Source: Accumulibacter sp. (lineage in GTDB: Bacteria; Pseudomonadota; Gammaproteobacteria; Burkholderiales; Rhodocyclaceae). From it: a DNA stretch of 64,000 nucleotides. Numbering within the stretch: the stretch's first letter is position 1; every line of letters starts with the position of its first letter. Made by a program: the position numbers and the translations under genes. The DNA lies in assembly GCA_031266435.1 (NCBI GenBank), contig JAISAZ010000103.1, positions 16,119 through 80,118 of the forward strand. The letters are read 5' to 3'. Below the pieces are notes generated by a model that saw only the letters and a program-made list of their open reading frames with translations, had not been told where the DNA came from and ran no database searches. This document shows positions 1 to 64,000 of the stretch, one piece after another.

Positions 1-25
1 ATCGGTTTTCATCTGATTCCTGTTT
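1..25 (-). repeat. Edge of a mosaic repeat cluster (AGGAATCAGATGAAAACCGAT module), continues beyond window start
   Basis: Reverse complement of 1-21 contains GGAATCAGATGAAAACCGAT, identical to 11223-11242 and nearly identical to the modules near 5471-5489 and 56288-56308. Confidence 0.8.
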
Positions 26-328
26 CTCCGGCAACGGCGACAAGATCGGCGCGGGGGTGACGGTATCCCCGTTTTCGAGGCGGTAAATCCACGCGAGCAG
101 TTCGGCGACGGCGAGGTAAAGCTGCGGCGGAATGCGCTGGTCGAGGTCGACCTGCAAGAGCAGGGAGACGAGTTCGGGCGATTCGTGGACATAGACGCCG
201 TGTTCGTGCGCGCGCGCGATGATCTGCTCCGCGACGACGCCACGCCCTTTGGCGACGACGCGGGGCGCGGCGTCGGTCTGCGAGTAGGTCAGCGCGACGG
301 CGCTTTTCTGCGAATCGCGCACGCTCAT
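2..328 (-). CDS. FlhB C-terminal-like (EscU/YscU/HrcU family) export switch protein; 3' end runs off the window
   Basis: Not in the ORF track; translated by hand from ATG at 328 (ATGA overlap with the upstream stop): MSVRDSQKSAVALTYSQTDAAPRVVAKGRGVVAEQIIARAHEHGVYVHESPELVSLLLQVDLDQRIPPQLYLAVAELLAWIYRLE. The VAL-Y..APRVVAKG..IP..LY.AVAE.LAW pattern is typical of the family. Confidence 0.85.
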   Translation of the reverse strand, partial: MSVRDSQKSAVALTYSQTDAAPRVVAKGRGVVAEQIIARAHEHGVYVHESPELVSLLLQVDLDQRIPPQLYLAVAELLAWIYRLENGDTVTPAPILSPLPEKQESDENR

Positions 329-1524
329 TCCTTTTCCATTTCAGCGTCGATGTCGATCGACGCGATGGCAAGCCCCGCCTCGCCCATCTGGCTTTGGAGC
401 GCGCCGCGCGCCGCGCGCATCTTGTCCCGCGTACCTGGTTTCGCCGCGTGCATCGAGAGCGAGACGTTCGACCCGCGAACGAGTATCCCGATGTCGATTT
501 CGCCGAGTTCGGGCAAATTCATCCGAAGGCGCGTCGACCAGCGCGCGGCGCCGTCGTCTTCGGCGCCGGCGGCGGCGTGGCGCTCCTCGTCGTCGTCGAT
601 CTCCCAGCGCATCGTCTGCCCGGGCCAGATGATTCCCTGCCACGCGAATTTCTGCGACGCGAGCGCTTCGAGCTGCTGCTGGACCAAGGTATGGAGAGAC
701 TGCGCGACGATCTGCTCGGGCGCGCGATCGCTCGTCGCGCGCGCGCCGGCGCGAGCTTCGTCCGGAGCGTCCTGACGCGCGGGCGCGAGTTTGGCCGCCT
801 CTTCCGAAGCGTCGGGTCGTGAAGATTGTGAAGCCTGCGCCGTCTGCGCCGCTTGTGTCGTTTGCGCCGTCTGAGCCGTCTGCGAGGCTTGAGCCGGCGT
901 CGTCGTCTGCTCCGCTTGCGCCGTCTGCGGGTCGGCGAACGCGGTAGGGGAGGAGAGCTTCCCCTGCGGTTCGCGCAGGAGCGCGGCCTGCGTAAAGCGT
1001 CCCTCGACCCATTCGGCTTGGTGCGACTCGTAAAACATCCCGCTCTGAACGATCGCCTGCTTCAAGAGGGGGATCAATTCCTGGCGACCGAGCGCGGGCG
1101 AAGGCGTCAGGGGGCGGTTTTCGTTGAGTGCCGGCGGCGCGGGGGCTTCGCCGCCCTCGCGTCCTCCGCCGCCCAAAAGTCGGGCGATGAGCTGCCCCGT
1201 GCGGCTCAGGTTCGCGGCCGCCGATTCGGCGCCCTTGGCCGCCTGCTCCGCGACGGCGAACGCGACCTTGCCGTTCGTCTCGGTGACGAACATTTCGAGC
1301 ACGTCGCCGCTTTTTGCGGAAAAAGGGAGCGCGAGCGTGACGTTCCGCTGGTTGATCAGCGCGCGGTAGGTTCCGTTGGGAAGGAAGGCCTGAATCTCGG
1401 CCATCACCTTCTGGCCCGGAACGAGGTCGGAGAGCTTGTCCGAAATCTCGACCGGCTGCGCGACCGGGCGGAGCGTCGGCTCGGCCGAAACTTGCAAACG
1501 GCTGACGACGTCGGGCGGGATCAT
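325..1524 (-). CDS. fliK: Flagellar hook-length control protein FliK-like
   Basis: C-terminal WQGIIWPGQTMRWEI...WSTRLRMNLPELGEI hook-length-control domain, low-complexity AQT-rich linker, adjacent to FlhB-like and fliT genes. Confidence 0.75.
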   Translation of the reverse strand: MIPPDVVSRLQVSAEPTLRPVAQPVEISDKLSDLVPGQKVMAEIQAFLPNGTYRALINQRNVTLALPFSAKSGDVLEMFVTETNGKVAFAVAEQAAKGAESAAANLSRTGQLIARLLGGGGREGGEAPAPPALNENRPLTPSPALGRQELIPLLKQAIVQSGMFYESHQAEWVEGRFTQAALLREPQGKLSSPTAFADPQTAQAEQTTTPAQASQTAQTAQTTQAAQTAQASQSSRPDASEEAAKLAPARQDAPDEARAGARATSDRAPEQIVAQSLHTLVQQQLEALASQKFAWQGIIWPGQTMRWEIDDDEERHAAAGAEDDGAARWSTRLRMNLPELGEIDIGILVRGSNVSLSMHAAKPGTRDKMRAARGALQSQMGEAGLAIASIDIDAEMEKE

Positions 1525-1610
1525 CGCCAGAGACGCTCAAGCAAGACTTTCTTCCCGCCGGGGAAGAAAGCGGATTCCTGGAAAAATCGATTCATCGTGC
1601 GCATTTTTTT

Positions 1611-1713
1611 ATTCCTTTTCCAGTTCGTTCATGCCGAGAAGACGAGCCGTAGACAGTACAGGTAGTACGGCAAGGCGAAGTCGACAAAGGAAGGGACGAT
1701 CTGGAAATGGAAT
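1611..1713. repeat. ~100-bp MITE/REP-like element with imperfect terminal inverted repeats (copy 1)
   Basis: Left ATTCCTTTTCCAGTTCGTTC and right GACGATCTGGAAATGGAAT are imperfect inverted repeats; the core CATGCCGAGAAGACGAGCCG.AGACAGTACA....AGTACGGCAAGGCGA recurs at 54127-54226. Confidence 0.85.
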
Positions 1714-1789
1714 CAAACGCTTTTCGGTCAAATCATGAACGAAAAACCCCCTCGCCTCCAAGCGCCGTGAACGAGGGCTGGGAAACGCG

Positions 1790-2113
1790 CTAACTTGGTA
1801 AAGCCTCCCGCCTCACAGCGACCGGGTGGCGTTCGAAGGAACTCAGCAGAGGGCGCACCTGATCCATCCACGTACTCGCCTGGTCGGAGATGAATTTCTG
1901 CCGGTCGAGAAGCGTTTCGATCAACTCGTGCGCCTCGGCGCGCTCGTCACCGACGAGAAGGTCGACGAGCGAAAGCCTCTTCAGGTCGGAAAAACGCGCC
2001 TCGGCCATCTGCCAGATCGTCCCGACGCCCTGCCAGTCGAAAACGTCGATCCGCTCGACCATCTCATCGTGGCACTGCTTGAGTTCCCTGAGCAAAAAGA
2101 GCGCTTGAGACAT
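1790..2113 (-). CDS. fliT: Flagellar protein FliT-like (start reassigned to ATG 2113)
   Basis: 107-aa helical protein MSQALFLLRELKQ...WQ...QVRPLL directly downstream of fliS; the longer ORF-track start overlaps fliS. Confidence 0.7.
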   Translation of the reverse strand: MSQALFLLRELKQCHDEMVERIDVFDWQGVGTIWQMAEARFSDLKRLSLVDLLVGDERAEAHELIETLLDRQKFISDQASTWMDQVRPLLSSFERHPVAVRREALPS

Positions 2114-2141
2114 GGCGGTCAAATTCGCGCGGCTCGATCGC

Positions 2142-2555
2142 CTAGGCCTTCGCCGGCTGCCCACCTTCGTCCCCGATGCTGGCCCAAGCGCCCTGTATGT
2201 CGGTGAGCAAGCCGAGAACCTCGTTGAGCGCGCCCCTGTCGTTGTGCATATTTGCGTGCAAGAGGCGACCGGCCATGTAATCGTAGAGCGCGTAGAGGTT
2301 CTGCGCGATCTCGCCGCCTTCTTCGAGGTTGAGCGACGCGCGCAGACCATTCAGGATGATGTCGATCGCCTTCGTGATCGACATCCCCTTTTTCGGAATG
2401 TCGCCTTCCTCCATCCCGGCGCGCGCGATGACGATCGCCTCGTGCGCGCCTTCGAAGAGCAGGAGGATCAGCTTGTGAGGGCTGGCGTTCTGAATCGACG
2501 TTTCGATGCTCACGCTACTGTAGGCCTGCGCGGGATTGGTCGTGGTTCCGAACAT
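2142..2555 (-). CDS. fliS: Flagellin export chaperone FliS
   Basis: AY..V..ET....ASPHKLILLLFEGA and GGEIAQNLYALYDYM motifs; follows fliD. Confidence 0.95.
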   Translation of the reverse strand: MFGTTTNPAQAYSSVSIETSIQNASPHKLILLLFEGAHEAIVIARAGMEEGDIPKKGMSITKAIDIILNGLRASLNLEEGGEIAQNLYALYDYMAGRLLHANMHNDRGALNEVLGLLTDIQGAWASIGDEGGQPAKA

Positions 2556-2570
2556 GCGAGTCGTCCTTTT

Positions 2571-3896
2571 TTAACGGGAAGACGACATATTACCCAACAT
2601 TGTGAGTTGTTGCGTCAAATAATTCGACGTCGACTGCATTTTGCTTATCAAGGTATCGAGCGCGGAGAACTGCTTGCGGTACTGCGCCTCGATTTTCTCG
2701 AGACGCGTGTTCAAGGTTTCCATCTGCGTATCGAGTAGTTTGGTGGACTGCTCAAGCCCTTTCGTTCGCGAGGTGACCGCTCCTTGGGCGCCGTTCAGGT
2801 TGGTTGCCAACGTGTCGAAAGCCGACCCGTACGCGGTCAGGCTCGCCGTGACCGCCGCCGAGTTCTTCTCGATCGCGGCGGTCAGCTTGGTAGCGTCGAG
2901 CGTCATCGTCCCGCCGGTCGACGAAGAAATACCCAGGTCGAAAAGATATTTGAGCGAAGGATCGACGCCGGCGGGGAGGGTCGAAGCGGCGTTCCGCACC
3001 TGGCTCATGAGCGAGCGGACGGTGCTGTCGCCGTTGAGGACGCCCGATGCGCCGTCGGCGTTGTATTGCGAGAGCGTCTTCAAGGTCGAGACGACGTTGT
3101 TGTATTCCTTGATGAAAGCCTCGGTCTTTTCGCGCAGGACCGAGCTGTCGGCGGAAACGTCGAGCCGCGTCGACCCGGTTTTCACCGCGCTGAGCGTGAC
3201 CCCCGTGATCGCGTTCTCGAAGCTGTTCGTCGCGCTCGAAACCTCGATTCCGTCGATTTTCACGATCGCGTCCTGTGCGGCGGACTGCTGAGTCATCGTA
3301 TTGCCGGTAGCGGAAGCGGGGTCGAACGTAAGCTCGTCGATTCCAGACATCTTGAACTCGTTGGCCTTGCCGGTCTCGTTACCGGTGACGACGAGTTGCT
3401 GGCCGTTACTGCCGTTGACGACGGTCGCGGTGACGCCGGCATTCGCCGAGTTGATCGCGCTCGCGACGGAAGAGAGCGAAGCGCCCGCGGCGATCGTGAC
3501 ATCCACGCCAGTGCCGCTCCCCGTCTGAATCGTCAGTTTGCCACCCGAAACGCTGGAAGAAGCGTCCGAGACGATTTTCTGCGCGCTTGCGATCTGCGTG
3601 ACGTCGACGTTGTAGCTCCCGCCGACCGCGCCCGTGGCGACGCTCGCCGTCGCGACCGACGTATCGGACGTCGTCGCCGTCAGCGCCGTCAGCTTTCTGG
3701 GGTCTTTCATCGCGCTCGCGGCGGTTTGCAAGGACGCGAGCGCGCTCTTGATCTGGCCGAGCGCCGAAATCTGGTTGTTATACGTGTTCTGCTTCGTTTG
3801 CAGGGCGGTCAAGGGCTTTTTCTCGACCGCCATCAATTTCGTGATGAGGCCCTCGAGGTCCAGCCCCGAACCGACGCCTAGTGAAGAAATAGCCAT
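2571..3896 (-). CDS. fliD: Flagellar filament cap protein FliD
   Basis: N-terminus MAISSLGVGSGLDL, C-terminus YRKQFSALDTLISKMQSTSNYLTQQL. Confidence 0.96.
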   Translation of the reverse strand: MAISSLGVGSGLDLEGLITKLMAVEKKPLTALQTKQNTYNNQISALGQIKSALASLQTAASAMKDPRKLTALTATTSDTSVATASVATGAVGGSYNVDVTQIASAQKIVSDASSSVSGGKLTIQTGSGTGVDVTIAAGASLSSVASAINSANAGVTATVVNGSNGQQLVVTGNETGKANEFKMSGIDELTFDPASATGNTMTQQSAAQDAIVKIDGIEVSSATNSFENAITGVTLSAVKTGSTRLDVSADSSVLREKTEAFIKEYNNVVSTLKTLSQYNADGASGVLNGDSTVRSLMSQVRNAASTLPAGVDPSLKYLFDLGISSSTGGTMTLDATKLTAAIEKNSAAVTASLTAYGSAFDTLATNLNGAQGAVTSRTKGLEQSTKLLDTQMETLNTRLEKIEAQYRKQFSALDTLISKMQSTSNYLTQQLTMLGNMSSSR

Positions 3897-3921
3897 CGTT
3901 CTCTCCTTTCAAACGTGTGTT

Positions 3922-4377
3922 TCAGGCCTTGTTCTTGATGAAAAGCCCCTGCAAGCGGTCAAGCGCGCGCGAAATATCAAGCATCTCTTCCGTAGGAATC
4001 TGGCGTATGACGTCCTTCGTCCCTCGGTCGATAATCTTGATGACCGTGACGCCGCTTTCCTCGTCGATCGAAAAATTGATGTCGCTCGCGGCCACACTGA
4101 TGAACTTTTCGATCTTGTCCAATGCCGATTGTAACGCATCGCGCGAGGTTTGCGAGGCTTGATCCTCGGCACGCGCGTCCTGCGCCGGATTGAGCGGGGC
4201 GGACTGGTTTTCGGACACTCTGTTGCTGGCGCCGCTCGGCGCACCCGCGCTGTCGGAACGGACAAGCGGCGGCGCGACGGCCTGCCGGGTGTTTTCGCCG
4301 GCGGGTTTTTCCGGGCGAGCGACAGGCGGCGCGTAAGCCTGGGCGGACGTTACGCGGGTGATGTCGCTGATGTTCAT
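3922..4377 (-). CDS. flaG: Flagellar protein FlaG
   Basis: C-terminal FSIDEESGVTVIKIIDRGTKDVIRQIPTEEML motif; between fliC and fliD. Confidence 0.9.
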   Translation of the reverse strand: MNISDITRVTSAQAYAPPVARPEKPAGENTRQAVAPPLVRSDSAGAPSGASNRVSENQSAPLNPAQDARAEDQASQTSRDALQSALDKIEKFISVAASDINFSIDEESGVTVIKIIDRGTKDVIRQIPTEEMLDISRALDRLQGLFIKNKA

Positions 4378-4405
4378 TTCAAACTCTCCTTTGTCTTGGG
4401 CAAAG

Positions 4406-4451
4406 CCCCGGCGCGGCGAGTGTTGCGAATGTTACAAGTACCGCGCCGGGG
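4406..4451 (-). terminator. GC-rich stem-loop between fliC and flaG (possible attenuating terminator or mRNA-stabilising stem)
   Basis: CCCCGGCGCGG (4406-4416) pairs perfectly with CCGCGCCGGGG (4441-4451), 24-nt loop, only a short CTTT tail on the minus strand. Confidence 0.4.
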
Positions 4452-4490
4452 AGAATTCGCCTCAAGGATACTGGAATCCTCCGTCCGTCA

Positions 4491-5288
4491 TTACCTCAAG
4501 AGCGAAAGCACGTTTTGCGGGAGCGTATTCGCCTGCGCGACCATCGCGACGCCCGATTGTTGCAGGATTTGCGCGCGCGACAAATTCGCGGTTTCGGCTG
4601 CAAAGTCGGCGTCCATGATGCGGCTCTTGGCGGCAGTCTGATTCTCGCGCGCGGCTTCGAGGTATTGCCCCGTATAGGCCAGACGGCTCTGGACTGCGCC
4701 GATGTTGGCGCGGCTTTTCGAGACATCAGCGAGCATCGACTCAATCACCGACAGCGCGGACCCAGCGGCACCAGCATCGATTACCGAAAGGTCGCTTACT
4801 GAAACGCTGTCAAATGTCGCCGTAATGCTTTGCTCATAATTTGCGCCAACCTGGAAGGTATATCCGGCCGATAGATAAACGTTCTGATTATTGAGTTCGG
4901 CAACGCTTTGCATCCGATTGGCTTCCGCAATCAGTTGCGTGAATTCTACGTTGATCATCGAACGTTCAGTGTCAGAAATCGTTCCGTTCAATGCCTGCGT
5001 CGCGAGGTCGCGCATCCGCAAGAGTTGGTCGGTCACGACTTCGAGCGCCTTGTCGGCGGTTTGCGCGAAGGAAATCCCGTCGTTCACGTTGCGCATCGCG
5101 ACGGTCAGCCCACGAACCTGCGCTTCCATTTTCGTCGCGACGGCGAGACCCGCCGCGTCGTCCATCGCGGAATTGACACGAAGACCCGACGAGAGGCGTT
5201 CGAGCGCGGTTGACATCGCGCCTTGGCTCTTGTTCAGGTAACGTTGCGAATTGAGCGACATTATATTTGTGTTGATGATTTGGGGCAT
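4491..5288 (-). CDS. fliC: Flagellin, short form (265 aa)
   Basis: MPQIINTNIMSLNSQRYL...LSSGLRVNSAMDDAAGLA N-terminus; SRIMDADFAAETANLSRAQILQQSG..M.AQAN..PQNVLSLLR C-terminus. Confidence 0.97.
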   Translation of the reverse strand: MPQIINTNIMSLNSQRYLNKSQGAMSTALERLSSGLRVNSAMDDAAGLAVATKMEAQVRGLTVAMRNVNDGISFAQTADKALEVVTDQLLRMRDLATQALNGTISDTERSMINVEFTQLIAEANRMQSVAELNNQNVYLSAGYTFQVGANYEQSITATFDSVSVSDLSVIDAGAAGSALSVIESMLADVSKSRANIGAVQSRLAYTGQYLEAARENQTAAKSRIMDADFAAETANLSRAQILQQSGVAMVAQANTLPQNVLSLLR

Positions 5289-5376
5289 TACTGACTCCTT
5301 GAGGTTGATTGAACCAACGCGCCGACGCCGAGCGTGGCGCTTTCATTATTCGCGGATTTTCGATCCGTTGGAGATG

Positions 5377-5403
5377 CTAACGGTAGAATACCAGAAAACT
5401 TTA
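5377..5403 (-). promoter_or_regulatory. Sigma-28 (FliA) promoter of fliC
   Basis: Minus strand TAAAGTTT-N11-ACCGTTAG versus consensus TAAAGTTT-N11-GCCGATAA, about 90 bp upstream of the fliC ATG. Confidence 0.8.
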
Positions 5404-5420
5404 GGGGTTTTTGATATCCC

Positions 5421-5830
5421 GTACAGGTTGGTGGTGAGCGCATCATCAGGGATCAGATGTCAGGTATCAGGGATCAGATGAAAACCGATTTCAACCGCGA
5501 AAGGCGCGAAAGTCTTTGTAGGGGCACGGCACGCCGTGCCCTATCGGCGGTATAGGTTGGGGTGAGCGAAGCGATGCCCAACGTTCCGTGTTCGCATGAA
5601 TGATGGAGAGGGCAGGGGAATTCTCCATGTAGGGGCGAACCTATGTGTTCGCCCAATATCCGGGCAGACACGCAGGTCTGCCCCTACGTGGCAATCGACG
5701 ACGCGCGGACGGTTGACGCCGCTTTTGCGGGAATGATGCCGATCCTGAAATGGCTTGCGCTTCGCGCAAGCGAGATGTTGGGCATCGCTCCGCTCACCCC
5801 AACCTATACCAACCCATACCCACCCCAACG
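5421..5830. repeat. Mosaic repeat cluster C1
   Basis: Heptamer array (ATCAGGG/ATCAGAT); nonamer arm AACCGCGAAAGGCGCGAAAG 5493-5512; REP-B GTAGGGGCACGGCACGCCGTGCCC 5518-5541; REP-A 5551-5582 (+) and 5777-5808 (-); inverted REP-C pair 5629-5654 / 5662-5687; hairpin GCTTGCGCTTCGCGCAAGC. Confidence 0.9.
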
Positions 5831-5908
5831 TATGCGACCATCAAGCGGGAATGCCACAATGAGAATTGTGAGACAATCGAAAAAATTTTTTTCCGACAAG
5901 GAATCAAA

Positions 5909-8557
5909 ATGAATGCGTGCAAGCCGGAACCATCCGCCGAGCAGCCCGACGCGATGAAGCGCGCTACGGCGTTTTTTGAGTCGGGTGAATTCGCCGAAGC
6001 CGAGCGCCTCGCGCGAGAAATCTGCGCCGCGAACCCGACTGACGAAAACGCCCTGCGCTTTCTCGCGCAGGCCGTCTACGAGCAGGGGCGTATTGAGGAA
6101 GCGGTCGGCTTGATCGGGGACGTGTTGAAACTCAACCCGATGCGCTCGGCGTACCACAACGACCTCGGCGCGATGCTCGCGGCCTTGAAGCGCTGGCCCG
6201 AGGCCGAAGCCGCGTACCGGATGGCGAAGGTTCTCGACCCGCACAATCCCGACGCGCCTTTCAATTTGGCGATTGCGCTTTCGAACCAGAACAAAAACGA
6301 CGCGGCCTTGCGCGAGCTCGAGTCGCTCGAAAATGTACAGCCTGATTTCGCCGATGCCTACGCCTTGCGCGGGAAAATTCTGTCGAGTGAGGGGCGTTAC
6401 GACGAAGCCGCCGACGTGTTTTCAAAAGCGATCGCACACGGACTTGATAATGCTGACGTTTATGCTGACCTCGGAGTCGCGCTTTTTCGCGCTGGACGAC
6501 GCGAAGAAGCGCTCGAGACCTTGTTCGAATCGGGAAAAATCGACCCCGAAAGCGCGATGGCGAATTGCTGTATGGGTGAGTTGATGCACGAAAAAGGAGA
6601 TATCGCAAAAGCGCGGTGCTACTTTGAAAAGGCGCTCGAAATCGACCCAAGCCTTGCTGTGGTGCGCAATAATCTCGGTGTGATTCTCCAGAAGGAAGGC
6701 GATTTTTTGCGCGCCGAGGCCGAGTTTTCGCGCGCGATCGAGTTCGACCCTGAAATGGCTGCTGCCTACGTCAACCTCGGCAACTGCCAGAATCGCCGGG
6801 GCAGGCGCGAAGACGCGCGCGCGTCTTTTCAACGCGCAATCGAGATTGATCCATACGACCCTGGAACGTGGAATAACCTTGCGTTGCTATTTTACGGCGA
6901 ACGGCGTTTCGACAAAGCCGAGGCGACGTTTCAACAAGCGCTATCGGTGAGGCCCGATTCGCCGCTGGTAAAATTCAACTACGGTGTGATGCGGCTTTCG
7001 CTCGGCGACTTCGAGGCCGGGTGGGAGGAATACGAGCAACGCCACGCGCTCAAAGCGAGAGAAAACAAAGGCGTTCACCCCTCGCACTCGAAATTCGATT
7101 GCCCTGAATGGGACGGTGAGCCACTTGATGGCAAGGGTCTTTTCGTCGACACCGAGCAGGGTTTGGGCGACAGCATCCAGTTCGTCCGCTACTTCGGCAC
7201 GTTGCGCGCGCGCTACCCGTCCGCGCGCCTTTTTTTCAGGTGTTATTTTCACTTGGCGCGCCTTTTTTTGCTCGTCGCGGTGAAATACGGCGTCACGATC
7301 ATTTGGAATACAGACCAATACGAGGAGAATAAAGGGGATTGGGATTTTTTTGTTCCCCTGATGTCGATTCCCAGGCATCTCGCGGGGACAAGGTTGACGA
7401 TCCCTGCCGACGTGCCGTATTTAGGCCTGCCCGACGCCTTCATCTCACAATGGGGTGCACGTCTCTCCACGCTCGTCGGAAAAAAGGTAGGCGTCGTCTG
7501 GTCGGGGAGCGAAGGCTACGTGGCAGCGGGTCGCCGCAATATGACGATATCGCAGTTTGCGCCGCTCTTCGACATCCCCGGAATATCGTGGGTCTCGTTG
7601 CAAAAACTGCCGAAAGGCGACGCGCGCGGAGAGATCGACACCGAAGGTCTTTCGACGAAGATTTTCGACCCGATGCCTGAGGTGAAAGACTTCGCCGATA
7701 CGGCGGCGATCGTCGCGAACCTCGACCTCGTGATCAGCGTCGATACGGCGGTGCTCCACCTCGCTGGCGCGATGGGCGTCGCGGTCTGGCTCATGAACCG
7801 CTTCGATACCGACTGGCGCTGGGAGTACGACTCTTCGGACAGCCTCTGGTACCCGACGATGCGAATCTTCCGCCAGAAGACTTCCGGTGAATGGGCGCCG
7901 GTCGTCACCGAGGTAGCCGACGCTTTGAAAAAATGGGTCGACGCCGACGCGAGCGAGGCGACGTGGGTGCTCATCGAGCCGCCGAGAGCGGATGCGGCGT
8001 TCAACGTCGCGCTCGCGCTCTCGAAAGAAGGGAAGGCCGACGAAGCCCTGCGCGTCCTCGATATCCTGGAAAAAAAATACCCAGAATTCGCGTGGCAATT
8101 CGCACTGCGCGGGAAGATCTATCGTGCGGAAAAACGCGCCGAGGATGCCGTCGAAGCGCTGTCGTGCGCGGTCGCGCTCGGGATCGAAGCGCCGAGCGTC
8201 GTCACGCAGCTCGGTCTGGCGCTTGCGGACGCCGGCCTGGACGACGAGGCGTTCAAAGTGCTCGCCGAATCGGGCAAGGCCGATGCCGAAGACCCTGCCG
8301 TCAATCATTGCCTCGGCGTTCTCCTGAGGAGGCGCGGTAAAACCGACGAGGCGCGCCGCTATTTTGAAATGGCCATCGTCGCGGACCCGACCTTTACGGA
8401 AGCCCTCGAAGCTCTGGGCGAACTCCTGTGCGCGGCGGGCGATGTGGCGGCGAGTGATGCCGCATTCGCGCGCAGGGACGAAGTTAGCGCGAGCCGCGCG
8501 CGTTATCGCGCGGCGCTCGAAGACTACGCGGCGGCGATTTTCGGCCTCGTGCGCTGA
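5909..8557 (+). CDS. TPR-repeat glycosyltransferase (GT9/heptosyltransferase-like catalytic domain)
   Basis: Many TPRs, then EQGLGDSIQF, VGVVWSG, WVSLQK, DFADTAAIVANLDLVISVDTAVLHLAGAMG, DWRW, WYPTMRIFRQ. Start moved to ATG 5909 because the upstream in-frame part is repeat-derived. Confidence 0.85.
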   Translation: MNACKPEPSAEQPDAMKRATAFFESGEFAEAERLAREICAANPTDENALRFLAQAVYEQGRIEEAVGLIGDVLKLNPMRSAYHNDLGAMLAALKRWPEAEAAYRMAKVLDPHNPDAPFNLAIALSNQNKNDAALRELESLENVQPDFADAYALRGKILSSEGRYDEAADVFSKAIAHGLDNADVYADLGVALFRAGRREEALETLFESGKIDPESAMANCCMGELMHEKGDIAKARCYFEKALEIDPSLAVVRNNLGVILQKEGDFLRAEAEFSRAIEFDPEMAAAYVNLGNCQNRRGRREDARASFQRAIEIDPYDPGTWNNLALLFYGERRFDKAEATFQQALSVRPDSPLVKFNYGVMRLSLGDFEAGWEEYEQRHALKARENKGVHPSHSKFDCPEWDGEPLDGKGLFVDTEQGLGDSIQFVRYFGTLRARYPSARLFFRCYFHLARLFLLVAVKYGVTIIWNTDQYEENKGDWDFFVPLMSIPRHLAGTRLTIPADVPYLGLPDAFISQWGARLSTLVGKKVGVVWSGSEGYVAAGRRNMTISQFAPLFDIPGISWVSLQKLPKGDARGEIDTEGLSTKIFDPMPEVKDFADTAAIVANLDLVISVDTAVLHLAGAMGVAVWLMNRFDTDWRWEYDSSDSLWYPTMRIFRQKTSGEWAPVVTEVADALKKWVDADASEATWVLIEPPRADAAFNVALALSKEGKADEALRVLDILEKKYPEFAWQFALRGKIYRAEKRAEDAVEALSCAVALGIEAPSVVTQLGLALADAGLDDEAFKVLAESGKADAEDPAVNHCLGVLLRRRGKTDEARRYFEMAIVADPTFTEALEALGELLCAAGDVAASDAAFARRDEVSASRARYRAALEDYAAAIFGLVR

Positions 8558-10989
8558 TGGGCATCGACGGTGTCGACCCTTTGCGCCGCGATAAAATCTC
8601 GCGTGCGCAGGCGCTGTTCGGCGAAGGCCTCGCGCGTTCGCGCGCAGGGCGTTTTGCCGAGGCGCGGGAATACTACGAACGCGGCTTGAAACTCTTCCCC
8701 GGTCAGCCCGACGCGGTCTTCCTGCTTGGGGAAACGCATTTCGAACTCGGGAACGCCGCCGAAGGCGAGCGCCTCGTCCGGCGCGCGATCGCCGCAAACC
8801 CGCGCGCCGACAACTACCGCCGCGCGTTTGCGACGCGGCTGTTCAAGGCCGGACGGCTCGACGAAGCGCGGGCGTTTTTTGAAGATGCCGCCCGCCTGAA
8901 CCCCTCCGAGCCGGCGAATCTCTCCGGGCTGGCAAGCGTTCTCGAAGGTGTTGGTCGCTTTGCCGACGCGATTGCCGTATGGCTTCGACTGCTCGAACGC
9001 GCGCCGGCCTCATTGGAAGCGCTCGCCCGCCTTTCGCGCCTGTTCGTCGCGGAGAATCGCGTCCCCGAAGCTTTTGCCATGATTGAGCGCTGGATGAATG
9101 TCGCATCGAACGCTTCGGATGCTTCAGCCTACGCCTTGCGCGCCGAGCTTTACGAGAGCGTTGGGAACGCCACCGCCGCGCTGGCCGATTACGCCGACGC
9201 CGCCGCGCGCGCGCCGGATGACGCGAGCACCCACGCGAAGTACGCGCTGGCGCTCGCAAAGGCCGGAGACGACGACGCGGCGCTCGCGCATTTCGACGCA
9301 TCGGTTCGCCTCGAACCCCGTAACGCGCTTTTGCACTTCAACCGGGGCGTCGCGTACGCGCGCGCTGGCGTCCGCGACCAAGCCGTGTCGGCTTACGAGA
9401 CGGCGCTCGGACTTCTCACACTCTCGACGGATTTGCCACTGGCGTCGAATACCATGCTCAATTTGGCGAATCTCTATTCCGACCTCGATCGTTGTGACGA
9501 AGCGCGGGCGCTTTATACGCGAATCCTCGCGGCTGAACCCAAAAACGCTGCGGCGCTTTTCAACCTCGGTATGCTGGATCTCGCCGCTGGGCACAAGAAG
9601 GACGCCGTCAAGACGCTCGAACGCGCGCTCGCCGCCGACCCCGACGGCGAATCGGCTGGTTTGGTCGCGGCGCATCTCCTCTTCCAGAAAATGCATCTCT
9701 GCGAATGGGACGGACTGGAGGATTTGACCCGCCGCGTGATTCACGCGGTCGAGAACGATACGGCCGACGTTCCGCCTTTCATCACGCTGTCGATCCCCGG
9801 AACGACGCCGTGTCTCCAGCGGCGATGCGCCGCGAACCACAGTGCCCGACTGAAAAAGCCTGGAATGAGCGTGTTTAGTGAAACGAGGCGCTGTGCCGCG
9901 CCGCGCGAACGCCTGCGCGTCGGCTATCTTTCGTCCTACTTCAAAGCACACGCGATGCCGTGGCTCACAGTCGAAACGCTCGAAGCGCACGACCGCGCGC
10001 GCTTTGAAATCTTCGCGCTTTCTTATGGTGTCGATGACGCTAGTCCGATGCGCACGCGCGTTGTGAACGCCGTCGAGCACTTCGTCGAACTCGCGGGCTT
10101 GCCCGACCGCGACGCCGTCGCGCGCATCGCCGCGCTTGAACTCGACGCGATCGTCGACTGGAATGGTTATACCGAAGGGAATTGCAGCCGCTGGTTGCAA
10201 TATCGCCTCGCGCCGCGCCAGATCAGTTGGATCGGTTATCCCGGAACGCTCGACGCGCCGTGGGTCGAGTTTTTGATCGCCGACGTGCACGTCGCGCCGC
10301 CGGAAAACGACTCGTTGTTCAGCGAGCGCGTCGTTCGCCTGCCGGGTTGCTATTTGCCGAACTGCCGCGCGCGCGAATGCGCGCCCGTACCGACGCGCGC
10401 GGAAGAGGGCTTGCCCGAAGGCGCGCTCGTTCTCTGCTCGTTCAACCAGACGGTCAAGATTACGCCGGAGATGTTTGCGCTTTGGATCGGCCTCCTCGGT
10501 GAATTCCCCGAAACGGTTCTTTGGCTCTGGGCGTCGAACCGCTGGGCAGAGGCTTCGCTTCGCCGAGTCGCCGAAGCCGCGGGACTCGTGCCCTCACGCG
10601 TCGTTTTTGCCGAAAGCCGACCGCAGGCCGAACACCTCGCGCGCTTGCCGCTCGCCGACCTCGCGCTCGACACCTTCCCGTGCAACGGGCATACGACAAG
10701 CTCCGACGCGCTCTGGGCCGGCGTCCCCGTCGTGACGCTCGAAGGCGAGGCTTTCGCCTCGCGCGTCGCGGGTAGCCTGCTACACGCCGCCGGATTGCCC
10801 GAACTCGTCGCGCCCGACACGGCGGCGTATCGCGCGATCGTCCGGCGCTTTTGCCGCGATCAAGGCTTCAGGGACGGCGTCTCGAACAAGGCGCGCGCGC
10901 TGCGCGAGACTTCCGACCTCTTCGATAGCGCGAAGTTCGCGCGCAAGCTCGAAGCGTGCTTCGAGGAGATTTGCTTGGGGGAGGGGTGA
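8557..10989 (+). CDS. TPR O-linked GlcNAc transferase-like protein (GT41/SPINDLY family)
   Basis: TPRs, then RLRVGYLSS.F..H and DLALDTFPCNGHTTSSDALWAGVPVVTLEGEAFASRVAGSLL; TGATG overlap with the upstream gene. Confidence 0.9.
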   Translation: MGIDGVDPLRRDKISRAQALFGEGLARSRAGRFAEAREYYERGLKLFPGQPDAVFLLGETHFELGNAAEGERLVRRAIAANPRADNYRRAFATRLFKAGRLDEARAFFEDAARLNPSEPANLSGLASVLEGVGRFADAIAVWLRLLERAPASLEALARLSRLFVAENRVPEAFAMIERWMNVASNASDASAYALRAELYESVGNATAALADYADAAARAPDDASTHAKYALALAKAGDDDAALAHFDASVRLEPRNALLHFNRGVAYARAGVRDQAVSAYETALGLLTLSTDLPLASNTMLNLANLYSDLDRCDEARALYTRILAAEPKNAAALFNLGMLDLAAGHKKDAVKTLERALAADPDGESAGLVAAHLLFQKMHLCEWDGLEDLTRRVIHAVENDTADVPPFITLSIPGTTPCLQRRCAANHSARLKKPGMSVFSETRRCAAPRERLRVGYLSSYFKAHAMPWLTVETLEAHDRARFEIFALSYGVDDASPMRTRVVNAVEHFVELAGLPDRDAVARIAALELDAIVDWNGYTEGNCSRWLQYRLAPRQISWIGYPGTLDAPWVEFLIADVHVAPPENDSLFSERVVRLPGCYLPNCRARECAPVPTRAEEGLPEGALVLCSFNQTVKITPEMFALWIGLLGEFPETVLWLWASNRWAEASLRRVAEAAGLVPSRVVFAESRPQAEHLARLPLADLALDTFPCNGHTTSSDALWAGVPVVTLEGEAFASRVAGSLLHAAGLPELVAPDTAAYRAIVRRFCRDQGFRDGVSNKARALRETSDLFDSAKFARKLEACFEEICLGEG

Positions 10990-11535
10990 TTCAGGAGACA
11001 GGAGACAGAGGACAGAAGACAGAGGACAGAAGACAGATCAGTTAGCGGCGGCTTCGCCACCGGAGAAGAGCTTTTTCAACCCGCCTCGGAAACGTTGGGC
11101 ATCGCTTCGCTCACCCCAACCTATGGCATCTCCGCTCCGTTCTCGGCGGTATAGGTTGGGCTGCGGCGAAGCAAAGCCCAACGTTCCGTATGCGCATATC
11201 ATGTATCAGATGTCAGGAATCTGGAATCAGATGAAAACCGATCGGTGTATCAAAGATTCTTCTCCGGCCGAAGGCCGCAAGAATTCTCTGTCTCCCGACC
11301 TCTGTCTCCTGTCTCCTGAACCAACCCGCCTCGCGATCGTTGGGCTTCGCTCCGTTCTCGGCGGTATAGGTTGGTGGTGAGCGAAGCGAACCCCAACGAT
11401 TCCGTATGCGTATATCAGGGATCAGGAATCAGAGGACAGGAATCAGATCAGTCAGCGGCGGCTTCGCCACCGGTAAGCGCTTTTTCACGCCGCCCCGGAA
11501 ATGTTGGGCATCGCTGCGCTCTGCCCAACCTATGC
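10990..11535. repeat. Mosaic repeat cluster C2
   Basis: Heptamer arrays (GACAGAG/GACAGAA) start right after the stop codon; module F CAGATCAGTYAGCGGCGGCTTCGCCACCGG at 11034 and 11444; REP-A at 11094(-), 11150(+), 11365(+), 11503(-); GGCCGAAGGCC at 11266; inverted heptamers 11286-11319. Confidence 0.9.
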
Positions 11536-11618
11536 GAGTTATGGGGGCGGACTGGCGGGTTATAGGGGCTTGAAGAGAAGAAATATCTGTGTTAAAAACC
11601 GAAGGAAAGGAGAGCGAA

Positions 11619-11822
11619 ATGGCTGACGAAAGTACGACCGTTGAAAACGAAAGACTCATTCACATCCGACGAATCGACGCGGAAATATCGAAGATATTTA
11701 CCGAAATCGAAGAAATGCGCGCCGAAACGATGAAAATCCAAACAGAATCAAAATGGCATCCTTTTGTCGTAGTTGCCGGAATCTTCGGCGCCGCCATCGC
11801 CATCGTTAAACTTTTTGTCTGA
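11619..11822 (+). CDS. Small hypothetical protein (67 aa), coiled coil plus C-terminal membrane anchor
   Basis: GGAG RBS then ATG 11619; heptad-like RIDAEISKIFTEIEEMRAETMKIQTE followed by hydrophobic WHPFVVVAGIFGAAIAIVKLFV. Confidence 0.7.
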   Translation: MADESTTVENERLIHIRRIDAEISKIFTEIEEMRAETMKIQTESKWHPFVVVAGIFGAAIAIVKLFV

Positions 11823-12005
11823 TTCCTTTTCCAGTTCGCCACGGTCGACTTCGTCTTGCCGTAAAGATGTGGGGGACGTGGCGAACCCCAAACCGTACGC
11901 TTTTTCATGCCGCCCCGCGATTGTTGGGGTTCGCTCCGTTCTTGGCGGTATAGGTTGGGCTGCGGCGAAGCAAAGCCCAACGTTCCGCATACGCATGAAT
12001 GATGG
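11822..12005. repeat. Mosaic repeat cluster C2b (truncated inverted MITE arm + REP-A)
   Basis: 11822-11863 ATTCCTTTTCCAGTTCGCCACGGTCGACTTCGTCTTGCCGTA matches one arm of the 1611/54127 element in opposite orientation; half REP-A at 11923, full REP-A at 11949-11981. Confidence 0.85.
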
Positions 12006-12056
12006 TGGGTAGGGGGGCGGGGTACACGATAATCACTCGGTGTGGGAGGGTAGAAA

Positions 12057-12911
12057 ATGGATGACGAGCATCTTTTTGGAGGGGTTTGGACGCGTACGAA
12101 ACTTGATGCGCTGGAAAAATATCTCGCCGCTTTCAATACGGCGCTGAGCAAACAGAATTTCAAACGGATTTACATTGATGCGTTTGCGGGTAGCGGATGG
12201 TGTGACATCACGGAAGGCAGCCAAAAAACGCGGATCGACGGCTCGGCAAGGCGCGCGTTGAACGTTTCACCCCCTTTCAATACGCATTATCTTATCGAGT
12301 TGGCGCAAAAGAAGCTGGCGGCGTTGAGGGCGATGAAGGCCGAATACCCGGGAAAATCGATTGAAATCATTCACGGCGACGCCAATATTGAATTGAAGAG
12401 GCTGTGTAAAAAATACTCTTGGCACGACGAACGCGCCGTTCTATTTCTCGACCCCTATGGAATGAAAGTAGAGTGGGAGACGCTGAAAGCGGTTGCCGGA
12501 ACGCATGCGATCGACGTCTGGTATCTATTCCCTTATTCGGCGTATTACCGTCAAGCCGCGAAAGACGCGAATGCAATGGATTCTGGAAAACAGGAAGCCA
12601 TTACCCGTTTGCTGGGAACAGAGGAGTGGCGGCAGGTATTTTACGTCCCGAAACGGCAACCCGACCTCTTTGATGCGAATAGCGGAGACGAGCGGGAAGC
12701 CGGTCATTCCGAGATGCTGGATTTCGTATCGGGCCGCTTGCGCGAAATATTTCCCGCAGTACTGGAACCAAAAATTCTGTATCAGGGAGGCGATTCCAGG
12801 AACCCGCACGGCGCGCCGCTCTTTGCGCTTTATTTCGCGGCGTCGAATCCAAAACCCGCAGCGTATAAACTTGCGAAAAAGATCGCCAAGGATGTTCTCG
12901 ACGCGCTATGA
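12057..12911 (+). CDS. tcmP: Three-Cys-motif partner protein TcmP (SAM-dependent methyltransferase-like fold)
   Basis: WTRTKLDALEKYL, YIDAFAGSG, GDAN, AVLFLDPYGMKVEWETL..IDVWYLFP, LYFAASN motifs typical of the family; next to DUF5131. Confidence 0.88.
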   Translation: MDDEHLFGGVWTRTKLDALEKYLAAFNTALSKQNFKRIYIDAFAGSGWCDITEGSQKTRIDGSARRALNVSPPFNTHYLIELAQKKLAALRAMKAEYPGKSIEIIHGDANIELKRLCKKYSWHDERAVLFLDPYGMKVEWETLKAVAGTHAIDVWYLFPYSAYYRQAAKDANAMDSGKQEAITRLLGTEEWRQVFYVPKRQPDLFDANSGDEREAGHSEMLDFVSGRLREIFPAVLEPKILYQGGDSRNPHGAPLFALYFAASNPKPAAYKLAKKIAKDVLDAL

Positions 12912-13655
12912 CACGACCGGCGATGTTTGCGGATAACTGCTCCAGATGCGTCCCTGAAATGTGCGTCCGTTGGCTTTTTTATGCCGTTTGACTCCATCCG
13001 CACCCCATCCGCCCCACTGTTTGAAGAAAAAAGCGGTATTCACCGCATCCGCTTGGCGTTTTATATTTTCGACCCATTCCGACCTCATCGGGCGGGCTTT
13101 GGGTCCCGATTCACCGCCGACGATCACCCAATGAATCCCATCGAGGTTTATTTCTCCCAGATTTTCCAGCAAGGGCTCAATGGACAAAAAACGAATGCGT
13201 GCACTCACTTTGCGTAGATAATCGATGCGTGGCACCCCATACTTCCGGTCTTCCACGGAAACACCCAGCCAGACGTTGTTTGGACAGATACGATCCTTGA
13301 AGTATACGGGCAGACGTTCGGCGCGTTTGGTTAATATTTGATACGTGTGCTGCGGCGTCTGGCGGATCACATCGAATACCCGATCAAGGAATTCATCGGG
13401 AATCCCCTTGTGGAAGAGATCGCTCATCGAATTGACGAAATAAATGGTCGGTTTTCTTCGTTGCAAAGGCTGGGTAAGCCGCTCGGGCAGAATAGTCAGG
13501 TTGAAACCGTCACGATAACCCGGTACTCCCATGGCGCGGAGCCGATGGGCCATTACCTCGGCGTAGCAATGCGTACAAGCGGGAGAAATTTTCGTACACC
13601 CCGTTGTCGGGTTCCACGTTTGCTCCGTCCACTCGATTTGTGATTGTGTCGCCAT
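12906..13655 (-). CDS. DUF5131 (phage Gp37Gp68) family protein, radical-SAM-like three-Cys motif
   Basis: SQIEWTEQTWNPTTGCTKISPACTHCYAE, FVNSMSDLFH, QILTKRAER, VWLGVSVE, FLSIEPLL, WVIVGGESGPKARPM, FFFKQWGG. Confidence 0.92.
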   Translation of the reverse strand: MATQSQIEWTEQTWNPTTGCTKISPACTHCYAEVMAHRLRAMGVPGYRDGFNLTILPERLTQPLQRRKPTIYFVNSMSDLFHKGIPDEFLDRVFDVIRQTPQHTYQILTKRAERLPVYFKDRICPNNVWLGVSVEDRKYGVPRIDYLRKVSARIRFLSIEPLLENLGEINLDGIHWVIVGGESGPKARPMRSEWVENIKRQADAVNTAFFFKQWGGWGADGVKRHKKANGRTFQGRIWSSYPQTSPVVS

Positions 13656-13853
13656 GGTTTTTCCTCTTTTCGCTCATCCTGCACATGGCCGCATGTGAGG
13701 GCATGGATTGTCAAAGAATCGCAGAAAGGGATAGCAAGATTGCCGACACGCGGCGATGGCGCTTATCCGAATAGACGAGATTTTACCCGATGAGGAGTCG
13801 GTTTCGTCATCCGGCGCTTTTGGCGCGATCAAGGCTTCAGGGATGTTGGGGGT

Positions 13854-13906
13854 TTTGGTCAATAAATTGACCAAACCCCTATATTTTGGTTAAAATTTTG
13901 ACCAAA
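13854..13906 (+). promoter_or_regulatory. Twin 22-bp palindromic operators overlapping a sigma-70-type promoter of the XRE gene
   Basis: O1 TTTGGTCAAT-AA-ATTGACCAAA (13854-13875, perfect 10-bp arms); O2 TTTGGTTAAA-AT-TTTGACCAAA (13885-13906, one mismatch); -35 TTGACC 13867-13872, -10 TAAAAT 13891-13896, ATG at 13906. Confidence 0.75.
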
Positions 13907-14565
13907 TGAACACTTCGGGAATCAGCGCCGTTCTGGAACGTCAGTTGCTGTTGCAACTGGGCGACCGGCTCAAGCGTCTGCGGAAAGCGCAGGGGCTTGG
14001 TACGGTCGAGATGGCCGCGAGCGCCGGGATTTCCCGCAACACCTTGCGGGCCGTCGAAACCGGCGACCCTTCTCCCTCGATCGGCGCCTATTTGCGCGTA
14101 ATGTCGCTCCTCGGCGTCAGCGGCGAGTTGGCCTTGTTGGCGGGAGATACCCTGCAGCCGCCGCCGGATTCCGAAGCGGCGCGATCCCGACGCGCTATGC
14201 CGCTCGTCAAGGTGCGCGTTTCGGCGGACGAGGCACGACACGCGCTTCAGGACACGCGGAGTCTGGCGCTTCACGAGGAAGCCGTGCGGCTGGTCAAGAC
14301 CGATCCGGCTCTGGTTTTACAGGCACAGGACACCACCAAGCGCTGGCTTGCCACCGGTGACCCGCGTTCCGCAAGCCTGTGGCGCGAATGGCAGAATATC
14401 TTGGGCGTGGGGTCTTGGCGCAAGGCGCTCGCTCGTACGCGGCGCGCTCAACAGTTGCGGCAGGCCTCGCCGCTCGTTACTGTCCTTCCAGAAGAAGTAC
14501 GTCGTCGCATCCTGAATCAGGTGAATGAACTCAAAAAAGGGGTCGACATCACGGGGTTTGCATAG
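13906..14565 (+). CDS. XRE-family helix-turn-helix protein with an additional C-terminal domain
   Basis: LGDRLKRLRKAQGL..VEMAASAGISRNTLRAVETGDPSPSIGAYLRVMSLLG HTH; C-terminal SLALH...W...LRQASPL domain. Confidence 0.85.
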   Translation: MNTSGISAVLERQLLLQLGDRLKRLRKAQGLGTVEMAASAGISRNTLRAVETGDPSPSIGAYLRVMSLLGVSGELALLAGDTLQPPPDSEAARSRRAMPLVKVRVSADEARHALQDTRSLALHEEAVRLVKTDPALVLQAQDTTKRWLATGDPRSASLWREWQNILGVGSWRKALARTRRAQQLRQASPLVTVLPEEVRRRILNQVNELKKGVDITGFA

Positions 14566-14595
14566 CTTGTGAGGCGTAGCGAACCCCAAGCTACG
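14561..14595. repeat. REP-A variant hairpin overlapping the XRE stop codon
   Basis: TAGCTTG (14563-14569) / CAAGCTA (14587-14593) stem with loop TGAGGCGTAGCGAACCC resembling REP-A; reads GTAGCTTGGGG... on the minus strand. Confidence 0.6.
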
Positions 14596-14605
14596 CGGAC
14601 CCCGT

Positions 14606-15334
14606 CTATTCTGCATCCTCCGTCCGGGGCTTTTTGTAGCGAACCTTCTCCGACGCAAAGCGCAGGAGTTGCTCCAGCAGAATATCGGGCGGTTTCGTTC
14701 CGTCGAGACGCAGGTGCGGTTCCAACGGCACCTCGAATGTGGATGATATCCCGGTAAAATCTGGAATCTCGCCGCGCATCGCTTTTGCGTAAAGATTCTT
14801 GGGGTCGCGCTGAATACAGACTTCCAACGGTGTATCGACGAAAATTTCGTAAAGTTCGTCCTCCCGAAAAAGCTCCCGGAGTGCCAGCCTGTCGCGCCGT
14901 AAGGGTGAAATGAACGACGCGAGGACGATCAAGCCGGCGTCGGCCATCAGATGCGCCGCTTCGGACGCGCGGCGTATGTTTTCTGAGCGATCTTCTACTG
15001 AAAAGCCCAGGTCGCGATTCAGCCCGTGCCGCAGGTTGTCGCCGTCGAGAAGATAGACGTGCTTCCCGCGTTCGTACAATGCCTTGCCGAGCAGATTGGC
15101 CATCGTAGACTTTCCTGAAGCGGACAAGCCGACAAACCAAAATACGCAAGGATTCTGGTTTTTTTGGGCGGCGCACGTCGCTTGGTTCAAGTCAAACGTA
15201 TGCCATTGAATGAGTGGTCGCACGTCAGCTCCCGCGTCGGCGTCAATCGTCAACGCGCAGCAGTCTTGCGATTTGCGCGTCCCTTTGGGCAATCTGCGTG
15301 TACAAGGCGTTGTGTGATTTTTTGATACATACAA
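14606..15334 (-). CDS. cysC: Adenylyl-sulfate (APS) kinase; true start may be downstream
   Basis: WFVGLSASGKST P-loop, LDGDNLRHGLNRDLGFS.EDRSENIRR, SFISP, DPKNLYAKA..GEI..FTGI. Confidence 0.92.
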   Translation of the reverse strand: MYVSKNHTTPCTRRLPKGTRKSQDCCALTIDADAGADVRPLIQWHTFDLNQATCAAQKNQNPCVFWFVGLSASGKSTMANLLGKALYERGKHVYLLDGDNLRHGLNRDLGFSVEDRSENIRRASEAAHLMADAGLIVLASFISPLRRDRLALRELFREDELYEIFVDTPLEVCIQRDPKNLYAKAMRGEIPDFTGISSTFEVPLEPHLRLDGTKPPDILLEQLLRFASEKVRYKKPRTEDAE

Positions 15335-15383
15335 TTAAAGTGGTGGCCTCATTCAGAGAACAACAATATCTTGGGAGTGCTTT

Positions 15384-16457
15384 ATGAAAAACGAATCCAT
15401 TTTCCTCCACGCCCTGCCACGTACGTCGAGCACTTACGTTTTTGAGAAACTGCGCCGCCCCGCCTACGACACGTATTGCTACAACGAACCCCATCATGAG
15501 ATCCACGCAACTCTCACTCGAGAACAGGCAAAAAAAGGATCGTCGGCGACTTGGCCGGCCGGGCATCACCCCCCTGATTTCGCGCCTTACTACTTTGAAT
15601 ACCTTCCGCTCCTTCAGGAAAGCGGTGGAACTTTGGCCTATAAACGCGAGTACGGAGTAGCGAATTTCTTTCCGTCGGGGCCGCTATCCGAAGGCGAAAT
15701 CGCTTATTTGCGTCTGCTCGAAGAAAACGCCCGCAAACGAAACCTGCGCCCCGTCTATGGTTTTTGCCATTCGTTCGGTCGTGTCGGACATATTCGAAAA
15801 GCATTTACAGGCGTACACGTCGTACAGTACAGGAACCCGCATCAGGTACTGGCTTCTCTCATGAAGCTTTGTGGTGAAGGGTTTTTTTGTTCCGCCGTCA
15901 AGGAAGCAAAACCCGGATCGCTCCTGGATCGGATCGGCTTTGCGGGACCTGACATTTTGCATGCGGAACTTGACCCCGTTCCAGAGTCGCTTGCCCTCGT
16001 AACGTCGCCCGCGTTGTATGCGCTTTTCTTCGAATTTTACGTGATCGGTGTCATCGCTGGCGCGTTCTACGCCGACTTGCTTTTGAGCGTCGATTTGCTC
16101 GCCCACGACACGGACTACCGCGCGGCGTTTACACGCGATTTTGAAAAGCTGACGGGTATCGCCGTGAATTTCGCCGACGCCAAATTACCTGACAAACACG
16201 AAGGCGCAATTTACAACCCAACTTTCTTTGAAGACGCTATCGAAAAATACGCGGGTTCGGAAGAGCGCCTCAAAGTTTTCAAGAACGCTCTGGAAGCTGT
16301 CAGCGGAACGCCCGTATGCAAATCGATTCAGGACATTCAAGAAATGATTGAGATCTGGAAAACGATCTTCCCTTCTTCAAAATGCGCGGACGACCTAATT
16401 TTATGTATCATAATATTCAAGTTTTCATTCGGTGAAATCGGCGTTCATTTGCCTTGA
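15384..16457 (+). CDS. Sulfotransferase-like protein
   Basis: N-terminal IFLHALPRTSSTYVFEKLR resembles the 5'-phosphosulfate-binding loop, then YNEP and a later RNP motif; divergent from cysC. Confidence 0.6.
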   Translation: MKNESIFLHALPRTSSTYVFEKLRRPAYDTYCYNEPHHEIHATLTREQAKKGSSATWPAGHHPPDFAPYYFEYLPLLQESGGTLAYKREYGVANFFPSGPLSEGEIAYLRLLEENARKRNLRPVYGFCHSFGRVGHIRKAFTGVHVVQYRNPHQVLASLMKLCGEGFFCSAVKEAKPGSLLDRIGFAGPDILHAELDPVPESLALVTSPALYALFFEFYVIGVIAGAFYADLLLSVDLLAHDTDYRAAFTRDFEKLTGIAVNFADAKLPDKHEGAIYNPTFFEDAIEKYAGSEERLKVFKNALEAVSGTPVCKSIQDIQEMIEIWKTIFPSSKCADDLILCIIIFKFSFGEIGVHLP

Positions 16458-16463
16458 AAGCGT

Positions 16464-16820
16464 TCAGCCTGCGCTATAAAACAGGCTACACCCGACGGCC
16501 TCACGCGACAGGCGCTCGATCTGCGCGAGCATTTTTTCTCCTTGCGTTTCCAGGATCAGCGCTCGCGCTTCTTCGCCAAGCCCCACGGCGCGTGCGGCGA
16601 GGTGAAAGTCGAAGAGCGCGGACAAATCGCCGTCCTTGACGGCGAATATACGGAACGCCGCTACGAGATTCTCTTCTCCATCTACCAATGGAGCCGTCGC
16701 GCGCAGGGTTGTCCCCTTCGCGCGGCAGTGCTCTTCGGCGATTTGCAGGAGTTGTTCCGCCGAACAGAAACGCACGGCGGCGCCGTTTTCGATCAGGTAG
16801 TAGAGAGTGCGTCCATCCAT
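16464..16820 (-). CDS. Hypothetical protein (~118 aa)
   Basis: ATG 16820 overlaps the last 28 nt of the large glycosyltransferase; fills the gap to the convergent sulfotransferase; no recognised motif. Confidence 0.4.
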   Translation of the reverse strand: MDGRTLYYLIENGAAVRFCSAEQLLQIAEEHCRAKGTTLRATAPLVDGEENLVAAFRIFAVKDGDLSALFDFHLAARAVGLGEEARALILETQGEKMLAQIERLSREAVGCSLFYSAG

Positions 16821-19800
16821 GCGTCGAGTCTGTTTTCGAGCAAATAGTGTTTTTTGACCCATTCGCGCAAGGCGTCGCCCTCGCGCGCGAGCGCGTCGGG
16901 GTCGGCGATCCTCTCAAGGATGGCGGCGATCCATTTGTCGGGGTCGTTCGGCAGGCGCGTGACCGGCGGGTTGTCGGTTCGGAAAGGGAAGATGTCGGAG
17001 CAGATCACCGGCCAGCCGAGAATGCCGAATTCGAGCAGGTGCAGATTGCTTTTGGCTTCGTTGAAGGGGTGGATTTCGAGCGGAGCGACCGCGAGGTCGA
17101 GGTTCAGCGAAGCGAGTTTTTCTGGGTAGGTAGGGAAGTCGTGGTGAAAATCGTGGAATTCGGCGACGTAGGGGCGAATTTCTTCAGGGATCATGCCGAA
17201 GAATATCCAGTCGGCGTCCTTGCACGTCGCCTTGACGACCTCCGTCAGGAATCGCAAATCGCCCGCGTGCTGCTGCGCACCCGTCCAGCCGATGCGCGGC
17301 TTGCGGCCTTGTCGGCGTTTCGATTGCAAATGCCCCCAAACCCGCCATTCCAAAGCGTTCGGAACGACGCGGATGTCGTCGATCATGGTACGGAAGGCTT
17401 CCGCGAGCGGTTCGGTACTGACGAGCAGACGGTCGCACGCACCAAGACCAAGATGTACTCTCTTTGTGAATTCGTCTCCAGATGCCATCGAATGCATGGG
17501 GTGATCTTCGGGGAGGCAGGTGAGCAGATCGTCGAGCGAATAGATGCGAAAAACGCCCGGATTGGATTCCTTATAGCTGAGGAGGGCCGCGTAACTGACC
17601 TCGTTGACAGGCGTGTGCATGACGAGCACGTCGGGCGCGAGGCGGTCGAGTTCGACGGGGGTTGGCGCACGCCGTGCTTGTCCCTCGTGCAACTGGCATA
17701 TGTCGGCGTAGTGCAACCGCCCCTGAAGGTTCAGCGCGCGCAGGGGCGCGACGCCGCGGTATTCCGCCGTTGCCGGAGGCGATACCGGGAGAAACAAAAC
17801 ACGCGGTCGGTCGTGAAAATCGGTATTCCACGGAACGACGAGTTCGTTTTCCAGAGTCAGCGCCATTTCCCATAAGCTGAGGTGGCGGTTCCACGCTGGG
17901 TCGCTGGAGAGACGATGTTTCCACCGCTTGATGAAATTTTCTGTTTCTTGAGCCATTTCAGCAAACGTGGCTTGTTCCATATCTTGGCTGCTTAGATGCT
18001 TGAATGAAGCGGAACCTTGATGGAGCAGCGTGGCGAAAGGCGTCCAGACGACGCGGTAGCCGAGTTCTCCGACCTTGAGACAGAGGTCGACGTCTTGGTG
18101 CTGGAGTTTGAGCAGGGGGTCAAGGCCGGCAACTTGGTGGAAAATCGACGCACGGACGAGCAGGCACGCGCCGGTGACTGCCGAGTATTCCTGGTCGACG
18201 AAAGTTCGATTCATATAGCTCGGCGCATCGTGAGGATGGAGCACGAAAATGTGGTTTGCTGTATTGAGGGGCGCCAAGCCGAGAACGACGCCAGCGTGTT
18301 GGATCTTCAGCGTTTCTGGAAAAAGGAGGCGCGCGCCGACAATGCCGACGTCGGGTCGCTGCGCGTGGCTCATCATCGCGTCGAGCCAGTTGGCGTCGAT
18401 GCATTCGGTGTCGTTGTTGAGGAGTAACAGGTATTCTCCCTCCGCCTGACGCGCCGCGCGGTTGTTCATCGCGGAGTAGTCGAAGTCGCCGGGCGTGGGG
18501 ACGATTTTTACACGGCCCGGAAATCGTGCGCGAAGCCTGTCGTAGTAGGCGTGGACCTTCGGGTCGTCACTGTCATTATCGGCGATCACGAGTTCCCAAT
18601 TCGGGTAGGTGGTCTTTTTGAACAGGCTTTCGACGCAGGGAGCGATGAGGTCGAGGCGGTTGCGCGTCGGGACGATGATCGAGACCTTCGGTTTTTCTTC
18701 GTGCAGATAGACGACGCTACGCGACCGAATCCTTGCGTCAGCGGTCAGTCCCGAAAGAATCGAGACGGGCGTTTTCCTGCGCTTGAAGTGTCGGCGCAAG
18801 GCTTCGGTCGCGCCCTCGTCGTCCGCGCCCATGCTTGCCGAGTCGCAAAGGTGAACGAGGATTTCCGGGATATGGCCGACGGCGGCTTCGCCGGACGCGT
18901 CGATCGCGCGCAAGAGGAGGTCGTAGGGCGCCGCACCGGGGATGGTGGAAAAGCCGCCAGCGCTGGCCAATGTATATTTTTCGATAAAAAAGCCGCCGAT
19001 GTAGTCGGTTGAACGCAGAAACTCCAGGTTGAGGTCGGGTTTGAAGCGCGGCGAGTGGAATTTCCCGTTGCGCGCAACGCAGTCGTCGTCGGCGTAGATC
19101 AGCTTCCACTGCGGGCGGATCGCGATGTAATCGCCGAGCGTCAGAAACGCGTCTTCGGAGAAACGCGTTCCGCACTCGAAAAAGCCGAACCAGTGCGTGG
19201 GCGATTCAGCGATGTACGCGTTAACGTGCTCGGCGAGTTCCTCCGGCGGGCAGCAGACCCAGCGAACGGGGCTGTCGCTTTGCGTGAATTCGGCTTCAGG
19301 CGAAGGGGTTTGCGCGAAGATGCCGAGGCGCCAGCCTGTGTAATACTGCCGCGCGAGGCTGTCGATGCTGTCGGCGAGCAGGGCTTCCTCGCCGGGATTC
19401 AGAATCAGCAGGATTTCGAACAGCGGTGGCGTTTTCCAGAGGTTTTCCGCGCGTTCGCGGCGGAGCGTCTCGAAGAGCGGGTCTTCGAGGCGGCGTTCGC
19501 GCCAGCGCCAGTAGTCGAGCAGGAAAGCCGCCTGCACCTCCTCGCCTCGGTTTTCGAGCGTCGCGCGCCCGGTAAGCGCGGTTTCGATCCATTCGCGTAC
19601 GCCGATGGCTTCGGGAAAGCGCTCGATATAGCGCTCGAGCAGAGGGACAGCTTCGGCGAAACGATCCGATTCTGTCAAGAGTTTTGCCAGCTTCAGGTTC
19701 TCGCGGACCGGCTCGCCGGCTCTTTCTTCGGCACGTTGATACCAAGAGATCGCGAGCGCCTTGTTGCCCATTTTTTCAGCGTAATCACCGAGGCGGTCGT

Positions 19801-21259
19801 AAACTTTCCAGTCGCAATCTTTTCGCTCGGCCAAGCGCCCCAGTCTTTCGATATTTGCCTTCCAGTAAGCGGGATGGTTTCCTATCGGGAGTACCATCGA
19901 AATGAAGATTTCGGGTTCCTCGCCCATCAAGCCAAGCCGATACGCGCCATCACGCAACAGAGCGAAATTGATTCTGGCTTCCTCCGGGATGCCGGGGTCT
20001 CTTTGCTGTTGCTCGGGATGGATACGGAAACACGAGAGCGTTGCCGGGACGTAGGCAGCGTTCCCCTTGGAGAGCAGGTTACACCATATCGCATGATCGC
20101 GGACAACAAGAATGCGATCGTGCCCTGCAAACGCCATGAAGTGAGGTTTGTTCGACGCGAGTTCGGATTTTCTGAAAAGCGGCGTAGTTGGTTCGCCGAT
20201 AAAATTGTATGCGGATATAAGGAGACCCGCAGCGAGCGCCGTTCCTTCGAAAACGCAGTCATCTGTGGAAAGCGGAAGGCTGTCAACCCGATCGGGAAGC
20301 GCACGGTCGTCGGCGTCGATCAACGCTCTTTTTGAAAACGCGAGCGTGATGTCGGGGTACTTCCGAAAGCCCTCCAAGAGGCGTTCGACGCAATCCGGCG
20401 CGAGAGTGTCGTCGTCGTTCAGGAATTTGATGAATTCGCCGTTCGACGCGGTGAAACAGAGAGCATGATTTTCACATCCGGAGTTATCTACCCTATTTGG
20501 ATTTCTGAGGTAACGGACTCGCGGATCCGCTTCGAATTTTTTGACGATTTCTTCGATTCCCTTATCCGGGCAATCGTCACAGATCACGATCTCGATGTTT
20601 TTCCAGGTTTGCGCGATGGCGCTTTTCAGCGCTTTCTCGAAATATTTCGGCTTGTACGCGGGAATCGTGACGCTGACGAGCGGAACAGCGTCAGCGGCAA
20701 GGCGCCGGTCGGACTTGATAAATTCCAGGATCAGGTCCGATTCGGCGCGGTATTCGAGGTTTCTGAGCGCCTCGTGCGTACTTTCGCCGATCCGGCAACG
20801 CTCGGTAAAGGTGAATCCTGCGATTTCCGCGACGCGCCGCAATTCTTCCTCGTCGTAGACGAATTTATGCCCCCACTCGCGCATAGCGACATTCAACGCC
20901 TCGCAACGCGTTTTGACCCAAGGAAGGCCAAACGCGGCGAAACCTTCATGAAGACGATTGCTCTGGTAAGCGGCGACCGTTCCTTCCAGGCCAGGGGTCG
21001 CAAGGCGGAGGATTCCGCCGGTTTTCAGGACGCGCCGCACTTCGCGCAGGAGGCGCAAACCCTCGCGCCGGTCGAGGTGTTCGATGAAATGCTCGCTGAA
21101 AACGGTGTCGCAACTCGCGTCGGGGAAGGGGAGACCCTTTCGTACGTCGATTTGCAGGTCGACGCCCGGAATCGCGTCGATATTGACGAAACCGGGGAGT
21201 ATCCGGCTCCCGCAGCCCAAGTGTAGCCGGAGCGGCGTGCTGTTTTCCTTGATATTCAT
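16793..21259 (-). CDS. Multidomain flagellin glycosyltransferase: class I methyltransferase + GT2 + TPR + GT2 + GT4-like
   Basis: LHLGCG..DVRKGLPFPDASCDTVFSEHFIEHL; LVSVTIPAYK..IVICDD..KFLNDDD; VSIIVPTR..FDYSAMNN..LLLLNND..SAVTGACLL; C-terminal IGWTG..LDLAVAPL..FNEAKSNL.LLEFG. Confidence 0.88.
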   Translation of the reverse strand: MNIKENSTPLRLHLGCGSRILPGFVNIDAIPGVDLQIDVRKGLPFPDASCDTVFSEHFIEHLDRREGLRLLREVRRVLKTGGILRLATPGLEGTVAAYQSNRLHEGFAAFGLPWVKTRCEALNVAMREWGHKFVYDEEELRRVAEIAGFTFTERCRIGESTHEALRNLEYRAESDLILEFIKSDRRLAADAVPLVSVTIPAYKPKYFEKALKSAIAQTWKNIEIVICDDCPDKGIEEIVKKFEADPRVRYLRNPNRVDNSGCENHALCFTASNGEFIKFLNDDDTLAPDCVERLLEGFRKYPDITLAFSKRALIDADDRALPDRVDSLPLSTDDCVFEGTALAAGLLISAYNFIGEPTTPLFRKSELASNKPHFMAFAGHDRILVVRDHAIWCNLLSKGNAAYVPATLSCFRIHPEQQQRDPGIPEEARINFALLRDGAYRLGLMGEEPEIFISMVLPIGNHPAYWKANIERLGRLAERKDCDWKVYDRLGDYAEKMGNKALAISWYQRAEERAGEPVRENLKLAKLLTESDRFAEAVPLLERYIERFPEAIGVREWIETALTGRATLENRGEEVQAAFLLDYWRWRERRLEDPLFETLRRERAENLWKTPPLFEILLILNPGEEALLADSIDSLARQYYTGWRLGIFAQTPSPEAEFTQSDSPVRWVCCPPEELAEHVNAYIAESPTHWFGFFECGTRFSEDAFLTLGDYIAIRPQWKLIYADDDCVARNGKFHSPRFKPDLNLEFLRSTDYIGGFFIEKYTLASAGGFSTIPGAAPYDLLLRAIDASGEAAVGHIPEILVHLCDSASMGADDEGATEALRRHFKRRKTPVSILSGLTADARIRSRSVVYLHEEKPKVSIIVPTRNRLDLIAPCVESLFKKTTYPNWELVIADNDSDDPKVHAYYDRLRARFPGRVKIVPTPGDFDYSAMNNRAARQAEGEYLLLLNNDTECIDANWLDAMMSHAQRPDVGIVGARLLFPETLKIQHAGVVLGLAPLNTANHIFVLHPHDAPSYMNRTFVDQEYSAVTGACLLVRASIFHQVAGLDPLLKLQHQDVDLCLKVGELGYRVVWTPFATLLHQGSASFKHLSSQDMEQATFAEMAQETENFIKRWKHRLSSDPAWNRHLSLWEMALTLENELVVPWNTDFHDRPRVLFLPVSPPATAEYRGVAPLRALNLQGRLHYADICQLHEGQARRAPTPVELDRLAPDVLVMHTPVNEVSYAALLSYKESNPGVFRIYSLDDLLTCLPEDHPMHSMASGDEFTKRVHLGLGACDRLLVSTEPLAEAFRTMIDDIRVVPNALEWRVWGHLQSKRRQGRKPRIGWTGAQQHAGDLRFLTEVVKATCKDADWIFFGMIPEEIRPYVAEFHDFHHDFPTYPEKLASLNLDLAVAPLEIHPFNEAKSNLHLLEFGILGWPVICSDIFPFRTDNPPVTRLPNDPDKWIAAILERIADPDALAREGDALREWVKKHYLLENRLDAWMDALSTT

Positions 21260-21484
21260 GAATCCTCGCTCTGATAAAGTGGCGATTGACGTTTGAGCTT
21301 ACCCTGTGAATTCTCGTTGAAGGGACGAGAAAACCGGCAAAGTATACTATTTATACTATTCAATGCGTAAAACCGAATGGACATCTGCTGCTAGAAATGT
21401 CAATTAGATAAATAAGTCTGCTATTGCACGTGAGTGTATGTCTTTCCTTCTGGGCGACGGTGGAAAATCCACGCTGGGCGCAGA

Positions 21485-22120
21485 TCAGAGTCCGATTTCC
21501 CGCGCGGGGTTTCCGAAAACCTTTTCTCCTGCCTTGACGCGCTTCAAGACGACGCTACCGGCGCCGACGTAAGCGTCGTCCTCGATCACAACGCCCGGCG
21601 CAATGGCGACATTGCCGCCGATAAAAACACGGTGGCCTATCGAAACGCGGCCCATAATATTACAATACGATGAAATCGTACAGTAGTCGCCTACGGTCAC
21701 GTCGTGTCCCAGACCGCATGTAAGAAAACTCGGGAAGTTTCCGACGCTAACGTTTACCGTCATGCCGAATCCGCCGTAAACAACGGCGCCTTCGCCGAGT
21801 GTATTGTGCCGTCCGAGATAGGCGTAAGGGTGGACGACGGATTCAAAAACCGCGCCGCGCGCTTTCAGCGTCGTCGAAATCCTTTCCTTGGCGGCGGGGT
21901 TGGCAATAGCCATGACAAGCGCTTCATTCTTTTTCGGTATGTAATCGTCGATTGTCCCGACGACAGAATAATCGCACGCTTTGCCCCGTAGCGGGTCTTC
22001 GGTGTCGTCGAGGAAGCCCTTTATGTTCCAGCGTTGCCCTTGGGTGGCGTGAATGTCGAGCATCAGGTTCAAGACTTCACGCCCGAAGCCGCCCGCACCG
22101 AGTATGTATATATCCTTCAT
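21485..22120 (-). CDS. NeuD/PglD-like sugar acetyltransferase (left-handed beta-helix)
   Basis: IYILGAGGFGREV N-terminal domain, hexapeptide repeats, GAGSVV..VFGNPAR. Confidence 0.88.
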   Translation of the reverse strand: MKDIYILGAGGFGREVLNLMLDIHATQGQRWNIKGFLDDTEDPLRGKACDYSVVGTIDDYIPKKNEALVMAIANPAAKERISTTLKARGAVFESVVHPYAYLGRHNTLGEGAVVYGGFGMTVNVSVGNFPSFLTCGLGHDVTVGDYCTISSYCNIMGRVSIGHRVFIGGNVAIAPGVVIEDDAYVGAGSVVLKRVKAGEKVFGNPAREIGL

Positions 22121-22139
22121 TGGGTTTATTCATTTCCAA

Positions 22140-22997
22140 TTATCTTACACTGACGATTCTACCTTCCCTTCGATAGGTCGTATCTTTTAAGTTCGTGTCG
22201 AACTTCCCGTCAGTCAAGCAAAAAATATCCGTATCAAGCAGCCGGGAAATTGTTTCATAAGAATCCTTTTCATCGAAGCAGCAAAGTGCGCTGTCACCGA
22301 CGTTTTCGCTACGTAATTGCCTTTTTTTCACCATCGCATCGTATACGACGAACTTGGGGTTCAAGTTGCAATTCGCGTAGGTCGAGTAGAGGAAGGCTTT
22401 TCGGTTCTTGCTTTCCCGGCCATCTTCGTCTATCACGGTTCCAACGAATTTTCTGTCGTACCTGTACGGAACACCTAGGACAGCCTCGGCATAATGCGTG
22501 TAGGTGAAGCACGCGCGCATATCCGCGCCAAAGAATAGAAATTTGACATTTTTCCCACAATTGCGCAAGCGATCGTAGTTTGAATCTTGACCGATGGAAT
22601 ATTCGCTCAAATCGTCCACAAGATTCAGTTTGTCTCCGAGAACATAGACAGAGAGCAGGGGATCGTGAGTGCGGGCGCCGCGACCTGTTTTTCGGACGTA
22701 TTCATTGAGCGCACCCATCGGGGTTTTGCTGTTTTGCACGTCATAAGCTTCGTCATTGCAAAAGCTGAAAGTGAATGTGGGGAAAACGAGCGTGGCAACG
22801 CGTAGTTCTTCGATGATTCGCAGCAACGAAGCGAGCAAGTCTCCGCGCCTGATTCCTTTTGCGGGTAGCCCGAAAGTCATGTCCGTGTGGATGTAGAGAA
22901 CATCGCATTCGCCTGCCTGTATTCTCTTGAGTTTTTCGAGCATCTTCGACGAACTCACGCCACCCCGATTGCTGTGGAACAAGACTTCATTTTGCAT
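22140..22997 (-). CDS. AAC(3)/YokD-family N-acyltransferase (start at ATG 22997)
   Basis: DVLYIHTDM, TLVFPTFTFSF, MGALNEYVRK, RTHDPLLSV, FTYTHYAE..LGVPYRY motifs. Confidence 0.85.
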   Translation of the reverse strand: MQNEVLFHSNRGGVSSSKMLEKLKRIQAGECDVLYIHTDMTFGLPAKGIRRGDLLASLLRIIEELRVATLVFPTFTFSFCNDEAYDVQNSKTPMGALNEYVRKTGRGARTHDPLLSVYVLGDKLNLVDDLSEYSIGQDSNYDRLRNCGKNVKFLFFGADMRACFTYTHYAEAVLGVPYRYDRKFVGTVIDEDGRESKNRKAFLYSTYANCNLNPKFVVYDAMVKKRQLRSENVGDSALCCFDEKDSYETISRLLDTDIFCLTDGKFDTNLKDTTYRREGRIVSVR

Positions 22998-23017
22998 GGT
23001 GTTATCCCTTTGTGAAA

Positions 23018-23764
23018 TCAGAGTTTCGGAAAGCGCTCTCCGCCGTCTACGTTGATGATCTGCCCTGTGAGGTAGCACGCGTCCTCCGAAAGCAAAAAGC
23101 GTGCGACCCTAGCGACATCTTCGACGGCTCCTGGTAGTAACAGCGTGGGCGGTGCCCATTCTGCGTCGTCGGACGTATCGGCGAAAAGCGTTTGTATAAT
23201 CCGCGTTTTGAACGACCCTGGCGCGATGGCGTTTACACGCACGCTGGGCGCGAGTTCGTTGGCGAGTGCGACCGTCAGCGCGTTGATAGCGCCCTTGCTC
23301 GCGCAATAGTGTGCCTGATGTTTTTTTCCGACAGTGGCCACGATGCTGCTTGTGAGGACGATCGCTTCAAGGCGACCGGCGTTGACCCTGCGCTTCAGGA
23401 GCGTACTGATGATTTCCGTCGCCGAAAAGTAATTGATATTCATTACTTGCAGACCGACGCTGTACTTCGTTTTGGATATCGGCAGTACTTCGGTTATTCC
23501 AGTGAAATGCGCGAAGGCTTCTACGCCTACGCCTTCTTCCCTCAGGAATGCCCCAAGTGTTGCCGCGAGGCCATCGGCTTTTTCCAGGTCGTAGGGGAAA
23601 AGGAGTACCTGGTTGCCGTGCTCTGCACAGGCATCGCCGACCGCAGCGAGTCGTGCTTCGTCGCGTCCATTCAGGATGAGGTTACGATCAAGGCTCAGCA
23701 GCTTTGCGGTAGCCTCACCCATGCCGGAGGAGGCGCCGGTAATGAATGTGAAAGATTGATTCAA
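23018..23764 (-). CDS. Short-chain dehydrogenase/reductase (FabG-like)
   Basis: ITGASSGMG, YCASKG, VNAIAPG, YLTGQIINVDGG. Confidence 0.9.
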   Translation of the reverse strand: MNQSFTFITGASSGMGEATAKLLSLDRNLILNGRDEARLAAVGDACAEHGNQVLLFPYDLEKADGLAATLGAFLREEGVGVEAFAHFTGITEVLPISKTKYSVGLQVMNINYFSATEIISTLLKRRVNAGRLEAIVLTSSIVATVGKKHQAHYCASKGAINALTVALANELAPSVRVNAIAPGSFKTRIIQTLFADTSDDAEWAPPTLLLPGAVEDVARVARFLLSEDACYLTGQIINVDGGERFPKL

Positions 23765-23803
23765 GATTGAATCCTCAATGAATGAAGTTGTAGGCTAGCT
23801 TTT

Positions 23804-25052
23804 TTACGTCCGCAACTTCATGCGCTCTGGCGGAATGGCATAGCAAATCACCTCATCCCCCCAATTCGTGTAAGCGCGCAAAACAAATTTGTAATCGGGA
23901 ACGATGTGTTTTATGAATAATGGTAGATCGTAAAGGTCGTACGGGTGATGATAGACAGAAATGGCAAGGACGGGGCGGTCTCTGCTGATTAATTCGGATG
24001 CGCCGTGTAATGCGTGTGCTTCGAAGCCTTGGATGTCCATTTTTATAAGCGTTACCGGATTTTCGCCGCTCAGGCGGTTGTCCAAGGGAATACATGGTAT
24101 TTTGCCCCCCCCCCCCCCTAACATCGCTACGCTCTTCAAGGGTAACGAAGGAAGAAGACCCCATATCCTCTGGATTAAGATATACGGTCCCATCCTCTGA
24201 ACCTACCGCGCTGTGCAAAACAGTAACCTTAGCCTGGATGTTGTTGGGCAAAGTTTCTAATGTCTCACGCAATCCCTTGATGTTTCGCTCGTCGGGTTCG
24301 ATGGCGATATATTTTTTGAAAGAACGAGCGGAATCCATCTTTAGGTATTGCAAAAGCGTATCTCCAGTGAATGCGCCGCAATCGACGAAAACATCGTTCT
24401 CTATGCTCGTGTATACATCATCAAAATATTGAAGCTCAGGATCGCTGGCTGGTATGAAAGCGTCCGAATTTAGAAGATAGCGCTTCAATACGGACGTAAA
24501 GACTGCCTTGGAATGGAAATCGCAGAAAAGATCATAGGCTTGCTTGGTTTTGACCCTGTTCCTTTGAGATGCAAATATGTCGGTTTTGCGATAGAAATCA
24601 TAATTTTTTGTTTTTTTGGAACCATATGGAAGGAAGTCGCCCAATTGCCTAAAATTTATGATTATGTTCTTTGCGTCATGAGGAAAAAATTGTGCAATTT
24701 CAGCATACGATTTTTCAGCGCGGTCATTGAGTTCGCAAATGACAAAGAGCGCTCGCGGCGCCTTGAGCAAAGCTTCGCGTAGGGGGAGGGTATCCTGCTC
24801 GTCACGTGGGCTGTCCGAAAGAGAGCAATGCGTTGAAATTTTCGGTTCATGGCTTTCATCGCTCACCGTTATTGGAATTTCAGGGAGGGTCTCCTTCATG
24901 AGAGAAAATATAACGTTTGAGTGGTAATTGGCCGGGTAAAGAATCACGCCAGACTTACTTTTCCACTCGTCGCCATATTTTTGTTTGGTGAAACGCGATG
25001 AGTCTAACATAGTGTTGTCATAAATTTTGAAAAGTTGCTCTATATTGCACAT
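23804..25052 (-). pseudogene. FkbM-family methyltransferase, frameshifted at a G14 tract (probable phase-variable OFF state)
   Basis: Frame 1 has FVDCGAFTGDT..IAIEPDERN..AVG; after the tract the FkbM C-terminus (LIKMDIQGFE..ALHGA..RPVLAISVYH) is in another frame. G13 or G16 would give one ~415-aa ORF. Confidence 0.88.
24105..24118 (-). repeat. Homopolymer tract C14 (G14 on coding strand)
   Basis: Direct count TTTG-C14-TAAC; the longest homopolymer I noticed in the window. Confidence 0.9.
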
Positions 25053-25056
25053 GACT

Positions 25057-26598
25057 TTACCTTCCGGGTGTATGCATTCTGTCGTGAAGGGGCAGGGTTT
25101 CCTTGAGCGTAAAGCGGTCGATTTTTCCGTTGACGTTACGCGGCATCTCGCTTAGGTGGATGTACTCTGTTGGAAGCATGTAACGGGGGAGGGTTTCTCC
25201 AAGGCGAAGCCTGAGCGATTTTTCATCGAGAGTTACGCGCGCTTCATAAAAGAGGACGATTTTTTTATCCCTGTAAAAAACGCAGCAATTCCTTACTTCG
25301 GCAACCGCGCTTATAGCGGCATGTTCAATTTCCGCAAGCTCAATTCGGTATCCTTGGTGCTTTATCAGAGTATCCTTGCGCCCTTTGAATACGATTTCGC
25401 CGTAGTCATTCACGTATACGATATCGCCGGTCCTGTAGATTATCTCGGGATAGCATCCGTTCAAAGGGTTCTGAACGAAGACCTCGGCTGTTTTTTCGGG
25501 AGCGTTGTAGTAACCAAGGGCGAGTGAAGACCCCAAAACGCACAGTTCTCCCTCTTCACCGGTTTTTGCCAGTTCGTTCGATCCGTTCAGAATGAGAATG
25601 TCGACGTTCTTTCTCGGAAATCCTATCGGGATCGGCTCGTCATTTGCAAGCTCACGTTCTATTTTGTAATAGGTGCAGTCGACGGTTATTTCCGTCGGAC
25701 CGTACAGGTTGACAAAAATGGCGGTGGGGAAGGCGGCGCGCCAGTAATTAAATTGCCGCGTTGGAAAGACTTCACCCGCGAACCAGATCGTTTTCAAAGG
25801 GGGGGGCACTGCTTCGTCGAATAGCTTCATATTTGCGATATTGACCATGATGGTCGGCACCCAAAAAATGAAACTGACACTGTGCGTTTTCAGGAGTCCG
25901 AGTATTTTTACCGGAAAGGCTGAAAGAGACGGAGGGATCAGGAGCAATGAGACACCGTGTATGAAAAGAAGGCATATTTCGTATACATAGTGATCGAAGA
26001 CGACGGGAGAAAGGACTCCAAGAACCTCTTCATGCGAGAGCGAGAAGGTGTCTATCGCCCAGCGTGTATAGTCCAGAAAACCGCGCTGATGCAAAACAAC
26101 GCCCTTCGGTGTCCCCGTCGATCCCGATGTATTGATGATGCAGAACATTTTGGAATCCGCCGTACAAGAGACGATGTTCGAGGATTCTTCCATCGCATCT
26201 GGTTGTGCGAGGATTTCTTCCATGCAAAGAATGATTTGCTCTTTCAAACGAATTTTAAATATATGATCATATAATTTCCGCGTCGTCAATATCAGCGGTG
26301 GTGCAACGTTTTCCAGAATCCTGCGTATTCGTTCGTGTGGAATGCTTACATCCAGATTCATGAAAGCATTTCCGCTGTAAATGATACCCAAGTCGGCGAC
26401 GACAGTTTCTGCGGATTTGGACAGATAAACGGCGATGGGTCTATTGGAAACTTCTGTATTGGACAAAGCGTGAGAAATGGCGAGAGCTTTTTTTCTGAGT
26501 TCTCGGAAAGTAACGTGCCGCTCACCGTCGATAATCGCCGTCTTCTCTGGAAATGTGGCGACTGTTTCTTCAAAGTGTTCAATAATATTCGTTTTCAT
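25057..26598 (-). CDS. Stand-alone adenylation (AMP-binding) enzyme, DltA/NRPS A-domain-like
   Basis: IINTSGSTGTPKGV, NLYGPTE, YRTGD, GRKDTLIKHQGYRIELAEIE, NGKIDR. Confidence 0.92.
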   Translation of the reverse strand: MKTNIIEHFEETVATFPEKTAIIDGERHVTFRELRKKALAISHALSNTEVSNRPIAVYLSKSAETVVADLGIIYSGNAFMNLDVSIPHERIRRILENVAPPLILTTRKLYDHIFKIRLKEQIILCMEEILAQPDAMEESSNIVSCTADSKMFCIINTSGSTGTPKGVVLHQRGFLDYTRWAIDTFSLSHEEVLGVLSPVVFDHYVYEICLLFIHGVSLLLIPPSLSAFPVKILGLLKTHSVSFIFWVPTIMVNIANMKLFDEAVPPPLKTIWFAGEVFPTRQFNYWRAAFPTAIFVNLYGPTEITVDCTYYKIERELANDEPIPIGFPRKNVDILILNGSNELAKTGEEGELCVLGSSLALGYYNAPEKTAEVFVQNPLNGCYPEIIYRTGDIVYVNDYGEIVFKGRKDTLIKHQGYRIELAEIEHAAISAVAEVRNCCVFYRDKKIVLFYEARVTLDEKSLRLRLGETLPRYMLPTEYIHLSEMPRNVNGKIDRFTLKETLPLHDRMHTPGR

Positions 26599-26676
26599 GG
26601 TGTGCGAATATTTAAAGTCGCGTGTTGTGGGAGCAGGCCAATTGCTTTTGGGAATGTGTTACTCCAGTATTGAAGT

Positions 26677-27543
26677 TTATGCCATACGGATTTCATGCTT
26701 TATAAATTTATATACCATATGGTAGATGAACACGCCGTCAAGTGTCTGATTGAGTAGCCGAGAGTATTTCATCAGGCGCTTGTTCGTCGCATCACGCCAG
26801 CCGTAAAACCGGGATGGCGGGATAGCGAGCCGCCGGATATGGCGATGTAGGAAATAACCGAATTTTACGGAGAGGAACTCGTCCCGATAACCCTTTCGCG
26901 TTATGTCGTAGATGTCGGAGTATTGACCGTTCTGTATGCTGAAGTAGAGGAGTGCGCCAATCATTTTGCCTCTTCTAATGACGAGAATCTGGCGCGCCTC
27001 GATGTTTTTTATGATTTCCGAAAATTCTGGGATGTTGTCTCCAAATAAATCGAATTCCTCGAAAAGCATCTCGGAAATTTCTTCGGCATCACTGACGCAC
27101 GCATAGCCGACCTGCTCTTCTTGTTGGCTTTTCAGCAACTGCTGTACCAAGGGCGGATTGACGTCAGTACGAATTCTTGCCAAGCGCTTGCAGAGCACGA
27201 AGCCGGACTCATCAAAAACCGTAGCGATTTCACCTGTAGAGGGTTCTTTTCCGGTTATCGAAGCGCGTAGCGCGAACGTATCGTCGTAAACCGACAAAAA
27301 ATTCTTTAGGTCGTCACGTAATGAATCCATGCTTGCCGAGACGTAAAGGAAGTCATAGTAGGAATCGTGGTAAGGAATCAATAAAAAAAGCGAAGCTTCA
27401 AGAGAATGGAATAGGCAGTGCCTACTTTCAAGGAGTTGGCGGAGTTTATCCGCGCTCAAAAAAATATTGCTCAGCGGACGGCGATATTTTTCTTTCAACG
27501 CGTCGGCGCGGCCAATGAAATCAAGAATCGACGCTGGTCGCAT
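26677..27543 (-). CDS. Hypothetical protein, possible GNAT-fold acyltransferase
   Basis: C-terminal half VGYACVSDAEEISEML...ILVIRR...TRKGYR resembles GNAT motifs; lies between the adenylation enzyme and an SDR. Confidence 0.5.
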   Translation of the reverse strand: MRPASILDFIGRADALKEKYRRPLSNIFLSADKLRQLLESRHCLFHSLEASLFLLIPYHDSYYDFLYVSASMDSLRDDLKNFLSVYDDTFALRASITGKEPSTGEIATVFDESGFVLCKRLARIRTDVNPPLVQQLLKSQQEEQVGYACVSDAEEISEMLFEEFDLFGDNIPEFSEIIKNIEARQILVIRRGKMIGALLYFSIQNGQYSDIYDITRKGYRDEFLSVKFGYFLHRHIRRLAIPPSRFYGWRDATNKRLMKYSRLLNQTLDGVFIYHMVYKFIKHEIRMA

Positions 27544-27585
27544 ATCCCTCCTTCTCGGCGGTTATTGACATTGAGCTTTGTTGGG

Positions 27586-28362
27586 TTAGCACACGGCACC
27601 AGCATTGATGGAAAGCGTTGCACCTGTAATGGATTTTGCTGCGTTGGAAAGCAGATAGATGGCCAGTTTTGCGACGTCGTTCGGGTCGATAAGGCCGAGC
27701 GGTTGGTAGCCTGTTGATTTGATGTGCTCGTTGAAGTCGCCGGTGATCTCGTCGATTTCGGCCAGCATTTCAGTTTTGACGAAGGCGGGGCGTACTGCGT
27801 TGATCGTCATGTTCTTCGCCGCGAGCTCTGTGCCAAGGCAACGAACGGCGGCCTCCATGGCGGCTTTTGAAGCCGCGTACGCGGTAAGGTATTTCTCATG
27901 CGTCACGCTTGCCAGAGATGAGATGCAGACAACGCGCATACTTTGCGCCTTTGTTTTTTTTCGGACGAGGCAACGTATGAATTCTATAAACGGATAAAAA
28001 TTTATTTGCATGAATTCATGCGTCGTTGCGTAAGTGTTGTCGCGTAGCCTGATTTTCCCCATCTTTCCTGCGGAAAATATAAGCCCGTCGATGTGATTAT
28101 ATTCTGTTTGCATTGTTGTCACTACCATTTCGATATCTGAAATATCAGCGATGTCGAAAGGGAGGATGGTGTGCTTACCCCGTGGCATCAACTGAAGAGT
28201 TTCTTCAAGCGCCTGTTTATGTCTCGCTACGAGAATCACATTGGCGCCTTGCGCGCCAAGTTCAAGGCAGACGCTTCGCCCTATCCCTGAGGATGCGCCG
28301 ACGACGAGATAGTTTTTGCCAGAATATTCGCCGTTCATTTTCAAGACGTGATGAAGTTTCAT
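27586..28362 (-). CDS. Short-chain dehydrogenase/reductase (FabG-like)
   Basis: LVVGASSGIG, YAASKAA, INAVRPAFVKT; ATGA overlap with the upstream KAS III. Confidence 0.9.
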   Translation of the reverse strand: MKLHHVLKMNGEYSGKNYLVVGASSGIGRSVCLELGAQGANVILVARHKQALEETLQLMPRGKHTILPFDIADISDIEMVVTTMQTEYNHIDGLIFSAGKMGKIRLRDNTYATTHEFMQINFYPFIEFIRCLVRKKTKAQSMRVVCISSLASVTHEKYLTAYAASKAAMEAAVRCLGTELAAKNMTINAVRPAFVKTEMLAEIDEITGDFNEHIKSTGYQPLGLIDPNDVAKLAIYLLSNAAKSITGATLSINAGAVC

Positions 28363-29456
28363 TCATTCACTGGCTTTACGAAGCCCTCTTCGAAACGACC
28401 GTCGTAAGTGAAGATCGGATCGATGACCGACGAGTCGATTTCAAAAGCGGCGATTCCCCAGGATAGTCCAATGCCGAAACCGCAGGTCAAAAGCGATAAT
28501 TTGTTTTTTTCCGCGTTAGCGAAGGCGTCGGCGATCGTCAGAGAGACAGATGCGCCCCCCATGTTGCCGTAACGGTCCAGCGAGACGGGAACTTTATCCA
28601 TGTCGATTTTGAGGCGTTTGGCGATGGCGCTGACGATCTGCAAATTTGCCTGATGTAGCACCAAGGCGTCGTAGTCGACCAAGGTCTTTTTCTGCGTCGA
28701 GACGAATGCGCGAATACTATCCACGACGGTTGTGGTTGCAAATAGAGTAATTTCCAGTCCATCCATGTAGGCACCAAGTCCTGAATATTCCGCGCCATTC
28801 GGCAACAATACCTTGGGCTGATATCGCCATGCGTTTCGGGCACCGCCGAAAGGGGCAAGCATATGCTTGTAACCTGACCCGTCTGTATGCAGGGAAACGC
28901 TCAGAGATGTGCATTCACTCTTTTCCAGTAGCAAGGCCGTAGATCCTTCCCCGAAAAGGAAAGAGTCTTGCCTCAACAACTCCTCTCTGGAAGCATATTG
29001 CGGCCATATGGTTTCGCCGGAAAACATCAGAACACGATTAACGTGCGCCTGCTGCAAAAACGCGGCGCAGACGGAAAGCCCGTAGGGGAAGCTCGAGCAC
29101 CCCAAAGTAATATCGAAGGCTAGGGTACCCGACGGAAGTCCAAGACGATACTGCATCAGGCATGCGTTCCCCGTCGCGGGGTTGTAATCCGGTAATTGCG
29201 ACATGAAGACGATCGCGTCGATGCTTTCCGCATCCCATCCGGTTTTTTCCATCGCTCGGAGCGCGGCAGCGTAAGCGAAGTCGGTACTGGTTTGCTCGGT
29301 GATCGAGATGTGACGTTGCGAGATGCCGGTCTGCTTTTGAAAATTTCGTACGTAGGCCGGGTCGGGGGTTTTGTCAGCGCCGATTTTCTGCACGTACGAG
29401 GGCACGGCACAAGTAAGCGCCGCGATCCTCACGTTGTCGAATTCTAGATAGGCCAT
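28359..29456 (-). CDS. 3-oxoacyl-ACP synthase III (FabH-like) #1
   Basis: Catalytic triad motifs DITLGCSSF, HQAN, YGNMGGAS; GFGIGLSWG. Confidence 0.9.
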   Translation of the reverse strand: MAYLEFDNVRIAALTCAVPSYVQKIGADKTPDPAYVRNFQKQTGISQRHISITEQTSTDFAYAAALRAMEKTGWDAESIDAIVFMSQLPDYNPATGNACLMQYRLGLPSGTLAFDITLGCSSFPYGLSVCAAFLQQAHVNRVLMFSGETIWPQYASREELLRQDSFLFGEGSTALLLEKSECTSLSVSLHTDGSGYKHMLAPFGGARNAWRYQPKVLLPNGAEYSGLGAYMDGLEITLFATTTVVDSIRAFVSTQKKTLVDYDALVLHQANLQIVSAIAKRLKIDMDKVPVSLDRYGNMGGASVSLTIADAFANAEKNKLSLLTCGFGIGLSWGIAAFEIDSSVIDPIFTYDGRFEEGFVKPVNE

Positions 29457-29681
29457 CTAGGCCGACTCCATTGTATTCAGGATGTCCCGCACGGTTTTGA
29501 ACGCGCGTATCTGCGCGCCAGTTACCTTTTTATTGAATTTATCGGTCATCAGCACCACGAGCGAAAGCGCGGCGAGCGAATCCCATTCGTTGATGGAGCC
29601 GAGGCTGGCTTCGGGCGTCAGAGTGCCTTCTTCCAAGTCCATGATTTCTTCCAGCGCGGCCAGTTTTTCTTGTAGATTCAT
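29457..29681 (-). CDS. Acyl carrier protein #1
   Basis: 74 aa, acidic, WDSL phosphopantetheine attachment motif. Confidence 0.9.
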   Translation of the reverse strand: MNLQEKLAALEEIMDLEEGTLTPEASLGSINEWDSLAALSLVVLMTDKFNKKVTGAQIRAFKTVRDILNTMESA

Positions 29682-29715
29682 TTTTTTCCTTTCGTGAGAA
29701 TAGGTTCCAAGAGCC

Positions 29716-30816
29716 TTAACTCGCGGTATACGCGATGGTTCCTTCTCCCGGATGTTCTAGGAACTTGCAAAAATCCAGCTTGCCCAAGCGGTCGACGCCC
29801 GCCGCCAAGGATAAACCGGCGCCGAAGGCGGAGTAGCAGACGAGAGGGCGTTCCGTGAGCAGACGTTCGCCCAAGTTGAAAGCGATATTCACCGGAATTG
29901 TCACTGTCGACGAATTACCGAAGTTCTCGACGATATTGTTGAAGAGTATCGACCGGGGAACATCAATTAAATCGGCCAGCTTTTCGAGCATGAAGCGGTT
30001 GGGCTGGTGTGTCAGGTGGTAGCGGATATCACCTTTGGCAACCTTGGCGTAGCGGCAAGCCTCTTCGACCAGCGGCGGAACTTCTTCCATGACAAACTGG
30101 AATACGGCGGTCCCGTCCATGTGCATATTGTTCAGGCTACGGTAGTTGCCCATTTCATCCTGAAAGACCTTTGCGGTCTCTTCGGAGTAAGGCATGCGGC
30201 GCCCGCCCGCCGGGACGATGAGTGCTTCACGACGGCTGCCGTCGGTGTGGAATACGAAAGAAATTTTGTCATCAATGTCGGCGCTTTTGCTCACGACGGT
30301 GACGGCGGCTGCGTCACCGCACAAAGGGTAGGTGTTGCGGTCGAGTTTGTTGGCGTAGCATGCGCCAGCGTCGGTCGTCACGAGGACAACTTCTTCGATG
30401 TCCGACGCGGCGATCAGACTACATGCCGTGTAGAGACCGGAAATGAAGCCGATGCAGTTTTCATAGAGGTCGGTGCAGAAGCAATCGCGCGGAAGACCGA
30501 GCTGGCCGTGGATGACCTTGCTGTTCCCGGGGGTGAGGTGGTCGGCCATCTGGGCGACGACGACGAGCGCAGAGACGGCATCTTTTTCGAGATAGCCTTC
30601 GTGAAAAAGATAATTCAGCGTGTAGGAGGCCAGATCGCAGGGTGTCGTTTGCGGGTCGGCGATTCTGTGCTCCTTGAAACCCATGACTTTGGCGAGCCGA
30701 CGCGAAGATTTTTCCGGGAACGGAAAATCTTTCAGTTCATCCTCGAAGCGGCAAACCCGCGCTGGAACCGTGGCGCAAATGCCTCGAATTTTTACCCCGT
30801 GAATCGTCGCTCGCAT
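29716..30816 (-). CDS. 3-oxoacyl-ACP synthase III (FabH-like) #2
   Basis: ENCIGF (Cys), HQPN (His), FGNSS (Asn), FGAGLS. Confidence 0.9.
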   Translation of the reverse strand: MRATIHGVKIRGICATVPARVCRFEDELKDFPFPEKSSRRLAKVMGFKEHRIADPQTTPCDLASYTLNYLFHEGYLEKDAVSALVVVAQMADHLTPGNSKVIHGQLGLPRDCFCTDLYENCIGFISGLYTACSLIAASDIEEVVLVTTDAGACYANKLDRNTYPLCGDAAAVTVVSKSADIDDKISFVFHTDGSRREALIVPAGGRRMPYSEETAKVFQDEMGNYRSLNNMHMDGTAVFQFVMEEVPPLVEEACRYAKVAKGDIRYHLTHQPNRFMLEKLADLIDVPRSILFNNIVENFGNSSTVTIPVNIAFNLGERLLTERPLVCYSAFGAGLSLAAGVDRLGKLDFCKFLEHPGEGTIAYTAS

Positions 30817-30831
30817 CGTGTAACCGTTTTA

Positions 30832-31089
30832 TTAAGCCATGCCTTCTGTTATCGGTACTTTTTTGCTTTTCTTTATGAGCGCACAGATGTTTTTTGCCGA
30901 CGAAAAATTTTCGGGAACGATGTCGAGCGCCGAAATGAGTATCGAAAAAGTTTCCTCAAGCTCACCTACGAGAGTGACGACATCGAAACTGTCCAAATAG
31001 CCCATTTCGACGAAATCGACACCTTCTTCAAAGTCGTAAACGGGTTGAATATCCTTGAGAATTTCAAAAACTTTTTCTTCCATGACCAC
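30832..31089 (-). CDS. Acyl/aminoacyl carrier protein #2 (DltC-like)
   Basis: GYLDSFDVVTLV phosphopantetheine motif and PENF tail. Confidence 0.88.
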   Translation of the reverse strand: MVMEEKVFEILKDIQPVYDFEEGVDFVEMGYLDSFDVVTLVGELEETFSILISALDIVPENFSSAKNICALIKKSKKVPITEGMA

Positions 31090-31094
31090 TCCTG

Positions 31095-32267
31095 TTATGA
31101 TAAACAGTTTTTTACGATGTCAGCGATGCGCTCGATGTTTGCGTCTTCAAGCCCCGGATACAGTGGTAGACAGAGGACGCGCCGGGAGACGCTTTCCGCA
31201 ACGGGACAGGGTTGCGTTTCCTTGAGATAGGGGAGCGTGTTCAGCGCCGGATAAAAGTAGCGCCTCGAAAAGATGTTCTTCGCGTTCAGACGTTCCACTA
31301 CGCACAGTAGCGTTTTCTCGTCGTCGAAAATCACCGGGTAATACGCGTGATTGTATTTCAGGTCGTTTCTGAGAGCGGGGCGCCTCAGGCCGAGCGGCGG
31401 GAGGTATGCGTCGTACGCGTCGCGAACTTTTGCGCGCGCGGCGATCCTGCTTTCAACGCCGTCCAGCAGGGCGAGGCCCATCGCCGCGTGAAGCTCAGAG
31501 AGTTTCGCGTTGATGCCGAGGCGATAGTGTACGTCCCCATGGTGCCCGAAGGCGCGCAGGAGGGTCAGCGCTTCCATGGCCTCCGGCGAGTGCGCGACCA
31601 CGCCGCCGCCTTCGACCGTATGAAATATTTTCGTCGCGTGAAAACTGCACGTGGCATAATCGCCGTAATTGAGTACGCTTTGGCCTTTGTAGGCGCTACC
31701 GAAACACTGTGCACCGTCGTAAATAAGCGTCAGGTGTGCGTCTTTCGCCATTGTGCCGAAGGCATCCACGTCGCACGCGTTGCCGTAGATGTGCACCGGC
31801 AGAACACCAGCGACGTCGGGTGTGATCTTTTCCGAGACCGCGTGAGGGTACAGGCAGAGGGTTTCTTCGTCAATGTCCGCGAAGACCGGCGTACAGCCTT
31901 CCCACAAGAGCGCGGAAACGGTTGCTACGTAGGAAAAAGGCGTCGTGATGACTTTCTTTCCCGTCAGCCCCGACGCGCGCAAGGCGATTTGCAGGGCCAG
32001 TGTACCGTTGGCGCAAAGCGCGAGGTGCGGAACGGAGAGGCGCGTTTTGAGTGCCGTTTCGAGCCGGTCGACGAAAGGGCCATGATTGGTAAGATGCCCG
32101 GAAGAGAATATCTGCGCCAGATAAGCGGCGTATTCGCTCGCATCGGGGACGGCGGAGCGCGTGACCTGGATGGGGGCGATCGCGTCGATTCCGTCAGGCG
32201 GAAGCGGATTTTCGCACTCTTTTGCGGCGGCGGCGTCCGAGAGCGTGTGTGGAATTTTATGCGCCAT
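31095..32267 (-). CDS. DegT/DnrJ/EryC1/StrS sugar aminotransferase, VioA-like (start uncertain)
   Basis: IQVTR..P, LTNHGP, TPFSYVAT, SFHATKIFHTVEGG (PLP lysine), GINAKLSE.HAAMGL, RRYFYP, VLCLPLY. Confidence 0.9.
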   Translation of the reverse strand: MAHKIPHTLSDAAAAKECENPLPPDGIDAIAPIQVTRSAVPDASEYAAYLAQIFSSGHLTNHGPFVDRLETALKTRLSVPHLALCANGTLALQIALRASGLTGKKVITTPFSYVATVSALLWEGCTPVFADIDEETLCLYPHAVSEKITPDVAGVLPVHIYGNACDVDAFGTMAKDAHLTLIYDGAQCFGSAYKGQSVLNYGDYATCSFHATKIFHTVEGGGVVAHSPEAMEALTLLRAFGHHGDVHYRLGINAKLSELHAAMGLALLDGVESRIAARAKVRDAYDAYLPPLGLRRPALRNDLKYNHAYYPVIFDDEKTLLCVVERLNAKNIFSRRYFYPALNTLPYLKETQPCPVAESVSRRVLCLPLYPGLEDANIERIADIVKNCLS

Positions 32268-32569
32268 GCGCTTCTTTCTCAGAAGGACGCGGCGTAGTAG
32301 ACCGCTTTTTTCGGAGAAGAAGCTGGGTGGGGAGGTCGAAGTGTCCAAGGCACTTGGAATCACGCGCGGCTGGAGAACCGGAAAGCGAGTTTCGCTTGCG
32401 GAAGAGACGAGACGCGGGTAACCCGCCCGGACAAGCGTCGAAGCAACGCGGAATCGTGGAATTCCGTCATGGTTTTGTGCCTATTTTTGAAAATGCGAGC
32501 ATTTCCTCTTCTCTTTAACTGGGCTTTAATTATATAGATAACTGAGTCGACGATTCTATCTGTTCTGCT

Positions 32570-33943
32570 TTACGAATCGCACACCGTTGGTATAAAAGCG
32601 TACTCCGGCCATTTTTCTCGCAAGACGGCTTTGCTTTCCTCGAACTCTGGCGGAACGCTGTATCCAGATTTTGTATTATGGTAACACGGGGCGTCAATGA
32701 CGACGCTTTGAAGTCCGGCGCGTTTTGCGGCGAGGCAGATATCCGTGCCGTAGAGGTGCCAGCCCAGCGACGGTTCAAGTTGGAGCGGTGAGGATTTCGG
32801 GATGATCAGCGCGAGTTCGTCCAGACTGTCCGCAGACGCGGGGAGTGCGCCGGATTCGTCGAGCAAGACGCCTCGGTCGACGACCCTGCCGAGGCGGCGG
32901 ACGCCGTCGGGCGTAGCGGAAACGCCATAAACTCCCATGACGCCGATCGGCGCGTTCGTAGCCTTCGCTGTCGCGCTGAGGCGGGCGTATTGCTCAAAAA
33001 CCCGCGCGACCCAACCGGCAGGAAGGTAAACGTCCTGATGCGCGAGGACGACGATCTCGTTCCGCGCTTGCGCGATCGCCTCGTTCAGCCCTTCCGCCGC
33101 GCTGCTTGCGCCTTCGATCGTCAGTATTTCGTGTTTGTCGCTCTGCAGGCAGGGAGAGGCCAAGAGGTTGGCGCGTAGCGTTTCCGGGTCGTTCGTACAG
33201 ACGCCGACGGAGACCGGGGGCGTATCTTCGGTTTGTGTGGGCCAGTTTTCGATCGGACGCGCGTCCATGAAGTAGTCGAGGGTGCGCGTTCGCTGCTCGA
33301 AAACGGCGGGGGCGAGCCGCATTCTCTGAATCGTCGGCGCCAGGGCGGAGAGCCAGCCATTTGGCGCGGTGATTTCTCTACGGTCGGCGATACGCGGCAG
33401 ATATCCGGCGTCGAGGAAGAGTTTGACGATGTCGGAAACGGCGAAAAGGTTTTCCGTATGCGCGTGGGATGTGGGGGGAATGTTGTGAGTGTTGTAGCTC
33501 CGGCCTCGCAGGTCGCCGTGAAGAAGGCTGTCGAAAAAGCGCCAGTGCTGCGCGTTGGAAAATGAGGCGATCAGGTGACCGCCCCAGCGCAACAAGGGAC
33601 GCAACGCGTTCAGCGCGGCGAGGGGGTCGGGCGAGTGCGCGAAGAAATCGTCGGCGATGATGCAGTCGATTGATTGAGGCTCGATTGCGGGAGGCGCGTT
33701 TTCGATGTCCAGAATGAAATTCCGGTCGAAACGCTTCGCGGCCTCAGGTGGGATTTTTGTCCTTGCGACGCCGAAAATTTTTCGGGAAGGCACGAGGTGT
33801 TTGAGGATTTCGGCTATCCGTCCGTTGCGGGCGTCGAGGTCGAGGATGTTTCGCGCGTCGCCGGGTACAAGCTGAACGACGCGCAAATCGGCTTCATGGT
33901 AGAACTCTTCGGCGAAGGGTCTGGAATTTTCGATCGTCGTCAT
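32570..33943 (-). CDS. Methyltransferase-like domain fused to a GT2-like glycosyltransferase
   Basis: N-terminal ILDL...DPLAAL..L.PLLRWGGHLIASFSNAQHW; C-terminal SAAEGLN..VVLAHQDVYLP..DSLDELAL..GWHLYGTDICL. Confidence 0.75.
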   Translation of the reverse strand: MTTIENSRPFAEEFYHEADLRVVQLVPGDARNILDLDARNGRIAEILKHLVPSRKIFGVARTKIPPEAAKRFDRNFILDIENAPPAIEPQSIDCIIADDFFAHSPDPLAALNALRPLLRWGGHLIASFSNAQHWRFFDSLLHGDLRGRSYNTHNIPPTSHAHTENLFAVSDIVKLFLDAGYLPRIADRREITAPNGWLSALAPTIQRMRLAPAVFEQRTRTLDYFMDARPIENWPTQTEDTPPVSVGVCTNDPETLRANLLASPCLQSDKHEILTIEGASSAAEGLNEAIAQARNEIVVLAHQDVYLPAGWVARVFEQYARLSATAKATNAPIGVMGVYGVSATPDGVRRLGRVVDRGVLLDESGALPASADSLDELALIIPKSSPLQLEPSLGWHLYGTDICLAAKRAGLQSVVIDAPCYHNTKSGYSVPPEFEESKAVLREKWPEYAFIPTVCDS

Positions 33944-34039
33944 GATCGGCCGTCAAACGCATCGTATTCAATTGTCGGAATCGAAAGGCCGTTGCAACAT
34001 TTGCGTCGCTTTTGCAATTTCGGATTCGTAGAGGTAACG

Positions 34040-34918
34040 TTAGAGCGGGGCGGGAACGCCGAGCGCGCGGGCGAGGATTTCCGGTGCGTTGCGCTTTGAG
34101 AAAATTTCGAGGCCCTGCCGCGCGAGTTTTGCGCGTGCGTCGTTGTCCGCGACGAGTTCGGCGCAGGCATCAACGAGCGCGTCGTAGGGGACGGCGCGGA
34201 CCGCTTGGCGTATATCGGGTTCGATCGCCGTCGCGGCGCCGCATTCAGCGACGACGGGTTTTTCGTTGGCGAGGAGGTAGGAGACGCGAACGATTTCGAA
34301 AACCTGCGCGTCGTAATAGTGCATGTTGAGGACGACTTTGGCGCGTGCGATCATGCGGTCGCGCTCTTCGCGGTAGACGCCGACGAGGAATTCGATGCGG
34401 AGACCTTTTTTGATCAGTCCTTCGAGGATGACCCGGCGGCGTTCGTTGATCGCGCCGTAGAAAAGGACGTCGATGTCTTGCGCGACGTCGGCGGGGATGC
34501 GCGTGAGTTGCGGGACGTAGCCGATCGGGACGAATTTCGCGCCTTCGACGCCGATGTTTTTCATGCGTCGGATGTTTTCTTCGCTGTAATCCCAAACGAC
34601 GCATTTTTTGAGCAGGTCGAGGTAGGCGGGGGTGATCCACGTGGAATTTTCGTCGGGATTTTCACTGATCTGTTCGGAGTTGTAGAGGATCGTGTCGGCG
34701 GGGATCGCGCGCATCGTTTGCGCGTCGAGGAGGTGGGCACCGAGGACGATGTTCGTGCAGTCGGGCTCGATTTTGTTCATGTTGAACTGGAAGGGGAGGC
34801 GTAGCGCATCGAGCGCAACGATCAGCGTTTCGGCGAGTTCGGCCATCGCGGCGCTGTGCGCGTAGTTTTCCGGCTGGAGCAGCGTGAGGTTGGTGGGGCG
34901 CGTGGTGGGTTCGGGCAT
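34040..34918 (-). CDS. Putative glycosyltransferase (GT-B fold)
   Basis: VWDYS..N, DIDVLFYGAINERR, AKVVLNMHYY..FEIVRVSYLLAN motifs seen in glycan-locus proteins. Confidence 0.6.
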   Translation of the reverse strand: MPEPTTRPTNLTLLQPENYAHSAAMAELAETLIVALDALRLPFQFNMNKIEPDCTNIVLGAHLLDAQTMRAIPADTILYNSEQISENPDENSTWITPAYLDLLKKCVVWDYSEENIRRMKNIGVEGAKFVPIGYVPQLTRIPADVAQDIDVLFYGAINERRRVILEGLIKKGLRIEFLVGVYREERDRMIARAKVVLNMHYYDAQVFEIVRVSYLLANEKPVVAECGAATAIEPDIRQAVRAVPYDALVDACAELVADNDARAKLARQGLEIFSKRNAPEILARALGVPAPL

Positions 34919-34925
34919 GTTTTCT

Positions 34926-35150
34926 TTCAGAGGACAGATGTCAGGGATCAGAGGACAGAGGACAGAGGACAGAAGATAGAGGACAGAATTGTGGTCTGTG
35001 TTCAGTATTCAGATGTCGCATGGCTTGCCTCCTTCAGATTATAGACAACTGATTACAGAGGCCGAAGGCCGCTCTGTCGTCTGTCCTTTCCATCATTCCA
35101 GCGTTTGCGGAACGTTGGGGTTCGCTGCGCTCACCACCAACCTATGCATA
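34926..35150. repeat. Mosaic repeat cluster C4 (heptamer array, 83-bp core, inverted heptamers, REP-A)
   Basis: (CAGAGGA)n 34928-34987, core 34989-35071 homologous to inverted 55293-55374, CTCTGTC 35072-35087, REP-A(-) 35114-35145. Confidence 0.88.
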
Positions 35151-35157
35151 TCGGTTC

Positions 35158-36939
35158 TTATGCCCGCACGACCCGGTTCTTGCCGGTCTGCTTGGCTTGG
35201 TACATGGCGCCATCGGCGCGTTTGACGACGCTTTCTTCGTCGTCGCCGTCGCGGATTTCGGTGACGCCGGCGCTGAAGGTGATCAGCACTTTTTCGTTGT
35301 TGTTGAGGAAGAAGTGCTTGGTGAGTTCGCGCTGGAGGCGGACGAGGACGCCTTCGGCTTCTTCGAGCGGCGTGTCGGGCAGGACGATGACGAATTCTTC
35401 GCCGCCGTAGCGCGCGAGCGTGTCGTGCGGGCGGATCGTTTCGCGGATGACCGCCGCGAAGTGGACGAGCGCGGCGTCGCCGGTCGCGTGGCCGAGTTGG
35501 TCGTTGAGTTTCTTGAAGTTGTCGATGTCGAGGAAGGAGAGGCACGCGGGCGACCTTCTGCGGCGGGAGCGCGCGATTTCGCCTTTGAGGATTTCGTTCA
35601 TTCCCTTGCGGTTGATCGCTCCGGTCAGGTGGTCGTGGCGGACGAGTTCGCTGGTCTTTTCGAGTTCGTTCTGCAATTCGTCGATGCGCTTTTGCGCGGC
35701 GTCGACGTTTTGTTTTGCCAGACGCAGGTCGTCGCGCGAGCGCTGCGCGTTGAGCTGGATGATGCGCGTCTCGCGCATGACGTCGGCGATGACGTTTTCG
35801 AGTTTGGTGATGTCGTCGGCCTGACTGATCTTTTTGGCACAGGCTTCGATTTTGTCGTGGTAGTCCGACGTCGATTCGGCGAATTCGGCGAGGTGGTCGA
35901 CGAATCCAGCGAGCATGTGTTTGAGCGATTCGCGCGCTTCGAGCAGGCTGTGCTTCAACTGGCTTTGCCGGAAGAGGACTTCCCTTAAGCGCTGCTCGGC
36001 GTCGTCTACCGCGCGGATCGAAAGCGGGCGCGACATGATGTCGCGGACGACTTCGAGTTGACCGCTCATCCATTTGTCGTCGAGGACGAGTTCGTTGGCA
36101 TTTTCGACCATGACGCGGAGGAGCTTCACGAGGCTTTCGCGGAGTCCGTTGCGGTCTTCGGCGAGGAATTCGAGCTGGAAGGCGAGGCGTTTGATCGCCG
36201 CGAGCACGTCCTGTACCGCCCTGAAGTTGTTGACGGCGCGCACGGCTTCGGCGATTTTTTGGGTTTGTGCGGCGAGTTCCGGGACGTCGGCGATCTGCGC
36301 GAAGAGCATGACTTCGAGCGTGTAGGCGAGCATGTCGCGGAACTCCGGGATCAGGGTCTCGGTCGCGGCGAGGCGCTCTTCCGACGTACTCGCAACATCG
36401 GAAGAGTGGGGGGGTTCAAGGGGGTCGGAAAGTTCGACGAGATCGGGCAGCCCGGTGTCGTCGGGTTCGAGCGACCACGATTTGACGAGGTTCTGGAGGC
36501 GCGTGTAGAGGAGTTCGTTGTTTTTGGCGGTGCCGGACAGGACGTGTTCGAGCGCTTCTCGCTTGCGCGCGGAGGTCAGTCCGGCTTGACGGGCGTCCCA
36601 TTGGCGGATGAGTTCGCCGACGAGTTCGCTCCAGAGCGTTTCGGGTTCCGCGCCGCATTCGCCGATGAATCCGGCGAGCGTGTCTTTGTACGCGTTCCAG
36701 TCCTTGTTTCGGATCGTTTCGTCGAGGTCGCGCCGCAGGCGTTGCTGCGCGAAAGTTTCGACGGGGATCGCGTCGAGCAGGGCTTTGAGTTCGTTTTCGG
36801 GAAAGATTTCGACGCGGACGCCTTGAGGCTCGGCGATTTCGTTGTAGATCGCGTAGTAGTTTTCGGGCGTCGGGGAGACGCGTCGGGACAGCAAAAGCTT
36901 CAGCGTTTGTCTGGCGATTTCAGAAGGATTGACCGGCAT
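35158..36939 (-). CDS. Diguanylate cyclase with long helical N-terminal region
   Basis: DHLTGAINR, LDIDNFKKLND..GH..GD, RPHD I-site five residues before GGEEF, RADGAMYQAKQTGKNRV. Confidence 0.93.
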   Translation of the reverse strand: MPVNPSEIARQTLKLLLSRRVSPTPENYYAIYNEIAEPQGVRVEIFPENELKALLDAIPVETFAQQRLRRDLDETIRNKDWNAYKDTLAGFIGECGAEPETLWSELVGELIRQWDARQAGLTSARKREALEHVLSGTAKNNELLYTRLQNLVKSWSLEPDDTGLPDLVELSDPLEPPHSSDVASTSEERLAATETLIPEFRDMLAYTLEVMLFAQIADVPELAAQTQKIAEAVRAVNNFRAVQDVLAAIKRLAFQLEFLAEDRNGLRESLVKLLRVMVENANELVLDDKWMSGQLEVVRDIMSRPLSIRAVDDAEQRLREVLFRQSQLKHSLLEARESLKHMLAGFVDHLAEFAESTSDYHDKIEACAKKISQADDITKLENVIADVMRETRIIQLNAQRSRDDLRLAKQNVDAAQKRIDELQNELEKTSELVRHDHLTGAINRKGMNEILKGEIARSRRRRSPACLSFLDIDNFKKLNDQLGHATGDAALVHFAAVIRETIRPHDTLARYGGEEFVIVLPDTPLEEAEGVLVRLQRELTKHFFLNNNEKVLITFSAGVTEIRDGDDEESVVKRADGAMYQAKQTGKNRVVRA

Positions 36940-37343
36940 TTTCTGATTTCTGGGGTTTTACTTCGTCGTTCCGTTTCAAAGGTGCCGGTGATCTCCTTGA
37001 GCGCGCGACTTCCAGCGTCCGCGTCCCGGTGTCACCGGCGATTCCCGCACGGAGCAGTCGCGGGAATCTGAATGATACGCCCTTTTATTCCATTTTCAGT
37101 TCGTCCCTGGCCGACTTCGCCTTGCAGTACACGAGGCTTCCGCCGGCGTACCGGTTTCACAAAGGACCGCAGGCGATCCGGGAGGGTTTTGTATGCAAAT
37201 CGCAAAAAGGTTTATAAATAACTTTAAGTAAATTTATTTATCCATTGTTTTTTAAGGGTTTTTTTATTTCGACCAGACGAAAAAGAATCAAGGTAAGTCT
37301 TTGTACTGATTGAAAAAAACTTCACAAAAAACCGCAAAAAACC

Positions 37344-37405
37344 TTGCGTCGACGTTTTTTTCCTCCTATAGTGGGATGAAGTGGAGTAAAGTGGGAAAAT
37401 ATGGG
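37344..37405 (+). promoter_or_regulatory. dcw promoter with MraZ-binding repeats
   Basis: TTGCGT-N17-TATAGT (37344-37372) followed by GTGGG, GTGGA, GTGGG, ATGGG at 37371, 37381, 37391, 37401 (10-bp period). Confidence 0.8.
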
Positions 37406-37459
37406 AGAGGTGAGACGCTTTCTTCGTCGCTCTCCTTGACGAACGCTAAAGAGGATCGA

Positions 37460-37906
37460 ATGATGTTTCAGGGCGCGACCGCATTGAACCTTGACGCCAA
37501 GGGAAGGCTTGCCATTCCCGCGCGGCACAGGGATTCGCTCGTCGCCGCGTCGGATGGGCAACTCGTTCTGACGGCGCATCCGCATCGTTGCCTCTTGCTT
37601 TATCCGGTCGACGCGTGGGCGCCGATCCGCGATCGGGTGCTCGCTGCTTCGAGCCTGAATCCGCATTCGGCGGCGGTCAAGCGCCTTCTCGTGGGGAACG
37701 CGCGCGACGAGGCGCTCGATTCGGCGGGGCGGCTCCTGGTTGCGCCGGAGTTGCGGCAGTTCGCGCAGTTTGAAAAGAAGGTTTGGCTCGTCGGGCAGGG
37801 AAGCCATTTTGAAATCTGGTCGGACGCGGGGTGGCAAAAAGAGCAGGAAAAGGTTTTCTCTCTCGATGGGCAACTTCCGCCGGGACTCGAGGACCTTGCG
37901 CTGTGA
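37460..37906 (+). CDS. mraZ: Division/cell wall cluster repressor MraZ
   Basis: [37 protein letters not shown]. Confidence 0.95.
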
Positions 37907-38856
37907 CGCCGGCTTCTCCCCATCGAACGGTCCTCCTGCGCGAGGCCGTGAGCGCGCTGAACATCCAGCCTTCGGGCGTCTACGTCGATGCGACCTTCGG
38001 GCGCGGCGGGCATAGCCGCGCGATTCTGGAAAAACTCGGCGAATCCGGGCGGTTGCTCGCGCTGGATTGCGACCCCGCCGCCGTCCGTGCCGCCAGACAG
38101 ATCGACGACCGCCGGTTTTCGATCTTTCACCGGCGTTTCGGCGACTTGCGCGACGCAGTGGGTGAGGCGGGTTTCCCTTGCATTGACGGCGTGCTTCTCG
38201 ACGTCGGCGTGTCGTCGCCGCAGATCGACGAGGCCGAGCGGGGCTTCAGTTTTCGTTTCGACGCGCCGCTCGACATGCGGATGGACACTTCAGACGGCGA
38301 AACGGCGGCGGAGTTTCTGGCAAGAGCGGACATAAAAGAAATTACGGAGGTGATCAGAAATTATGGCGAAGAACGGTTTGCTTTCCAAATTGCAAAGAAG
38401 ATTGCGTTTGCTCGGGAAACCCGGCCTCTTGCGACAACAGGCGAGCTTGCGGCACTCGTCCGTGAGGCTGTGCGGACCCGCGAGCCTGGCCAGGACCCGG
38501 CGACACGTACTTTCCAGGCTTTACGGATTTACGTCAATCAGGAGCTCGATCAGCTTGCTCTAGCCCTTCCGCAGGCGATGGAGCTTCTCGCGCGCGCCGG
38601 TCGCCTGGTCGTGATCTGTTTTCATTCGCTCGAAGATCGCATCGTCAAGCGTTTTTTCCGCGAACAGTCGAACCCCGACACCCTGCCCAAGAATTTGCCG
38701 CTGCGATCCGACGCGCTCCCGCGTCCGCGTCTGCGCCTCGTGGGGCGGCCGGTGAGGGCGGGCGACGAAGAAACGGCGCACAATCCGAGGGCGCGCAGCG
38801 CGATCATGCGCGTCGCCGAGCGGCTCGATACGGCGCCCCTCCCGGAGGCGGCCTGA
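37903..38856 (+). CDS. rsmH: 16S rRNA m4C1402 methyltransferase RsmH
   Basis: [46 protein letters not shown]; GTG start overlaps the mraZ stop. Confidence 0.96.
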
Positions 38857-38857
38857 A

Positions 38858-39133
38858 ATGGCGGCGCGTTTCAATCTTTTTTTAGTGCTTGTCGCGGTTT
38901 TTTGCGCGCTCGGCGTCGTGACTTCGCAACACAAGTCGCGCAAGCTCTTTCACGCGATCGAAGTCGAGCAGGAGCGCGCGGGCCAGCTCGAAGTCGAATA
39001 CGGCCAGCTTCAGCTTGAATTGTCGACGTGGGCAACGTCGCCGCGCATCGAACGCGTCGCGCGCGAAAGGCTGCGCATGCGCTTGCCCGAAGCCGCCGAC
39101 ATCGCCACCCTCGCGGAAAGGGCTTCGCCATGA
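38858..39133 (+). CDS. ftsL: Cell division protein FtsL
   Basis: TM helix, coiled coil EYGQLQLE, RIERVARERLRM; position in dcw. Confidence 0.92.
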   Translation: MAARFNLFLVLVAVFCALGVVTSQHKSRKLFHAIEVEQERAGQLEVEYGQLQLELSTWATSPRIERVARERLRMRLPEAADIATLAERASP

Positions 39134-40908
39134 AGTCCTTCAAGGGGTCGGGCGCGCACAAATTCACGGAAAGCCCGGTGTTGCAGCTACGTCTGCCCGC
39201 GTGGCGTTCGCGCTTCATGGGGATTCTGATCCTGTCCGCGCTCGTCCTGCTGATCGGGCGCTCGTTCTATTTACAGATCCTGCGGAACGATTTTTTGCAG
39301 GGCAAGGGTGAATTGCGCTACAAGCGCGAACTCGAAATTTCGGCTTCGCGCGGGCGCATTTCGGACCGCAACGGCGAAATCCTCGCGGTTTCGACGCCGA
39401 TGGCGTCCGTCTGGGCGATTCCGGCGGAAGCGCGCCTATCGCAGAACGAGATCAAGCGGCTCGCCGGACTGATCGAATTGAGCGCCAGGGACCTCACGCT
39501 CCGCCTTGCCAGCGAGAAGTCCTTCGTCTTCCTCAAGCGGCAGTTGCCGCCGGACATCGGCGAGAAGGTCGCGGCATTGAAGCTGCGGGGAATCGGGATC
39601 GACAAGGAGTACCGCCGCTATTATCCGACGGGTGAAATGGCGGCGCACGTCGTCGGATTCACCGGCGTCGACGACAAGGGCCTCGAAGGTGTCGAACTCG
39701 CTTTCGACGCCCAATTATCAGGAAAACCCGGAAGCCGCAGCGTGATCCGCGATCGGCGCGGCCAGATCGTCGAAGACGCGGGTTCGATCCACTTTCCGAA
39801 AGACGGCAAGGATACCCGCTTGTCGCTCGATATGCGCGTTCAATACCTGGCGTACAGCCAGTTGAAGCAGGTGATCGCCGACACGCGCGCCAAGGCCGGC
39901 AGCGTCGTCGTCGTCGACGCGCGGACCGGCGAGATCATCGCGCTTTCGAACTGGCCGACGTATAACCCGAACAACCGCGAACTCTTGAGCGGCACGCAGC
40001 TCCGCAACCGGGCGATCACCGATACCTACGAGCCGGGTTCGGTGATCAAACCGTTTACGGCGGCGCTCGCGCTCGAGAACGAGAAAGTCCGTTTCGATAC
40101 GCCGATCAACTGCGCTCCGGGGAAACTCACGATCGGCACGGCGACGATCTCGGATCCGAGGCCGCACGGAACCTTGAGCGTCGCGCAAGTCATTCAGAAG
40201 TCGTCGAACGTCGGCTCGGCGAAGATCGCCCGAATGCTTTCGGCGAAAGAAATGTGGGGGATGCTCGATTCGATCGGCTTCGGCCACGTCACGCACCTCG
40301 GCTTCCCCGGCGAGGTCAGCGGGCGCATGCGTCCCTGGAAGAGCTGGCTCCCCATCGAGCAGGCGACGATCTCGTACGGGCACGGGTTTTCGGTCTCGCT
40401 CGTCCAACTCGCAAAAGCCTACACGGTTTTCGCGCGCGACGGCGACTTGATCCCCCTTTCGCTGATCCGCCTCGAATCTCCGCCTCTGAAAACGACGCAG
40501 GTTTTCAGCCCGCAGACGGTGCGCGAAGTGCGCGCGATGCTCGAAATGGCGGTCCAACCCGGAGGGACGGCACCGAAGGTCAGGATACCGGGCTACCGCG
40601 TCGCCGGAAAGACCGGGACCGCGCACAAGGTCGAAGGCGGTCATTACGCAAAGAACAAGTACGTCGCGTCGTTTGCCGGATTCGCGCCGGCGTCCGACCC
40701 GCGTTTTGTCGTCGCGGTCATGATCGACGAGCCGGAAGGCAATATGCACTTCGGCGGCAGCGTCGCCGGACCGGTCTTTACGCGCGTGATGAGCGGGCTT
40801 CTGCGCCTCTACAGCGTCCCGCAGGATTCGCCGTCGCCTGCCGAGGGAATGCACGTTGTCCAGAATTCCGGGCACTTGAGTGCGGTAAGAGACGAGGAGC
40901 GGCTATGA
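39130..40908 (+). CDS. ftsI: Peptidoglycan transpeptidase FtsI (PBP3)
   Basis: RGRISDRNG, EPGSVIKP (SxxK), SSNVG (SxN), KTGT. Confidence 0.96.
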   Translation: MKSFKGSGAHKFTESPVLQLRLPAWRSRFMGILILSALVLLIGRSFYLQILRNDFLQGKGELRYKRELEISASRGRISDRNGEILAVSTPMASVWAIPAEARLSQNEIKRLAGLIELSARDLTLRLASEKSFVFLKRQLPPDIGEKVAALKLRGIGIDKEYRRYYPTGEMAAHVVGFTGVDDKGLEGVELAFDAQLSGKPGSRSVIRDRRGQIVEDAGSIHFPKDGKDTRLSLDMRVQYLAYSQLKQVIADTRAKAGSVVVVDARTGEIIALSNWPTYNPNNRELLSGTQLRNRAITDTYEPGSVIKPFTAALALENEKVRFDTPINCAPGKLTIGTATISDPRPHGTLSVAQVIQKSSNVGSAKIARMLSAKEMWGMLDSIGFGHVTHLGFPGEVSGRMRPWKSWLPIEQATISYGHGFSVSLVQLAKAYTVFARDGDLIPLSLIRLESPPLKTTQVFSPQTVREVRAMLEMAVQPGGTAPKVRIPGYRVAGKTGTAHKVEGGHYAKNKYVASFAGFAPASDPRFVVAVMIDEPEGNMHFGGSVAGPVFTRVMSGLLRLYSVPQDSPSPAEGMHVVQNSGHLSAVRDEERL

Positions 40909-42413
40909 ACTCCGGCGCGCCGAATCCGGCGCCTCGAATGACTCCGACGGAAATACTGAGCCGGCTTTCCGCCGTCGGCGTGGAGCCGACCGGCGTTTCG
41001 GACGACAGTCGGCGCGTCGTTCCGGGCGATTTGTTCCTTGCCTACCCCGGCGGCGCTTCGGACGGCCGTTCGCACATCGCCGACGCGCTAGCTGCCAAAC
41101 CGTGCGCCGTGCTCTGGGAGGCGGGCGGCGGTTTCGAATGGAATCCCGAATGGCAGACCGCGCACCTGGAAGTGCCCGAACTCAGGCGTCTGCGCGCGCC
41201 GCTCGCGCACGCGGTGTTCGGCTACCCCAGCGAACGCCTGTCCCTGATCGCCGTCACGGGAACCAACGGCAAGACGACGATCGCGCAGTGGCTCGGACGC
41301 CTTCACCCGCAGCGTTGCGCGATCGTCGGGACGCTCGGCGCGGGTTTCATCGGGAAACTCGACGATACGGGGCTGACGACGCCCGAAGCGGCGACGCTGA
41401 TGCGTTGCCTGAAGGAATTCGTCGACGACGGCGCGCGCGCGTGCGCGCTCGAAGCGAGTTCGATCGGAATCGAGGAGGGCCGCATCGACGGTTTGCGCGT
41501 CGACGCGGCGGTCTTCACCAATCTGACGCGTGACCATCTCGACTATCACGGCACGATGGAAGCCTACGCGGCGGCGAAGGAAAAGCTGTTCCTGTGGCCG
41601 CGCCTGCGCCTCGCCGTGATCAACGTCGACGACCCCTTCGGGCGCGAACTCGCGGAAAGGACGACGGCGAGCAAGGTCGTCGTCTATTCGCGTGAAAGGG
41701 ATTCGGTCAGGCAGCGCCAGGGCGCGTTCTTCGCCGAAGACATCGAGGAAGGCCCAAACGGTCTGCATTTCCGCATGCACACCCCAATGGGGCGCGTGAG
41801 CGTCGAAACCGGGCTGATCGGGAGCCACAACGTCTCGAACCTTCTCGCCACCGCCGCGATCCTCTCCGACGCCGGGGTGTCTCCGGGGCGAATCGCCGAA
41901 GGCTTTGCCGAACTCGCCGCGCCACCGGGGCGTCTCGAAAGGATCGCGCTCGACGACGACGCCCCCGCGCCGCTCGTCGTCGTCGATTACGCGCACACCC
42001 CCGACGCGCTCGAAAATGTTCTGACGGCTCTGCGCGAAGTCGCGCGCGCCCGCGACGGCGCGCTGAGCGTCGTTTTCGGTTGCGGCGGAAACCGCGATGC
42101 AGGCAAGCGTCCCATGATGGGTGAAATCGCGGCAAGGCTCGCCGACCGTGTCGTTCTCACGAACGACAATCCGAGGAACGAATCGCCGGCGGCGATCATC
42201 GAAGCGATTCGCGCCGGCGCGCCGCGCGCCGAAGTCATCGAAGACCGCGCGGGGGCGATCCGCGCGGCGATTCTGTCGGCGGAGGTGTCCGACGTCGTCC
42301 TCCTTGCGGGGAAGGGGCGCGAGCGCACGCAGGAAATCGCGGGGGAACGCCGACCTTTTTCCGACGCGAACGAGGCTTACGCCGCGCTCCTTTCACGCGA
42401 GGCGCACGCATGA
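40905..42413 (+). CDS. murE: UDP-MurNAc-tripeptide ligase MurE
   Basis: VTGTNGKTT, LTTP, FTNLTRDHLDYHG, VDYAHTPDAL, FGCGGNRD..KRPMMG, DNPR. Confidence 0.96.
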   Translation: MNSGAPNPAPRMTPTEILSRLSAVGVEPTGVSDDSRRVVPGDLFLAYPGGASDGRSHIADALAAKPCAVLWEAGGGFEWNPEWQTAHLEVPELRRLRAPLAHAVFGYPSERLSLIAVTGTNGKTTIAQWLGRLHPQRCAIVGTLGAGFIGKLDDTGLTTPEAATLMRCLKEFVDDGARACALEASSIGIEEGRIDGLRVDAAVFTNLTRDHLDYHGTMEAYAAAKEKLFLWPRLRLAVINVDDPFGRELAERTTASKVVVYSRERDSVRQRQGAFFAEDIEEGPNGLHFRMHTPMGRVSVETGLIGSHNVSNLLATAAILSDAGVSPGRIAEGFAELAAPPGRLERIALDDDAPAPLVVVDYAHTPDALENVLTALREVARARDGALSVVFGCGGNRDAGKRPMMGEIAARLADRVVLTNDNPRNESPAAIIEAIRAGAPRAEVIEDRAGAIRAAILSAEVSDVVLLAGKGRERTQEIAGERRPFSDANEAYAALLSREAHA

Positions 42414-43834
42414 GCGCGACGATGAGGCTCCTGGACGCCGCCGCCGCGATCGGGGGCGAGGTCGTGGGCGCCGCTTGCGAAGAGCGCTCGTTCTCCGGCG
42501 TTTCGACCGACACGCGAACGCTCGGCGCGGGCGAACTCTTCGTCGCCCTGCGCGGGGAACGTTTCGACGGCAACGACTACGTCGGCACGGCCGAGGAACG
42601 CGGCGCCGCCGCCGCGCTCGTCGCCTCCGACGCGGTGCGCAAACTGAGCGCGCCCGGAGGAATGAATCTCCCGCTGATCGCGGTCGACGATACGCGAGAC
42701 GCGCTCGGACGGCTCGCCGCGTACTGGCGCGCAAGGTTTTCGATTCCCGTCGTCGCGGTGACCGGGAGCAACGGAAAGACGACGACAAAGGAAATGATCG
42801 CCGCGATCCTGCGCGCGGTGTGGGGGGGCGCGGTTCACGCGACCGAGGGAAACCTGAACAACGAAATCGGCTTGCCGCTGACGCTGCTCGGTCTCGACGC
42901 GACGCACCGTGCGGCCGTCGTCGAGGTCGGGATGAGCCATCCCGGCGAAGTCCTGGAACTCGCGCGGATCGCGCAAGCGAGCGTCGCGCTCGTCACGAAC
43001 GCGCAGCGCGCGCACCTCGAAGGCTTGGGATCGCTCGAAGCGGTCGCGGCGGAGAAGGGCGCGCTCTACGCCGGAATGCCCGAATCGGGCATCGCGGTCA
43101 TCAACGCCGACGACGCATTTTACGAACTGTGGCTTGGCTTGGCCTCCGGCCGCAAGCTCGTGCGCTTTTCGTTCGAGCGCCCCGTCGAGGTCTGCGCGCG
43201 CCGCGCTGGCGACGCTTCGATCGCTTCGGAAAGCATTTTGACGCTCCGCTTCGGCGGAGAAGAAGTCGAAGTCCGGCTCATGACACCGGGAATCCACAAC
43301 GCGCGGAACGCGCTCGGCGCCGCCGCTGCAGCGCTTGCCGCGGGCGCGCCTCTTCATGCCGTCCGCGACGGATTGTCCGCGTTTCGAGGCGTTCGGCGCC
43401 GTTTGACGCGGAGGCGCGCGCTGAGAGGCGCGACGGTATACGACGACACGTATAACGCGAATCCAGACTCGGTTCGCGCCGGAATCGACGTGCTCGCTTC
43501 GACCGACGGGAAAAAAATCCTCGTGTTCGGCGACATGGGCGAAGTCGGCGACGACGGCGCGCGTCTCCACGAAGAAGTCGGCGCCTACGCCAGGGAAAAG
43601 GGCATCGACCTTTTATTTGCGCTCGGCGCGTCGAGCGCGCGCGCGCTACGCGGCTTCGGCGGCGACGGGCGGCATTTCGACGATGCCGACGCGCTCATTG
43701 CTGCGCTGAAGACGGAACTTTCGCCGCGCGTGACGGTTCTGGTCAAAGGCTCGCGCTTCATGCGGATGGAACGTGTCGCCGACGCCGTCGCCGCGCCGGA
43801 GACGGGGTCGGAATCGGAATCGGGAGGAATCTGA
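42410..43834 (+). CDS. murF: UDP-MurNAc-pentapeptide ligase MurF
   Basis: [46 protein letters not shown]. Confidence 0.96.
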
Positions 43835-44922
43835 TGCTGCTCGTTCTGACACAATGGCTCTCGCAGGGCGTGCGCGCGTTCAACGTGTTCAACTACATTA
43901 CGCTCCGCGCGATGCTCGCCGCGTTGACGGCGCTGGTCATTTCCTTCCTCGCGGGGCCGGCGCTGATCCGCTGGCTGACGGCCAAGAAAATCGGACAGGC
44001 GGTGCGCCAGTACGGCCCTCAAAGCCATCTTTCCAAATCCGGTACGCCGACGATGGGCGGGGCGCTGATCCTGCTCGCCGTCGGATTGACGACGCTCCTC
44101 TGGGGCGACCTCGACAACCGTTATATCTGGGTCGTCCTGATCGTGACCTTGAGCTACGGCGCGATCGGCTGGTACGACGACTGGCGCAAGGTCGTCTACC
44201 ACGACCCGGAAGGACTCGCGAGCCGCTGGAAATATTTTTGGCAGTCGGTTTTCGGCTTGGCAGCGGCGGTCTACCTCGCGGCGACCTCGACCGTGCCCGC
44301 GCAGATGGAATTGATCGTCCCCTTTTTCAAGACGGTCTCGTACCCGCTCGGCGCGGTCGGCTTTGTCGTCCTGACCTACTTCGTCATCGTCGGCACGAGT
44401 AACGCCGTCAATCTGACCGACGGCCTCGACGGGCTCGCGATCATGCCAACCGTGCTGATCGCCGGCGCGCTGGCGATCTTTTCCTACGTCGCCGGACACT
44501 CGGGTTTTTCGCGCTATTTGCTTCTGCCGTATATCCCCGGCGCGGGAGAACTCGCGGTCTTTCTCGGCGCGATGGCAGGCGCCGGACTGGGTTTCCTGTG
44601 GTTCAACGCCTACCCGGCGGAAGTCTTCATGGGCGACGTCGGCGCGCTCGCGCTCGGCGCGGCGCTCGGAACCGTCGCGGTCATCGTCCGGCAGGAAATC
44701 GTCCTGGCGATCATGGGCGGCGTCTTCGTCGCGGAAACGCTCTCGGTCGCGATCCAGGTCGTTTATTTCAGGTTGACCGGGGGGCGGCGGATTTTCCGCA
44801 TGGCGCCCCTGCATCACCACTTTGAACTCGGCGGGTGGAAGGAAACGCAGATCGTCGTGCGTTTCTGGATCATCACGCTGATGTTGGTACTTATTGGGCT
44901 TTCGACGCTGAAGATTCGCTGA
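43834..44922 (+). CDS. mraY: Phospho-MurNAc-pentapeptide transferase MraY
   Basis: [34 protein letters not shown]. Confidence 0.97.
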
Positions 44923-44930
44923 ATACGAAA

Positions 44931-46316
44931 ATGGAACTCAAAGGAAAACGCGTTTTGGTCGCGGGGCTTGGCGAGAGCGGCCTTGCAATGGCAAAGTGGC
45001 TCGCGCGCGAAGGCGCCGACCTCGTCGTCGCCGACAGTCGCGCCGCGCCGCCGAACGCGGACGCCTTGCGCGCAGCGATCCCCGGCGTCGAACTGCGCGC
45101 CGCCGATTTCTCCGACGCGACGGCGTTCGACGGTGTGGAATTGATCGCCGTCTCGCCGGGTATTCCGGTAGGGTTTCAGGCGATCGCGCCGATCGCCTCG
45201 GCGCGCGCGCGCGGCGTCCCGATCGTCTCCGAAATCGAGCTTTTCGCCTGGGGTCGACGCCGCTACGCGCCGTCGTCGCGCGTGATCGCGATTACCGGGA
45301 GCAACGGGAAGACGACGACGACCGCCTTGAGCGCGCATCTCCTTGTCAGCGCGGGCGTCCCCGCGCGCGCGTGCGGGAATATTTCCCCGTCGGCGCTCGA
45401 CGCCCTGATGAACGCGCTCGACGAGAAGAGGCCGTCGACATTTCCGCGCGTCTGGGTCATCGAGCTTTCGAGCTTTCAACTCGAAACGACGCAAACCTTG
45501 AATGCGGACGCTGGCGCGATCCTCAACATCACCGAAGACCACCTCGACCGTTACGACGGAATGGCCGCGTACGCGGCGGCCAAGGAGAGAGTCTTCCTCG
45601 GAAGCGCGTCCCAGATACTGAACCGCGGCGACGCGCGCTGCGCCGCGATCGCGCGCGAATGCCCGTCGGCGATCACTTTCGGCCTCGACGCGCCGACGCG
45701 CGATGCTGACTACGGAATCCGCTCCGGGAAAATCGTCCGGGGCGAAGAAGAACTGATCGCGCTCGATGAACTTTCGATCACGGGTTTGCACAACGCGGCC
45801 AACGCGATGGCGGCGCTGGCGCTTTGTAATGCGATCGGCGTGGAAAACCGGCAAGTCTTGCCGGGTCTTTCGAATTTTACGGGCTTGCCGCACCGTGTCG
45901 AGTGGATATGCGAAGTTGGCGGCGTCTCGTATTATGACGACTCGAAAGGGACGAACGTCGGCGCGACGCTCGCCGCGATCGAAGGGCTGGGGAAGAAGAT
46001 GGCTGTCATCCTCGGCGGCGAAGGGAAGGGGCAGGACTTTTCGCCCCTGCGCGACGCGCTCGCTTTGCACGCGCGCGCGGTCGCGCTGATCGGCCGAGAT
46101 GCCGGAATCATAGACGCGGCGATTCAGGGTTGCGGCGTCCCGGTCAAATACTGCGCCGACCTGGAAGCCGCCGTTTCCTGGTGCGCGACGCAGACAAGAC
46201 CCGGAGACGCGGTTCTGCTTTCTCCGGCGTGCGCGAGTTTCGACATGTTTCGCAACTACGCGCACCGCTCCGAAGTCTTTGTTTCGGCGGCACGTAAATT
46301 GCTTGAGGCCGTCTGA
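44931..46316 (+). CDS. murD: UDP-MurNAc-L-Ala-D-Glu ligase MurD
   Basis: [46 protein letters not shown]. Confidence 0.96.
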   Translation: MELKGKRVLVAGLGESGLAMAKWLAREGADLVVADSRAAPPNADALRAAIPGVELRAADFSDATAFDGVELIAVSPGIPVGFQAIAPIASARARGVPIVSEIELFAWGRRRYAPSSRVIAITGSNGKTTTTALSAHLLVSAGVPARACGNISPSALDALMNALDEKRPSTFPRVWVIELSSFQLETTQTLNADAGAILNITEDHLDRYDGMAAYAAAKERVFLGSASQILNRGDARCAAIARECPSAITFGLDAPTRDADYGIRSGKIVRGEEELIALDELSITGLHNAANAMAALALCNAIGVENRQVLPGLSNFTGLPHRVEWICEVGGVSYYDDSKGTNVGATLAAIEGLGKKMAVILGGEGKGQDFSPLRDALALHARAVALIGRDAGIIDAAIQGCGVPVKYCADLEAAVSWCATQTRPGDAVLLSPACASFDMFRNYAHRSEVFVSAARKLLEAV

Positions 46317-47476
46317 TGGATCATGACTTCAGCGTTCCTCGCCGCTTTCCAGCCGAGCTGGATATGACGCTCCTGTGGAGCAGTCTGTTGCTCCTCCTTT
46401 TCGGTATGGTAATGGTCTATTCGGCGTCGATCGCGATCGCCGAAGGGAGCCGGTATTCGGGGAACCAGCCCGCGTATTTTCTCGTCCGCCACGTCGTCTT
46501 TTTGACCGTCGGACTGCTCGCGGCGCTCTGCGCTTTTCAGGTTCCGCTCAAGGTCTGGCAGCGTTTCGCGCCCTGGCTCTTCATCGGCGGCGTCTTTCTC
46601 CTGGTCGTCGTCCTCGTTCCGGGGGTCGGGCGCGCGGTCAACGGCGCGCGCCGCTGGCTGCCCTTCGGCCCCTTCAACCTTCAGCCCTCCGAGTTGATGA
46701 AGCTCTTCGCCGTTTTGTACGCGTCGGATTACACGGTGCGGAAAATGCCGTATATGCAGGACCTGAAGCGCGCGTTCATCCCCATGTCGGTGGCGATGGT
46801 GACCGTCGGCGTCCTCCTGCTCAAGGAGCCCGATTTCGGCGCCTTCGTCGTCATCATCTCGGTGGCGACCGGGATTCTTTTCCTGGGCGGGATGCGGGCG
46901 CGCCTCTTCGCGATCCTGATCGTCCTTCTGGTGGTCGCGTTCGCCGTCCTGATCATCGTGTCCCCGTACCGGCGCGACCGAATCTTCGGGTTCATGGACC
47001 CCTGGTCGGACGCCTACGGTCGCGGCTACCAGCTCTCGCACGCGCTGATCGCTTTCGGGCGAGGGGAGTGGTTCGGCGTCGGCTTGGGTTCGAGCGTCGA
47101 AAAACTTTTCTATCTGCCGGAAGCGCATACCGACTTCCTGCTTGCGGTGATCGCCGAAGAACTCGGCTTTTTCGGCGTCGTCGCCGTCATCGTCCTCTTC
47201 GGACTCCTCGTCCAGCGCGCGTTTGCGATCGGACGTCAGGCGGTGACGCTCGAACGCCTCTACCCCGCGCTCGTCGCGCAAGGGGTCGGCATCTGGATCG
47301 GGATTCAGGGCTTCGTCAATATGGGCGTCAATATGGGACTTCTGCCGACGAAGGGGCTCACGCTCCCGCTGATGAGCTTCGGCGGGTCGGGAATCCTCGC
47401 GAATTGCCTCGCGCTTTCGATTCTCCTGCGCGTCGATTGGGAAAACCGGCAACTGATGCGGGGTGCGCGCGTATGA
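46316..47476 (+). CDS. ftsW: Peptidoglycan polymerase FtsW
   Basis: GARRW, QPSE..K, EPDFG, LPEAHTDF, PTKGLTLPLMSFGGS. Confidence 0.96.
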   Translation: MDHDFSVPRRFPAELDMTLLWSSLLLLLFGMVMVYSASIAIAEGSRYSGNQPAYFLVRHVVFLTVGLLAALCAFQVPLKVWQRFAPWLFIGGVFLLVVVLVPGVGRAVNGARRWLPFGPFNLQPSELMKLFAVLYASDYTVRKMPYMQDLKRAFIPMSVAMVTVGVLLLKEPDFGAFVVIISVATGILFLGGMRARLFAILIVLLVVAFAVLIIVSPYRRDRIFGFMDPWSDAYGRGYQLSHALIAFGRGEWFGVGLGSSVEKLFYLPEAHTDFLLAVIAEELGFFGVVAVIVLFGLLVQRAFAIGRQAVTLERLYPALVAQGVGIWIGIQGFVNMGVNMGLLPTKGLTLPLMSFGGSGILANCLALSILLRVDWENRQLMRGARV

Positions 47477-48534
47477 GCCGGACGATCATGATCATGGCAG
47501 GCGGAACCGGAGGGCATATTTTCCCCGGTCTCGCCGTCGCCGACGTCATGAAGCGGCGCGGATGGAGAGTCGTCTGGATGGGAAACCCGGACGGAATGGA
47601 AGCGCAACTCGTCCCGCTCTACAACTACCCGATGGCACCCTTGCGTTTTTCCGGCGTGCGCGGCAAGGGCGCGCTCCGGAAGCTGACGCTCCCGTTCTCG
47701 CTTTTTGGCGCGTGTCGGCAGGCGAGCGGCGAACTCCGCCGTTTTCGCCCGAACGTCGTTTTGGGGATGGGGGGCTACGCGAGTTTTCCGGGCGGCCTGG
47801 CGGCGTTTCTGCGCGGGTGCCCGCTCGTCATTCACGAGCAGAACGCGATCCCCGGTCTTGCGAACACCGTCCTTTCGAAATTCGCCAAGCGCGTCGTCTC
47901 GGGCTTTCCCAAGGTCTTTCCGAAAAAGGGCGAGTGGGTCGGAAACCCGATCCGCGCCGACATCGCGCGCATCGAAGCGCCGGAAAAACGTTATGCGGAA
48001 CGCAATTCGAGGCTGCGCCTTCTCGTCCTCGGCGGGAGCCTCGGCGCCGCGGCGATCAACGAAGTCGTTCCGAAAGGCATCGGGCTCCTCGTCGAAGAAG
48101 AACGCCCCCTCATCGTCCACCAGTCCGGCGAGAAGCATCTGGAAAAGCTGAAAGAAAACTACGCGGCCGCCGGCGTTCCGGCGACGTGCGTCGCGTTCAT
48201 CGACGATATGGCGGGCGCGTACGAATGGGCGGACCTCGTCCTGTGCCGCGCCGGCGCGCTGACGATCGCGGAACTCGCGGCCGCCGGCGTGGCGAGCATC
48301 CTCGTCCCTTTGCCGCAGGCCGTCGACGACCATCAGACGCTGAACGCGAAATTCCTGTCGATGACCGGCGGCGCGGTCCTCCTGCCGCAGGAAAAAATGC
48401 AACCCGAATCGATCCGTCTGATCCGCAACTATACGCGCAGCCAGTTGGCGCAGATGGCCGAAAAAGCGAACCTCCAGGCCATGCCGCACGCGGCGGAGCG
48501 CGTGGCCGATATCTGTGAAGAGTGCGCGCGATGA
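47473..48534 (+). CDS. murG: Lipid II GlcNAc transferase MurG
   Basis: [44 protein letters not shown]. Confidence 0.96.
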
Positions 48535-49931
48535 AACACAAGGTCAAAAACATCCATTTCGTCGGAATCGGCGGATCGGGAATGAGCGGGATCGCCGAAG
48601 TTCTGAACAACCTGGGCTACCGCGTCAGCGGTTCCGACCTCGCCGAGAGCGCGGTGACGCGCAGGCTCGCCGGACTCGGAATCCGAACGGTGACGGGGCA
48701 CGCGGAACAAAACGTCGAAGGCGCCGACGCCGTCGTCGTCTCGACCGCGATCCGGGGCGACAATCCCGAAGTCTCCGCCGCGCGCGCGCGCGGAACCCCT
48801 GTCGTGCCGCGCGCGCAGATGCTCGCGGAGCTGATGCGCTTCAAGAAGGGGATCGCCGTCGCCGGAACGCACGGCAAGACGACGACGACGAGCCTCGTCG
48901 CGTCGATTCTCGCCGAGGCCGGGATGGACCCGACCTTCGTGATCGGCGGCGTCCTCAACGCCGCGTGCGCCAACGCGCGGCTCGGCACCGGCGATTACCT
49001 TGTCGCCGAAGCCGACGAATCCGACGTTTCATTTCTGGTGCTCTCTCCCGTCGTTTCGATCGTGACGAATATCGACGCCGACCACATGGAGAGCTACGGA
49101 CACGACTTCGATCGCCTGAAGCAAGCCTTCGTCGACTTTCTGCTGCGCCTTCCATTCTACGGCGTCGCCGTGCTGTGCTCGGACGACGCGCGCGTGCGCG
49201 AGATCATCCCGCAAGTACCCAAGCAGATCATCCGCTACGCGATCGACGACGGCTCAGCCGCCGTACGCGCCGAAAACATGAGTGCGCGCGGCGGAAAGAT
49301 GTTCTTCGACTGCGTCCGTACCAACGGAGTGATCACTCGCTTTCCCGTCACGCTCAACCTGCCGGGGGTGCACAATGTATTGAATGCGCTCGCGGCAATC
49401 GCCGTGGCGACCGAACTCAACGTCCCGGATTCGGCGATCGTCCGCGCGCTCGCCGAGTTCAAGGGCGTCGGCAGGCGCTTTCAGCGTTACGGCGAAATCG
49501 CGCTGCCGGACGGCGGCCGCTTCACGCTGATCGACGACTACGGGCACCACCCCGCCGAAATGCGCGCGACGATCGCCGCGGCGCGCGGCGCCTTCCCGGA
49601 AAAGCGGCTCGTCCTCGCCTTCCAGCCGCACCGCTACACGCGGACGCGCGACTGCTTCGAGGATTTCATTTCGGTACTGGGGAACGTCGACTCCTTGATC
49701 CTGACCGAGGTCTACCCGGCGGGCGAGGCGCCGATCGTCGCCGCCGACGCGCGTTCGCTCGCGCGCGCGCTCCGCGTTGCCGGACGCGTCGAGCCGCTTT
49801 TCGTCGAAAACGTCGCCGACATGCCGCAGGCGATCCTCGGCGCGGCGAGCGACGGCGACGTTGTCATAACGATGGGCGCGGGTTCGATCGGAAGCGTTCC
49901 GGGGCGGCTCGCGGTGGGAGAAAAGCGATGA
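48531..49931 (+). CDS. murC: UDP-MurNAc-L-Ala ligase MurC
   Basis: [46 protein letters not shown]. Confidence 0.97.
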
Positions 49932-50857
49932 AAGAAGTCCGTACGCCGCAAATACCCAATTTCGGAAAAGTCGCCGTTCTCATGGGCGGTGTCTCGGCGG
50001 AGCGCGAGGTTTCCTTGCACGGCGGCGAGCGCGTCCTCGAGGCGCTACGCCGCCAGGGCGTCGACGCCTACCCTTTCGACCCAGCGGAAAAGAGGCTCGA
50101 AGAACTCGGCGCCTTCGACCGCGCCTTCGTCGTCCTGCACGGACGCTACGGCGAGGACGGAACGCTGCAGGGCTTCCTCGAACAACTCAGGATTCCCTAC
50201 ACGGGGAGCGGCGTTCTGGCATCGGCGCTCGGAATGGATAAATGGCGCAGCAAATTGCTCTGGCGCGCGGCGGGGCTTTCGGTTCCCGACTGCGTTTTGC
50301 TCAAAGCCGACGGCGATTTCGTGCGCGTCGGCAAGGAACTGGGTTTCCCCCTTTTCGTGAAGCCCGCGCGCGAAGGCTCGTCGATCGGCGTGTCTCTCGT
50401 CAAAAAGGTCTCTGAAATGCTTCCCGCGTACGAACTCGCGTCGAAATACGACACGTCGGTTCTCGCCGAGCGCGGTCTCTTTGGCGGCGAGTATACCGTC
50501 GCGATCGTCGGCGACGACGTGCTTCCGAGCATCCGCATCGACGTGGCGACCGAATTCTACGACTACGACGCAAAATACCTGCGCGAAGACACGCGCTACC
50601 TCTGTCCGTCCGACCTCTCAGAAGCGCGTGAATTCGAATTGCGCGCCGCCGCGCTCGAAGCCTTCCGAACACTCGGCGGACGCGGGTGGGGGCGGATCGA
50701 TTTTCTGATGGACGAGGTGGGGAAAGCCTATTTGCTCGAAGCGAACACCGCTCCGGGAATGACCGATCATTCGCTCGTCCCGATGGCGGCGCGCGTCGCC
50801 GGGATTTCCTACGACCGCCTGGTCATGCGGGTTCTCGAAGAAGCCACGCTGGGATGA
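49928..50857 (+). CDS. ddl: D-alanine--D-alanine ligase
   Basis: [46 protein letters not shown]. Confidence 0.96.
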
Positions 50858-50860
50858 ACG

Positions 50861-51628
50861 ATGTGGAACAGTCCGCGCTTGATGAACGCCCTGGCGAACC
50901 TGCTCTGCACGATGGCCACCGCAGCGGTGCTCGTGCGCGTGGCGCATTGGGGATTGCGGCAGTCGTGGTTCCCGCTGCGCGAGGTCGCCCTCACGAGCGA
51001 ATTGAAAGAAGTGCGGCGCGGCGACCTGGAGCGCGTGCTTGCCGAACGCGCGCGCGGGAGTTTTTTCAGCGTCGACCTCGACGCGATGCGCGCGTCGATC
51101 GAAGAGATTTCGTGGGTACGCCGTGCGGAAGTACGGCGTCAATGGCCGATGCGCGTCGAAGTGAAGATCGAAGAACACGTTCCGGCGGCTTTTTGGGGGC
51201 GCGATTCGAAACACCTGGTCAATACGCATGGGGAGGTTTTTTCCGCGGTCATCAGAAAGCACCCCTTCGCGGCGATGCCCGTCCTGGTCGGGCCGACGGG
51301 GCTTGCGCCGGAAATGCTGCAATACTACCGAATTTCCAGCGAAGCGCTCAAAAGCGCCTCGCTAAAACCGCGCGCGCTCGTCGTGTCGCCCCGGCTCGCG
51401 CTCCAGATACGTCTGGACGACGGGACGATCCTCGAATTGGGGCGTCGCCACGCCGGACGCCCGTTGAAGAATCGCCTCGATACCTTCGTCGAATATTATA
51501 CCCAAGGCATTTCTCCGCCCTTGGCGCGGCGTCCCGGGGTCGTCGATATGCGGTATCCGAACGGTTTTGCACTGCGCGTCGGCGCGCCGGCGGGCAGCGA
51601 GAGCAGAGGGATTCATGAACAGGGATAA
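50861..51628 (+). CDS. ftsQ: Cell division protein FtsQ
   Basis: TM segment, POTRA FFSVDL..WVRRAEVRRQWP, VDMRYPNGFA. Confidence 0.93.
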   Translation: MWNSPRLMNALANLLCTMATAAVLVRVAHWGLRQSWFPLREVALTSELKEVRRGDLERVLAERARGSFFSVDLDAMRASIEEISWVRRAEVRRQWPMRVEVKIEEHVPAAFWGRDSKHLVNTHGEVFSAVIRKHPFAAMPVLVGPTGLAPEMLQYYRISSEALKSASLKPRALVVSPRLALQIRLDDGTILELGRRHAGRPLKNRLDTFVEYYTQGISPPLARRPGVVDMRYPNGFALRVGAPAGSESRGIHEQG

Positions 51629-52847
51629 GAAGGACATCGTCGTCGGCCTCGATATCGGCACGAGCAAGACCATTGCGCTCGTCGCGGAAATCGACCTCGA
51701 AGGAAGTCTGAATATCATCGGTACCGGCGTTCAGGATTCCAACGGCTTGATCAAGGGCGTCGTTTCGAGCATCGAAAAGACCGTCGCGACGATCGACCGC
51801 GTCGTTCGTGAAGTCGCGCTGATGGCAGATTGCGAAGTCCGGGAAGTGTATACGGGGATCGCCGGGAGCCACATCAAGAGCTTCAATTCAAACGGGATCG
51901 TCGCGGTCAAGGACAAGGAAGTGACGCAGATGGACGTCGAGCGCGCGATCGAAACCGCCAAGGCGATGCCGATCCCCGCCGACCAGGAAATACTGCATAT
52001 CCTGACGCAGGAATTCATCATCGACGAGCAGGACGGCATCCGCGAACCGATCGGGCTGACCGGCCATCGCCTCGAAGTCAAGGTTCATATCGTGACCGGC
52101 GCCGTCTCGGCGGCGCAGAACATCGTCAAATGCGTTCGGCGTTGCGGGATGGAAGTCGTCGACCTCGTCCTGCAGCCGCTCGCTTCGAGCTACGCCGTCC
52201 TGTCCGAGGACGAAAAGGACCTCGGAATCTGCCTGATCGACATCGGCGGCGGGACGACGGACATCGCGGTCTGGACGCAAGGGGCGATCCGCTATACGCA
52301 CGTCATCCCGATCGCGGGGGACCAGGTCACGAACGATATTGCGATGGCGTTCCATACGCCCCGGCGTGAGGCCGAGGAGATCAAGCGGCGCTTCGGCTGC
52401 GCGCTTTCGGAACTCGCCGACCACGAGGACGTGATCGACGTGGCGGGCGTCGACGACCGGCCGTCGCGCAAGCTCTCGCGGCGCGTACTCGCGGATGTCA
52501 TCGAACCGCGCGTCGAAGAGCTTTTCGAACTCGTCCAGGCCGAACTGCGGCGTTCGGGCTTCGAAGAAATCCTCTCGTCGGGGATCGTCCTGACCGGCGG
52601 GTCGTCGGTCATGCCCGGAATGATCGAGTTGGGAGAAGAGGTTTTCCACATGCCGGTACGGCTGGGGATTCCGAAATACGGAGGCGCGCTCGCCGATGTC
52701 GTTCGTTCGCCGCGCTATTCGACGGCTTACGGTCTGCTTCTGGAAGCGCAGGCGCAGAAAAAGCGGGGTCGGAAGGTCAGAGAGACGCACTGGGGTTTGA
52801 AACAGGTGTTCGACCGGATGCGTTCGTGGTTCGAGAAGAATTTTTAG
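51615..52847 (+). CDS. ftsA: Cell division protein FtsA
   Basis: GLDIGTSK, DIGGGTTD, VLTGG..PG, SPRYSTAYGLL. Confidence 0.97.
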   Translation: MNRDKKDIVVGLDIGTSKTIALVAEIDLEGSLNIIGTGVQDSNGLIKGVVSSIEKTVATIDRVVREVALMADCEVREVYTGIAGSHIKSFNSNGIVAVKDKEVTQMDVERAIETAKAMPIPADQEILHILTQEFIIDEQDGIREPIGLTGHRLEVKVHIVTGAVSAAQNIVKCVRRCGMEVVDLVLQPLASSYAVLSEDEKDLGICLIDIGGGTTDIAVWTQGAIRYTHVIPIAGDQVTNDIAMAFHTPRREAEEIKRRFGCALSELADHEDVIDVAGVDDRPSRKLSRRVLADVIEPRVEELFELVQAELRRSGFEEILSSGIVLTGGSSVMPGMIELGEEVFHMPVRLGIPKYGGALADVVRSPRYSTAYGLLLEAQAQKKRGRKVRETHWGLKQVFDRMRSWFEKNF

Positions 52848-52870
52848 GCTTTTTTGCAGAGGAGAAAACG

Positions 52871-54037
52871 ATGTTCGAAATTATCGACAAGGAAGATCCG
52901 GGGACCGTCATCCGGGTGATCGGCGCCGGAGGCGCGGGCGGAAACGCGATCGACCACATGATCCGCGAGAACGTCCAGGGCGTCGGTTTCGTCGCGGTGA
53001 ATACCGACGCGCAGGCGCTCAAGCGTTCGAAGGCCGAAGTGAAACTCCAGCTCGGAAAGACCGGGCGCGGCGCCGGTGCGAAACCCGACGTCGGTCGCAC
53101 CGCCGCGATCGAGGCGCGCGAGGAGATCGCACAGGCGATCAAGGGCGCGCATATGGTCTTCATCACGGCAGGAATGGGCGGCGGGACGGGGACGGGCGCC
53201 GCACCCGTCATCGCCGAACTCGCGCGCGAAATGGGAATCCTCACGGTCGCCGTCGTGACGAAGCCTTTCGATTTCGAGGGGACGCGCAGCAAGGTCGCCG
53301 AGGCGGGGATCGCCGAACTGCAAAAGAACGTCGATTCGCTGATCGTCATCCTCAACGAGAAGCTGATGGAAGTCCTCGAAGACGACGTTTCGCTCGACGA
53401 CGCGTTCAAGGCCGCCGACAGCGTCCTGCGGAATGCCGTCGGCGGGATCGCCGAAATCATCACGTGTCCGGGACTCATCAACGTCGACTTCGAAGACGTG
53501 CGGACGGTCATGGGTGAAATGGGGATGGCAATGATGGGGTCGGCGACGGCGTCCGGTGTCGACCGCGCGCGCGTCGCCGCCGAGCAAGCCGTCGCGTCCC
53601 CGCTGCTCGAAGGGATCAACCTCCTCGGTGCGAAAGGCGTCCTCGTCAACATTACGGCGAGCCGCGCGCTGAAGCTGAAGGAAGTCTATGACGTCATGGG
53701 CACCGTGCGCGAATTCGCCGCCGAGGACGCGCATATCATCCACGGCGCCGTCTATGACGAGTCAATGGGCGACGACATTCGCGTCACGGTCGTGGCGACC
53801 GGACTCGGTCAGCAGGTGAAAAGGCAGCCGCTCGAAGTCATCCGCGCGGCGCCGATCCAGGCGACCGGGACCGACGGCGGCTTCGGCGCGGCGGGGCCGG
53901 CGGGTGTCGATTACAGCCAGCTCGACCGGGAGCCGGCGGTCGTGCGCAGAGGGCGTAGCCAGCAGGTCGAAGCGCTGGCCAACAGTGGCGTCGACCGTTA
54001 CGATATCCCGGCGTTTTTACGCAAACAGGCCGATTGA
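52871..54037 (+). CDS. ftsZ: Cell division protein FtsZ
   Basis: GAGGAGGNA, AGMGGGTGTG, INVDFEDV, C-terminal DIPAFLRKQAD. Confidence 0.98.
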   Translation: MFEIIDKEDPGTVIRVIGAGGAGGNAIDHMIRENVQGVGFVAVNTDAQALKRSKAEVKLQLGKTGRGAGAKPDVGRTAAIEAREEIAQAIKGAHMVFITAGMGGGTGTGAAPVIAELAREMGILTVAVVTKPFDFEGTRSKVAEAGIAELQKNVDSLIVILNEKLMEVLEDDVSLDDAFKAADSVLRNAVGGIAEIITCPGLINVDFEDVRTVMGEMGMAMMGSATASGVDRARVAAEQAVASPLLEGINLLGAKGVLVNITASRALKLKEVYDVMGTVREFAAEDAHIIHGAVYDESMGDDIRVTVVATGLGQQVKRQPLEVIRAAPIQATGTDGGFGAAGPAGVDYSQLDREPAVVRRGRSQQVEALANSGVDRYDIPAFLRKQAD

Positions 54038-54126
54038 CGCGCAGTTACGCCGAAGGATAAACCGACCCGGCGCGATTGCGCGGGGTTTCGGAGGGTATTC
54101 GCACGTTCGGCGCGGAAGGCGGCGTG

Positions 54127-54226
54127 ATTCCTTTCCAGTTCATTCATGCCGAGAAGACGAGCCGCAGACAGTACAAACAGTACGGCAAGGCGAGTCGACA
54201 ATGGAATGGATGAACTGGAAATGGAA
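54127..54226. repeat. ~100-bp MITE/REP-like element (copy 2)
   Basis: Same core and terminal inverted repeats as 1611-1713; between ftsZ and lpxC. Confidence 0.85.
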
Positions 54227-54309
54227 GGAGAAGCGATTGCGGAAAGGGAAGATTGTTAAAACCTCTGCCATGTTACAATCTTCCTCTTTCAGTATTCTCC
54301 GATCGCAGT

Positions 54310-55251
54310 ATGTTGAAGCAGCGCACATTGAAGTCTTCCGTCCGCGCCTCCGGCGTCGGTCTGCATTCCGGAGCGAGGGTCACGATGCTCCTGCGTCCGG
54401 CCCCGCCGGATACCGGAATTGTTTTTCGGCGCATCGACGCGAACCCCGCCGTCGACCTTCCCGCGGACGCGATGAAGGTCGGCGATACGCGCCTGTGTTC
54501 GTGCCTTGAAGTCGATTCTCCCCAGGGGAAGTTCCGCGTCGGAACGATAGAGCATTTGATGTCGGCTTTTTCCGGCATGGGGGTCGACAACGCCTACGTC
54601 GACCTCGACGCGGCGGAACTGCCGATCCTCGACGGTTCGGCTTCGCCCTTCGTCTTCCTGATCCAGTCGGTGGGCGTCGAAGAACAGCCGGTTCCCCGAA
54701 AGTTCATCCGCGTCAAGCGGAGCGTTTCGGTCCGCGAGTGCGACGATTCGGGCGAAAAATGGGCGCGCCTCGACCCCTTCGACGGCTTCAAACTCACATT
54801 TTCGATCGTTTTCAACCACCCGGCAATCGACCGCACGGGACAAGAGCTTACGATCGACTTCGGCGAGCACTCCTACGCCCGTGAAATCGCGCGCGCGCGG
54901 ACTTTCGGCTTCATGCAGGAAGTCGAATGGCTGCACGAAAACGGGCTGGCGCAGGGCGGCGGCCTCGAAAACGCCGTCGTCCTCGACGAATTCCACGTCC
55001 TGAACGGAGACGGTCTGCGTTACGGCGACGAATTCGTGAAGCACAAGGCGCTCGACGCGATCGGCGACCTTTATCTGCTCGGCCACCCCCTGCTCGCGGC
55101 CTTTTCGGCGCACAAATCGGGTCACGCCTTGAACAACCTGCTCGCGCGCGAACTTCTCGCGCAGCCCGACGCCTGGGAATACGCGAGCTTCGAAGACGCC
55201 GCGTCGATCCCCGGCGGTGTCGCGCGCTGGCAAACGCAGCTGGCGTTCTGA
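54310..55251 (+). CDS. lpxC: UDP-3-O-acyl-GlcNAc deacetylase LpxC
   Basis: [46 protein letters not shown]. Confidence 0.97.
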
Positions 55252-55518
55252 TCAGGGATCAGAGGACAGAGGACAGAGGACAGAGGACAGAACGGTCTTC
55301 GACCTTTGTAGTCAGTTGCCTGTAATCAGAAGGAGCGTCCCATCCGACATCTGACGACTGAAAACTGGCCACAAAGCGAGCGCTCAGTCTTCTATCTTCT
55401 GTCTTCTGTCTTCAGTCCTCTGATCCCCGTCCTCTGATCCCTGTCTCCTGATACCTGAAATGGCTTGCGCTTCGCGCAAGCGAGGTGTTGGGCATCGCTG
55501 CGCTCACCCCAACCTATA
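55250..55518. repeat. Mosaic repeat cluster C5
   Basis: Heptamer array directly after the lpxC stop, 82-bp core 55293-55374, inverted heptamers 55385-55460, 64-bp hairpin + REP-A block 55454-55517. Confidence 0.9.
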
Positions 55519-55980
55519 CCTGATTTGATGGCGCAATTGCTTTGTCGTGAGCCTTCGCCCTGCCGAATCATCGGCATAATACATAAGCGCCTCGTCCGAT
55601 TTCAAAGGCAACAGTTCGATGAAGTGCGACCAACTCAATTGTTGCGCCAGCGGCGCAACAATCTCGATATCGGGAAATCTTCTGGAAAACTGTATCATGC
55701 GCCGGATATTCGTATAATCGAAAGAGCTTCCATATCGTCTTTTCAATTGCTGTGCCAAAGACGCAACAATCCTTTTTCCGTATTCCGCGCGTTCACCGTC
55801 GAGCAAAAATGCCTCGACAAACCGCCCGATTTCCCAATACATCAGCGTAATTTCGCGATTCGCGCAGGCTCCGGCGCGGGATTTGCGATTTTCGATAATC
55901 GTCGAAACACGCTCAAATAGAGCAGCCTCCTCTGCCGATGTTGTTTCTCTCGAAACAAGCCGGCCCTTTTCCTTATTCAT
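55504..55980 (-). pseudogene. DUF1016/YhcG-family protein, N-terminal domain only, truncated by a REP-A repeat
   Basis: MYWEIG..RAEYGK.IV..LA..L...YG.SF...N.RRM.QF..LSWSHFIELL motifs; the frame enters REP-A at ...HQIR|YRLG* and stops inside it; no C-terminal PD-(D/E)xK domain follows. Confidence 0.85.
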
Positions 55981-56109
55981 TCGTTTCCTTGTTTTTCTTG
56001 TCTGGGATCGTTTCCGTCGTACCCGAAATACCTCACACAAGCGACACACCGCGCTTGAAGTGCAAACCCTGGCTTTATCAAGGGAGGAATGGGGATATCA
56101 TACACTCAC

Positions 56110-56760
56110 ATCAGGAGACGGGAGACAGGAGACAGGAGACAGATGAAAACCGATCGGGAAGAACCGGTATGGGGGAGTGGGTTCTTGTAGGGGCACGGCA
56201 TGCCGTGCCCATCGGCGGTATGGCTTGGGCTGAACGGGTGTGAAGCCCAACGATTTCGCATACGTATGAATGACGGAACAAGATGGCAGGAATCAGATAA
56301 AAACCGATTTCAACCGCGAAAGGCGCGAAAGACGCGAAAGTGAAGTGTTTGCATAAATTTTCGCGCTTTTCGCGTGTTTCGTGGTTCTTGTTTCCTGATC
56401 GGGCACGGCACGCCGTGCCCCTACGCGCGAATCGACGACGCGCGGATGCTTGACGCCTCTTTTGCGGGAATGATGCCGAATCCTGAAATGGCTTGCGCTT
56501 CGCGCAAGCGAGGTGTTGGGCATCGCTGCGCTCACCCCAACCTATGCTTGGTGGGGTTTCGTCACTCCGGCGGCGAAGCCGCCGCTGACCGATCTGATTC
56601 CTGTCTCCTGATTCCTGATACCTGAAATGGCTTGCGCTTCGCGCAAGCGAGATGTTGGGCATCGCTCCGCTCACCCCAACCTATGCGTAGAGGGTGGGGT
56701 TTCGTCACTTCGGCGGCGAAGCCGCCGCTACCTTCTCTGTCTCCTGATCCCTGATCCCTG
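56110..56760. repeat. Mosaic repeat cluster C6 (largest)
   Basis: Heptamers, REP-B(+) 56187-56210, degenerate REP-A 56219-56251, inverted nonamer element 56312-56386, REP-B(-) 56401-56424, block 56430-56545 shared with 5693-5807, module F(-) 56567-56596, second hairpin + REP-A block 56621-56684, inverted heptamers to 56760. Confidence 0.9.
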
Positions 56761-57206
56761 GCGTGCGAGACGAGTTTGCCCAAGGCTGCGCGCAGCGCGG
56801 ATTCCGGCAGGGACTTCTGGAGTTCTTCGATCTCTTTTAGCGTTTCGAGGCTCAAGGGTTCTCGCGCGGGGAGGGGTGAATCTTTTTTTGTTTCAATGGG
56901 TTGCACTTTAATTTGAATGTCGTTACACTGATAACCGCGCCGGGAGAAGCCGTCGACGAGAGTTGGCGCCATCTGGCGTAGTTTGGACGCGGCGGCGTGG
57001 CTCGACGTGTGCAGGATGAGCTTTTCCGACTTGTAGTTGACCAGTTGGCTGATCAGTCCGAGTTGGGCGGGGACGATTTCCTGGTAGATGCGCGACAAGA
57101 GGGCGAGGCGCTTTGCGTGCGCGATTATTTTCCCGGCGTCGCTGATTTCCAGGAAACTCGACAGGGAGTCGGGTTTTGCGGGTGTTTTAAAGGGGAGAGT
57201 GTGCAT
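56562..57206 (-). CDS. DUF721/DciA-family protein with repeat-derived C-terminal extension
   Basis: L..IY.EIVP.QL..SQLVNYKSEKLILHTSSHAAASKLRQMAPTL..IQIKVQP; expected position between lpxC and M23/secA; the last ~65 aa are encoded by cluster C6. Confidence 0.75.
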   Translation of the reverse strand: MHTLPFKTPAKPDSLSSFLEISDAGKIIAHAKRLALLSRIYQEIVPAQLGLISQLVNYKSEKLILHTSSHAAASKLRQMAPTLVDGFSRRGYQCNDIQIKVQPIETKKDSPLPAREPLSLETLKEIEELQKSLPESALRAALGKLVSHARDQGSGDREGSGGFAAEVTKPHPLRIGWGERSDAQHLACAKRKPFQVSGIRRQESDRSAAASPPE

Positions 57207-58214
57207 ATCATTTTTGTGCCGAGCCGGGCGGCGGCGACCAAGAAGATTTCCATTTTACCATGGCAAATTTGCAGTTTCGTCGTGGGTTTCGTCACGCTTT
57301 CCGTCGCGCTGTCCTTCTTTTGCTCGTGGCTCAGCGTGTATTTCAAGCTGCCTTTCGTTCAGAATATGGTCACGAGCGCTCAGGAGACTCGTGACCGCGA
57401 AATCGAGGACTATACGCGGGACAACATCAAGTCGATGGCCGTCCGCCTGGGTGAGATGCAGGCGCAGTTGGTGCGCCTCGACCTGCTCGGCGAGCGCATT
57501 TCGAAAACATCGGGTGTTCCCTTCCTGAAGAACGACACCAAGGTTCCCGCCGAGATAGATTCGAAGAGCGACGCGGGCGCCGAGGCGAAGGACGCCGCGC
57601 AGGGCGGCCCGCTCGTTCGCGTCTCGTCGCAGAAGTTCCTGGCGAATCTGCAACGTGACATCGACCGCCTGTCGGACGCGATCGCCCTGCAAAGCGACAA
57701 TCTCACGGTGCTCGAATCGCAACTCATCGAGCGGAGGATTCAGACGAGTCTTTTGCCGACGATTCCGCCGATCAACGCGCGTCCCGGGTCGAAGTTCGGG
57801 GTACGCGTCGACCCGATCAACGGCGCGATCGCGATGCACGAGGGGATCGACTTCGCCGCCGAGGTCGGGACGCCGATCGTCGCCGCCGCCGGAGGCGTCG
57901 TGACCTTCGCGTCCTTCCATCGCCAGTACGGGAACATGGTCGAAATCGACCACGGGAACGATTTTTCGTCGCGCTACGCGCATATGTCCAAACTCGAAGT
58001 CAAGCCGGGGCAGATCGTCAAGCGCAAGCAGGCGATCGGTTTCAGCGGGAACACGGGGCGGACGACGGGGCCGCACCTCCATTTTGAAGTGCGTTTCAAG
58101 GGCGTCGCGCAGAACCCGGCGCGTTTTCTTCAGATGAGAGAGAAAGAAGCTGACGCGATCGTGTCCGAGGGGCGCGTTCCGGCCACCTCGCCGGAGAAGA
58201 CGCCCGCCGGCTAA
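57201..58214 (+). CDS. M23-family metallopeptidase with N-terminal TM and coiled coil
   Basis: GTG start after AGGGGAG; HEGID and HLH zinc motifs, YGNMVEIDHG, GNTGRTTGPHLHFEV. Confidence 0.92.
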   Translation: MHIIFVPSRAAATKKISILPWQICSFVVGFVTLSVALSFFCSWLSVYFKLPFVQNMVTSAQETRDREIEDYTRDNIKSMAVRLGEMQAQLVRLDLLGERISKTSGVPFLKNDTKVPAEIDSKSDAGAEAKDAAQGGPLVRVSSQKFLANLQRDIDRLSDAIALQSDNLTVLESQLIERRIQTSLLPTIPPINARPGSKFGVRVDPINGAIAMHEGIDFAAEVGTPIVAAAGGVVTFASFHRQYGNMVEIDHGNDFSSRYAHMSKLEVKPGQIVKRKQAIGFSGNTGRTTGPHLHFEVRFKGVAQNPARFLQMREKEADAIVSEGRVPATSPEKTPAG

Positions 58215-58395
58215 ACTCGCGTCGCGTTCTCCGCCGACGCACGCTGAATTTGCGCGTATTTTTCCTGAAAACTTTCCGGCGGCGTGGGTCGCGGGTGCTT
58301 TTCCTGGCGGCGCACTCCGCCGTGCCGACGAATGAAATCCTTCGGTATGCCGGACGTGGTAGAATCACCCCTTTCACGTCTTGACAATCCCCAGA

Positions 58396-61107
58396 ATGAT
58401 CTCCGGTCTCCTCAGAAAGATTTTCGGCAGCCGCAATGACAGGCTGATTAAACGCTATTCCACGCTCGTCAAGCGGATCAATGCGCTGGAAGCCGGTGTC
58501 GCCGCGCTTTCCGACGAAGCCCTGCGCGGCAAAACGACGGAGTTCCGGGAACGGCTGGGCAAGGGCGAAACGCTCGACGGCCTCCTGCCCGAGGCTTTCG
58601 CCGTCGTCCGCGAGGCGGGTAAACGCGTCCTCGGCATGCGGCATTTCGACGTTCAGTTGATCGGCGGGATGGTTCTGCACGACGGAAAAATCGCTGAAAT
58701 GCGTACCGGCGAAGGCAAGACGCTCGTCGCGACCCTGCCCGCCTACCTGAACGCGCTCAACGGCGAGGGGGTGCACATCGTCACCGTCAACGATTACCTG
58801 GCGAGCCGCGACGCCGAGTGGATGGGGCGCCTGCATCGCTTCCTCGGCCTTTCCGTCGGGGTCATCCTGCCGCAGATGGAGTACAGTACCAAACAGGCGG
58901 CGTATGCTGCGGACATTACCTACGGGACGAACAACGAGTTCGGCTTCGATTACCTGCGCGACAACATGGTCTACGACGTTTCGCAGCGCTTTCAGCGCAG
59001 GCTGAGCTTCGGCATCGTCGATGAAGTCGATTCGATCCTGATCGACGAGGCGCGCACGCCGCTGATCATTTCCGGTCAGGCGGAGGATCATACCGACCTC
59101 TACGTGCGGATGAACCAGGTCGCGCCGATGCTTGACCGCTGCAAGGAAGAAGAGGGGCCGGGTGACTATTGGGTCGACGAGAAGAACCATCAGGTCCTTC
59201 TGACCGAGACGGGCTACGAACGCGCCGAGGAAATCCTCGCGCGCCTTGGTATCTTTCCGGCGGGTGCCAGCCTTTACGATGCGTCCAATATCCTGCTGAT
59301 CCACCATTTGTACGCCGCGTTGAAGGCGCACAGCCTGTTTCTCAAGGATCAGCAATACGTCGTCCAGAACGGCGAGGTCGTCATCGTCGATGAATTCACG
59401 GGGCGTCAGATGGTCGGGCGGCGTTGGTCCGACGGTCTTCATCAGGCCGTCGAGGCCAAGGAAGGCGTTTCGATCCAGAACGAAAACCAGACGCTCGCGT
59501 CGATCACCTTCCAGAATTATTTCCGTATGTACGGCAAACTGGCGGGGATGACGGGGACGGCCGATACCGAAGCCTACGAATTCCAGCAAATCTACAGTCT
59601 GGAAACCGTCGTGATCCCGACGCATCTGCCGATGATCCGGACCGACCACAACGACCAGGTCTTCCGCACGGCCAAGGAGAAATACAACGCGATCCTCGGC
59701 GATATCAAGGACTGCCGCGCGCGCGGGCAGCCGGTTCTCGTCGGGACGACGTCGATCGAAAATTCCGAGCTTCTTTCCAGGCTGCTCGACCGCGAAAAGC
59801 TCCCTCATCAGGTATTGAACGCAAAGCAGCACGCCAAGGAAGCCGAGATCGTGATGCAGGCCGGGATGCCGGGAATGATCACGATCGCGACGAATATGGC
59901 GGGGCGCGGCACCGACATCGTCCTCGGCGGGAGCATCGAAAAGCGGATCACGACGATCCAGGACGACGAGTCCCTCGACGCCGCGGAGAAGGAATCGCGC
60001 ATCGGCGTCCTGCGCGCCGAATGGCAAAAACTCCACGAAAAGGTCGTCGCGGCGGGCGGCCTGCATATCATCGGGTCCGAGCGCCACGAATCGCGGCGGA
60101 TCGACAACCAGCTTCGCGGGCGTTCGGGTCGCCAGGGCGACCCCGGTTCCTCGCGTTTTTATCTCGCGCTCGACGATCCCTTGCTTCGCATTTTTGCCGG
60201 CGACCGTCTGAAATCGATCATGGAACGGCTGAAGATGCCCGAAGGCGAGGCGATCGAGCATCCGCTGGTTTCGCGTTCGCTGGAGTCGGCGCAGAGAAAG
60301 GTCGAGGGGCATAATTTCGATATTCGGAAGCAGCTTCTGGAATACGACGACGTCGCCAACGACCAGCGCAAGGTCATCTACGCGCAGCGGAACGAATTGC
60401 TCGAAGCGGACGAGATTTCCGAGACGATCACGGCGATGCGCAGCCGCGTCCTGAACGATATTCTCCGACGCTACGTCCCGGCGGACAGCCTTGAGGAACA
60501 ATGGGAACTCCCGGCGCTCGAAATGGCGCTCGCCTCCGATTTGCAGCTTCGCGCGCCGGTCGTCGAGTGGTTCGAGAGCGAACCGTCGCTGACCGAAGAG
60601 GATATCTTCAATCGCATTTCCGAGCGCGCCGACGCGGAGTACCACGCGAAGGTCGAGCGTGTCGGTGTCGACGCCTTCCGGAAATTCGAGCGCGATGTCA
60701 TGCTCCAGAACCTCGATACGCGTTGGCGCGAACACCTGGCTTCGCTCGATTATCTGAGGCAGGGCATCCACCTGCGCGGCTACGCGCAAAAGAACCCGAA
60801 GCAGGAGTACAAACGCGAGGCGTTTGAATTGTTCGAGGGCTTGCTCGACAGCATTCGTTTCGACGTGACGCGCCTTCTGATGACGGTTCAAGTGCGTTCT
60901 TCCGAGGAGGTCGAAGAAGCGCCGCCGCCGCGCGCGAATGTTCAGAACGTCCAATACCACCACGCCGACTTCGAGGAAGCGCTTGAGGGCGACGCGGCGC
61001 CCGCGAAAAGTCAGCCGATGCGCGCCGGTCCGAAAGTCGGGCGGAACGACCCTTGCCCCTGCGGGTCGGGCAAGAAGTATAAACAGTGCCACGGGAAGCT
61101 GAATTGA
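58396..61107 (+). CDS. secA: Preprotein translocase ATPase SecA
   Basis: [48 protein letters not shown]-terminal [14 protein letters not shown]. Confidence 0.98.
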
Positions 61108-61724
61108 TGAAGATCGTTCATATCTCTACTATTGCCGCCATGCTTGCGTTGTCGGGATGCTCTGTTCTGAAGCACAATGTGAAACTCGAACAACCCACGG
61201 AAGGTCCCCGCGCGCGCGTCAGGGTGGTTGTTCCAGCCGTCTTCAACGCTTATCGAGGGGTGCGCGCTTTCCCGAACGTAGATTGCCTTCCCGATCTTAA
61301 CTCTCCCGGCAATGGGAATGTTGTTGGCCCCCAATTTGGGTTCGAGGAAAATTTGACGGGTCAGAAACTTGGTATGCCGGAGACACCGTTATCGGCTAGG
61401 GAAGACACCAAGCAAGCAGAGATTTTCGTGACTGCAGGACAGCCAATCGTGTTTCGTTACACCGGCTCTGCAATCGCAATCCGAAACGCCGGTACTAGAT
61501 TTGCCGTCGCTCATCTTTGCAGTTTTCCTGTCTCGTTCATTCCAGAAGCAGGTGCGGATTACGAATTGGAATTTGGCGGTCATGTCGATAGTTGCGTTTT
61601 CAGATTGTTGCGCTTGGACGCACCACTGACACAGCTTCAAGCCAATCGGGTCGATAAATGCGTGGTACGGCGGCGCTCTTCCTTTGACACGGTTGACACA
61701 GTTTCAAGTCCAGTGGGCCGATAA
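61107..61724 (+). CDS. Hypothetical lipoprotein (205 aa)
   Basis: ATG overlaps the secA stop; signal peptide with lipobox LSG-C; visibly lower GC than flanks. Confidence 0.75.
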   Translation: MKIVHISTIAAMLALSGCSVLKHNVKLEQPTEGPRARVRVVVPAVFNAYRGVRAFPNVDCLPDLNSPGNGNVVGPQFGFEENLTGQKLGMPETPLSAREDTKQAEIFVTAGQPIVFRYTGSAIAIRNAGTRFAVAHLCSFPVSFIPEAGADYELEFGGHVDSCVFRLLRLDAPLTQLQANRVDKCVVRRRSSFDTVDTVSSPVGR

Positions 61725-61807
61725 TTATGTAGGGTGGCGGCGCTCTTTATTTCAGTATCCATGAAGTAAAACCTGCCTTCTTCACTACTCGATCTGTCGT
61801 CAAAATT

Positions 61808-63046
61808 ATGACTGTTAATTACGCCACCCCGTCGCCGGCCGCGCTTTTCCCGGTCGACGGAGTCCGCTTGGGGACGGCCGAAGCCGCGATCCGTAAGCCC
61901 GACCATAAAGACTTGATGCTCCTGACGCTCGATCCGGGGAGCGTCGTCGCGGGTGTCTTCACGCAAAACCGCTTTTGTGCCGCGCCGGTTCTCGTCTGCC
62001 GCGCGCACCTCGAAGCCGCCGACCGCATCCGTGCGCTCGTGATCAATACCGGAAACGCGAACGCCGGAACGGGCGAGGCGGGGCTTTCCGCGGCGCTTTC
62101 CACCTGCGACGCGGTCGCCGGATTGCTCGGCGTTTCCAGAGACCAGGTACTGCCCTTTTCGACCGGCGTCATTCTCGAACCGCTTCCGGTCGACCGCCTC
62201 GTCGCCGCGCTCCCGCGCTGCGTGAGCGAGCTGTGCGCGGAGAACTGGCACGCGGCTGCGCACGCGATCATGACGACCGATACGGTCGCCAAGGCCGCTT
62301 CGCGCCGGATGGAAGTCTGTGGCAAGCGCGTGGTGATCACCGGGATCGCCAAGGGCGCGGGGATGATCCACCCCGATATGGCGACGATGCTCGGCTTTGT
62401 CGCAACCGACGCCGCGATTTCCGCGCCCTTGCTGCAAAAGCTCGTGCATGAGGCCGCCGACGAATCGTTCAACACGATCACCGTCGACGGCGACACGTCG
62501 ACGAACGACTCTTTCGTACTGATCGCGACCGGAAAATCGGGTGTCGCGTTCGCCGACGAAGGCGAGGAGGGCTACGCCGCGCTACGTTCCGCGATCGTCG
62601 CCGTTGCCGCCGAATTGGCGCAGGCGATCGTCCGCGACGCCGAGGGCGCGACGAAATTCATTACGCTCGCCGTCGAAGGCGGGAAAGATCGCGACGAGTG
62701 CCGCCGCGTCGCCTACGCGATCGGGCATTCACCGCTCGTCAAGACGGCTTTTTTCGCCTCTGACCCGAACCTCGGGCGGATACTCGCGGCGATCGGCTAC
62801 GCGGGGATACGCGACCTTGATGTCGATAAAGTCCGCGTCTGGCTCGCGGCGGAGAATGACGAAGTCCTCGTCGCCGAAAAAGGAGGGCGCGCGGTCGCGT
62901 ACCGCGAGGAAGACGGCGCGCGCGTCATGAAATCGGCGGAAATCACCGTCCGCGTCGACTTGGGGCGCGGTCAGGCCGCCGCAAAGGTGTATAGCTGCGA
63001 CCTATCCTGCGATTACGTGCGGATCAACGCGGATTACCGGAGCTGA
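61808..63046 (+). CDS. argJ: Ornithine acetyltransferase / N-acetylglutamate synthase ArgJ
   Basis: [61 protein letters not shown]. Confidence 0.97.
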
Positions 63047-63093
63047 TTACAAGGGTCGCTTGTTTTCTGTCGCCTGCCTTGCGCCGGCCTTCT

Positions 63094-63840
63094 TCATGAC
63101 TTCTGGATCATGCGGCGGCGCGCTTCAAAGAGGCAAACACCGGCAGCGACCGAGACGTTGAGGCTTTGCACCGCGCCGGTCATCGGGATCGCGACGCATT
63201 GGTCGCAGGTCTCGCGCGTCAAGCGGCGCAAGCCGTCGCCTTCGGCGCCGAGCACCCACGCGACGGCGTTGGGCCATTTGGCCGCATACAGACTTTCTTT
63301 GGCTCCGCCGTCGGCGCCGACGACCCAAATACCGCGTTCCTTCAATTCGCGCAGCGTTCGCGCGAGGTTCGTTACCGTGATATACGGCATGGTCTCGGCC
63401 GCGCCGCTCGCCGCCTTGATCGCCGTCTGCGTCAGCCCGACGGCGCGATCCTTGGGTGCGATCACGGCGTGCGCGCCCGCGCCGTCGGCAACGCGCAGAC
63501 ACGCGCCGAGATTGTGCGGGTCCTGAATACCGTCGAGCACGAGCAAAAACGCGGGTTCTTCGAGCGTATCGAGAACATCGTCAAGAAAAACGGGACGCGC
63601 GTCAGCTTCGACGCGCGCGACGACTCCTTGATGGCGGGCCTCCGCGCCGGACATTCCATCGAGCCTCGCCGCGTCGACGGGGACGACGCGGCATCCGCTC
63701 GCTTCTGCGAGTTTCAGAAGGTCACGGACGCGCGAATCCTGCCGCGCCGCGTCGATGAAAATCTCGCGTACGCTCGCGGGTTTGTGGCGCAGACGCGCGA
63801 GGACGGCGTGAAATCCGTGGATGAAGCGTAAGTTCGGCAT
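63094..63840 (-). CDS. rlmB: 23S rRNA Gm2251 methyltransferase RlmB
   Basis: GFHAV, HQGVVA, LDGIQDPHNLGACLR, LGAEGDGLRRLT, IPM.G.VQSLNVSVA. Confidence 0.95.
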   Translation of the reverse strand: MPNLRFIHGFHAVLARLRHKPASVREIFIDAARQDSRVRDLLKLAEASGCRVVPVDAARLDGMSGAEARHQGVVARVEADARPVFLDDVLDTLEEPAFLLVLDGIQDPHNLGACLRVADGAGAHAVIAPKDRAVGLTQTAIKAASGAAETMPYITVTNLARTLRELKERGIWVVGADGGAKESLYAAKWPNAVAWVLGAEGDGLRRLTRETCDQCVAIPMTGAVQSLNVSVAAGVCLFEARRRMIQKS

Positions 63841-64000
63841 CGTTACTCAGGCGTCGTTAATGGGGGTGTGCATTGATTCATGAATTTAGCAAATTATTCT
63901 CGCGTGTCCATGTTCTGCAAGGAATACGATGAGCGTTCGCTTTCCATCGGTCGCCGCAGGCGATTGACGGCTGATTGGCGACCGATTGGTGGTCGATTGG

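Follow-up and report, generated by a model that had tools for sequence, protein, structure and literature searches.

The BIMEs of E. coli reportedly combine variants of REP hairpins with several fixed extra motifs, as described by Gilson et al. in 1991, and the STRR sequences of cyanobacteria, described by Mazel et al. in 1990, are reportedly tandem 7-bp arrays in intergenic DNA, sometimes near REP-like palindromes. The Y1/HUH transposase of E. coli BIMEs (RAYT/TnpA-REP) is encoded at a single distant locus (PMC3333891, PMC8266576). Work on the GTAG REP superfamily and its REPtrons (Di Nocera et al. 2013; Nunvar et al. 2010) had already described genomes in which several GTAG families coexist, clusters of mixed and variable composition, and REPs that had fused with unrelated stem-loops; in P. 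putida and P. fluorescens the ends consist of a degenerate GTAG unit plus an unrelated stem-loop, with hundreds of copies (PMC3733652). REPINs are simple doublets of REPs (Bertels and Rainey 2011), and NIMEs, reported to be specific to Neisseria, combine many families of repeats in long intergenic arrays, which vary in length and content from one relative to another and lie beside variable genes (PMC1797815).

Here we have analysed clusters of such repeats in a window of 64 kb (the whole stretch of DNA under study) from an uncultured Rhodocyclaceae-like betaproteobacterium of the termite gut. The clusters represent no novel type of element; they are REP/BIME clusters like those of E. coli and Pseudomonas, in a richer form that is specific to this lineage. 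Tagged hairpins of three cosmopolitan families (REP-A, REP-B and REP-C) are fused to lineage-specific accessory pieces, namely two further hairpins (E and F), a linker, RWCAGRR heptamer arrays and a nonamer palindrome. Like E. coli BIMEs they are intergenic clusters of tagged hairpins with recurrent non-REP motifs, a fixed syntax, frequent tandem reiteration and a high copy number. They differ in that at least three unrelated REP families meet in one cluster, that REP-B and REP-A stand head-to-tail, that the tag of REP-A is ATAG, and that heptamer arrays and a ~110-bp nonamer palindrome are among the accessory parts. The first-pass annotation saw here a grammar richer than that of classical BIMEs, which is true in degree only, since E. 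coli BIMEs and mixed GTAG clusters had already been described.

REP-B and REP-C fit the superfamily definition of GTAG plus stem-loop, the pair of REP-A1 and E hairpin resembles the double-hairpin ends of P. putida and P. fluorescens, and REP-A relatives flank RAYT genes in other genomes as cognate REPs do in REPtrons; in contrast to that superfamily, nearly every REP copy is here embedded in a composite unit. As in REPINs, two inverted REP-A copies can pair as a long hairpin, but in the window their spacer is at least 168 nt and itself a mosaic, and many units are tandem or head-to-tail. The mosaics share the NIME properties given above, but are punctuated by REP hairpins and heptamer arrays, and a search for dRS3 repeats (ATTCCCN8GGGAAT, at most one mismatch) gave 0 matches. 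The likeness to STRR lies in the tandem 7-bp intergenic arrays, which differ here in their unit, in being short (3-9 units) and imperfect, and in forming the ends of composite units.

Mosaic loci and their modules

Eight intergenic loci with recurrent modules had been proposed, and they are real: the parts were found where they had been placed, in counts far above chance (expected values are means over dinucleotide-preserving shuffles of the window). One boundary was corrected, as the locus given as 11822-12005 is present but starts near 11895. Together the mosaic loci span 2272 nt, of which 99% lie outside the gene map of the whole window; they make up 32% of its 6988 intergenic nt and are found in 7 of the 25 gaps of at least 60 nt between genes, including every gap longer than 590 nt.

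Table 1. Mosaic loci of the window with their parts in order, and positions of tagged hairpins and heptamer arrays.
Feature	Position	Strand	Parts and remarks
Mosaic edge, cut by window start	1-25	-	linker 1-15, then heptamer units
Mosaic, divergent fliC/TPR-gene intergenic region	5421-5830	.	half REP-A2 5425-5440; heptamers 5445-5479; linker 5475-5489; nonamer arm 5490-5512; REP-B 5518-5541 (+); REP-A1 5551-5582 (+), tail to 5606; REP-C1 5629-5654 (+); REP-C2 5662-5687 (-); spacer G 5697-5740; E 5753-5771; REP-A1 5777-5808 (-); decamer CCAACCCATA x2.7 at 5799-5825
Mosaic 3' of TPR/GT41 gene	10990-11535	.	heptamers 10992-11037; F 11045-11061; REP-A1 11094-11125 (-); REP-A3 11150-11182 (+); linker 11228-11242; GGCCGAAGGCC mini-hairpin 11266-11279; inverted heptamers 11286-11319; half REP-A 11339-11354; REP-A2 11365-11397 (+); heptamers 11414-11447; F 11455-11471; REP-A1 11503-11534 (-, 3 mismatches)
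Short mosaic	11895-12005	+	half REP-A 11923-11938; REP-A3 11949-11981 (+) with tail
Lone degenerate REP-A-like hairpin	14561-14595	+	CATAGCTTG...CAAGCTACG; between convergent genes
Mosaic between GGDEF gene and next gene	34926-35150	.	heptamers 34928-34987 (+); GGCCGAAGGCC mini-hairpin ~35062-35075; short inverted heptamers; REP-A2 35114-35145 (-)
Mosaic after lpxC	55250-55518	.	~200-bp heptamer-array palindrome (55251-55292 plus, 55384-55457 minus); E 55463-55481; REP-A1 55487-55518 (-)
Truncated DUF1016/YhcG-like gene	55504-56049	-	N domain only; between two mosaics; ORF ends inside REP-A1
Largest mosaic	56110-56760	.	takes the place of the natural dciA end; heptamers 56110-56142; linker 56140-56154; REP-B 56187-56210 (+); degenerate REP-A 56213-56245; linker 56294-56308; nonamer palindrome 56309-56385; REP-B 56401-56424 (-); spacer G 56434-56477
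Its tandem unit 1			E 56491-56509; REP-A1 56515-56546 (-); H 56550-56565; F 56569-56585; heptamers 56594-56625
Its tandem unit 2			E 56630-56648; REP-A1 56654-56685 (-); H 56693-56708; F 56712-56728; heptamers 56733-56760
REP-A1 x7	5553, 5777, 11094, 11503, 55487, 56515, 56654	+, -, -, -, -, -, -	Hamming scan
REP-A2 x2	11367, 35114	+, -	Hamming scan
REP-A3 x2	11152, 11951	+, +	Hamming scan
REP-A degenerate x2	56213, 14563		
REP-A half copies x3	5425, 11339, 11923		
GTAG tags of REP-B/REP-C	5518, 5629, 56187	+	
GTAG tags of REP-B/REP-C	5687, 56424	-	
Heptamer arrays	5445, 10992, 11302, 11414, 34928, 55260, 55384-55457, 56112, 56594, 56743		Tandem Repeats Finder

The exact REP-A consensus with up to 3 mismatches occurred 6 times in the window (0.00 expected) and the degenerate REP-A pattern gave 18 strand-matches (0.02 expected). 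Likewise, 5 linkers (0.00 expected), 3 REP-B sites (0.00), and 4 exact copies each of the E hairpin (0.01) and the F hairpin (0.02) were counted. A Hamming scan resolved REP-A into 11 full copies of three subtypes, two degenerate and three half copies, instead of the 12 full and one degenerate copies counted earlier, and REP-C proved to be a single inverted pair of two different GTAG hairpins. An additional match to the F hairpin at 1139, with one mismatch, appears chance-like.

High copy number combined with a mostly intergenic position, as expected of REPs, was observed: summed metagenome contig depth over the repeats was 6-340x single-copy depth at ≥99% identity and higher at 90%, where copies per genome are estimates that may take in sequence from other genomes and more than one register per low-complexity array. 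The same excess of depth would suit a chimeric module order, created by the short-read assembler at high-copy repeats, as would the interruption of Logan contigs within every mosaic and the termination of a related MAG's contigs in repeats. However, many locus-specific junctions (55150-55347, 55381-55462, 56352-56509 and 56658-56900) were confirmed at ≥99% identity by unitigs from run X1 with single-copy depth (8-21x), the remaining internal order of the longest mosaic being that of the original assembly only. The same syntax recurs in assemblies made independently of one another, namely the window, NCBI JAISDL01 and JGI 3300042612, and mosaic borders with their flanking genes are common to X1 and X2, which makes an assembly artefact highly improbable.

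Syntax of the composite units

Syntax was assessed on 21 clusters from nine sources. E adjoins REP-A1 in all 12 cases, F adjoins a heptamer array in 12 of 13, and the linker adjoins a nonamer arm in 12 of 14. The order of parts is fixed within units and varies at joints formed by heptamer arrays, by the ends of REPs and by the end of the linker. The composite units are few and measure ~140-190 bp, tandem periods are 139 bp (both units of the largest mosaic) and, by reading of the sequence, ~160 bp, and blocks of 150-360 bp are common to several loci at 72-88% identity. Interchangeable modules in different order and orientation, as first proposed, thus overstate the freedom of a narrow syntax. 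The mosaic at 11895-12005 is a copy of the junction block 11322-11412 (repeat families D3, D11 and D20). Independent origins of the half REP-A copies at 11339 and 11923 were ruled out, both being copies of one ancestral junction (D3 and D11).

REPs with recurrent extra-REP motifs, regular syntax and tandem reiteration agree with the description of BIMEs. On the other hand, REP orientation does not alternate regularly, as REP-B and REP-A form head-to-tail pairs and REP-A1 keeps the same orientation throughout the 139-bp tandem units. Inverted REP-A arms of 47 nt do occur (5549-5595 and 5764-5810, 85% complementary), and the region 5515-5812 is predicted to fold as a single long hairpin (z = -9.6); the predicted fold of the mosaic at 55250-55518 has z = -5.9. 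Simple inverted doublets, 20-50 bp apart, were seen only among REP-A relatives in other genomes.

In several units, inverted heptamer arrays stand at the two ends (10980-11024 with 11286-11330, 87% complementarity; 55253-55292 with 55404-55443, 85%) and the units fold into long hairpins, as if the arrays were terminal inverted repeats and the units non-autonomous derivatives (MITEs) of a conventional DDE insertion sequence. Against this, unit number and sequence vary between arrays, unlike defined transposon ends, and most units end in REP hairpins rather than heptamers. Furthermore, no target-site duplication was seen by eye beside the element at 55251-55457, and no insertion sequence with heptamer-array ends was present in ~130 kb of lineage sequence. 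A MITE origin is accordingly improbable.

Hairpin structure, the ATAG tag and the RAYT link in other genomes

REP-B, REP-C1 and REP-C2 carry an unpaired 5' GTAG (GTAGGGGC...) and are canonical GTAG-plus-hairpin REPs. Single-strand folds of REP-A1, A2, A3, B, C1 and C2 are predicted stem-loops of -5.0 to -10.2 kcal/mol. Across 85 distinct variants the REP-A stem exhibits compensatory changes, as in pairs 12:26 (CG 36, GC 16, UA 8, AU 4, UG 6) and 13:25 (UA 46, AU 6, CG 4), with a covariation score of 0.117 vs 0.036 after shuffling (0 of 500 shuffles as high).

Such conservation would also be expected if the hairpins served chiefly to stabilise or terminate transcripts at their 3' ends and nucleoid proteins bound the arrays, so that function and not mobility accounted for the clustering. 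Most mosaics indeed lie 3' of genes or between convergent genes, and roles of this kind are ascribed to E. coli REPs and BIMEs. However, T-runs are missing behind the hairpins, terminator-like sites show no enrichment (3 vs 3.3 expected; 12 vs 10.5 expected), one mosaic occupies the promoter region between divergent genes at 5289-5908, some genes are cut short by mosaics, and the orthologous site of a relative works without them. We therefore regard a selected function as the origin of the clusters as distinctly unlikely.

The tag of REP-A is ATAG, preceded by T or C, in 31 of 31 lineage copies, whereas REP-A relatives elsewhere carry GTAG in 146 of 147. The departure from GTAG noted in the first-pass annotation is thus a fixed lineage-specific change. 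The hairpin superfamily of REP-A is cosmopolitan and REP-B is widespread as well. By contrast, the accessory parts (E, F, linker, nonamer and heptamer) turned up nowhere but in the window, the NCBI MAG JAISDL01 and the JGI sample 3300042612.

No transposase had been noticed in the window, and neither Pfam analysis of all main ORFs nor tblastn with RAYT sequences revealed one; the result was the same for RAYT (Y1_Tnp, PF01797) and other transposases in the 64-kb window plus ~65 kb of related contigs, and among the best 120 homologues none could be identified as the lineage's own RAYT. In three other genomes, relatives of REP-A do flank RAYT genes: L069, L129 and L130 belong to one RAYT clade, with 62-76% identity across Aeromonas, Desulfobacterales, Rhodocyclales and Thiobacillus, and each has GTAGGTTGGGC...CCCAAC REPs at its sides (3 of 3). 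This association of the REP-A superfamily with RAYTs elsewhere makes mobilisation in trans a plausible process in this lineage. A changed first position of GTAG lowered but did not abolish cleavage by the TnpA-REP of S. maltophilia (PMC8266576), so an ATAG tag need not be dead. In contrast, the E. coli TnpA-REP tolerates no GTAG mutation (PMC8266576), and by that analogy REP-A could be a decaying family that now spreads solely through recombination.

Turnover between relatives and proposed spread of the units

Comparison of orthologous sites, suggested as a check in the first-pass annotation, revealed differing occupancy. The lpxC-dciA site of one relative (L120; LpxC 80% identical) contains no module and lacks the DUF1016 fragment. 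In another relative, X2, two orthologous mosaic edges have different content, with another sequence left of 35158, and the segment from 11564 to ~13900, beside a mosaic, is missing. An empty/filled pair for a single unit was not seen at the sites compared. Where mosaics border on the DUF1016, PemK and dciA genes, the reading frames are either cut short or extended, two genes ending truncated.

With a probability of roughly 0.55, we interpret the loci as BIME-like clusters of REP elements spread by a RAYT-type transposase encoded elsewhere in the genome. This Y1/HUH enzyme would recognise the folded hairpin and its 5' tag on single-stranded DNA, cut beside the hairpin and rejoin, so that everything between two cognate hairpins would be copied as a single block that lands beside other REPs. 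Subsequent tandem duplication, together with slippage or recombination at hairpin ends and in the heptamer arrays, the putative joints, would enlarge and diversify the clusters. The head-to-tail order of REP-B and REP-A, rare among known REP dimers, counts against a RAYT model.

The turnover at mosaic borders could also reflect NIME-like arrays, in which homologous or site-specific recombination and gene conversion reshuffle mosaics with no dedicated transposase, and which are kept at the borders of variable segments by promoting exchange of the adjacent DNA. In line with this, segments next to the mosaics are not the same in all relatives (11564 to ~13900 is missing in X2, the DUF1016 fragment in L120), two mosaic edges are unlike between X1 and X2, and the DUF1016 fragment is ~99% identical in X1 and X2 vs a difference of ~10% in the neighbouring dciA. 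Arrays are also tandemly duplicated, half copies descend from one rearrangement, and neisserial NIME arrays behave comparably (PMC1797815). However, no dRS3-type motif and no recombinase gene lie nearby, recombination by itself leaves hundreds of copies at unrelated intergenic sites unexplained, and three of the module families are typical RAYT substrates. As the sole origin of the mosaics, such recombination appears rather unlikely; it fits the RAYT-based explanation as a second, later process.

Modules, folding and order in the mosaics

All of the modules named by the first-pass annotation are present in the window, far above chance. Full copies of REP-A number 11 and fall into three subtypes set apart by the inner stem (A1, GGGGTGA...GATGCCC; A2, GGTGGTGA...GAACCCC; A3, GGGCTGCG...AAAGCCC); two degenerate and three half copies, three REP-B, four hairpins E, four hairpins F and five linkers were also counted, and REP-C is represented by one inverted pair of two different GTAG hairpins. 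The heptamer arrays (RWCAGRR) were recovered independently by Tandem Repeats Finder as well, and no module matched Rfam at gathering thresholds anywhere in the window. The eight intergenic clusters of modules, here called mosaics, total 2272 nt with 99% outside genes. They make up a third of the window's intergenic DNA; all gaps between genes of more than 590 nt are mosaics.

When folded as single-stranded DNA, REP-B, REP-C1, REP-C2 and E form 8-bp G+C-rich stems (-8.7 to -10.2 kcal/mol), and in REP-A an inner stem lies within an outer GTTGG(G)/CCCAAC stem and is capped by a GCGNAGC element, reportedly an unusually stable DNA mini-hairpin sequence (Hirao and colleagues). Among 85 distinct REP-A-type sequences, drawn from the lineage and about 115 other loci, compensatory changes were observed in the two inner pairs (CG 36, GC 16, UA 8, AU 4; UA 46, AU 6, CG 4). 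The covariation score was 0.117 as compared with 0.036 in shuffles, and shifting the partner column abolished the pairing; since the search pattern itself prescribed the apical element and the outer stem, only the inner pairs count as evidence. The nonamer arrays are two arms of a ~110-nt palindrome (z = -4.4), and two further folds are listed in the table.

The modules had been described as interchangeable. Parsing of 21 clusters, taken from the window and from eight contigs related to it, showed less freedom than that: their order is a syntax with fixed adjacencies. E stands beside REP-A1 in 12 of 12 cases, in one relative orientation and with a 5-nt gap, and is followed by CATTTCAGG and heptamers in 9 of these 12. 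F lies next to a heptamer array in 12 of 13 cases, the H segment follows F in all six, and the linker adjoins a nonamer arm in 12 of 14. Three composite units recur: (i) REP-A1 - E - heptamers - F - H, found in tandem; (ii) REP-B - ATCGGCGG - REP-A - tail - heptamers - linker - nonamer arm, which by reading of the sequence repeats in tandem about every 160 bp in two related contigs, L044 and L124; and (iii) the complete nonamer palindrome, flanked on either side by heptamers. The neighbour varies chiefly after H (where it is REP-B, REP-A1 or REP-A2), after the nonamer arm and the linker end CCGAT, and within heptamer arrays. Blocks of 150-360 bp align from locus to locus at 72-88% identity, and the copied unit is therefore a composite and not a 20-30 nt module; two half copies of REP-A are parts of two copies of one longer block.

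We favour, at slightly better than even odds (about 0.55), a reading of the mosaics as a BIME-like system. The REP hairpins would be present or past substrates of a RAYT (the Y1/HUH transposase of REPs) encoded elsewhere and would have been fused to accessory motifs, and the resulting composite units would have been copied as blocks, then amplified and rearranged via tandem duplication and slippage. Recombination alone, as proposed for the mosaic arrays of neisserial NIMEs (PMC1797815), is the chief competing reading, though an unlikely one, and recombination acting on top of transposition may well be involved. The earlier remark that the window is without a transposase stands, as domain searches of the main ORFs gave neither a transposase nor an integrase, and tblastn with the E. 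coli RayT and a REP-flanked RAYT (L069) revealed no RAYT in the window and the related contigs. An origin of the mosaics as MITEs of a conventional IS, a nature as purely functional elements and an assembly artefact are all less likely.

Positions of features in the window and in compared sequences (X1, metagenome run holding the window sequence; X2, run holding a relative)
Feature	Sequence	Position	Remark
Imperfect 9-nt tandem repeat in fliK-like gene	window, minus strand	826-929	CTGCGCCGT, about 10 copies
Fold on two inverted REP-A1 copies	window	5515-5812	z = -9.6
Triloop type sites	window	11266-11279; 35062-35075	also in E, F and REP-A loops
Half REP-A copies of one longer block	window	11339; 11923	
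Segment absent from X2 relative	window	11564 to about 13900	adjoins mosaics at 10990-12005
Low-G+C part of biosynthesis island	window	22-30 kb	G+C 0.47-0.52
Island part compared with X2	window	24000-28000	
Mosaic borders common to X2 relative	window	34926; 56110-56139; 56737-56760	
Unrelated sequence in X2 relative	window	left of 35158; left of 55523	
Heptamer-array palindrome	window	55248-55460	z = -5.9
Stretch with truncated DUF1016 gene, compared between X1 and X2	window	55523-56139	
Tandem of unit (i)	window	56468-56760	139-bp period
dciA without natural stop	window	56562-56762	
dciA side	window	56737-57400	
REP locus	L069	2728-3440	
IS110-family transposase gene	L129	251-1216	
PemK/MazF toxin gene	L124	8985-9200	

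Distribution of the system and of its REP families

The same system with the same junctions was found in the NCBI MAG 'Accumulibacter sp. Gx485_bin129' (JAISDL01, GCA_031264825.1) and in contigs of JGI sample 3300042612, which together with the window are here called the lineage. In the X1 metagenome the unique flanks have a contig depth of 8-21, and the repeat bins sum to 90-5300 at 99% identity or more and higher at 90%, which implies a copy number in the tens to hundreds per genome-equivalent, a figure to which other genomes may add and in which low-complexity arrays may count in several registers. The lpxC-dciA interval measures 1.3 kb in the window; in a relative (GCA_907163075.1, 80% LpxC identity) it is about 190 bp and holds no module. 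The non-REP parts did not accompany the REP-A relatives at about 115 other loci, and they were not found in IMG/VR either. Scans of a metagenome collection with REP-A2 plus its GGTATAGG flank, and with a 28-mer of linker and nonamer, gave no match; these negatives are weak because the collection evidently lacks JGI 3300042612, a known holder of the system.

Several other classes of element were rejected. Integron attC sites were dismissed by inspection: the stems read GTTGGG...CCCAAC on either strand, opposite to the order of the attC core sites, and an integrase is absent. The same applies to CRISPR (no evenly spaced identical repeats). Intrinsic terminators (no T-runs, no enrichment) and, by motif search, NIME dRS3 repeats were also rejected, IMG/VR gave 0 matches to the unit of E and REP-A1 and hence no support for its being viral, and a literature search by sequence strings returned primer matches only.

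The REP-A pattern matched more than 119 loci in a genome-collection scan, in which it exceeded the main REP-A1 form by one base and caught the lineage by the A2 form only. The taxa include Pseudomonas, Aeromonas, Lysobacterales, Ottowia, Sulfuricella, Competibacter, Desulfobulbus, Hyphomicrobium and several cyanobacteria, and these relatives stand singly or form classic inverted doublets. A RAYT clade with 62-76% identity across distant taxa includes three genes (in L069, L129 and L130) that are each flanked by GTAGGTTGGGC...CCCAAC hairpins; two of the three, P0180 and P0244, belong to other assemblies and not to the lineage. None of the 120 best homologues bore a name pointing to the lineage. 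The REP sequence GTAGGTTGG[CT]G[CG]TGAGCGNAGCGAAGCCCAAC (L001-L119, L069, L129, L130) is near-identical across Pseudomonas, Aeromonas, Lysobacterales, Desulfobulbus, Hyphomicrobium and several cyanobacteria. REPs are thought to be mostly lineage-specific and vertically inherited, and such cross-taxon conservation of a REP and its RAYT clade is unusual. In L129 an IS110-family transposase gene lies beside the RAYT; ISPpu9, a member of that family, reportedly inserts into REPs in Pseudomonas putida (PMC12288879).

The tag, i.e. the tetranucleotide 5' of the REP hairpin, is ATAG in 31 of 31 REP-A copies of the lineage and GTAG in 146 of 147 elsewhere. The tag affects cleavage; the E. coli enzyme tolerates no change, and the S. 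maltophilia enzyme is most tolerant at the first position (PMC8266576). It is conceivable, if rather doubtful, that a RAYT of the lineage has shifted from GTAG to ATAG and moves REP-A-bounded cassettes, the heptamer-jointed mosaics being recombination hot spots that border variable gene segments. Such a system would resemble NIMEs, though outside Neisseria, and would rest on REP-RAYT machinery. One REP superfamily with GTAG in more than 100 genomes and ATAG fixed in the lineage provides a natural experiment on the 5' tag.

Exact copies of REP-B (GTAGGGGCACGGCRYGCCGTGCCC) lie in 59 IMG/VR stretches (L131-L189) of 41-70% G+C, and no RAYT was found in these viral-collection contigs (0.5 Mb). REP-B is often fully palindromic there (GTAG...CTAC), and REP-C1-like hairpins co-occur with it in a few IMG/VR contigs.

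REP-RAYT is the best-studied long-lived, vertically inherited 'domesticated' mobile DNA of bacteria, and the mosaics bear on the route of REP spread and the cause of REP clustering. Genomes with several GTAG families and mixed clusters are known, as are hundreds of 'double' ends composed of a degenerate GTAG unit and an unrelated stem-loop (PMC3733652), REPs inserted in host palindromes (PMC3733652; PMC1797815) and mosaic intergenic arrays (PMC1797815). New are the accessory set (RWCAGRR heptamer arrays, CGCGAAA nonamer palindrome, hairpins E and F), the almost complete embedding of REPs in composite units, the head-to-tail REP-B to REP-A pairs and the fixed ATAG tag on REP-A. In the composite units of the lineage, several cosmopolitan REP families are joined to lineage-specific pieces.

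Mosaic borders and variable segments

Several traits of the mosaics and their borders are signs of activity. The DUF1016/YhcG-like gene between the two lpxC-dciA mosaics comprises the N domain only, and its ORF ends inside a REP-A1. In L124 a PemK/MazF toxin gene breaks off at position 54 of its 109-position profile, and a heptamer array and F start there; a 100-aa ORF upstream of it may be its antitoxin. DciA homology stops at residue 148, and the ORF runs 66 residues further through the mosaic. This tail is an example of the practical consequences of such repeats, which break short-read assemblies and yield spurious or extended ORFs. The repeat-derived tail reads DQGSGDREGS...IGWGERSDAQHLACAKRKPFQ..., and the gene caller took the extended dciA as a 214-aa protein.

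The relative in X2 differs by about 3-10% from the window in the flanking genes, shares three mosaic borders and has unrelated sequence on the left side of two positions. A segment with a small ORF, an unknown gene and a DUF5131 gene has no match in X2 at 85% identity or more, and the neighbouring genes are present. There are hints that such clusters mark the edges of variable gene segments. Between X1 and X2 the truncated DUF1016 gene differs at 6 of 617 positions and the dciA side at 66 of 664, which would fit a recent exchange of a mosaic-bounded segment.

Gene content and host

The window comes from the chromosome of a flagellated Gram-negative bacterium. Flagellar genes (fliK-like, fliT, fliD, flaG, fliC) are followed by two TPR/GT41 genes, a glycan and fatty-acyl biosynthesis island of partly low G+C, a GGDEF gene, the dcw cluster from mraZ to ftsZ (murE to ftsA identified by synteny with L120, the relative used for the lpxC-dciA site) and finally lpxC, dciA, an M23 peptidase gene, secA, argJ and a SpoU methylase gene. 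LpxC shares no more than 80-81% identity with Propionivibrio and Accumulibacter proteins, and the host is therefore an undescribed Rhodocyclaceae-like betaproteobacterium. Public runs with window sequence are termite-gut metagenomes only, and no RNA runs with the region were found. Positions 24000-28000, within the low-G+C part of the island, have no X2 counterpart at 85% identity or more, and genes nearby do have one.

A G-C-closed GAA/TTC triloop is common to many small hairpins of otherwise unrelated modules (GCGAAGC, GCGC-TTC-GCGC, GGC-TTC-GCC, GGCC-GAA-GGCC). The 9-nt repeat in the fliK-like gene probably encodes a repetitive linker.

Follow-up and report, generated by a model that had tools for sequence, protein, structure and literature searches.

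Two intact genes, tcmP and a gene of the DUF5131 family, converge and overlap at their 3′ ends in the window (the whole 64,000-nucleotide stretch of DNA that was analysed). The genes, their junction and the ribosome-binding sites read from the sequence are the following:

12057-12911, plus strand: tcmP, intact ORF of 284 aa encoding TcmP (three-Cys-motif partner protein)
12906-13655, minus strand: DUF5131 gene (phage Gp37/Gp68 family), intact ORF of 249 aa
12906-12911: 6-bp tail-to-tail overlap of both stop codons, CTATGA
12045-12051, plus strand: Shine-Dalgarno-like GGGAGGG, 6 nt before the tcmP ATG
13662-13668, minus strand: Shine-Dalgarno-like AAGAGGA, about 7 nt before the DUF5131 ATG

At the junction, whose letters are gcgCTATGAcac, the tcmP stop codon is TGA (12909-12911) and that of DUF5131 is TAG (complement of 12906-12908), which gives the 6-bp overlap. 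The coordinates and motifs of the intact convergent pair described in the initial annotation were confirmed. In the public gene call for the contig, DUF5131 starts from Met35 (215 aa) and its Cys motif is consequently lost; since alignments with homologues begin at residue 1, the 249-aa ORF is the correct one.

Both family assignments were verified by HMM searches, with scores far above the respective cut-offs. TcmP matched TIGR04474 with 191.6 bits (cut-off 53; E 2.4e-56), the match spanning 11-277 of 284 aa, and DUF5131 matched PF07505 with 358.8 bits (gathering threshold 28.9; E 1.8e-107) over profile positions 1-243 of 243. Among the PADLOC models, TcmP matched PDC-M41A (PDLC04635) with an E value of 2.1e-83, and DUF5131 matched PDC-M41B (PDLC04639) with 9.7e-110 and also PDC-M30B with about 1e-110; a further match of DUF5131 was to phrog_2045. 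Adjacent genes with full-length matches to both component HMMs place the pair in the candidate defence system PDC-M41, to which PDC-M30 is related; PDC systems are predictions from genomic association. The locus is almost certainly an intact copy of this mobile two-gene module.

In TcmP, motif I reads YIDAFAGSGWC (residues 39-49; D41-x-F-A-G-x-G47) and a variant motif IV reads FLDPYGM (residues 130-136; F130-L-D-P-Y-G135). Across 116 diverse homologues the motif residues were 98-100% conserved, with D41, F43, G45 and G47 at 99-100%. When an AF2 model of TcmP (pLDDT 74) was compared with the PDB by Foldseek, the best matches were RlmJ/DUF519 structures (E 2.6e-6 to 3e-5). A diverse TcmP profile also matched RlmJ in an hmmsearch against the PDB (E 2.8e-4), and its hhalign comparison with E. 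coli RlmJ gave a probability of 86%. The signal was obtained only with the diverse profile: a narrow one, built from 65-80% identical sequences, had no match in the PDB and an insignificant one to RlmJ. A fold search of BFVD with TcmP returned generic methyltransferases only. TcmP shares with RlmJ, the 23S rRNA A2030 N6-methyltransferase, the class I fold and an inserted helical subdomain; its YIDAFAGxG aligns with YLDTHAGAG of RlmJ, and motif IV and the next WY-P strand align as well. However, the homology is very distant, and TcmP, unlike RlmJ, is carried by mobile elements, in every case together with a radical SAM partner. The catalytic (D/N/S)PP(Y/F) motif IV of RlmJ-type enzymes is absent from TcmP, whose family-wide motif IV is F-L-D-P-[YF]-G, with DP[YF]G for DPPY, shorter by one residue. 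Because of this difference TcmP was not classed as a member of the RlmJ type, and our claim extends only to a similar way of working. Model and profiles together indicate that TcmP adopts a class I SAM-methyltransferase fold and is a distant relative of the 23S rRNA m6A methyltransferase RlmJ; as the catalytic DPPY is altered, it may be a SAM-binding protein that transfers no methyl group. A GMT-like winged-helix (wHTH) domain is present on longer TcmP forms. A 552-aa TcmP "fusion" (P0241) turned out to be a tandem duplication of the same sequence and was discarded as a TcmP-DUF5131 fusion.

The Cys motif of DUF5131, CTKISPACTHC (residues 20-30), has its cysteines at C20, C27 and C30, all 99% conserved among 96 homologues. 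The spacing is CX6CX2C and not the canonical radical SAM CX3CX2C; variant spacings of the cluster-motif cysteines are known within the radical SAM superfamily. An AF2 model (pLDDT 72.5) found its best PDB matches by Foldseek in lipoyl synthase (LipA) and spore photoproduct lyase (SPL), with TMq 0.43-0.50 and E about 1e-3, and the matches to LipA, SPL, AprD4 and viperin, which bear on the partial (beta/alpha)6 TIM-barrel fold of the superfamily, were weak (E about 1e-3 to 5e-2, TM 0.4-0.5). Neither of two DUF5131 profiles gave a radical SAM sequence match in the PDB at E ≤ 10, the narrow one yielding noise only, and the likeness to SPL lies at the level of the fold and not of sequence homology. 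Alignment by hhalign with an Rv2578c/PA0069-like radical SAM protein covered the full length with a probability of 77%, and a match to TIGR04471 fell below the cut-off. At RadicalSAM.org, DUF5131 belongs to Megacluster-5-2, beside SPL, and forms a subgroup there and in SFLD (PMC9477430). The resemblance to radical-SAM and SPL enzymes proposed in the initial annotation agrees with this placement and with the models. DUF5131 thus resembles the SPL/SplB-like proteins (Rv2578c, PA0069 and the "radical SAM mobile pair" proteins A and B) as a network neighbour, in its model and by full-length alignment, but differs from them in its Cys spacing (CX6CX2C vs CX3CX2C) and its size (249 aa vs about 340). 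From sequence and model, we regard DUF5131 as a compact, radical-SAM-superfamily-like protein near SplB/SPL. It is about 50% identical between a Gordonia phage and this bacterium.

As a single-sequence TcmP scan of genome contigs gave one locus, loci were collected from metagenome and viral scans instead. DUF5131 was adjacent in 114 of the 136 TcmP-anchored loci and a related radical SAM gene in another 15, the rest being contigs that end at the gene. The second partner type, Rv2578c/PA0069-like and from the SplB-like radical SAM families, replaces DUF5131 in another clade. Apart from the contigs ending at the gene, TcmP was never seen without a radical SAM partner in these 136 loci. The pairing of TcmP and DUF5131 is therefore non-random, in line with the regular co-occurrence that had been noted earlier. 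The dependence runs one way. At 50% identity the TcmP family falls into about 3,150 clusters, and the DUF5131 family is far larger; DUF5131 was present in 181 phage records and 439 plasmid records, as against 5 and 11 for TcmP, and 36 of 80 viral DUF5131 loci in IMG/VR had no TcmP. The neighbours of these TcmP-less viral genes included no dominant alternative partner. In Gordonia phage Bakery a C5 DNA methyltransferase is translationally coupled to DUF5131 in place of TcmP.

The convergent arrangement is a trait of one clade. Among sampled loci of the close clade, 33 of 39 had the 6-bp junction (CTATAG in 18, TTATAG in 8 and CTATAA in 6; CTATGA in the window), and co-directional, tightly coupled operons accounted for 38 of the 114 paired TcmP-anchored loci and 18 of the 37 paired DUF5131-anchored loci. 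In the closest relatives (25) a small HTH gene, HTH110, precedes DUF5131, and the order of a TcmP gene (M) facing DUF5131 (R) and its HTH gene (M → ← R ← HTH) is conserved. Copies that have their HTH gene include those of P. aeruginosa and Methylomonas. The window copy has lost HTH110. A neighbouring gene, HTH219 (13906-14565, with two palindromes), was at first assumed to be the controller of the module and was then dropped: it is unrelated to HTH110, a search of 135 other loci gave no homologue of it, and a sister strain that lacks the pair has it as well. A promoter and terminator scan of both genes, restricted to sigma-70-type consensus sites, found nothing above shuffled expectation, and none of the RNA-seq runs searched contained the locus.

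Comparison with a related strain (about 93-95% identity; run X2) delimited an insertion, whose features are:

12000-13853: strain-variable segment containing the pair only; right boundary at 13853/13854, left boundary approximate
13805-13843, plus strand: second copy of a 37-40-nt direct repeat; first copy at 10836-10874, within the 3′ end of the GT41 gene

The related strain has sequence for the GT41 gene and for all positions from 13854 onward; no contigs of run X2 span 12113-12916 or 13319-13853. Immediately upstream of 13854 the related strain has unrelated sequence, which does not occur in the window. High-copy repeats conceal the left boundary, hence its approximate position. The GC content of the variable segment is 52%, against 60-65% upstream. 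Here the pair is an insertion, gained by horizontal transfer and variable between strains, in a flagellin-glycosylation island. The two copies of the direct repeat, the only ones in the window, are 95% identical (0.01 expected by chance) and possibly mark, where the variable segment ends on the right, the scar of an insertion or recombination. As att sites of an integrative element they are doubtful: no integrase was found and the segment is not cleanly bracketed, the sister strain retaining the tail of the GT41 gene.

The wider family is associated with mobile and defence genes. Among close relatives the pair occupies the end of a prophage and lies immediately downstream of defence operons that vary (Type I R-M, GmrSD, Hma), and further neighbours of related pairs include Hna, Abi genes and BREX. 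Pairs also occur on plasmids, and members of the family are present in cyanophages as well as beside phage genes for recombination and replication; many solitary DUF5131 genes are located among the replication genes of temperate actinophages. Phages Che9c and Bakery are examples with a solitary DUF5131 gene. Co-regulation of tcmP with hna has been described in S. meliloti (PMC12445080). The host of the window copy is a termite-gut bacterium, and other carriers come from dark or anoxic habitats too. Repressor and integrase regions of temperate actinophages reportedly carry prophage defence or moron cassettes, as Dedrick et al. are said to have described in 2017. The pair resembles these cassettes in Gordonia phage ThankyouJordi, where an immunity repressor is followed by a long-form TcmP convergent with DUF5131 and adjoining the integrase, and in Pseudomonas and metagenomic prophages, where it is located beyond the lysis genes; it differs in that the window pair is outside any prophage and no exclusion phenotype has been reported for TcmP/DUF5131. 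The window copy also has no other defence genes beside it, unlike its relatives in defence islands. The searchable literature contained no phage-resistance test of PDC-M41 or PDC-M30, the one validation study found having covered other PDCs, and a literature search returned no biochemical study or experiment on members of either family, which agrees with the earlier remark that the biochemical output is not established. Taken together, the PDC-M41 match and the position of relatives by defence genes and prophage ends fit the earlier description of a candidate module for anti-phage defence or base modification; prophage genes for counter-defence or DNA protection would be just as much expected to lie with defence genes.

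We tentatively favour, at somewhat less than an even chance, a reading in which the pair modifies nucleic acid (probably DNA) in a SAM-dependent manner, as a module that serves in phage-host conflict. In the mechanism as we infer it, TcmP and DUF5131 would act on one shared nucleic acid, most likely DNA. DUF5131 would be the core, carrying out an autonomous radical reaction on a base, and TcmP, its obligate accessory, would draw on SAM to add a mark or complete it. The base so modified would shield the DNA of the carrier or mark it as self. The wHTH domain on long TcmP forms and the C5 DNA methylase coupled to DUF5131 in phage Bakery were counted for a link of the module to DNA. Points against this reading are that TcmP and DUF5131 have no recognisable sequence-specificity domain, that the catalytic motif of TcmP is altered, that DUF5131 has non-canonical Cys spacing and is only weakly similar to radical SAM structures (TM at most 0.5), and that the scan gave no promoter-like site for either gene in the window.

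It is unlikely that the pair works as an R-M-like or toxin/antidote system, in which DUF5131 would damage unmarked DNA, TcmP would protect it, and the convergent layout together with the HTH gene would delay the effector. C-protein-controlled Type II R-M systems such as Esp1396I have convergent M and C-R units, and the close clade is similarly arranged: a methyltransferase-like gene faces a second gene led by an HTH, their 3′ ends overlap, and the order is conserved in 25 relatives. The pairing of DUF5131 with different methyltransferase types (TcmP and a C5 methylase), as restriction enzymes can do, and the location of pairs in defence islands also speak for it. However, the window pair does not contain the combination of nuclease, methylase and controller HTH of a Type II system with C protein: there is no nuclease domain in the pair, and HTH110 is missing. 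DUF5131 is highly conserved and without a variable specificity domain. Between about a third and a half of the pairs form co-directional operons. Moreover, the distribution of orphans is reversed, real R-M systems having common orphan methylases and rare orphan nucleases; that TcmP is always partnered, whereas about half of viral DUF5131 genes are without it, argues against DUF5131 being a toxin neutralised by TcmP. The initial interpretation consequently stood as to the families, their co-occurrence and the candidate module, but not as to the convergent layout providing independent control of a toxic/protective pair: the layout belongs to one clade, the supposed toxin is often solitary and the supposed protector never, and the HTH gene beside the window pair is not part of the module.

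The same asymmetry would be explained by a reversed, DarTG-like arrangement, which we consider quite unlikely. In it TcmP would be the effector, placing a harmful mark on nucleic acid, DUF5131 would repair or erase this mark as a radical-SAM enzyme, much as SPL acts in repair, and the solitary DUF5131 genes of phages would serve counter-defence. In an equally unlikely and more far-reaching version, the two would be a reversible base-marking pair with a new type of chemistry: TcmP would write on DNA a mark derived from SAM, and the SPL-like enzyme would erase or convert it, as DarG does for DarT, phages using their solitary DUF5131 genes as erasers. The nearest characterised relative in the neighbourhood of DUF5131 is a DNA repair lyase, and tcmP is co-transcribed with upstream defence genes where DUF5131 stands in its own HTH-led unit. 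On the other hand, this arrangement is purely distribution-based, many solitary DUF5131 genes are in temperate actinophages without known TcmP-bearing hosts, and in aerobes such as P. aeruginosa an antidote that is sensitive to oxygen would be fragile.

An RNA-modifying pair, with TcmP acting on rRNA or tRNA like RlmJ and RsmD and DUF5131 like RlmN, Cfr and MiaB, is likewise improbable. By structure and by profile, TcmP finds its best matches in rRNA methyltransferases, and the fact that its closest structural relatives act on RNA and not on DNA counts against the DNA reading. Against RNA stand the wHTH domain of some TcmP forms, one phage in which DUF5131 has a C5 DNA methylase as its partner, the superfamily neighbourhood of DUF5131, which is that of the DNA lyase SPL, and the location of the genes among phage DNA-metabolism and R-M genes.

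Compatible with any mechanism proposed for the family, the pair in this window could be a silent remnant that is not expressed, having arrived without its HTH gene and its promoter context. The loss of the HTH110 of 25 relatives, the lack of a promoter-like site for either gene in the scan, the lack of an RNA-seq run containing the locus and a sister strain without the pair all point this way. The chance of this being so nevertheless appears small, as both ORFs are full length, every invariant residue is kept and the ribosome-binding sites are good, and the promoter scan was limited to sigma-70-type consensus sites. Finally, a DNA repair function for a photoproduct-like or alkylation lesion, with the pair hitch-hiking in prophages and playing no part in conflict, is very unlikely: the SPL-like fold and the occurrence in cyanophages and among phage recombination/replication genes would suit it, but carriers live in a termite gut and in further habitats that are dark or anoxic, the pair is tightly built into defence operons, and the obligate methyltransferase-like partner would be left unexplained.

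As a widespread mobile module that is already listed as a defence candidate, the pair is ordinary in this window, and the copy adds little as an instance. The comparative picture, in contrast, narrows the hypotheses for the family, through an RlmJ-like TcmP, two interchangeable SplB-like partners, the one-way dependence of TcmP on the radical SAM enzyme and the fixed 3′ position after defence operons. If the improbable write/erase arrangement were true, DUF5131 would be the first radical-SAM enzyme so used in phage-host conflict. If the favoured reading is true and the radical-SAM and methyltransferase-like proteins act together on DNA, their modification of nucleic acid would be of a kind new to phage-host conflict, in a large family that is widespread in phages, plasmids and defence islands.

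The two ORFs lay where the initial annotation had placed them, and the motifs that it quoted were all found, DAFAGSG and LDPYG in TcmP (three-Cys-motif partner protein) and CTKISPACTHC in the DUF5131 protein:

12057-12911, plus strand, tcmP, ORF of 284 aa
12906-13655, minus strand, DUF5131 gene, ORF of 249 aa

At the junction, CTATGA, the tcmP stop (TGA) interlocks with that of the DUF5131 gene (TAG, complement of CTA), so that the genes overlap by 6 bp, as had been read before. Good ribosome-binding sites precede both genes; a scan of the window for sigma-70-type promoters detected none that would serve tcmP or DUF5131. The public gene call for the contig starts DUF5131 at Met35, with loss of the Cys motif; the 249-aa ORF is correct because homologue alignments begin at residue 1.

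The suggested HMM check placed both proteins above the cut-offs, TcmP with 191.6 bits against TIGR04474 (cut-off 53) and the DUF5131 protein with 358.8 bits against PF07505 (cut-off 28.9). A profile search gave no Pfam domain in TcmP. The DUF5131 protein also matched phrog_2045 and, under the cut-off, TIGR04471 ('radical SAM mobile pair protein A'). Both components of the PADLOC candidate defence system PDC-M41 were matched by the pair, and PDC-M30B by the DUF5131 protein as well. In the literature searched, no functional work on DUF5131, TcmP, PF07505, COG4422 or PDC-M41 turned up.

DUF5131 constitutes Megacluster-5-2 in RadicalSAM.org, a neighbour of spore photoproduct lyase (PMC9477430). 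Its model (pLDDT 72.5) showed a partial beta/alpha barrel, with weak best matches (E ~1e-3, TM 0.43-0.50) to lipoyl synthase, spore photoproduct lyase, AprD4 and viperin; PDB profile searches returned no solved structure matching by sequence. Megacluster placement and these weak fold matches agree with the radical-SAM/spore-photoproduct-lyase likeness proposed earlier. The AF2 model of TcmP (pLDDT 74) adopted a class I methyltransferase fold, best matched in the PDB, at E 2.6e-6 to 3e-5, by RlmJ and its DUF519 relative; EgtD and RsmD came next. A narrow TcmP sequence profile detected nothing; a diverse one (27 TcmPs) matched RlmJ in the PDB (E 2.8e-4). When TcmP was compared with E. coli RlmJ by hhalign (probability 86%), YIDAFAGxG aligned to YLDTHAGAG and FLDP-[YF]G to IDPPYE. 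Residues D41, F43, G45, G47, F130, L131, D132 and P133 were conserved at 98-100% in 116 homologues. Fold matches, alignments and motif conservation together indicate that TcmP is a distant RlmJ-like protein of methyltransferase fold whose SAM loop is intact and whose catalytic loop falls one residue short of DPPY.

We collected 136 TcmP-anchored loci from genomes, metagenomes, IMG/VR, phages and plasmids. DUF5131 was convergent with TcmP at 76, followed it at 35 and preceded it at 3, which bears out the regular co-occurrence claimed for the two families; at 22, tblastn found no DUF5131. Fifteen of these 22 carried a substitute Cys-motif protein of 254 aa (254-347 aa) from the Rv2578c/PA0069/'mobile pair B' radical SAM families, and hhalign gave a full-length alignment of this substitute to DUF5131 (probability 77%, E 2e-5); the remainder were contigs ending at the gene. 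At every intact locus, then, TcmP stood beside a SplB-like radical SAM protein, DUF5131 or its substitute. The converse is false: among 80 DUF5131-anchored IMG/VR loci, TcmP was adjacent in 37 (19 convergent, 18 co-directional) and absent in 36 with good flanks, and the neighbours of these 36 included no dominant alternative partner. DUF5131, said earlier to occur in phages, was found in 181 phage records versus 5 for TcmP, and in 439 plasmid records versus 11, counts in which tblastn under-counts divergent TcmPs.

All loci at least 60% identical to the window TcmP were convergent, with the 6-bp stop-codon overlap at 33 of 39 sampled junctions (CTATAG, TTATAG or CTATAA; CTATGA in the window). 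The overlap is therefore an inherited trait of the module rather than a chance event at this locus, and it is likewise not general to the pair. The conserved block of this clade is a prophage end, in which tcmP faces, in order, DUF5131, an HTH gene (~110 aa), lysozyme, holin-like and tail genes on the opposite strand. The position directly before tcmP, in the same orientation and in some cases with overlap, is taken by variable defence operons:

upstream of tcmP, Type I R-M with or without GmrSD
upstream of tcmP, Hma (DUF1156 methylase, DUF499 ATPase, helicase)
upstream of tcmP, methylase with RhuM and Mrr

Among relatives, otherwise unrelated defence operons regularly ended in tcmP (loci L007, L011, L013, L014, L018, L024, L026, L035, L039, L040 and L004). 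These comprised Type I R-M with or without GmrSD, Hma and Hna, in some with a 4-bp overlap between tcmP and the gene before it; the 3' position of tcmP is fixed. In S. meliloti hna is followed by tcmP, and the two are co-regulated (PMC12445080). Abi genes adjoin the pair on a Leisingera plasmid and BREX in Nostoc; in Gordonia phage ThankyouJordi it lies between immunity repressor and integrase.

Several loci departed from these arrangements. On Nostoc plasmid pC052_C (L003, 6886-7092) an annotated 68-aa ORF, convergent and overlapping with tcmP, occupies the usual DUF5131 place, with a divergent radical SAM gene of 324 aa upstream, beside BREX; the partner may have been replaced or have decayed. 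In S. meliloti pSymA (L004, 6906-8150) and L044, tcmP and DUF5131 are separated by a gene of 415 aa on the DUF5131 strand; its product bears a GMT-like wHTH domain at the C-terminus and is probably a further, long TcmP-like partner. In protein P0262 (1226 aa) a TcmP domain follows a large N-terminal portion that has an FGE-sulfatase domain, through either a real fusion or a gene-call artefact. Gene order in a separate viral clade (L114-L118, L121, L123-L127, L135) is HTH (76 aa), long TcmP (379 aa), TcmP, 254-aa radical SAM, N6/N4 DNA methylase (810 aa) and ResIII helicase (960 aa); here two TcmP paralogues and a different, Rv2578c/PA0069-like radical SAM (motif CX3CX3C) adjoin a Type III-like R-M.

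The contig derives from a termite-gut metagenome, and the surroundings of the pair are as follows:

2571-21259, flagellin-glycosylation-type island, pair inside
10836-10874 and 13805-13843, direct repeat of 37-40 nt, 95% identical, only two copies
10990-12000 (also 5566, 14567-14598, 35108), REP/MITE-like dispersed repeat cluster, internal inverted arms, e.g. CGGAAACGTTGGGC...GCCCAACGTTCCG
11589-11822, small ORF of 77 aa between repeat copies, coiled-coil-like N-terminus, hydrophobic C-terminal helix
13854-13875, palindrome TTTGGTCAATAAATTGACCAAA, 22 bp, preceding the HTH_31 gene
13885-13906, palindrome TTTGGTTAAAATTTTGACCAAA, 22 bp, running into the HTH_31 ATG
13906-14565, HTH_31 gene (219 aa) beside the pair

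The island encodes FliD, flagellin, two large TPR proteins (one with a GT41 glycosyltransferase domain), APS kinase, a 357-aa protein without domain match and a 1488-aa methyltransferase and glycosyltransferase fusion. GC content is 52% in the pair versus 60-65% upstream. In a sister strain (run X2, ~93-95% identity) contigs covered the GT41 gene and the whole region from 13854 on but not the pair, and unrelated sequence stood just before 13854, which identifies the pair as a strain-variable insertion. Of the direct repeat, one copy (10836-10874) is internal to the GT41 gene at its 3' end; the other (13805-13843), in frame IRRFWRDQGFRDVGGFGQ*, resembles a stray 3' end of a paralogue and stops 10 nt short of where the variable segment ends on the right. 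Contig word depth at the REP/MITE-like cluster, which is accompanied by a GGACAGA-type low-complexity stretch, reached ~4,600 versus 11-20 in the flanks, so the metagenome contains an extremely large number of these repeats, which broke the assemblies at 10990-12000. The 77-aa ORF had no Pfam/NCBIfam match and no homologue in the related loci. The HTH_31 gene was rejected as a module part, being host DNA conserved in the sister strain without the pair, and the ~110-aa HTH gene of relatives is absent at the window locus. The two palindromes before the HTH_31 gene, spaced 31 bp, overlap a promoter-like TTGACC-18-TAAAAT (10/12 matches), which suggests an autoregulated repressor gene with almost no leader.

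We propose that TcmP and DUF5131 would share one nucleic acid as substrate, DNA being the most likely, with DUF5131 as autonomous core enzyme and TcmP as obligate SAM-using accessory, and that the product would be a base modification serving in phage-host conflict. Two observations favour DNA: the C-terminal part of long TcmP forms (371-438 aa) is a GMT-like winged-helix domain, and DUF5131 is translationally coupled with a C5 DNA methylase in Gordonia phage Bakery; RNA modification and plain DNA repair are possible alternatives. A speculative reading with the roles reversed, TcmP writing and DUF5131 erasing the mark, agrees with the distribution of the two families. The toxin/protector reading of the initial annotation is weakened, because orphans are distributed in reverse to those of R-M systems and operon layouts are frequent; its observation was confirmed and its interpretation supported in part. 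The window locus, in itself an ordinary instance, adds a member to the already known candidate system PDC-M41.

Follow-up and report, generated by a model that had tools for sequence, protein, structure and literature searches.

A predicted carrier-protein-based acylation cassette near flagellar genes in a termite-gut Accumulibacter, and the seven-gene module at its core

Gene content of the run

The window analysed here, 64 kb in full, comes from contig JAISAZ010000103.1 of an Accumulibacter sp., a beta/gamma-proteobacterial host known solely via a termite-gut metagenome. Between positions 21485 and 32267, 12 genes formed one tight minus-strand run with short intergenic gaps, coding for a DegT aminotransferase, two carrier proteins, two KAS III, two SDRs, an adenylation enzyme, a tandem-GNAT protein, an FkbM methyltransferase, an AAC(3)-fold transferase and a NeuD/VioB-family transferase. 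This co-directional inventory had been described in a sequence-only reading, and all 12 genes were found in place with their families confirmed; a single operon of wholly soluble enzymes is the best explanation of the run. The cassette DNA is low in GC3, its nearest named relatives are Desulfovibrionaceae, and it was acquired horizontally.

The first gene (31095..32267) encodes a DegT/DesI-like PLP sugar aminotransferase of 390 aa (PF01041, DegT_DnrJ_EryC1, E 9.5e-83), in which the lysine of SFHATK was read directly from the sequence, and whose ATG at 32267 concurs with the L001 gene call. DesI was the best NCBIfam match, under its cut-off, as well as the best PDB match (2PO3). Since the protein reached no NCBIfam equivalog cut-off and the window holds no RmlA/B, PseB or NeuB precursor genes, the identity of the sugar is one that we infer. 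ACP1 (30832..31089) is a DltC-like carrier protein (PP-binding; DltC the best NCBIfam match) with its serine, S34, in LDS34F, and is the presumed partner of the adenylation enzyme; ACP2 (29457..29681) is AcpP-like (PP-binding and NCBIfam ACP models), with serine S35 in WDS35L.

KAS1 (29716..30816; ACP_syn_III and C-terminal domain) represents the KAS III type of the conserved core described below, being 39-45% identical to the one KAS III that distant core loci have, and KAS2 (28359..29456; Pfam and PDB matches) is specific to the extended cassette type. Both carry the intact Cys-His-Asn triads claimed for them earlier (C121/H270/N301 and C120/H268/N298, respectively). The two SDRs belong to the adh_short/KR family, and GxSxGxG and YxxxK were read directly in each: SDR1 (27586..28362; adh_short_C2 E 9.9e-44; GASSGIG, Y162xxxK) is a FabG-like ketoreductase paired with KAS2, whose called start probably lies eight codons in (gene call in L001), and SDR2 (23018..23764; adh_short_C2 E 2.5e-34; Y153xxxK) is the ketoreductase of the core.

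The stand-alone amino-acid adenylation enzyme (25057..26598, 513 aa; AMP-binding) is DltA / NRPS A-domain-like, and scored 323.6 against a cut-off of 317.4 for TIGR01733, 'amino acid adenylation domain'. Core motifs A3, A5, A7, A8 and A10 were present, and the motifs gave the specificity code DHYTWALVDK (family consensus D[IH][FY]T[WF]A[LF][LV]DK), with Asp235 and Lys517 kept and an aromatic-lined pocket; TycA, DltA and LgrA were its PDB matches.

Three putative N-acyltransferases complete the amide-forming set. The 288-aa protein at 26677..27543 had no match in a direct Pfam search; an exhaustive profile search yielded 550 representatives, and 49 of 134 profile-detected relatives matched GNAT models. 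Its AlphaFold2 model (pLDDT 94) was placed by Foldseek near VipF, MAB_4324, MshD, WecD and GLYAT, supporting the earlier 'GNAT-like' label and suggesting a tandem-GNAT fold. The AAC(3)-fold (Antibiotic_NAT) protein (22140..22997; PF02522 E 9.6e-22) has its closest named homologues, out of about 700, in Desulfovibrio, Mailhella and Desulfovibrionaceae; a role as a resistance enzyme was rejected, the AAC_3 equivalog score being 31.7 against a cut-off of 270. The last gene in the run (21485..22120) encodes a hexapeptide sugar N-acyltransferase of the NeuD/PglB/VioB family (TIGR03570, 167 vs cut-off 160.8; PglD_N and Hexapep).

The FkbM-family methyltransferase gene (23804..25052) is out of frame in the assembly, owing to a frameshift at a 14-nt poly-G tract (24105..24118, coding strand; poly-C on the plus strand), a candidate slipped-strand phase-variation switch. 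The assembled ORF (23853-25052) runs to 399 aa, ends in a spurious tail and has no Pfam match, whereas with 10, 13 or 16 G an ORF of 414-416 aa with a full PF05050 match was obtained, the 13 or 16 G versions staying open to about 23804 (PF05050 positions 1-162/173, 51 bits). The FkbM assignment of the sequence-only reading therefore stood once the frame was restored and failed for the ORF as assembled, and the O-methylation step that the reading had included is off in the sequence as it was assembled. The tract is the sole homopolymer longer than eight in the 64 kb, and in shuffled windows even a G10 run was expected 0.03 times per window. Analogous tracts occur in methyltransferase and other genes of loci L004, L006 and L091 (Helicobacter muridarum), the last having a C16 tract that splits the FkbM gene itself; in Campylobacter, homopolymeric tracts drive flagellin glycan variation (PMC3068675).

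A seven-gene core and its distribution

Seven of the genes (A-domain, tandem GNAT, ACP, KAS III, ACP, SDR and AAC(3)-like) make up a conserved core, and the cassette is this core extended by the extra KAS III, the extra SDR, FkbM and the NeuD-like gene. Synteny was counted in 69 genome loci, each at least 12 kb long, retrieved with the AAC(3)-like protein as starting point: the A-domain co-occurred in 65, KAS1 in 65, ACP1 in 64, ACP2 in 68 and the tandem GNAT in 58. Conservation thus extends to two carriers and at least two N-acyltransferases, matching the need for two amide bonds in the pathway proposed below. The canonical gene order was present in 25 loci from many phyla, and Firmicutes showed a permutation into the blocks [ACP2-SDR-AAC3] and [A-ACP1-KAS1-tGNAT].

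The module is widespread but uncharacterised, and spans many phyla, including non-flagellated Bacteroidales, so that the view of the cassette as a special Campylobacter-like rarity did not survive. In a Bacteroidales polysaccharide locus the core lies next to Bac_transf, with GT1/GT4 genes, and in an Acutalibacter relative it sits beside RmlA- and RmlB-like genes; the presence of the core in non-flagellated Bacteroidales indicates that the module alone is no sign of flagellin. The extended type was found in mostly flagellated lineages (Desulfovibrionaceae, Bilophila, Treponemataceae, Gastranaerophilales and Succinatimonas); its KAS1-ACP2-KAS2-SDR1 block was present in 11/69 loci, and two Bacteroidales loci, L088 and L090, carry it as well. 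The esterase or MBL-type gene of related loci is not in the cassette, a difference that speaks against the pathway proposed below.

Genomic context and the probable target

On one side the island ends at flagellar genes (325..5288, minus strand; Pfam and NCBIfam): fliK, a weak, below-cutoff FliT-like ORF, fliD and a flagellin gene (265 aa, 4491-5288). Next to these, on the plus strand (5750..10989), lie a 935-aa TPR protein and an 810-aa TPR-GT41 protein (PF13844 E 7e-80 plus TPRs) with an FlmG-like architecture; FlmG joins a flagellin-binding TPR domain to a GT domain (PMC7591256), and flagellin glycosylation islands often contain GT41 (PMC4875605). Downstream of the cassette (16793..21259, minus strand; Pfam) is a methyltransferase-GT2-TPR-GT2 protein of 1488 aa, soluble and with no TM segments, a candidate glycan-assembling or glycan-transferring enzyme, of which an 80% identical homologue occupies the same position in L002. 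Upstream and co-directional (32570..34918; Pfam) are genes for two more soluble proteins, one of 457 aa with methyltransferase and GT2_5 domains and one of 292 aa with a weak GT1-like match.

From flagellin to the dcw cluster, no flippase, polymerase, ABC exporter, initiating transferase or Wzx/Wzy was detected in the window, no island enzyme had TM segments, and there were no lipid-carrier genes. The fliK-fliD-fliC edge, the TPR-GT41 protein, the soluble glycosyltransferases and this lack of lipid-carrier machinery fit the flagellin target suggested in the sequence-only reading, and flagellin is probably the recipient of the cassette product. A Bilophila MAG has a related cassette beside its flagellin genes, and in a Eubacterium MAG the neighbours of another are flagellin and Maf.

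Proposed pathway, precedents and rival explanations

From these gene families we infer a product carrying either an N-(hydroxyacyl)-aminoacyl or an amino-acid-primed hydroxyacyl group on a 4-amino-6-deoxyhexose. The reading that we favour, at roughly even confidence, is that the operon makes an N-acyl group of unusual elaboration for the nucleotide-activated sugar, which the soluble glycosyltransferases nearby would then place on flagellin in the cytoplasm. The DegT enzyme would aminate a 4-keto-6-deoxy sugar nucleotide supplied by genes outside the window, and the adenylation enzyme would load a small amino acid onto ACP1. KAS1 would join acetyl-CoA and malonyl-ACP2 into a short chain on ACP2, KAS2 would add one further extension, and the two SDRs would reduce both keto groups, giving a 3-hydroxybutyryl thioester, or a 3,5-dihydroxyhexanoyl one if both rounds run. 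The AAC(3)-fold, tandem-GNAT and NeuD/VioB-like enzymes would form the amides (amino acid to sugar 4-amine, hydroxyacyl to the amine of the amino acid), so that two arms meet in an N-(hydroxyacyl)-aminoacyl sugar. FkbM would O-methylate the product only in cells with an in-frame poly-G, making methylation phase-variable. AAC(3)-fold and GNAT enzymes usually take acyl-CoA, not acyl-ACP, as donor, which counts against this route.

The inventory supports the logic, proposed earlier, of a discrete carrier-protein assembly line feeding an amino sugar, and the system is of the viosamine-island / wfp type. The Pseudomonas precedent cited then is real: in P. syringae pv. tabaci, vioA/vioS/vioR/acp/vioB/vioM/vioT lead to flagellin bearing N-(3-hydroxybutanoyl)-2-O-methyl-viosamine, a result backed by MS of mutants (PMC3927599). 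With this island and orfA-N of P. aeruginosa PAK the cassette shares, at family level, a DegT-type 4-aminotransferase, KAS III, a FabG-like reductase, a small ACP, a NeuD/VioB-family transferase, a methyltransferase and a very large soluble transferase, and the placing of an ACP-built hydroxyacyl group on a sugar 4-amine, the Pseudomonas genes serving flagellin (PMC3927599). Unlike it, the cassette doubles the KAS III, reductases and carriers, adds the adenylation enzyme, tandem GNAT and AAC(3)-fold protein, and has an FkbM-type methyltransferase with a poly-G tract. 'Extend twice, reduce twice', also claimed earlier, has its closest precedent, by analogy, in wfpC-wfpG of Flavobacterium psychrophilum (two KAS, ACP, KR, PglD-like), predicted to make the 3,5-dihydroxyhexanoyl amide that this species has on a 4-amino-6-deoxy sugar, and listed as KAS-ACP-KAS-KR, like KAS1-ACP2-KAS2-SDR1 here; the wfp genes, however, serve an O-antigen on a lipid carrier and lack the adenylation enzyme, second carrier, tandem GNAT, AAC(3)-like protein and methyltransferase switch (PMC6519341). 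Qui4N acylated with N-[(R)-3-hydroxybutyryl]-L-alanyl or N-acetylglycyl has already been described (PMC3210612), and every chemical element of the proposed glycan has precedent (PMC6519341, PMC3210612).

The likeness to Campylobacter jejuni and Helicobacter flagellin loci held for the families (AAC(3)-like N-acetyltransferase, Cj1296/7 and L091; adenylation enzyme; SDRs; FkbM; NeuD-like) and for the poly-G/C tracts that turn glycan-modifying genes on or off (PMC3068675, PMC13130089). It did not extend to close relationship: identity to the Helicobacter loci was only 33-37%, and the Helicobacter stretches compared had one ACP2-like ORF and no KAS1-, ACP1- or tandem-GNAT-type matches. The sugars modified there are nonulosonic acids, which Maf proteins transfer, whereas the window has neither Maf nor NeuB/PseI genes. 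The C. jejuni flagellin locus also carries acpP, fabH2 and an amino-acid-activating gene. DltA/DltC D-alanylation likewise pairs a stand-alone adenylation enzyme of about 510 aa with a small dedicated carrier, and DltA and DltC were among the best NCBIfam/PDB matches; the cassette proteins score under both cut-offs, however, there is no DltB or DltD, and the carrier sits inside a KAS III / reductase / sugar-acyltransferase operon. In butirosin AHBA (BtrI/J/K/O/V/H/G) and V. cholerae O1 tetronate-perosamine (RfbK-O) synthesis, an acyl group derived from an amino or hydroxy acid is likewise built on a discrete ACP and passed to a sugar amine, but by other enzyme families (ATP-grasp, PLP decarboxylase, LuxC/E-like) and with no extension by KAS III.

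It is possible, if somewhat doubtful, that the amino acid lies inside the carbon chain with no amide link. KAS1 would then condense an aminoacyl-ACP1 primer, possibly N-capped by the tandem GNAT, with malonyl-ACP2; SDR2 would give a gamma-amino-beta-hydroxyacyl-ACP2, KAS2 and SDR1 would lengthen this by another hydroxylated C2 unit, the completed chain would reach the amine of the sugar through the AAC(3)-like enzyme, and the NeuD-like one would acylate a different position. In 60 of 63 genome loci ACP1 directly precedes the KAS1-type gene, and it does so in each gene-order variant, also with the A-domain moved away; this tie to KAS1 rather than to the A-domain fits such a chain better than the two-arm product. 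The Firmicutes blocks point the same way, as do the single KAS III with two carriers in the core (primer carrier plus extender/product carrier) and the SDR-AAC3 adjacency (66/69 loci; 'last reduction, then transfer'). Yet acyl-CoA is the normal KAS III primer, two of the three N-acyltransferases would have no essential task, in F. psychrophilum the KAS-ACP-KAS-KR set builds its chain without an adenylation enzyme (PMC6519341), and no bacterial glycan is known to carry such an acyl group, nor was one described in PMC6519341 or PMC3210612.

Transfer of the same sugar to LPS, capsule or another glycoprotein (pilin, S-layer) is improbable. The Bacteroidales locus with Bac_transf and GT1/GT4 genes would agree with it, most of the 80 genome loci have no flagellin gene within 10 kb, and here 16 kb, with a mobile/defence-like insert, separate flagellin from the cassette; the export-free flagellin-dcw interval, the enzymes without TM segments, the FlmG-like proteins adjoining fliC and the mostly flagellated hosts of the extended type (the two Bacteroidales loci apart) argue for flagellin. 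That the G14 tract is no switch, and reflects a sequencing or assembly error or a fixed mutation in a decaying gene, is unlikely. Long homopolymers are miscounted in Illumina-type assemblies, and at a depth of only about 11 no length variants were visible in the contigs; still, the Logan contig from the same run also has 14 G, the reading frame past the tract stays wholly open over 100 codons and shows conservation with homologues, a run of 14 greatly exceeds what chance would give, methyltransferase genes of L004, L006 and H. muridarum are each split by an independent tract, and so long a tract is intrinsically hypermutable at any true length (PMC3068675). The frameshift, like the seven-gene core and the low-GC3, Desulfovibrionaceae affinity, had been missed in the earlier reading.

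Cassette genes and their enzymes

The cassette (21485-32267) comprises 12 genes, all on the minus strand and with 0-90 nt between neighbours. In order of transcription these encode a DegT/DnrJ/EryC1 aminotransferase (31095-32267), the DltC-like carrier protein ACP1 (30832-31089), the KAS III enzyme KAS1 (29716-30816), the carrier protein ACP2 (29457-29681), a second KAS III, KAS2 (28359-29456), SDR1 (27586-28362), a 288-aa protein predicted to hold a tandem GNAT (26677-27543), an adenylation enzyme of 513 aa (25057-26598), an FkbM-like protein (23804-25052), SDR2 (23018-23764), an Antibiotic_NAT protein of the AAC(3) fold (22140-22997) and, as the last gene, a NeuD/PglB/VioB-family hexapeptide transferase (21485-22120) that scored above the TIGR03570 cut-off (167 bits vs 160.8). 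The gene inventory of the sequence-only reading was correct: Pfam and NCBIfam models supported every gene except that for the 288-aa protein, and the catalytic residues are intact. Cys-His-Asn is kept in both KAS1 and KAS2, as read from the sequence; both SDRs have the glycine-rich loop and Tyr-x-x-x-Lys, with the Ser-Tyr-Lys of FabG-like ketoreductases present; the phosphopantetheine serine is found in ACP1 and ACP2; and the aminotransferase has its PLP lysine. KAS III, FabG-like ketoreductase and ACP, by which membership of the viosamine islands is recognized, are each present twice. Judged by these families and residues the cassette is real and intact, whereas its product, sugar and acceptor are what we infer beyond families, residues and synteny. 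Promoter and terminator scans of the window gave counts equal to the shuffled expectation and were uninformative on operon boundaries.

The adenylation enzyme scored above the TIGR01733 cut-off (323.6 vs 317.4), and motifs A3 to A10 were all found (TSGSTGTPKG, YGPTE, YRTGD, GRKDTLIK, NGKIDR). The residues binding the alpha-amino and carboxyl groups, Asp235 and Lys517, are conserved, D...K being present in 198 of the 198 aligned family members. Pocket mapping, anchored on the motifs and made without structural alignment, gave the specificity code DHYTWALVDK, with the motif-derived family consensus D[IH][FY]T[WF]A[LF][LV]DK; we know of no specificity code equal to DHYTWALVDK. Because the pocket is lined with aromatic residues, the code suggests a small amino acid as substrate. 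Glycine specificity, considered for the very high PDB score against LgrA, was rejected, that score having been added up over two A-domains (174 + 193 bits); by single-domain scores TycA and DltA ranked above LgrA. Stand-alone homologues with 50-56 % identity number in the thousands, in Bacteroidales, Bacillota and others.

The 288-aa protein has no direct Pfam match of its own. A word-index search had returned four proteins, and a genome scan with that alignment none; the idea of an orphan was dropped after an exhaustive profile search, which retrieved 550 cluster representatives. The "GNAT-like" assignment made from the sequence held, since GNAT Pfam models match 49 of 134 aligned relatives and the AlphaFold2 model built with the 134-sequence alignment reached a pLDDT of 94 (a poor model from 4 sequences, pLDDT 55, was not used). 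Its best structural matches were VipF, MAB_4324, the mycothiol synthase MshD, the TDP-fucosamine acetyltransferase WecD and a glycine N-acyltransferase, with a Foldseek probability of 1.0 for VipF, MshD and MAB_4324. By this predicted fold, we place the protein among the tandem-GNAT N-acyltransferases, as a divergent member.

The AAC(3)-like protein met only the Pfam fold family PF02522: it failed the NCBIfam AAC_3 equivalog cut-off (31.7 bits vs 270), and a sequence search of the PDB gave no match. Of its approximately 700 homologues, the named ones that come nearest, at 57-67 % identity, are from Desulfovibrio, Mailhella and Desulfovibrionaceae. It is predicted to share the AAC(3) fold and should not carry a resistance-gene label; in annotation, genes of this family are not to be counted as aminoglycoside-resistance genes.

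Distribution of the module and origin of the cassette

A scan of species-representative genomes with the AAC(3)-like alignment yielded 80 loci, which were annotated by tblastn and with HMMs built from the matches. Of these, 69 were at least 12 kb long; the adenylation domain was found in 65 of them, a KAS1-type KAS III in 65, ACP1 in 64, ACP2 in 68 and the tandem GNAT in 58. One common order (A-domain, tandem GNAT, ACP1, KAS III, ACP2, SDR, AAC(3)-like) was shared by 25 loci, which span Acidobacteriota, Bacteroidota, Actinomycetota, Myxococcota, Verrucomicrobiota and others, and the seven-gene module recurs also in Bacillota and Desulfovibrionaceae. ACP1 adjoins KAS1 in 60/63 loci, and the SDR adjoins the AAC(3)-like gene in 66/69. 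In an Acutalibacter relative the module lies next to RmlA- and RmlB-like genes.

Compared with this core, the extended type has KAS2 and SDR1 after ACP2, an FkbM gene and a NeuD-like gene. The KAS1-ACP2-KAS2-SDR1 block was detected in 11 loci (Desulfovibrio, Bilophila, Mailhella, a Treponemataceae MAG, Succinatimonas, Gastranaerophilales and two Bacteroidales), and the same cassette, in a near-identical gene order, was observed in metagenome contigs L002, L004, L006, L011 and L014, some of which carry additional esterase, class-I methyltransferase, formyltransferase or B12-radical-SAM genes. Because the core order is shared and recurs across loci, the cassette is, on comparative grounds, an extended member of a widespread module, none of which was found characterised in the literature; in particular, the search returned no characterised A-domain/KAS III sugar-acylation module. 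In L014 (12119-16565; Desulfovibrionaceae) and in a Bilophila locus, L017 (12752-15430), the NeuD-like gene of the cassette has a formyltransferase gene and B12-binding radical-SAM genes as neighbours, a hint that the product may also be made in C-methylated or N-formylated form.

The DNA comes from an uncultured organism, sampled in a termite-gut metagenome. The cassette genes have a GC3 of 0.45-0.68, with the minimum from FkbM to SDR1, whereas the housekeeping genes of the window (37831-63046: rsmH, the dcw cluster, lpxC, dciA, secA and argJ) have a GC3 of 0.80-0.83. The synteny ftsZ-lpxC-dciA-secA-argJ is one that we take to be the beta/gamma-proteobacterial arrangement, and the MraY of the window is at least 90 % identical, at cluster level, to a protein from an NCBI MAG that bears the label Candidatus Accumulibacter sp. 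A Desulfovibrionaceae host, considered from the relatives of the cassette, was rejected on the GC3 contrast, the synteny and the MraY match; by these marks the host is a beta/gamma-proteobacterium. Since the cassette differs so in GC3 from a backbone of that kind, we conclude that it came by horizontal transfer, out of a pool that gut Desulfovibrionaceae share. The version in the window exemplifies a module that was extended and moved among gut bacteria into a flagellin glycosylation island.

Acyl chemistry and the poly-G tract

N-(3-hydroxybutyryl)-alanyl, N-acetylglycyl and 3,5-dihydroxyhexanoyl groups have long been listed among the N-substituents of bacterial 4-amino sugars. In P. syringae, the vioA/vioS/vioR/acp/vioB/vioM/vioT genes were shown by mutants and MS to produce N-(3-hydroxybutanoyl)-2-O-methyl-viosamine on flagellin (PMC3927599); in F. 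psychrophilum, a 3,5-dihydroxyhexanoyl amide on a 4-amino sugar has been linked to wfpC-wfpG (KAS, ACP, KAS, KR and PglD-like; PMC6519341); and Qui4N bearing N-[(R)-3-hydroxybutyryl]-L-alanyl or N-acetylglycyl groups is known (PMC3210612). Guided by these precedents, we prefer a pathway of two arms, to which we give an even chance. The adenylation enzyme would load an amino acid on ACP1 in one arm, and in the other KAS1, KAS2 and the SDRs would build a 3-hydroxybutyryl or 3,5-dihydroxyhexanoyl chain on ACP2; the conserved N-acyltransferases would then form two amide bonds, and FkbM would methylate the product only while its gene is in frame. The aminotransferase, a strong family match, has DesI as its best NCBIfam and PDB match but scored below all equivalog cut-offs, and sugar-precursor genes are not in the window. 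The cassette is best classed as a variant of the viosamine-island or wfp kind of sugar N-acylation system, not as a new category; what this analysis adds to that kind is a core of seven conserved genes, a candidate poly-G switch and the horizontal transfer of the cassette into a flagellar island. Genes for amino-acid-containing N-substituents were not found assigned in a literature search, and the compact seven-gene module is a concrete candidate for this orphan chemistry.

The near-invariant adjacency of ACP1 and KAS1 favours the main rival, in which aminoacyl-ACP1 primes KAS1 and the amino acid ends up inside the carbon chain. Chemical precedent is lacking for an amino-acid-primed acyl chain, which moreover leaves the surplus of acyltransferases unexplained, and we regard it as the less probable of the two. 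Extended to the core as a whole, a KAS III primed by an aminoacyl-carrier-protein could place gamma-amino-beta-hydroxy (statine-like) chains, 6-amino-3,5-dihydroxy ones in the type of the window, on surface sugars in many phyla, with poly-G tracts turning tailoring steps on and off stochastically in host-associated bacteria; this proposal is put forward tentatively, as a possibility that we rather doubt. If true, thousands of genomes would harbour a KAS III activity and a class of glycan substituent, both of them new. Methylation by FkbM, which belongs to the preferred two-arm pathway, would depend on a tract inside the FkbM gene.

This tract, G14 on the coding strand (24105-24118), has no equal in the 64 kb: every other homopolymer is 8 nt or shorter, and dinucleotide-preserving shuffles predict 0.03 G10 runs per window. 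It causes the assembled FkbM ORF to close with a seemingly out-of-frame tail of 80 residues. With 10, 13 or 16 G, the frame is read through to about 23804, giving 414-416 codons and an end resembling that of homologues; these in-frame versions match PF05050 positions 1-162 of 173, and the domain is lost with 14 G. A single length, 14 G, was present in both the window and the Logan contig of the same run (assembled contigs, depth of about 11). Independent tracts also interrupt genes in related cassettes: the second FkbM gene is split by G9 in L004, a methyltransferase gene by G13 in L006, and in the Helicobacter muridarum locus (L091) G11 splits an SDR gene (2561-2571), C16 splits an FkbM gene (5541-5556) and C14 lies at the 5' end of a second adenylation gene (6608-6621), which makes three candidate switches within one 6-kb cassette. 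Homopolymer-driven phase variation of glycan tailoring is best known from Campylobacter and Helicobacter. In C. jejuni, glycan structures are switched by homopolymeric tracts that lie in genes of flagellin glycosylation, among them the one for the N-acetyltransferase Cj1296/7 (PMC3068675, PMC13130089). Given the effect on the frame, the rarity of such runs, the tracts in related cassettes and this precedent, the G14 tract is read as a candidate slipped-strand switch on O-methylation, "off" as assembled, and the same kind of phase variation would be present in related cassettes of insect- and mammal-gut commensals. In three 12-18-kb loci from Selenomonadaceae and Gastranaerophilales MAGs (L061, L071 and L076), between five and nine G/C runs of 8-13 nt were counted per locus, some inside SDR, KAS, AAC(3)-like and adenylation genes and some between them; the GC content is 53 % in L076 and 31-35 % in the other two.

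The resemblance to the Campylobacter cassette that had been proposed from the sequence was borne out in part. The likenesses are that C. jejuni has an AAC(3)-fold N-acetyltransferase whose gene carries a homopolymeric tract, and that the Helicobacter loci contain NeuD-like, SDR, AAC(3)-like, adenylation and FkbM genes together with several tracts; the Helicobacter loci, however, are only 33-37 % identical to the cassette and serve Maf/nonulosonic-acid systems. A literature search returned nothing on the annotation of C. jejuni acpP2/fabH2/Cj1307.

Flagellar context and acceptor

The upstream side of the island (325-5288) carries fliK, fliD, a weak, below-cutoff FliT-like ORF and a gene for a flagellin of 265 aa, followed by genes for a TPR protein and a TPR-GT41 protein (8557-10989). 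A gene for a combined methyltransferase and GT2_5 protein is found upstream of the cassette, and a 1488-aa methyltransferase-GT2-TPR-GT2 protein is encoded directly downstream. The viosamine islands are further recognized by flagellin linkage with a dedicated soluble transferase, represented here by fliK/fliD/fliC, the TPR-GT41 protein and the adjacent 1488-aa glycosyltransferase. The flagellin glycosyltransferase FlmG has a TPR-GT architecture in which the TPR domain binds flagellin (PMC7591256), and enterobacterial flagellin glycosylation islands commonly contain GT41, FkbM, DegT and fatty-acid-synthesis-like genes (PMC4875605). TM segments were found in none of the island enzymes, and the ORFs at 5-37 kb of the window included no flippase, ABC exporter, polymerase or initiating phosphoglycosyl transferase; such soluble enzymes without lipid-carrier genes fit cytoplasmic protein glycosylation.

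Among the relatives, a Bilophila MAG has the same cassette 7 kb from a flagellin gene. In an Eubacterium MAG (L051, 1023-17436), flagellin, Maf (PF01973) glycosyltransferase and polysaccharide deacetylase genes directly precede a duplicated acylation module, which suggests that the module may serve nonulosonic-acid-type flagellin glycans too. As counter-evidence, the core also occurs within a Bacteroidales polysaccharide locus carrying a Bac_transf gene, and we infer that the module makes a donor sugar whose acceptor is decided by the genomic context. In this organism the acceptor is probably flagellin, a reading we hold with good though not full confidence. A literature search found nothing on flagellin glycosylation in Desulfovibrio.

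Other elements were observed within and beside the island. Between the TPR-GT41 gene and tcmP lies an intergenic kilobase (10990-12057) dense in REP/MITE-like elements, with units of 60-65 nt in 3-4 direct copies and many inverted pairs. The adjoining 12057-14565 region, with a gene pair for TcmP (TIGR04474) and DUF5131 and then an HTH_31 regulator (GC3 of about 0.57), looks like a mobile or defence-type insert within the glycosylation island. A GGDEF diguanylate cyclase gene (35158-36939) is located between the island and the dcw cluster, and in L011 the cassette likewise has a GGDEF gene at its flank. At 14606-16457, an APS kinase gene, which may supply PAPS for glycan sulfation, is divergent from an ORF of 357 aa with two hydrophobic stretches and no family match.

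Follow-up and report, generated by a model that had tools for sequence, protein, structure and literature searches.

A candidate poly-G contingency locus in the gene of a putative flagellin-glycan methyltransferase from a Rhodocyclaceae-like termite-gut bacterium

Described poly-G switches and the present locus

To our knowledge, nearly all work on contingency loci based on simple sequence repeats (SSR) concerns pathogens of vertebrates, such as Campylobacter, Helicobacter, Neisseria and Haemophilus. Neisseria, itself a betaproteobacterium, is the classic poly-G organism, with lgtA/C/D, pgtA and pglA/E as phase-variable genes. Poly-G or poly-C tracts render glycosyltransferase and pilin-glycosylation genes phase variable in this genus (PMC5084427, PMC5320596). 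In Campylobacter jejuni and C. coli, poly-G genes are located in flagellin-glycosylation and capsule loci and include Cj1295, maf and SAM-dependent methyltransferase genes (PMC3068675, PMC6321876).

The locus described here is located in a 64-kb stretch of DNA (in the following, the window) from an uncultured betaproteobacterium (about 59 % GC) of the termite gut. Its MraY protein shares 74–76 % identity with those of Dechloromonas, Azonexus and Methyloversatilis, so that the label "Rhodocyclales-like" given by the initial annotation is fair. The window contains an FkbM-family methyltransferase gene interrupted by a G14 tract, which we regard as probably an SSR contingency locus that most likely toggles a methyl group of the flagellin glycan.

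The locus resembles the Campylobacter systems in possessing an intragenic poly-G tract (7–13 bases or more in Campylobacter) in a surface-glycan gene, methyltransferase genes included; tract lengths vary between strains there and between the two relatives here, and the frame toggle alters (or, in the present locus, would alter) a substituent of the glycan while its structure is kept. Unlike the low-GC epsilonproteobacterial pathogen with its pseudaminic and legionaminic acids, the present Rhodocyclaceae-like organism harbours a viosamine-like N-acyl amino-deoxyhexose cassette with a single tract in 64 kb, for which switching is proposed from sequence. With Neisseria it would have in common a betaproteobacterial intragenic poly-G switch of the kind found there in protein- and LOS-glycan genes, differing in order, habitat (human mucosa in Neisseria) and enzyme type (glycosyltransferases there, an FkbM methyltransferase here).

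Closest by enzyme family is gene ntHI0694 of Haemophilus influenzae 86-028NP, an FkbM-family sugar methyltransferase gene with a (G)12 tract (PMC2651432). By description, the two share the family and a long intragenic poly-G tract read as a possible phase-variable switch of sugar O-methylation; in ntHI0694, the ORF carries its tract at the 5′ end and LPS is the proposed target, whereas the present tract lies midway through the catalytic domain, in a modelled loop, and has a flagellar genomic context. The operon logic, judged by gene content, is that of the viosamine island of Pseudomonas syringae and of the P. aeruginosa PAK island, in which a 4-aminotransferase, an acyltransferase of the VioB family, a KASIII, a ketoreductase, an ACP, a methyltransferase and a large transferase provide flagellin with methylated N-acyl viosamine (PMC3927599). 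VioM differs from the 415-aa FkbM protein in size (241 aa) and methyltransferase family and is not phase variable, and the analogy is accordingly one of function and not of homology. The present cassette is also larger than the Pseudomonas island, comprising a second KASIII/SDR/ACP set, a DltA-like ligase and an AAC(3)-like acyltransferase.

The initial annotation knew of no described case of this kind in such an organism, which overstated the novelty in view of the (G)12 FkbM gene of H. influenzae, of the poly-G switches in Neisseria and of the poly-G methyltransferases that are common in Campylobacter phasomes (PMC6321876). The mechanism is already known; host and habitat are new, and a literature search yielded no link between the termite gut and phase variation.

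The poly-G tract and the two halves of the FkbM gene

The FkbM gene is encoded on the minus strand (25052..23804) with an ATG at 25052 and a GGAAGG Shine-Dalgarno sequence ahead of it. The following features are relevant to its reading:

24119..25052, minus strand: FkbM gene, pre-tract part (aa 1–312), including the motif VFVDCGAFTGDT for SAM binding
24105..24118, minus strand: homopolymeric tract, G14 on the coding strand and C14 on the plus strand; the orthologous tract is G9 at L001:1827-1835
23804..24104, minus strand: FkbM gene, post-tract part (aa 316/317–415, stop 23804-23806), in a frame reached only with G10, G13 or G16
23853..23855, minus strand: stop codon reached in the assembled G14 frame; an identical 399-aa product is found in the JGI/IMG assembly (P0121)

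On the plus strand, the tract reads ...ttttg CCCCCCCCCCCCCC taac..., the C run comprising exactly 14 bases (24105-24118); reading of the sequence thus bore out the earlier proposal that a G14 on the coding strand shifts the frame. From the ATG, the G14 frame extends to the stop at 23853-23855 and yields 399 aa, the last 83 of which are out-of-frame. The conserved C-terminus (KIPCIPLD...KMDIQGFE...LAISVYHHP...) is encoded in a different frame ending at 23804. Apart from the tract, neither half of the gene contains a stop or frameshift, which agrees with the initial annotation. Its description of the gene as OFF at G14 holds with respect to the frame and needs the correction that reading continues for 83 codons past the tract. 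Exchange of the tract in silico (lengths 8–18) resulted in a single ORF of 414, 415 or 416 aa for G10, G13 and G16, respectively, and in products of 325–328 or 397–400 aa for all remaining lengths; the earlier arithmetic for G13 and G16 (~415 aa) was therefore right, to which G10 has to be added as a restoring length. A gene caller would score this locus in a MAG as a "frameshifted pseudogene", although it probably represents a functional gene that can be switched.

The G14 run is far beyond chance. A first-order model predicts 2e-4 G/C runs of at least 14 bases per window, and the next longest runs in the 64 kb are C6 and G8. In the restored protein the tract covers the end of the R312 codon and the codons of G313–G316; GGG accounts for only 14 % of the glycine codons in the surrounding island, giving p ~4e-4 for four consecutive GGG. 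When G/C repeats of about 7–8 bases or more within an ORF or promoter are taken as SSR, the G14 inside this ORF is one of them. It was the only tract of its kind seen within the 64 kb. A second switch at C8 of the ligase gene (25799-25806) was considered and rejected, since this run is in frame, lies within chance expectation and is interrupted in L001.

By profile matches and similarity to a solved FkbM structure, the restored 415-aa protein is an FkbM-family methyltransferase, in agreement with the initial annotation: PF05050 matches aa 224–380 (E 2e-13, 51.3 bits, cut-off 22.7), TIGR01444 scores 71 bits (cut-off 37.7) and the structure, PDB 2py6, is matched with E 3.4e-38. In the pre-tract part, a Rossmann-like domain at the N-terminus, for which no Pfam match was obtained, is followed from ~aa 221 onwards by the first half of the FkbM domain. 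The SAM-binding motif VDCGAxxGDT precedes the tract, and the motifs KxDIEGxE and YH follow it. In an alignment of 31 sequences, family-invariant residues are located before (V221, D224, C225, G230) and after the tract (K337, D339, G342, E344, P360, Y367, H368, P377, R392). Since 9 of the 16 invariant residues lie downstream, out-of-frame products are predicted to be inactive. An AF2 model (pLDDT 84.7) places G313–316 at the end of the loop 305–315 between two strands, so that the glycine run is modelled as part of a surface loop, in which a varying number of glycines should be tolerated.

These properties would fit a switch in which slipped-strand mispairing at replication adds G's to the tract or removes them. 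Lengths of 10, 13 or 16 would yield the 414–416-aa enzyme with 3–5 glycines in the surface loop, and other lengths an inactive product whose FkbM domain lacks its C-terminal 40 %; G14, i.e., OFF, would represent the dominant allele of the sampled population.

The assembled tract length could also be a homopolymer miscall, the true length being G13 (G10 in L001), the gene intact and the OFF state an artefact of sequencing or assembly. G14 is present without indel in the JGI assembly (P0121, 399 aa) and in the Logan assembly of run X1, a termite gut metagenome and the sole run holding the locus. The two assemblies were built from the same reads and hence do not represent independent evidence against a systematic miscall. 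Queries of 2.3 kb and 126 bases both recovered one X1 contig with G14 and none with a different tract length, contigs collapsing minority lengths, at a word depth of only ~11 in a sequence context (long G runs) that is the most indel-prone on all platforms. Two different assemblers nevertheless arrived at 14, no other gene of the window is broken at A/T runs of 7–8 or at the G8 run, and in L001 a separate error, opposite in sign, would be needed in a G9, a length normally correct in short-read consensus. We thus regard a miscall as unlikely. Since even a G13 run within an ORF is intrinsically hypermutable, a miscall would topple only the OFF state and not the switch.

Tract variation and selection in the orthologous gene

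Orthologues were searched among proteins (5.8 billion sequences), GTDB representative genomes and JGI metagenomes. Besides L001, which originates from a separate metagenome, JGI sample 3300042606 (73 % aa identity, ~80 % DNA identity), no close orthologue was found in these collections, the remaining homologues sharing at most 45 % identity. The ligase gene upstream in L001 is 84 % identical to that of the window, indicating synteny. At the same codon position L001 contains a G9 tract, which is likewise out of frame (the frame would be intact with G7, G10 or G13). Tract variation among relatives, on which the initial annotation had made its reading depend, is thus present as a length polymorphism at one site (G14 versus G9) in two lineages (n = 2).

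Between the window and L001, dN/dS amounts to 0.144 for the pre-tract part (311 codons). For the post-tract part (only 46–48 codons), it is 0.18–0.20 in the restored frame as compared to 1.11 and 1.19 in the two other frames; dS amounts to 0.8–1.1. Low ratios on both sides of the tract indicate the full-length protein to have been the unit of selection through a long divergence. Together with the out-of-frame G9 of L001, this purifying selection on the restored frame provides comparative support for the earlier reading as a contingency locus. An intact gene affected by a miscall would display equally strong purifying selection on its full-length frame.

The tract appears to be a lineage-specific gain kept in both descendants, since the homologues with 38–45 % identity (P0003–P0009) are full length, are devoid of the glycine run and have a loop shorter by ~8 residues, and no G/C runs of at least 7 bases were found in their cassettes. 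The probability that the third positions of the shared GGG codons were retained neutrally is ~0.03–0.07. We judge the chances to be evenly balanced that the tract is a contingency locus maintained by selection, persisting through the divergence (dS ~1) of termite-gut-associated Rhodocyclaceae-like symbionts.

That both known alleles are OFF would occur by chance with a probability of ~4/9 (0.44) and could also mean inactivation in both lineages, i.e., an early pseudogene arising from recent mutation of a hotspot without adaptive role. The methyl group is probably dispensable, as the vioM deletion mutant of Pseudomonas still glycosylates (PMC3927599). The presence of one FkbM gene here versus two or three in related cassettes suggests that methyltransferases may be lost from such cassettes, and in L246 a shortening from A7 to A6 disrupts a different gene of the cassette. 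Against decay, neither allele carries a second lesion over about 1.25 kb, both lineages have kept the run uninterrupted at one and the same site although synonymous change is saturating, and a dN/dS of 0.14–0.20 at dS ~1 implies that a permanent inactivation, if any, must have taken place very recently and separately in each lineage. Decay is therefore considered distinctly improbable. An old pseudogene was rejected on the same ratios.

Selection on a restored frame that both alleles lack would also be compatible with programmed recoding, in which slippage of RNA polymerase or ribosomal frameshifting provides constant low expression without clonal ON/OFF states. Frameshifted genes of insect endosymbionts are rescued by transcriptional slippage on long homopolymers, which sets a precedent. 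The required frame corrections have opposite signs (−1 or +2 bases in the window, +1 or −2 in L001), fitting random length drift and not a fixed recoding signal. Programmed ribosomal frameshifting was rejected as the main explanation on these grounds. Moreover, finding 2 of 2 alleles OFF is unremarkable at a chance probability of ~0.44, and transcriptional and replicative slippage are not mutually exclusive. Recoding thus appears very remote as an explanation. In a more unusual variant of the reading as a locus maintained by selection, both lineages would be out of frame by default, a trickle of enzyme being formed via transcriptional slippage.

The sugar-acylation cassette and its probable flagellar target

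The FkbM gene is part of a minus-strand operon within a low-GC island (16.8 to 34 kb), which contains the following genes:

16793..21259, minus strand: 1488-aa multidomain protein (methyltransferase domain, GT2, TPR, GT2), candidate transferase for the modified sugar
21485-22120, minus strand: sugar N-acyltransferase of the NeuD/PglB/VioB family (TIGR03570, 167 bits, cut-off 160.8)
22140-23078, minus strand: AAC(3)-like N-acyltransferase, downstream operon gene
23018-23764, minus strand: SDR ketoreductase, downstream operon gene
25057..26598, minus strand: DltA-like adenylating ligase (AMP-binding; amino-acid adenylation domain), upstream operon gene with its stop 4 nt before the FkbM start
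26677-27543, minus strand: 288-aa protein of unknown function, conserved cassette
27586-28362, minus strand: SDR, conserved cassette
28359-29456, minus strand: KASIII, conserved cassette
29457-29681, minus strand: carrier protein (PF00550)
29716-30816, minus strand: KASIII, conserved cassette
30832-31083, minus strand: carrier protein (PF00550)
31095-32363, minus strand: DesI/VioA-like 4-aminotransferase (DegT; best model DesI)

Measured against the gene list defining the viosamine-type island (PMC3927599), the enzyme set is complete: a 4-aminotransferase, a VioB-family acyltransferase, two KASIII, two SDR, two carrier proteins, the FkbM protein and the 1488-aa glycosyltransferase. The operon is therefore proposed to build an N-acylated sugar of the 4-amino-6-deoxy type. 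The three genes downstream of the FkbM gene (21485..23764) share 65–70 % identity with their counterparts in the L242 cassette.

The island is located between the dcw cluster on one side and fliC/fliD and the TPR-GT41 genes on the other, the flagellar side comprising:

325-1524, minus strand: fliK
1790-2350, minus strand: fliT-like gene
2571-3896, minus strand: fliD
3922-4377, minus strand: flaG
4491-5288, minus strand: flagellin gene (fliC)
5750-8557, plus strand: TPR protein
8557-10989, plus strand: TPR and GT41 glycosyltransferase

In Caulobacter and Burkholderia, TPR-glycosyltransferases encoded next to flagellin genes carry out the O-glycosylation of flagellin (PMC7591256, PMC4462625). 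In the 64-kb window, no Wzx/Wzy/Wzz, no ABC exporter and no initiating phosphoglycosyltransferase were found. Jointly with fliC, the TPR-GT41 genes and the resemblance of the cassette to viosamine islands, the lack of an exporter renders the flagellin glycan a plausible target, and the island is probably a flagellin-glycosylation island.

The same switch may, however, act on another target, the operon decorating LPS O-antigen, a capsule or a further glycoconjugate. The FkbM gene is about 19 kb away from fliC, and between the island and fliC lies a gap of about 11 kb containing unrelated genes, among them a DUF5131/HTH insert and an APS kinase gene. In other lineages the cassette shows no flagellar genes within 10 kb, some of these contigs being too short. 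FkbM-family enzymes are cited in PMC2651432 as methylating LPS sugars in Rhizobium etli. A target other than flagellin is less readily reconciled with the missing export and initiation genes, with an enzyme set fitting the viosamine and PAK flagellin islands, and with the position of the island wedged beside fliK–fliC and two TPR glycosyltransferase genes. We consider it possible but rather doubtful; this concerns the target only.

Judging from operon content and island placement, the contingency locus would thus most likely toggle one methyl group on a terminal sugar of the flagellin glycan. Deletion of vioM in Pseudomonas lowers the mass by 14 Da per glycan, the unmethylated sugar still being transferred (PMC3927599). 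Slippage in the tract may correspondingly give rise to mixed populations with two surface epitopes, in which glycosylation and motility are kept. We infer reversible switching, the methyl acceptor, flagellin as the target and a phage, protist or host as the selective agent.

If this reading is true, SSR-based bet-hedging on flagellar glycan epitopes, presumably directed at flagellotropic phages or at predatory or host recognition, occurs in non-pathogenic insect-gut bacteria and extends to a gut ecosystem of mutualists. The locus would then also be a sign that the surface chemistry of flagella is under strong and fluctuating selection there, be it by phages, protists or host immunity.

The locus further draws attention to a widespread, uncharacterised sugar-acylation cassette with one to three FkbM methyltransferases, a single one being encoded in the window and two or three in related cassettes. 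In the case of L246 (one strain), the gene broken by the A7 to A6 change belongs to this cassette.

Poly-G tract and reading frames of the FkbM gene

The FkbM-family methyltransferase gene starts with an ATG at 25052 (minus strand), preceded by GGAAGG and separated by four bases from the stop codon of the ligase gene that precedes it, and contains a run of 14 guanines on its coding strand (C14 on the plus strand, 24105-24118). In the assembled G14 frame, translation begun at the ATG crosses the tract, continues over 83 junk codons and ends at 23853 (399-aa product), while the conserved C-terminus (KIPCIPLD...KMDIQGFE...LAISVYHHP..., end at 23804) lies in a frame other than that of the ATG. In silico variation of tract length from 8 to 18 yielded a single ORF of 414-416 aa at G10, G13 and G16, and products of 325-328 or 397-400 aa at all other lengths. 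The frame split at G14, its repair at G13 or G16 and a restored protein of ~415 aa, all proposed in the initial annotation, were thus reproduced. The tract is an extreme outlier in run length: the runner-up runs in the 64 kb are 6 (C) and 8 (G), runs of at least 14 are expected 2e-4 times in the window (first-order model), and GGG accounts for only 14 % of the glycine codons of the island.

The window locus is present in one public run (X1, a termite gut metagenome). Logan's independent assembly of X1 contains the same 14 bases without indel on a 13.6-kb contig, and the JGI/IMG assembly calls the same 399-aa product (P0121) on an 85.7-kb contig, both assemblies sharing their reads, their contigs hiding minority tract lengths and the sequencing platform not being on record. 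A homopolymer miscall of the tract length is considered unlikely; all other genes in the window are intact at their A/T runs of 7-8 and at the G8 run. Even a G13 run within an ORF would be intrinsically hypermutable, and a modal length of 13 would alter only the designation as currently OFF (out of frame). The main Logan contig ends at window position 25530. Two short alternative contigs of X1 cover 25501-25600, one identical to the window (depth 5.7) and one with 8 differences per 100 nt (depth 2.5), pointing to at least two strains of this organism in the sample that differ within the ligase gene.

The restored protein (415 aa, read with G13) matches PF05050 (FkbM methyltransferase domain, E 2e-13, aa 221-380) and TIGR01444 (71 bits, cut-off 37.7), and the subfamily profile matches the solved FkbM structure 2py6 (E 3e-38), in agreement with the original family assignment. 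In an alignment of 31 sequences, the SAM-binding motif VDCGAxxGD is located upstream of the tract and nine of the 16 invariant residues (K337, D339, G342, E344, P360, Y367, H368, P377, R392) follow it, so that any out-of-frame product would be expected to be inactive. In the AlphaFold model (pLDDT 84.7, pTM 0.82), R312 and G313-316 form the end of an 11-residue loop flanked by strands 301-304 and 316-321. Since distant full-length homologues (P0003-P0009, 38-45 % identity) lack the glycine run and their loop is shorter by about eight residues, the tract represents an insertion in a tolerant loop, which should accommodate 3, 4 or 5 glycines.

Orthologous locus and selection on the restored frame

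A search of 5.8 billion proteins retrieved a single close relative (P0002), encoded on the 1979-nt JGI metagenome contig L001. The FkbM genes share ~80 % DNA identity and the ORF upstream in L001 shows 84 % identity to the window ligase; L001 is accordingly the orthologous locus. It carries a G9 tract (L001:1827-1835) at the identical codon position, at which the gene is also split: the N-terminal part stops 12 codons on, and the C-terminal part (QIPCIPLD...KMDIQGFE...) is in a second frame, open up to the contig end, with in-frame lengths of G7, G10 and G13. Tract length therefore varies between relatives (G9 vs G14, n=2), a variation on which the initial annotation had made its reading depend.

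Nei-Gojobori estimates of dN/dS, window versus L001
Region; frame; codons; dN/dS
FkbM gene upstream of tract; reading frame; 311; 0.144 (dS 1.13)
FkbM gene downstream of tract; restored frame; 46-48; 0.18-0.20
FkbM gene downstream of tract; other two frames; same DNA; 1.11 and 1.19
Neighbouring ligase gene; reading frame; 289; 0.115

In the window, the frame that physically continues the N-terminal part is one of the two with dN/dS above 1. Selection has therefore acted on the full-length protein over a long divergence, although neither of the sampled alleles is in frame. The FkbM gene is thus very probably functional and under selection; recent non-adaptive inactivation is considered improbable. 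For frame repair, the window tract requires -1 or +2 G and that of L001 +1 or -2 G. These opposite directions fit a random walk of tract length rather than a fixed recoding signal; recoding by slippage is considered very improbable. With a synonymous-site identity of 42 %, the neutral probability that the two lineages would both have kept the run uninterrupted at this site is roughly 0.03-0.07; no G/C run of at least 7 was found in the related cassettes L242-L248. From these comparisons, the poly-G tract is best explained as a simple sequence repeat (SSR) contingency switch, a reading considered rather likely.

Genomic setting and candidate target

MraY identities to GTDB representatives reach at most 74-76 %, with Dechloromonas, Azonexus and Methyloversatilis on top. 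The source is a divergent Rhodocyclaceae-like betaproteobacterium from a termite gut metagenome, in line with the Rhodocyclales-like organism suggested before. The window is organized as follows:

325-5288, window start: fliK, fliT-like, fliD, flaG, flagellin
5750-10989, after the flagellar genes: TPR protein, then TPR+GT41 glycosyltransferase
12906-15334, between GT41 genes and sugar island: DUF5131 (phage Gp37/Gp68-like) gene, HTH regulator, APS kinase
Minus-strand array, 1-4: 1488-aa methyltransferase-GT2-TPR-GT2 protein; NeuD/PglB/VioB-family acyltransferase; AAC(3)-like N-acyltransferase; SDR
Minus-strand array, 5-8: FkbM gene; DltA-like adenylating ligase; unknown protein; SDR
Minus-strand array, 9-12: KASIII; carrier protein; KASIII; carrier protein
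Minus-strand array, 13-14: DesI/VioA-like aminotransferase; MT/GT protein
Beyond the array: GGDEF gene, then dcw cluster

The APS kinase is suggestive of sulfation of the glycan, the DUF5131 gene and HTH regulator of a mobile-element insertion. GC content is 47-52 % across 22-30 kb versus 60-65 % in the flagellar and dcw genes on either side; as it is also 48-53 % in related cassettes elsewhere, horizontal acquisition of the cassette is suggested.

The glycan of Burkholderia cenocepacia flagellin is reportedly N-3-hydroxybutanoyl viosamine. The enzyme set of the window cassette is the same as that of the P. syringae viosamine island and the P. aeruginosa PAK flagellin glycosylation island; deletion of the methyltransferase gene vioM in Pseudomonas renders each flagellin glycan 14 Da lighter, the unmethylated sugar still being transferred (PMC3927599). 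TPR-glycosyltransferases encoded beside flagellin genes act as flagellin O-glycosyltransferases in Caulobacter (FlmG; PMC7591256) and B. cenocepacia (FlmQ; PMC4462625). Based on these parallels, gene content and linkage, a methyl group on a terminal flagellin sugar is the most likely feature to be toggled, and we lean somewhat towards the flagellin glycan as target. Neither Wzx/Wzy/Wzz nor an ABC exporter or initiating transferase is encoded in the window; LPS or another glycoconjugate is a possible but rather unlikely target.

Intragenic poly-G switches in glycan-decorating genes are textbook knowledge for Campylobacter (methyltransferases included; PMC6321876, PMC3068675) and Neisseria (PMC5084427), and in H. 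influenzae 86-028NP an FkbM-family sugar methyltransferase gene with a (G)12 tract has been noted (PMC2651432). The mechanism as such is unsurprising, but the ecological setting is unusual and the case solid and testable. In the literature searched, no paper linking SSR phase variation to termite gut bacteria was found. What appears to be new is the host lineage and habitat, together with comparative evidence for an old tract with the ON (in-frame) reading under selection.

The region 21485-32363 and loci L242-L248 represent an apparently uncharacterised sugar-decoration cassette. Several uncultured lineages, among them a MAG labelled Deltaproteobacteria, share its core gene for gene (41-75 % identity) and possess two or three FkbM paralogues. 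The cassette comprises two KASIII, two SDR, two carrier proteins, a DltA-like ligase, an unknown ~290-aa protein, two acyltransferases (AAC(3)-like N-acyltransferase and VioB-like) and 1-3 FkbM methyltransferases, and sometimes also an esterase, radical-SAM enzyme or formyltransferase.

Other repeats and homopolymer runs

Next in length among the G/C runs of the window is a C8 in the AMP-ligase gene (coding strand, 25799-25806). It is probably not a second switch, since it encodes VPPPL in frame, does not exceed chance expectation (1.2 runs of at least 8 in the window) and is interrupted in L001 (CTCCCTCC).

Heptamer tandem arrays (CAGAGGA, CAGAAGA, ATCAGGR, CAGGAGA and complements; 2.6-8.6 copies) occur at many apparently intergenic sites (5445-5477, 10992-11037, 11414-11447, 34928-34987, 55260-55291, 55384-55457, 56112-56142, 56594-56625, 56743-56760), some of which border the glycosylation region on either side. 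The arrays may belong to an intergenic repeat family specific to this genome or be further heptanucleotide SSRs located in promoters.

In the related cassette L246, a 519-aa radical-SAM/B12-binding gene is split around position 12567 by A7 -> A6 relative to L245 and L247, the three strains being near-identical (3 differences in 1.7 kb); in this further decoration gene of the cassette, the homopolymer may vary naturally or may have been misassembled.
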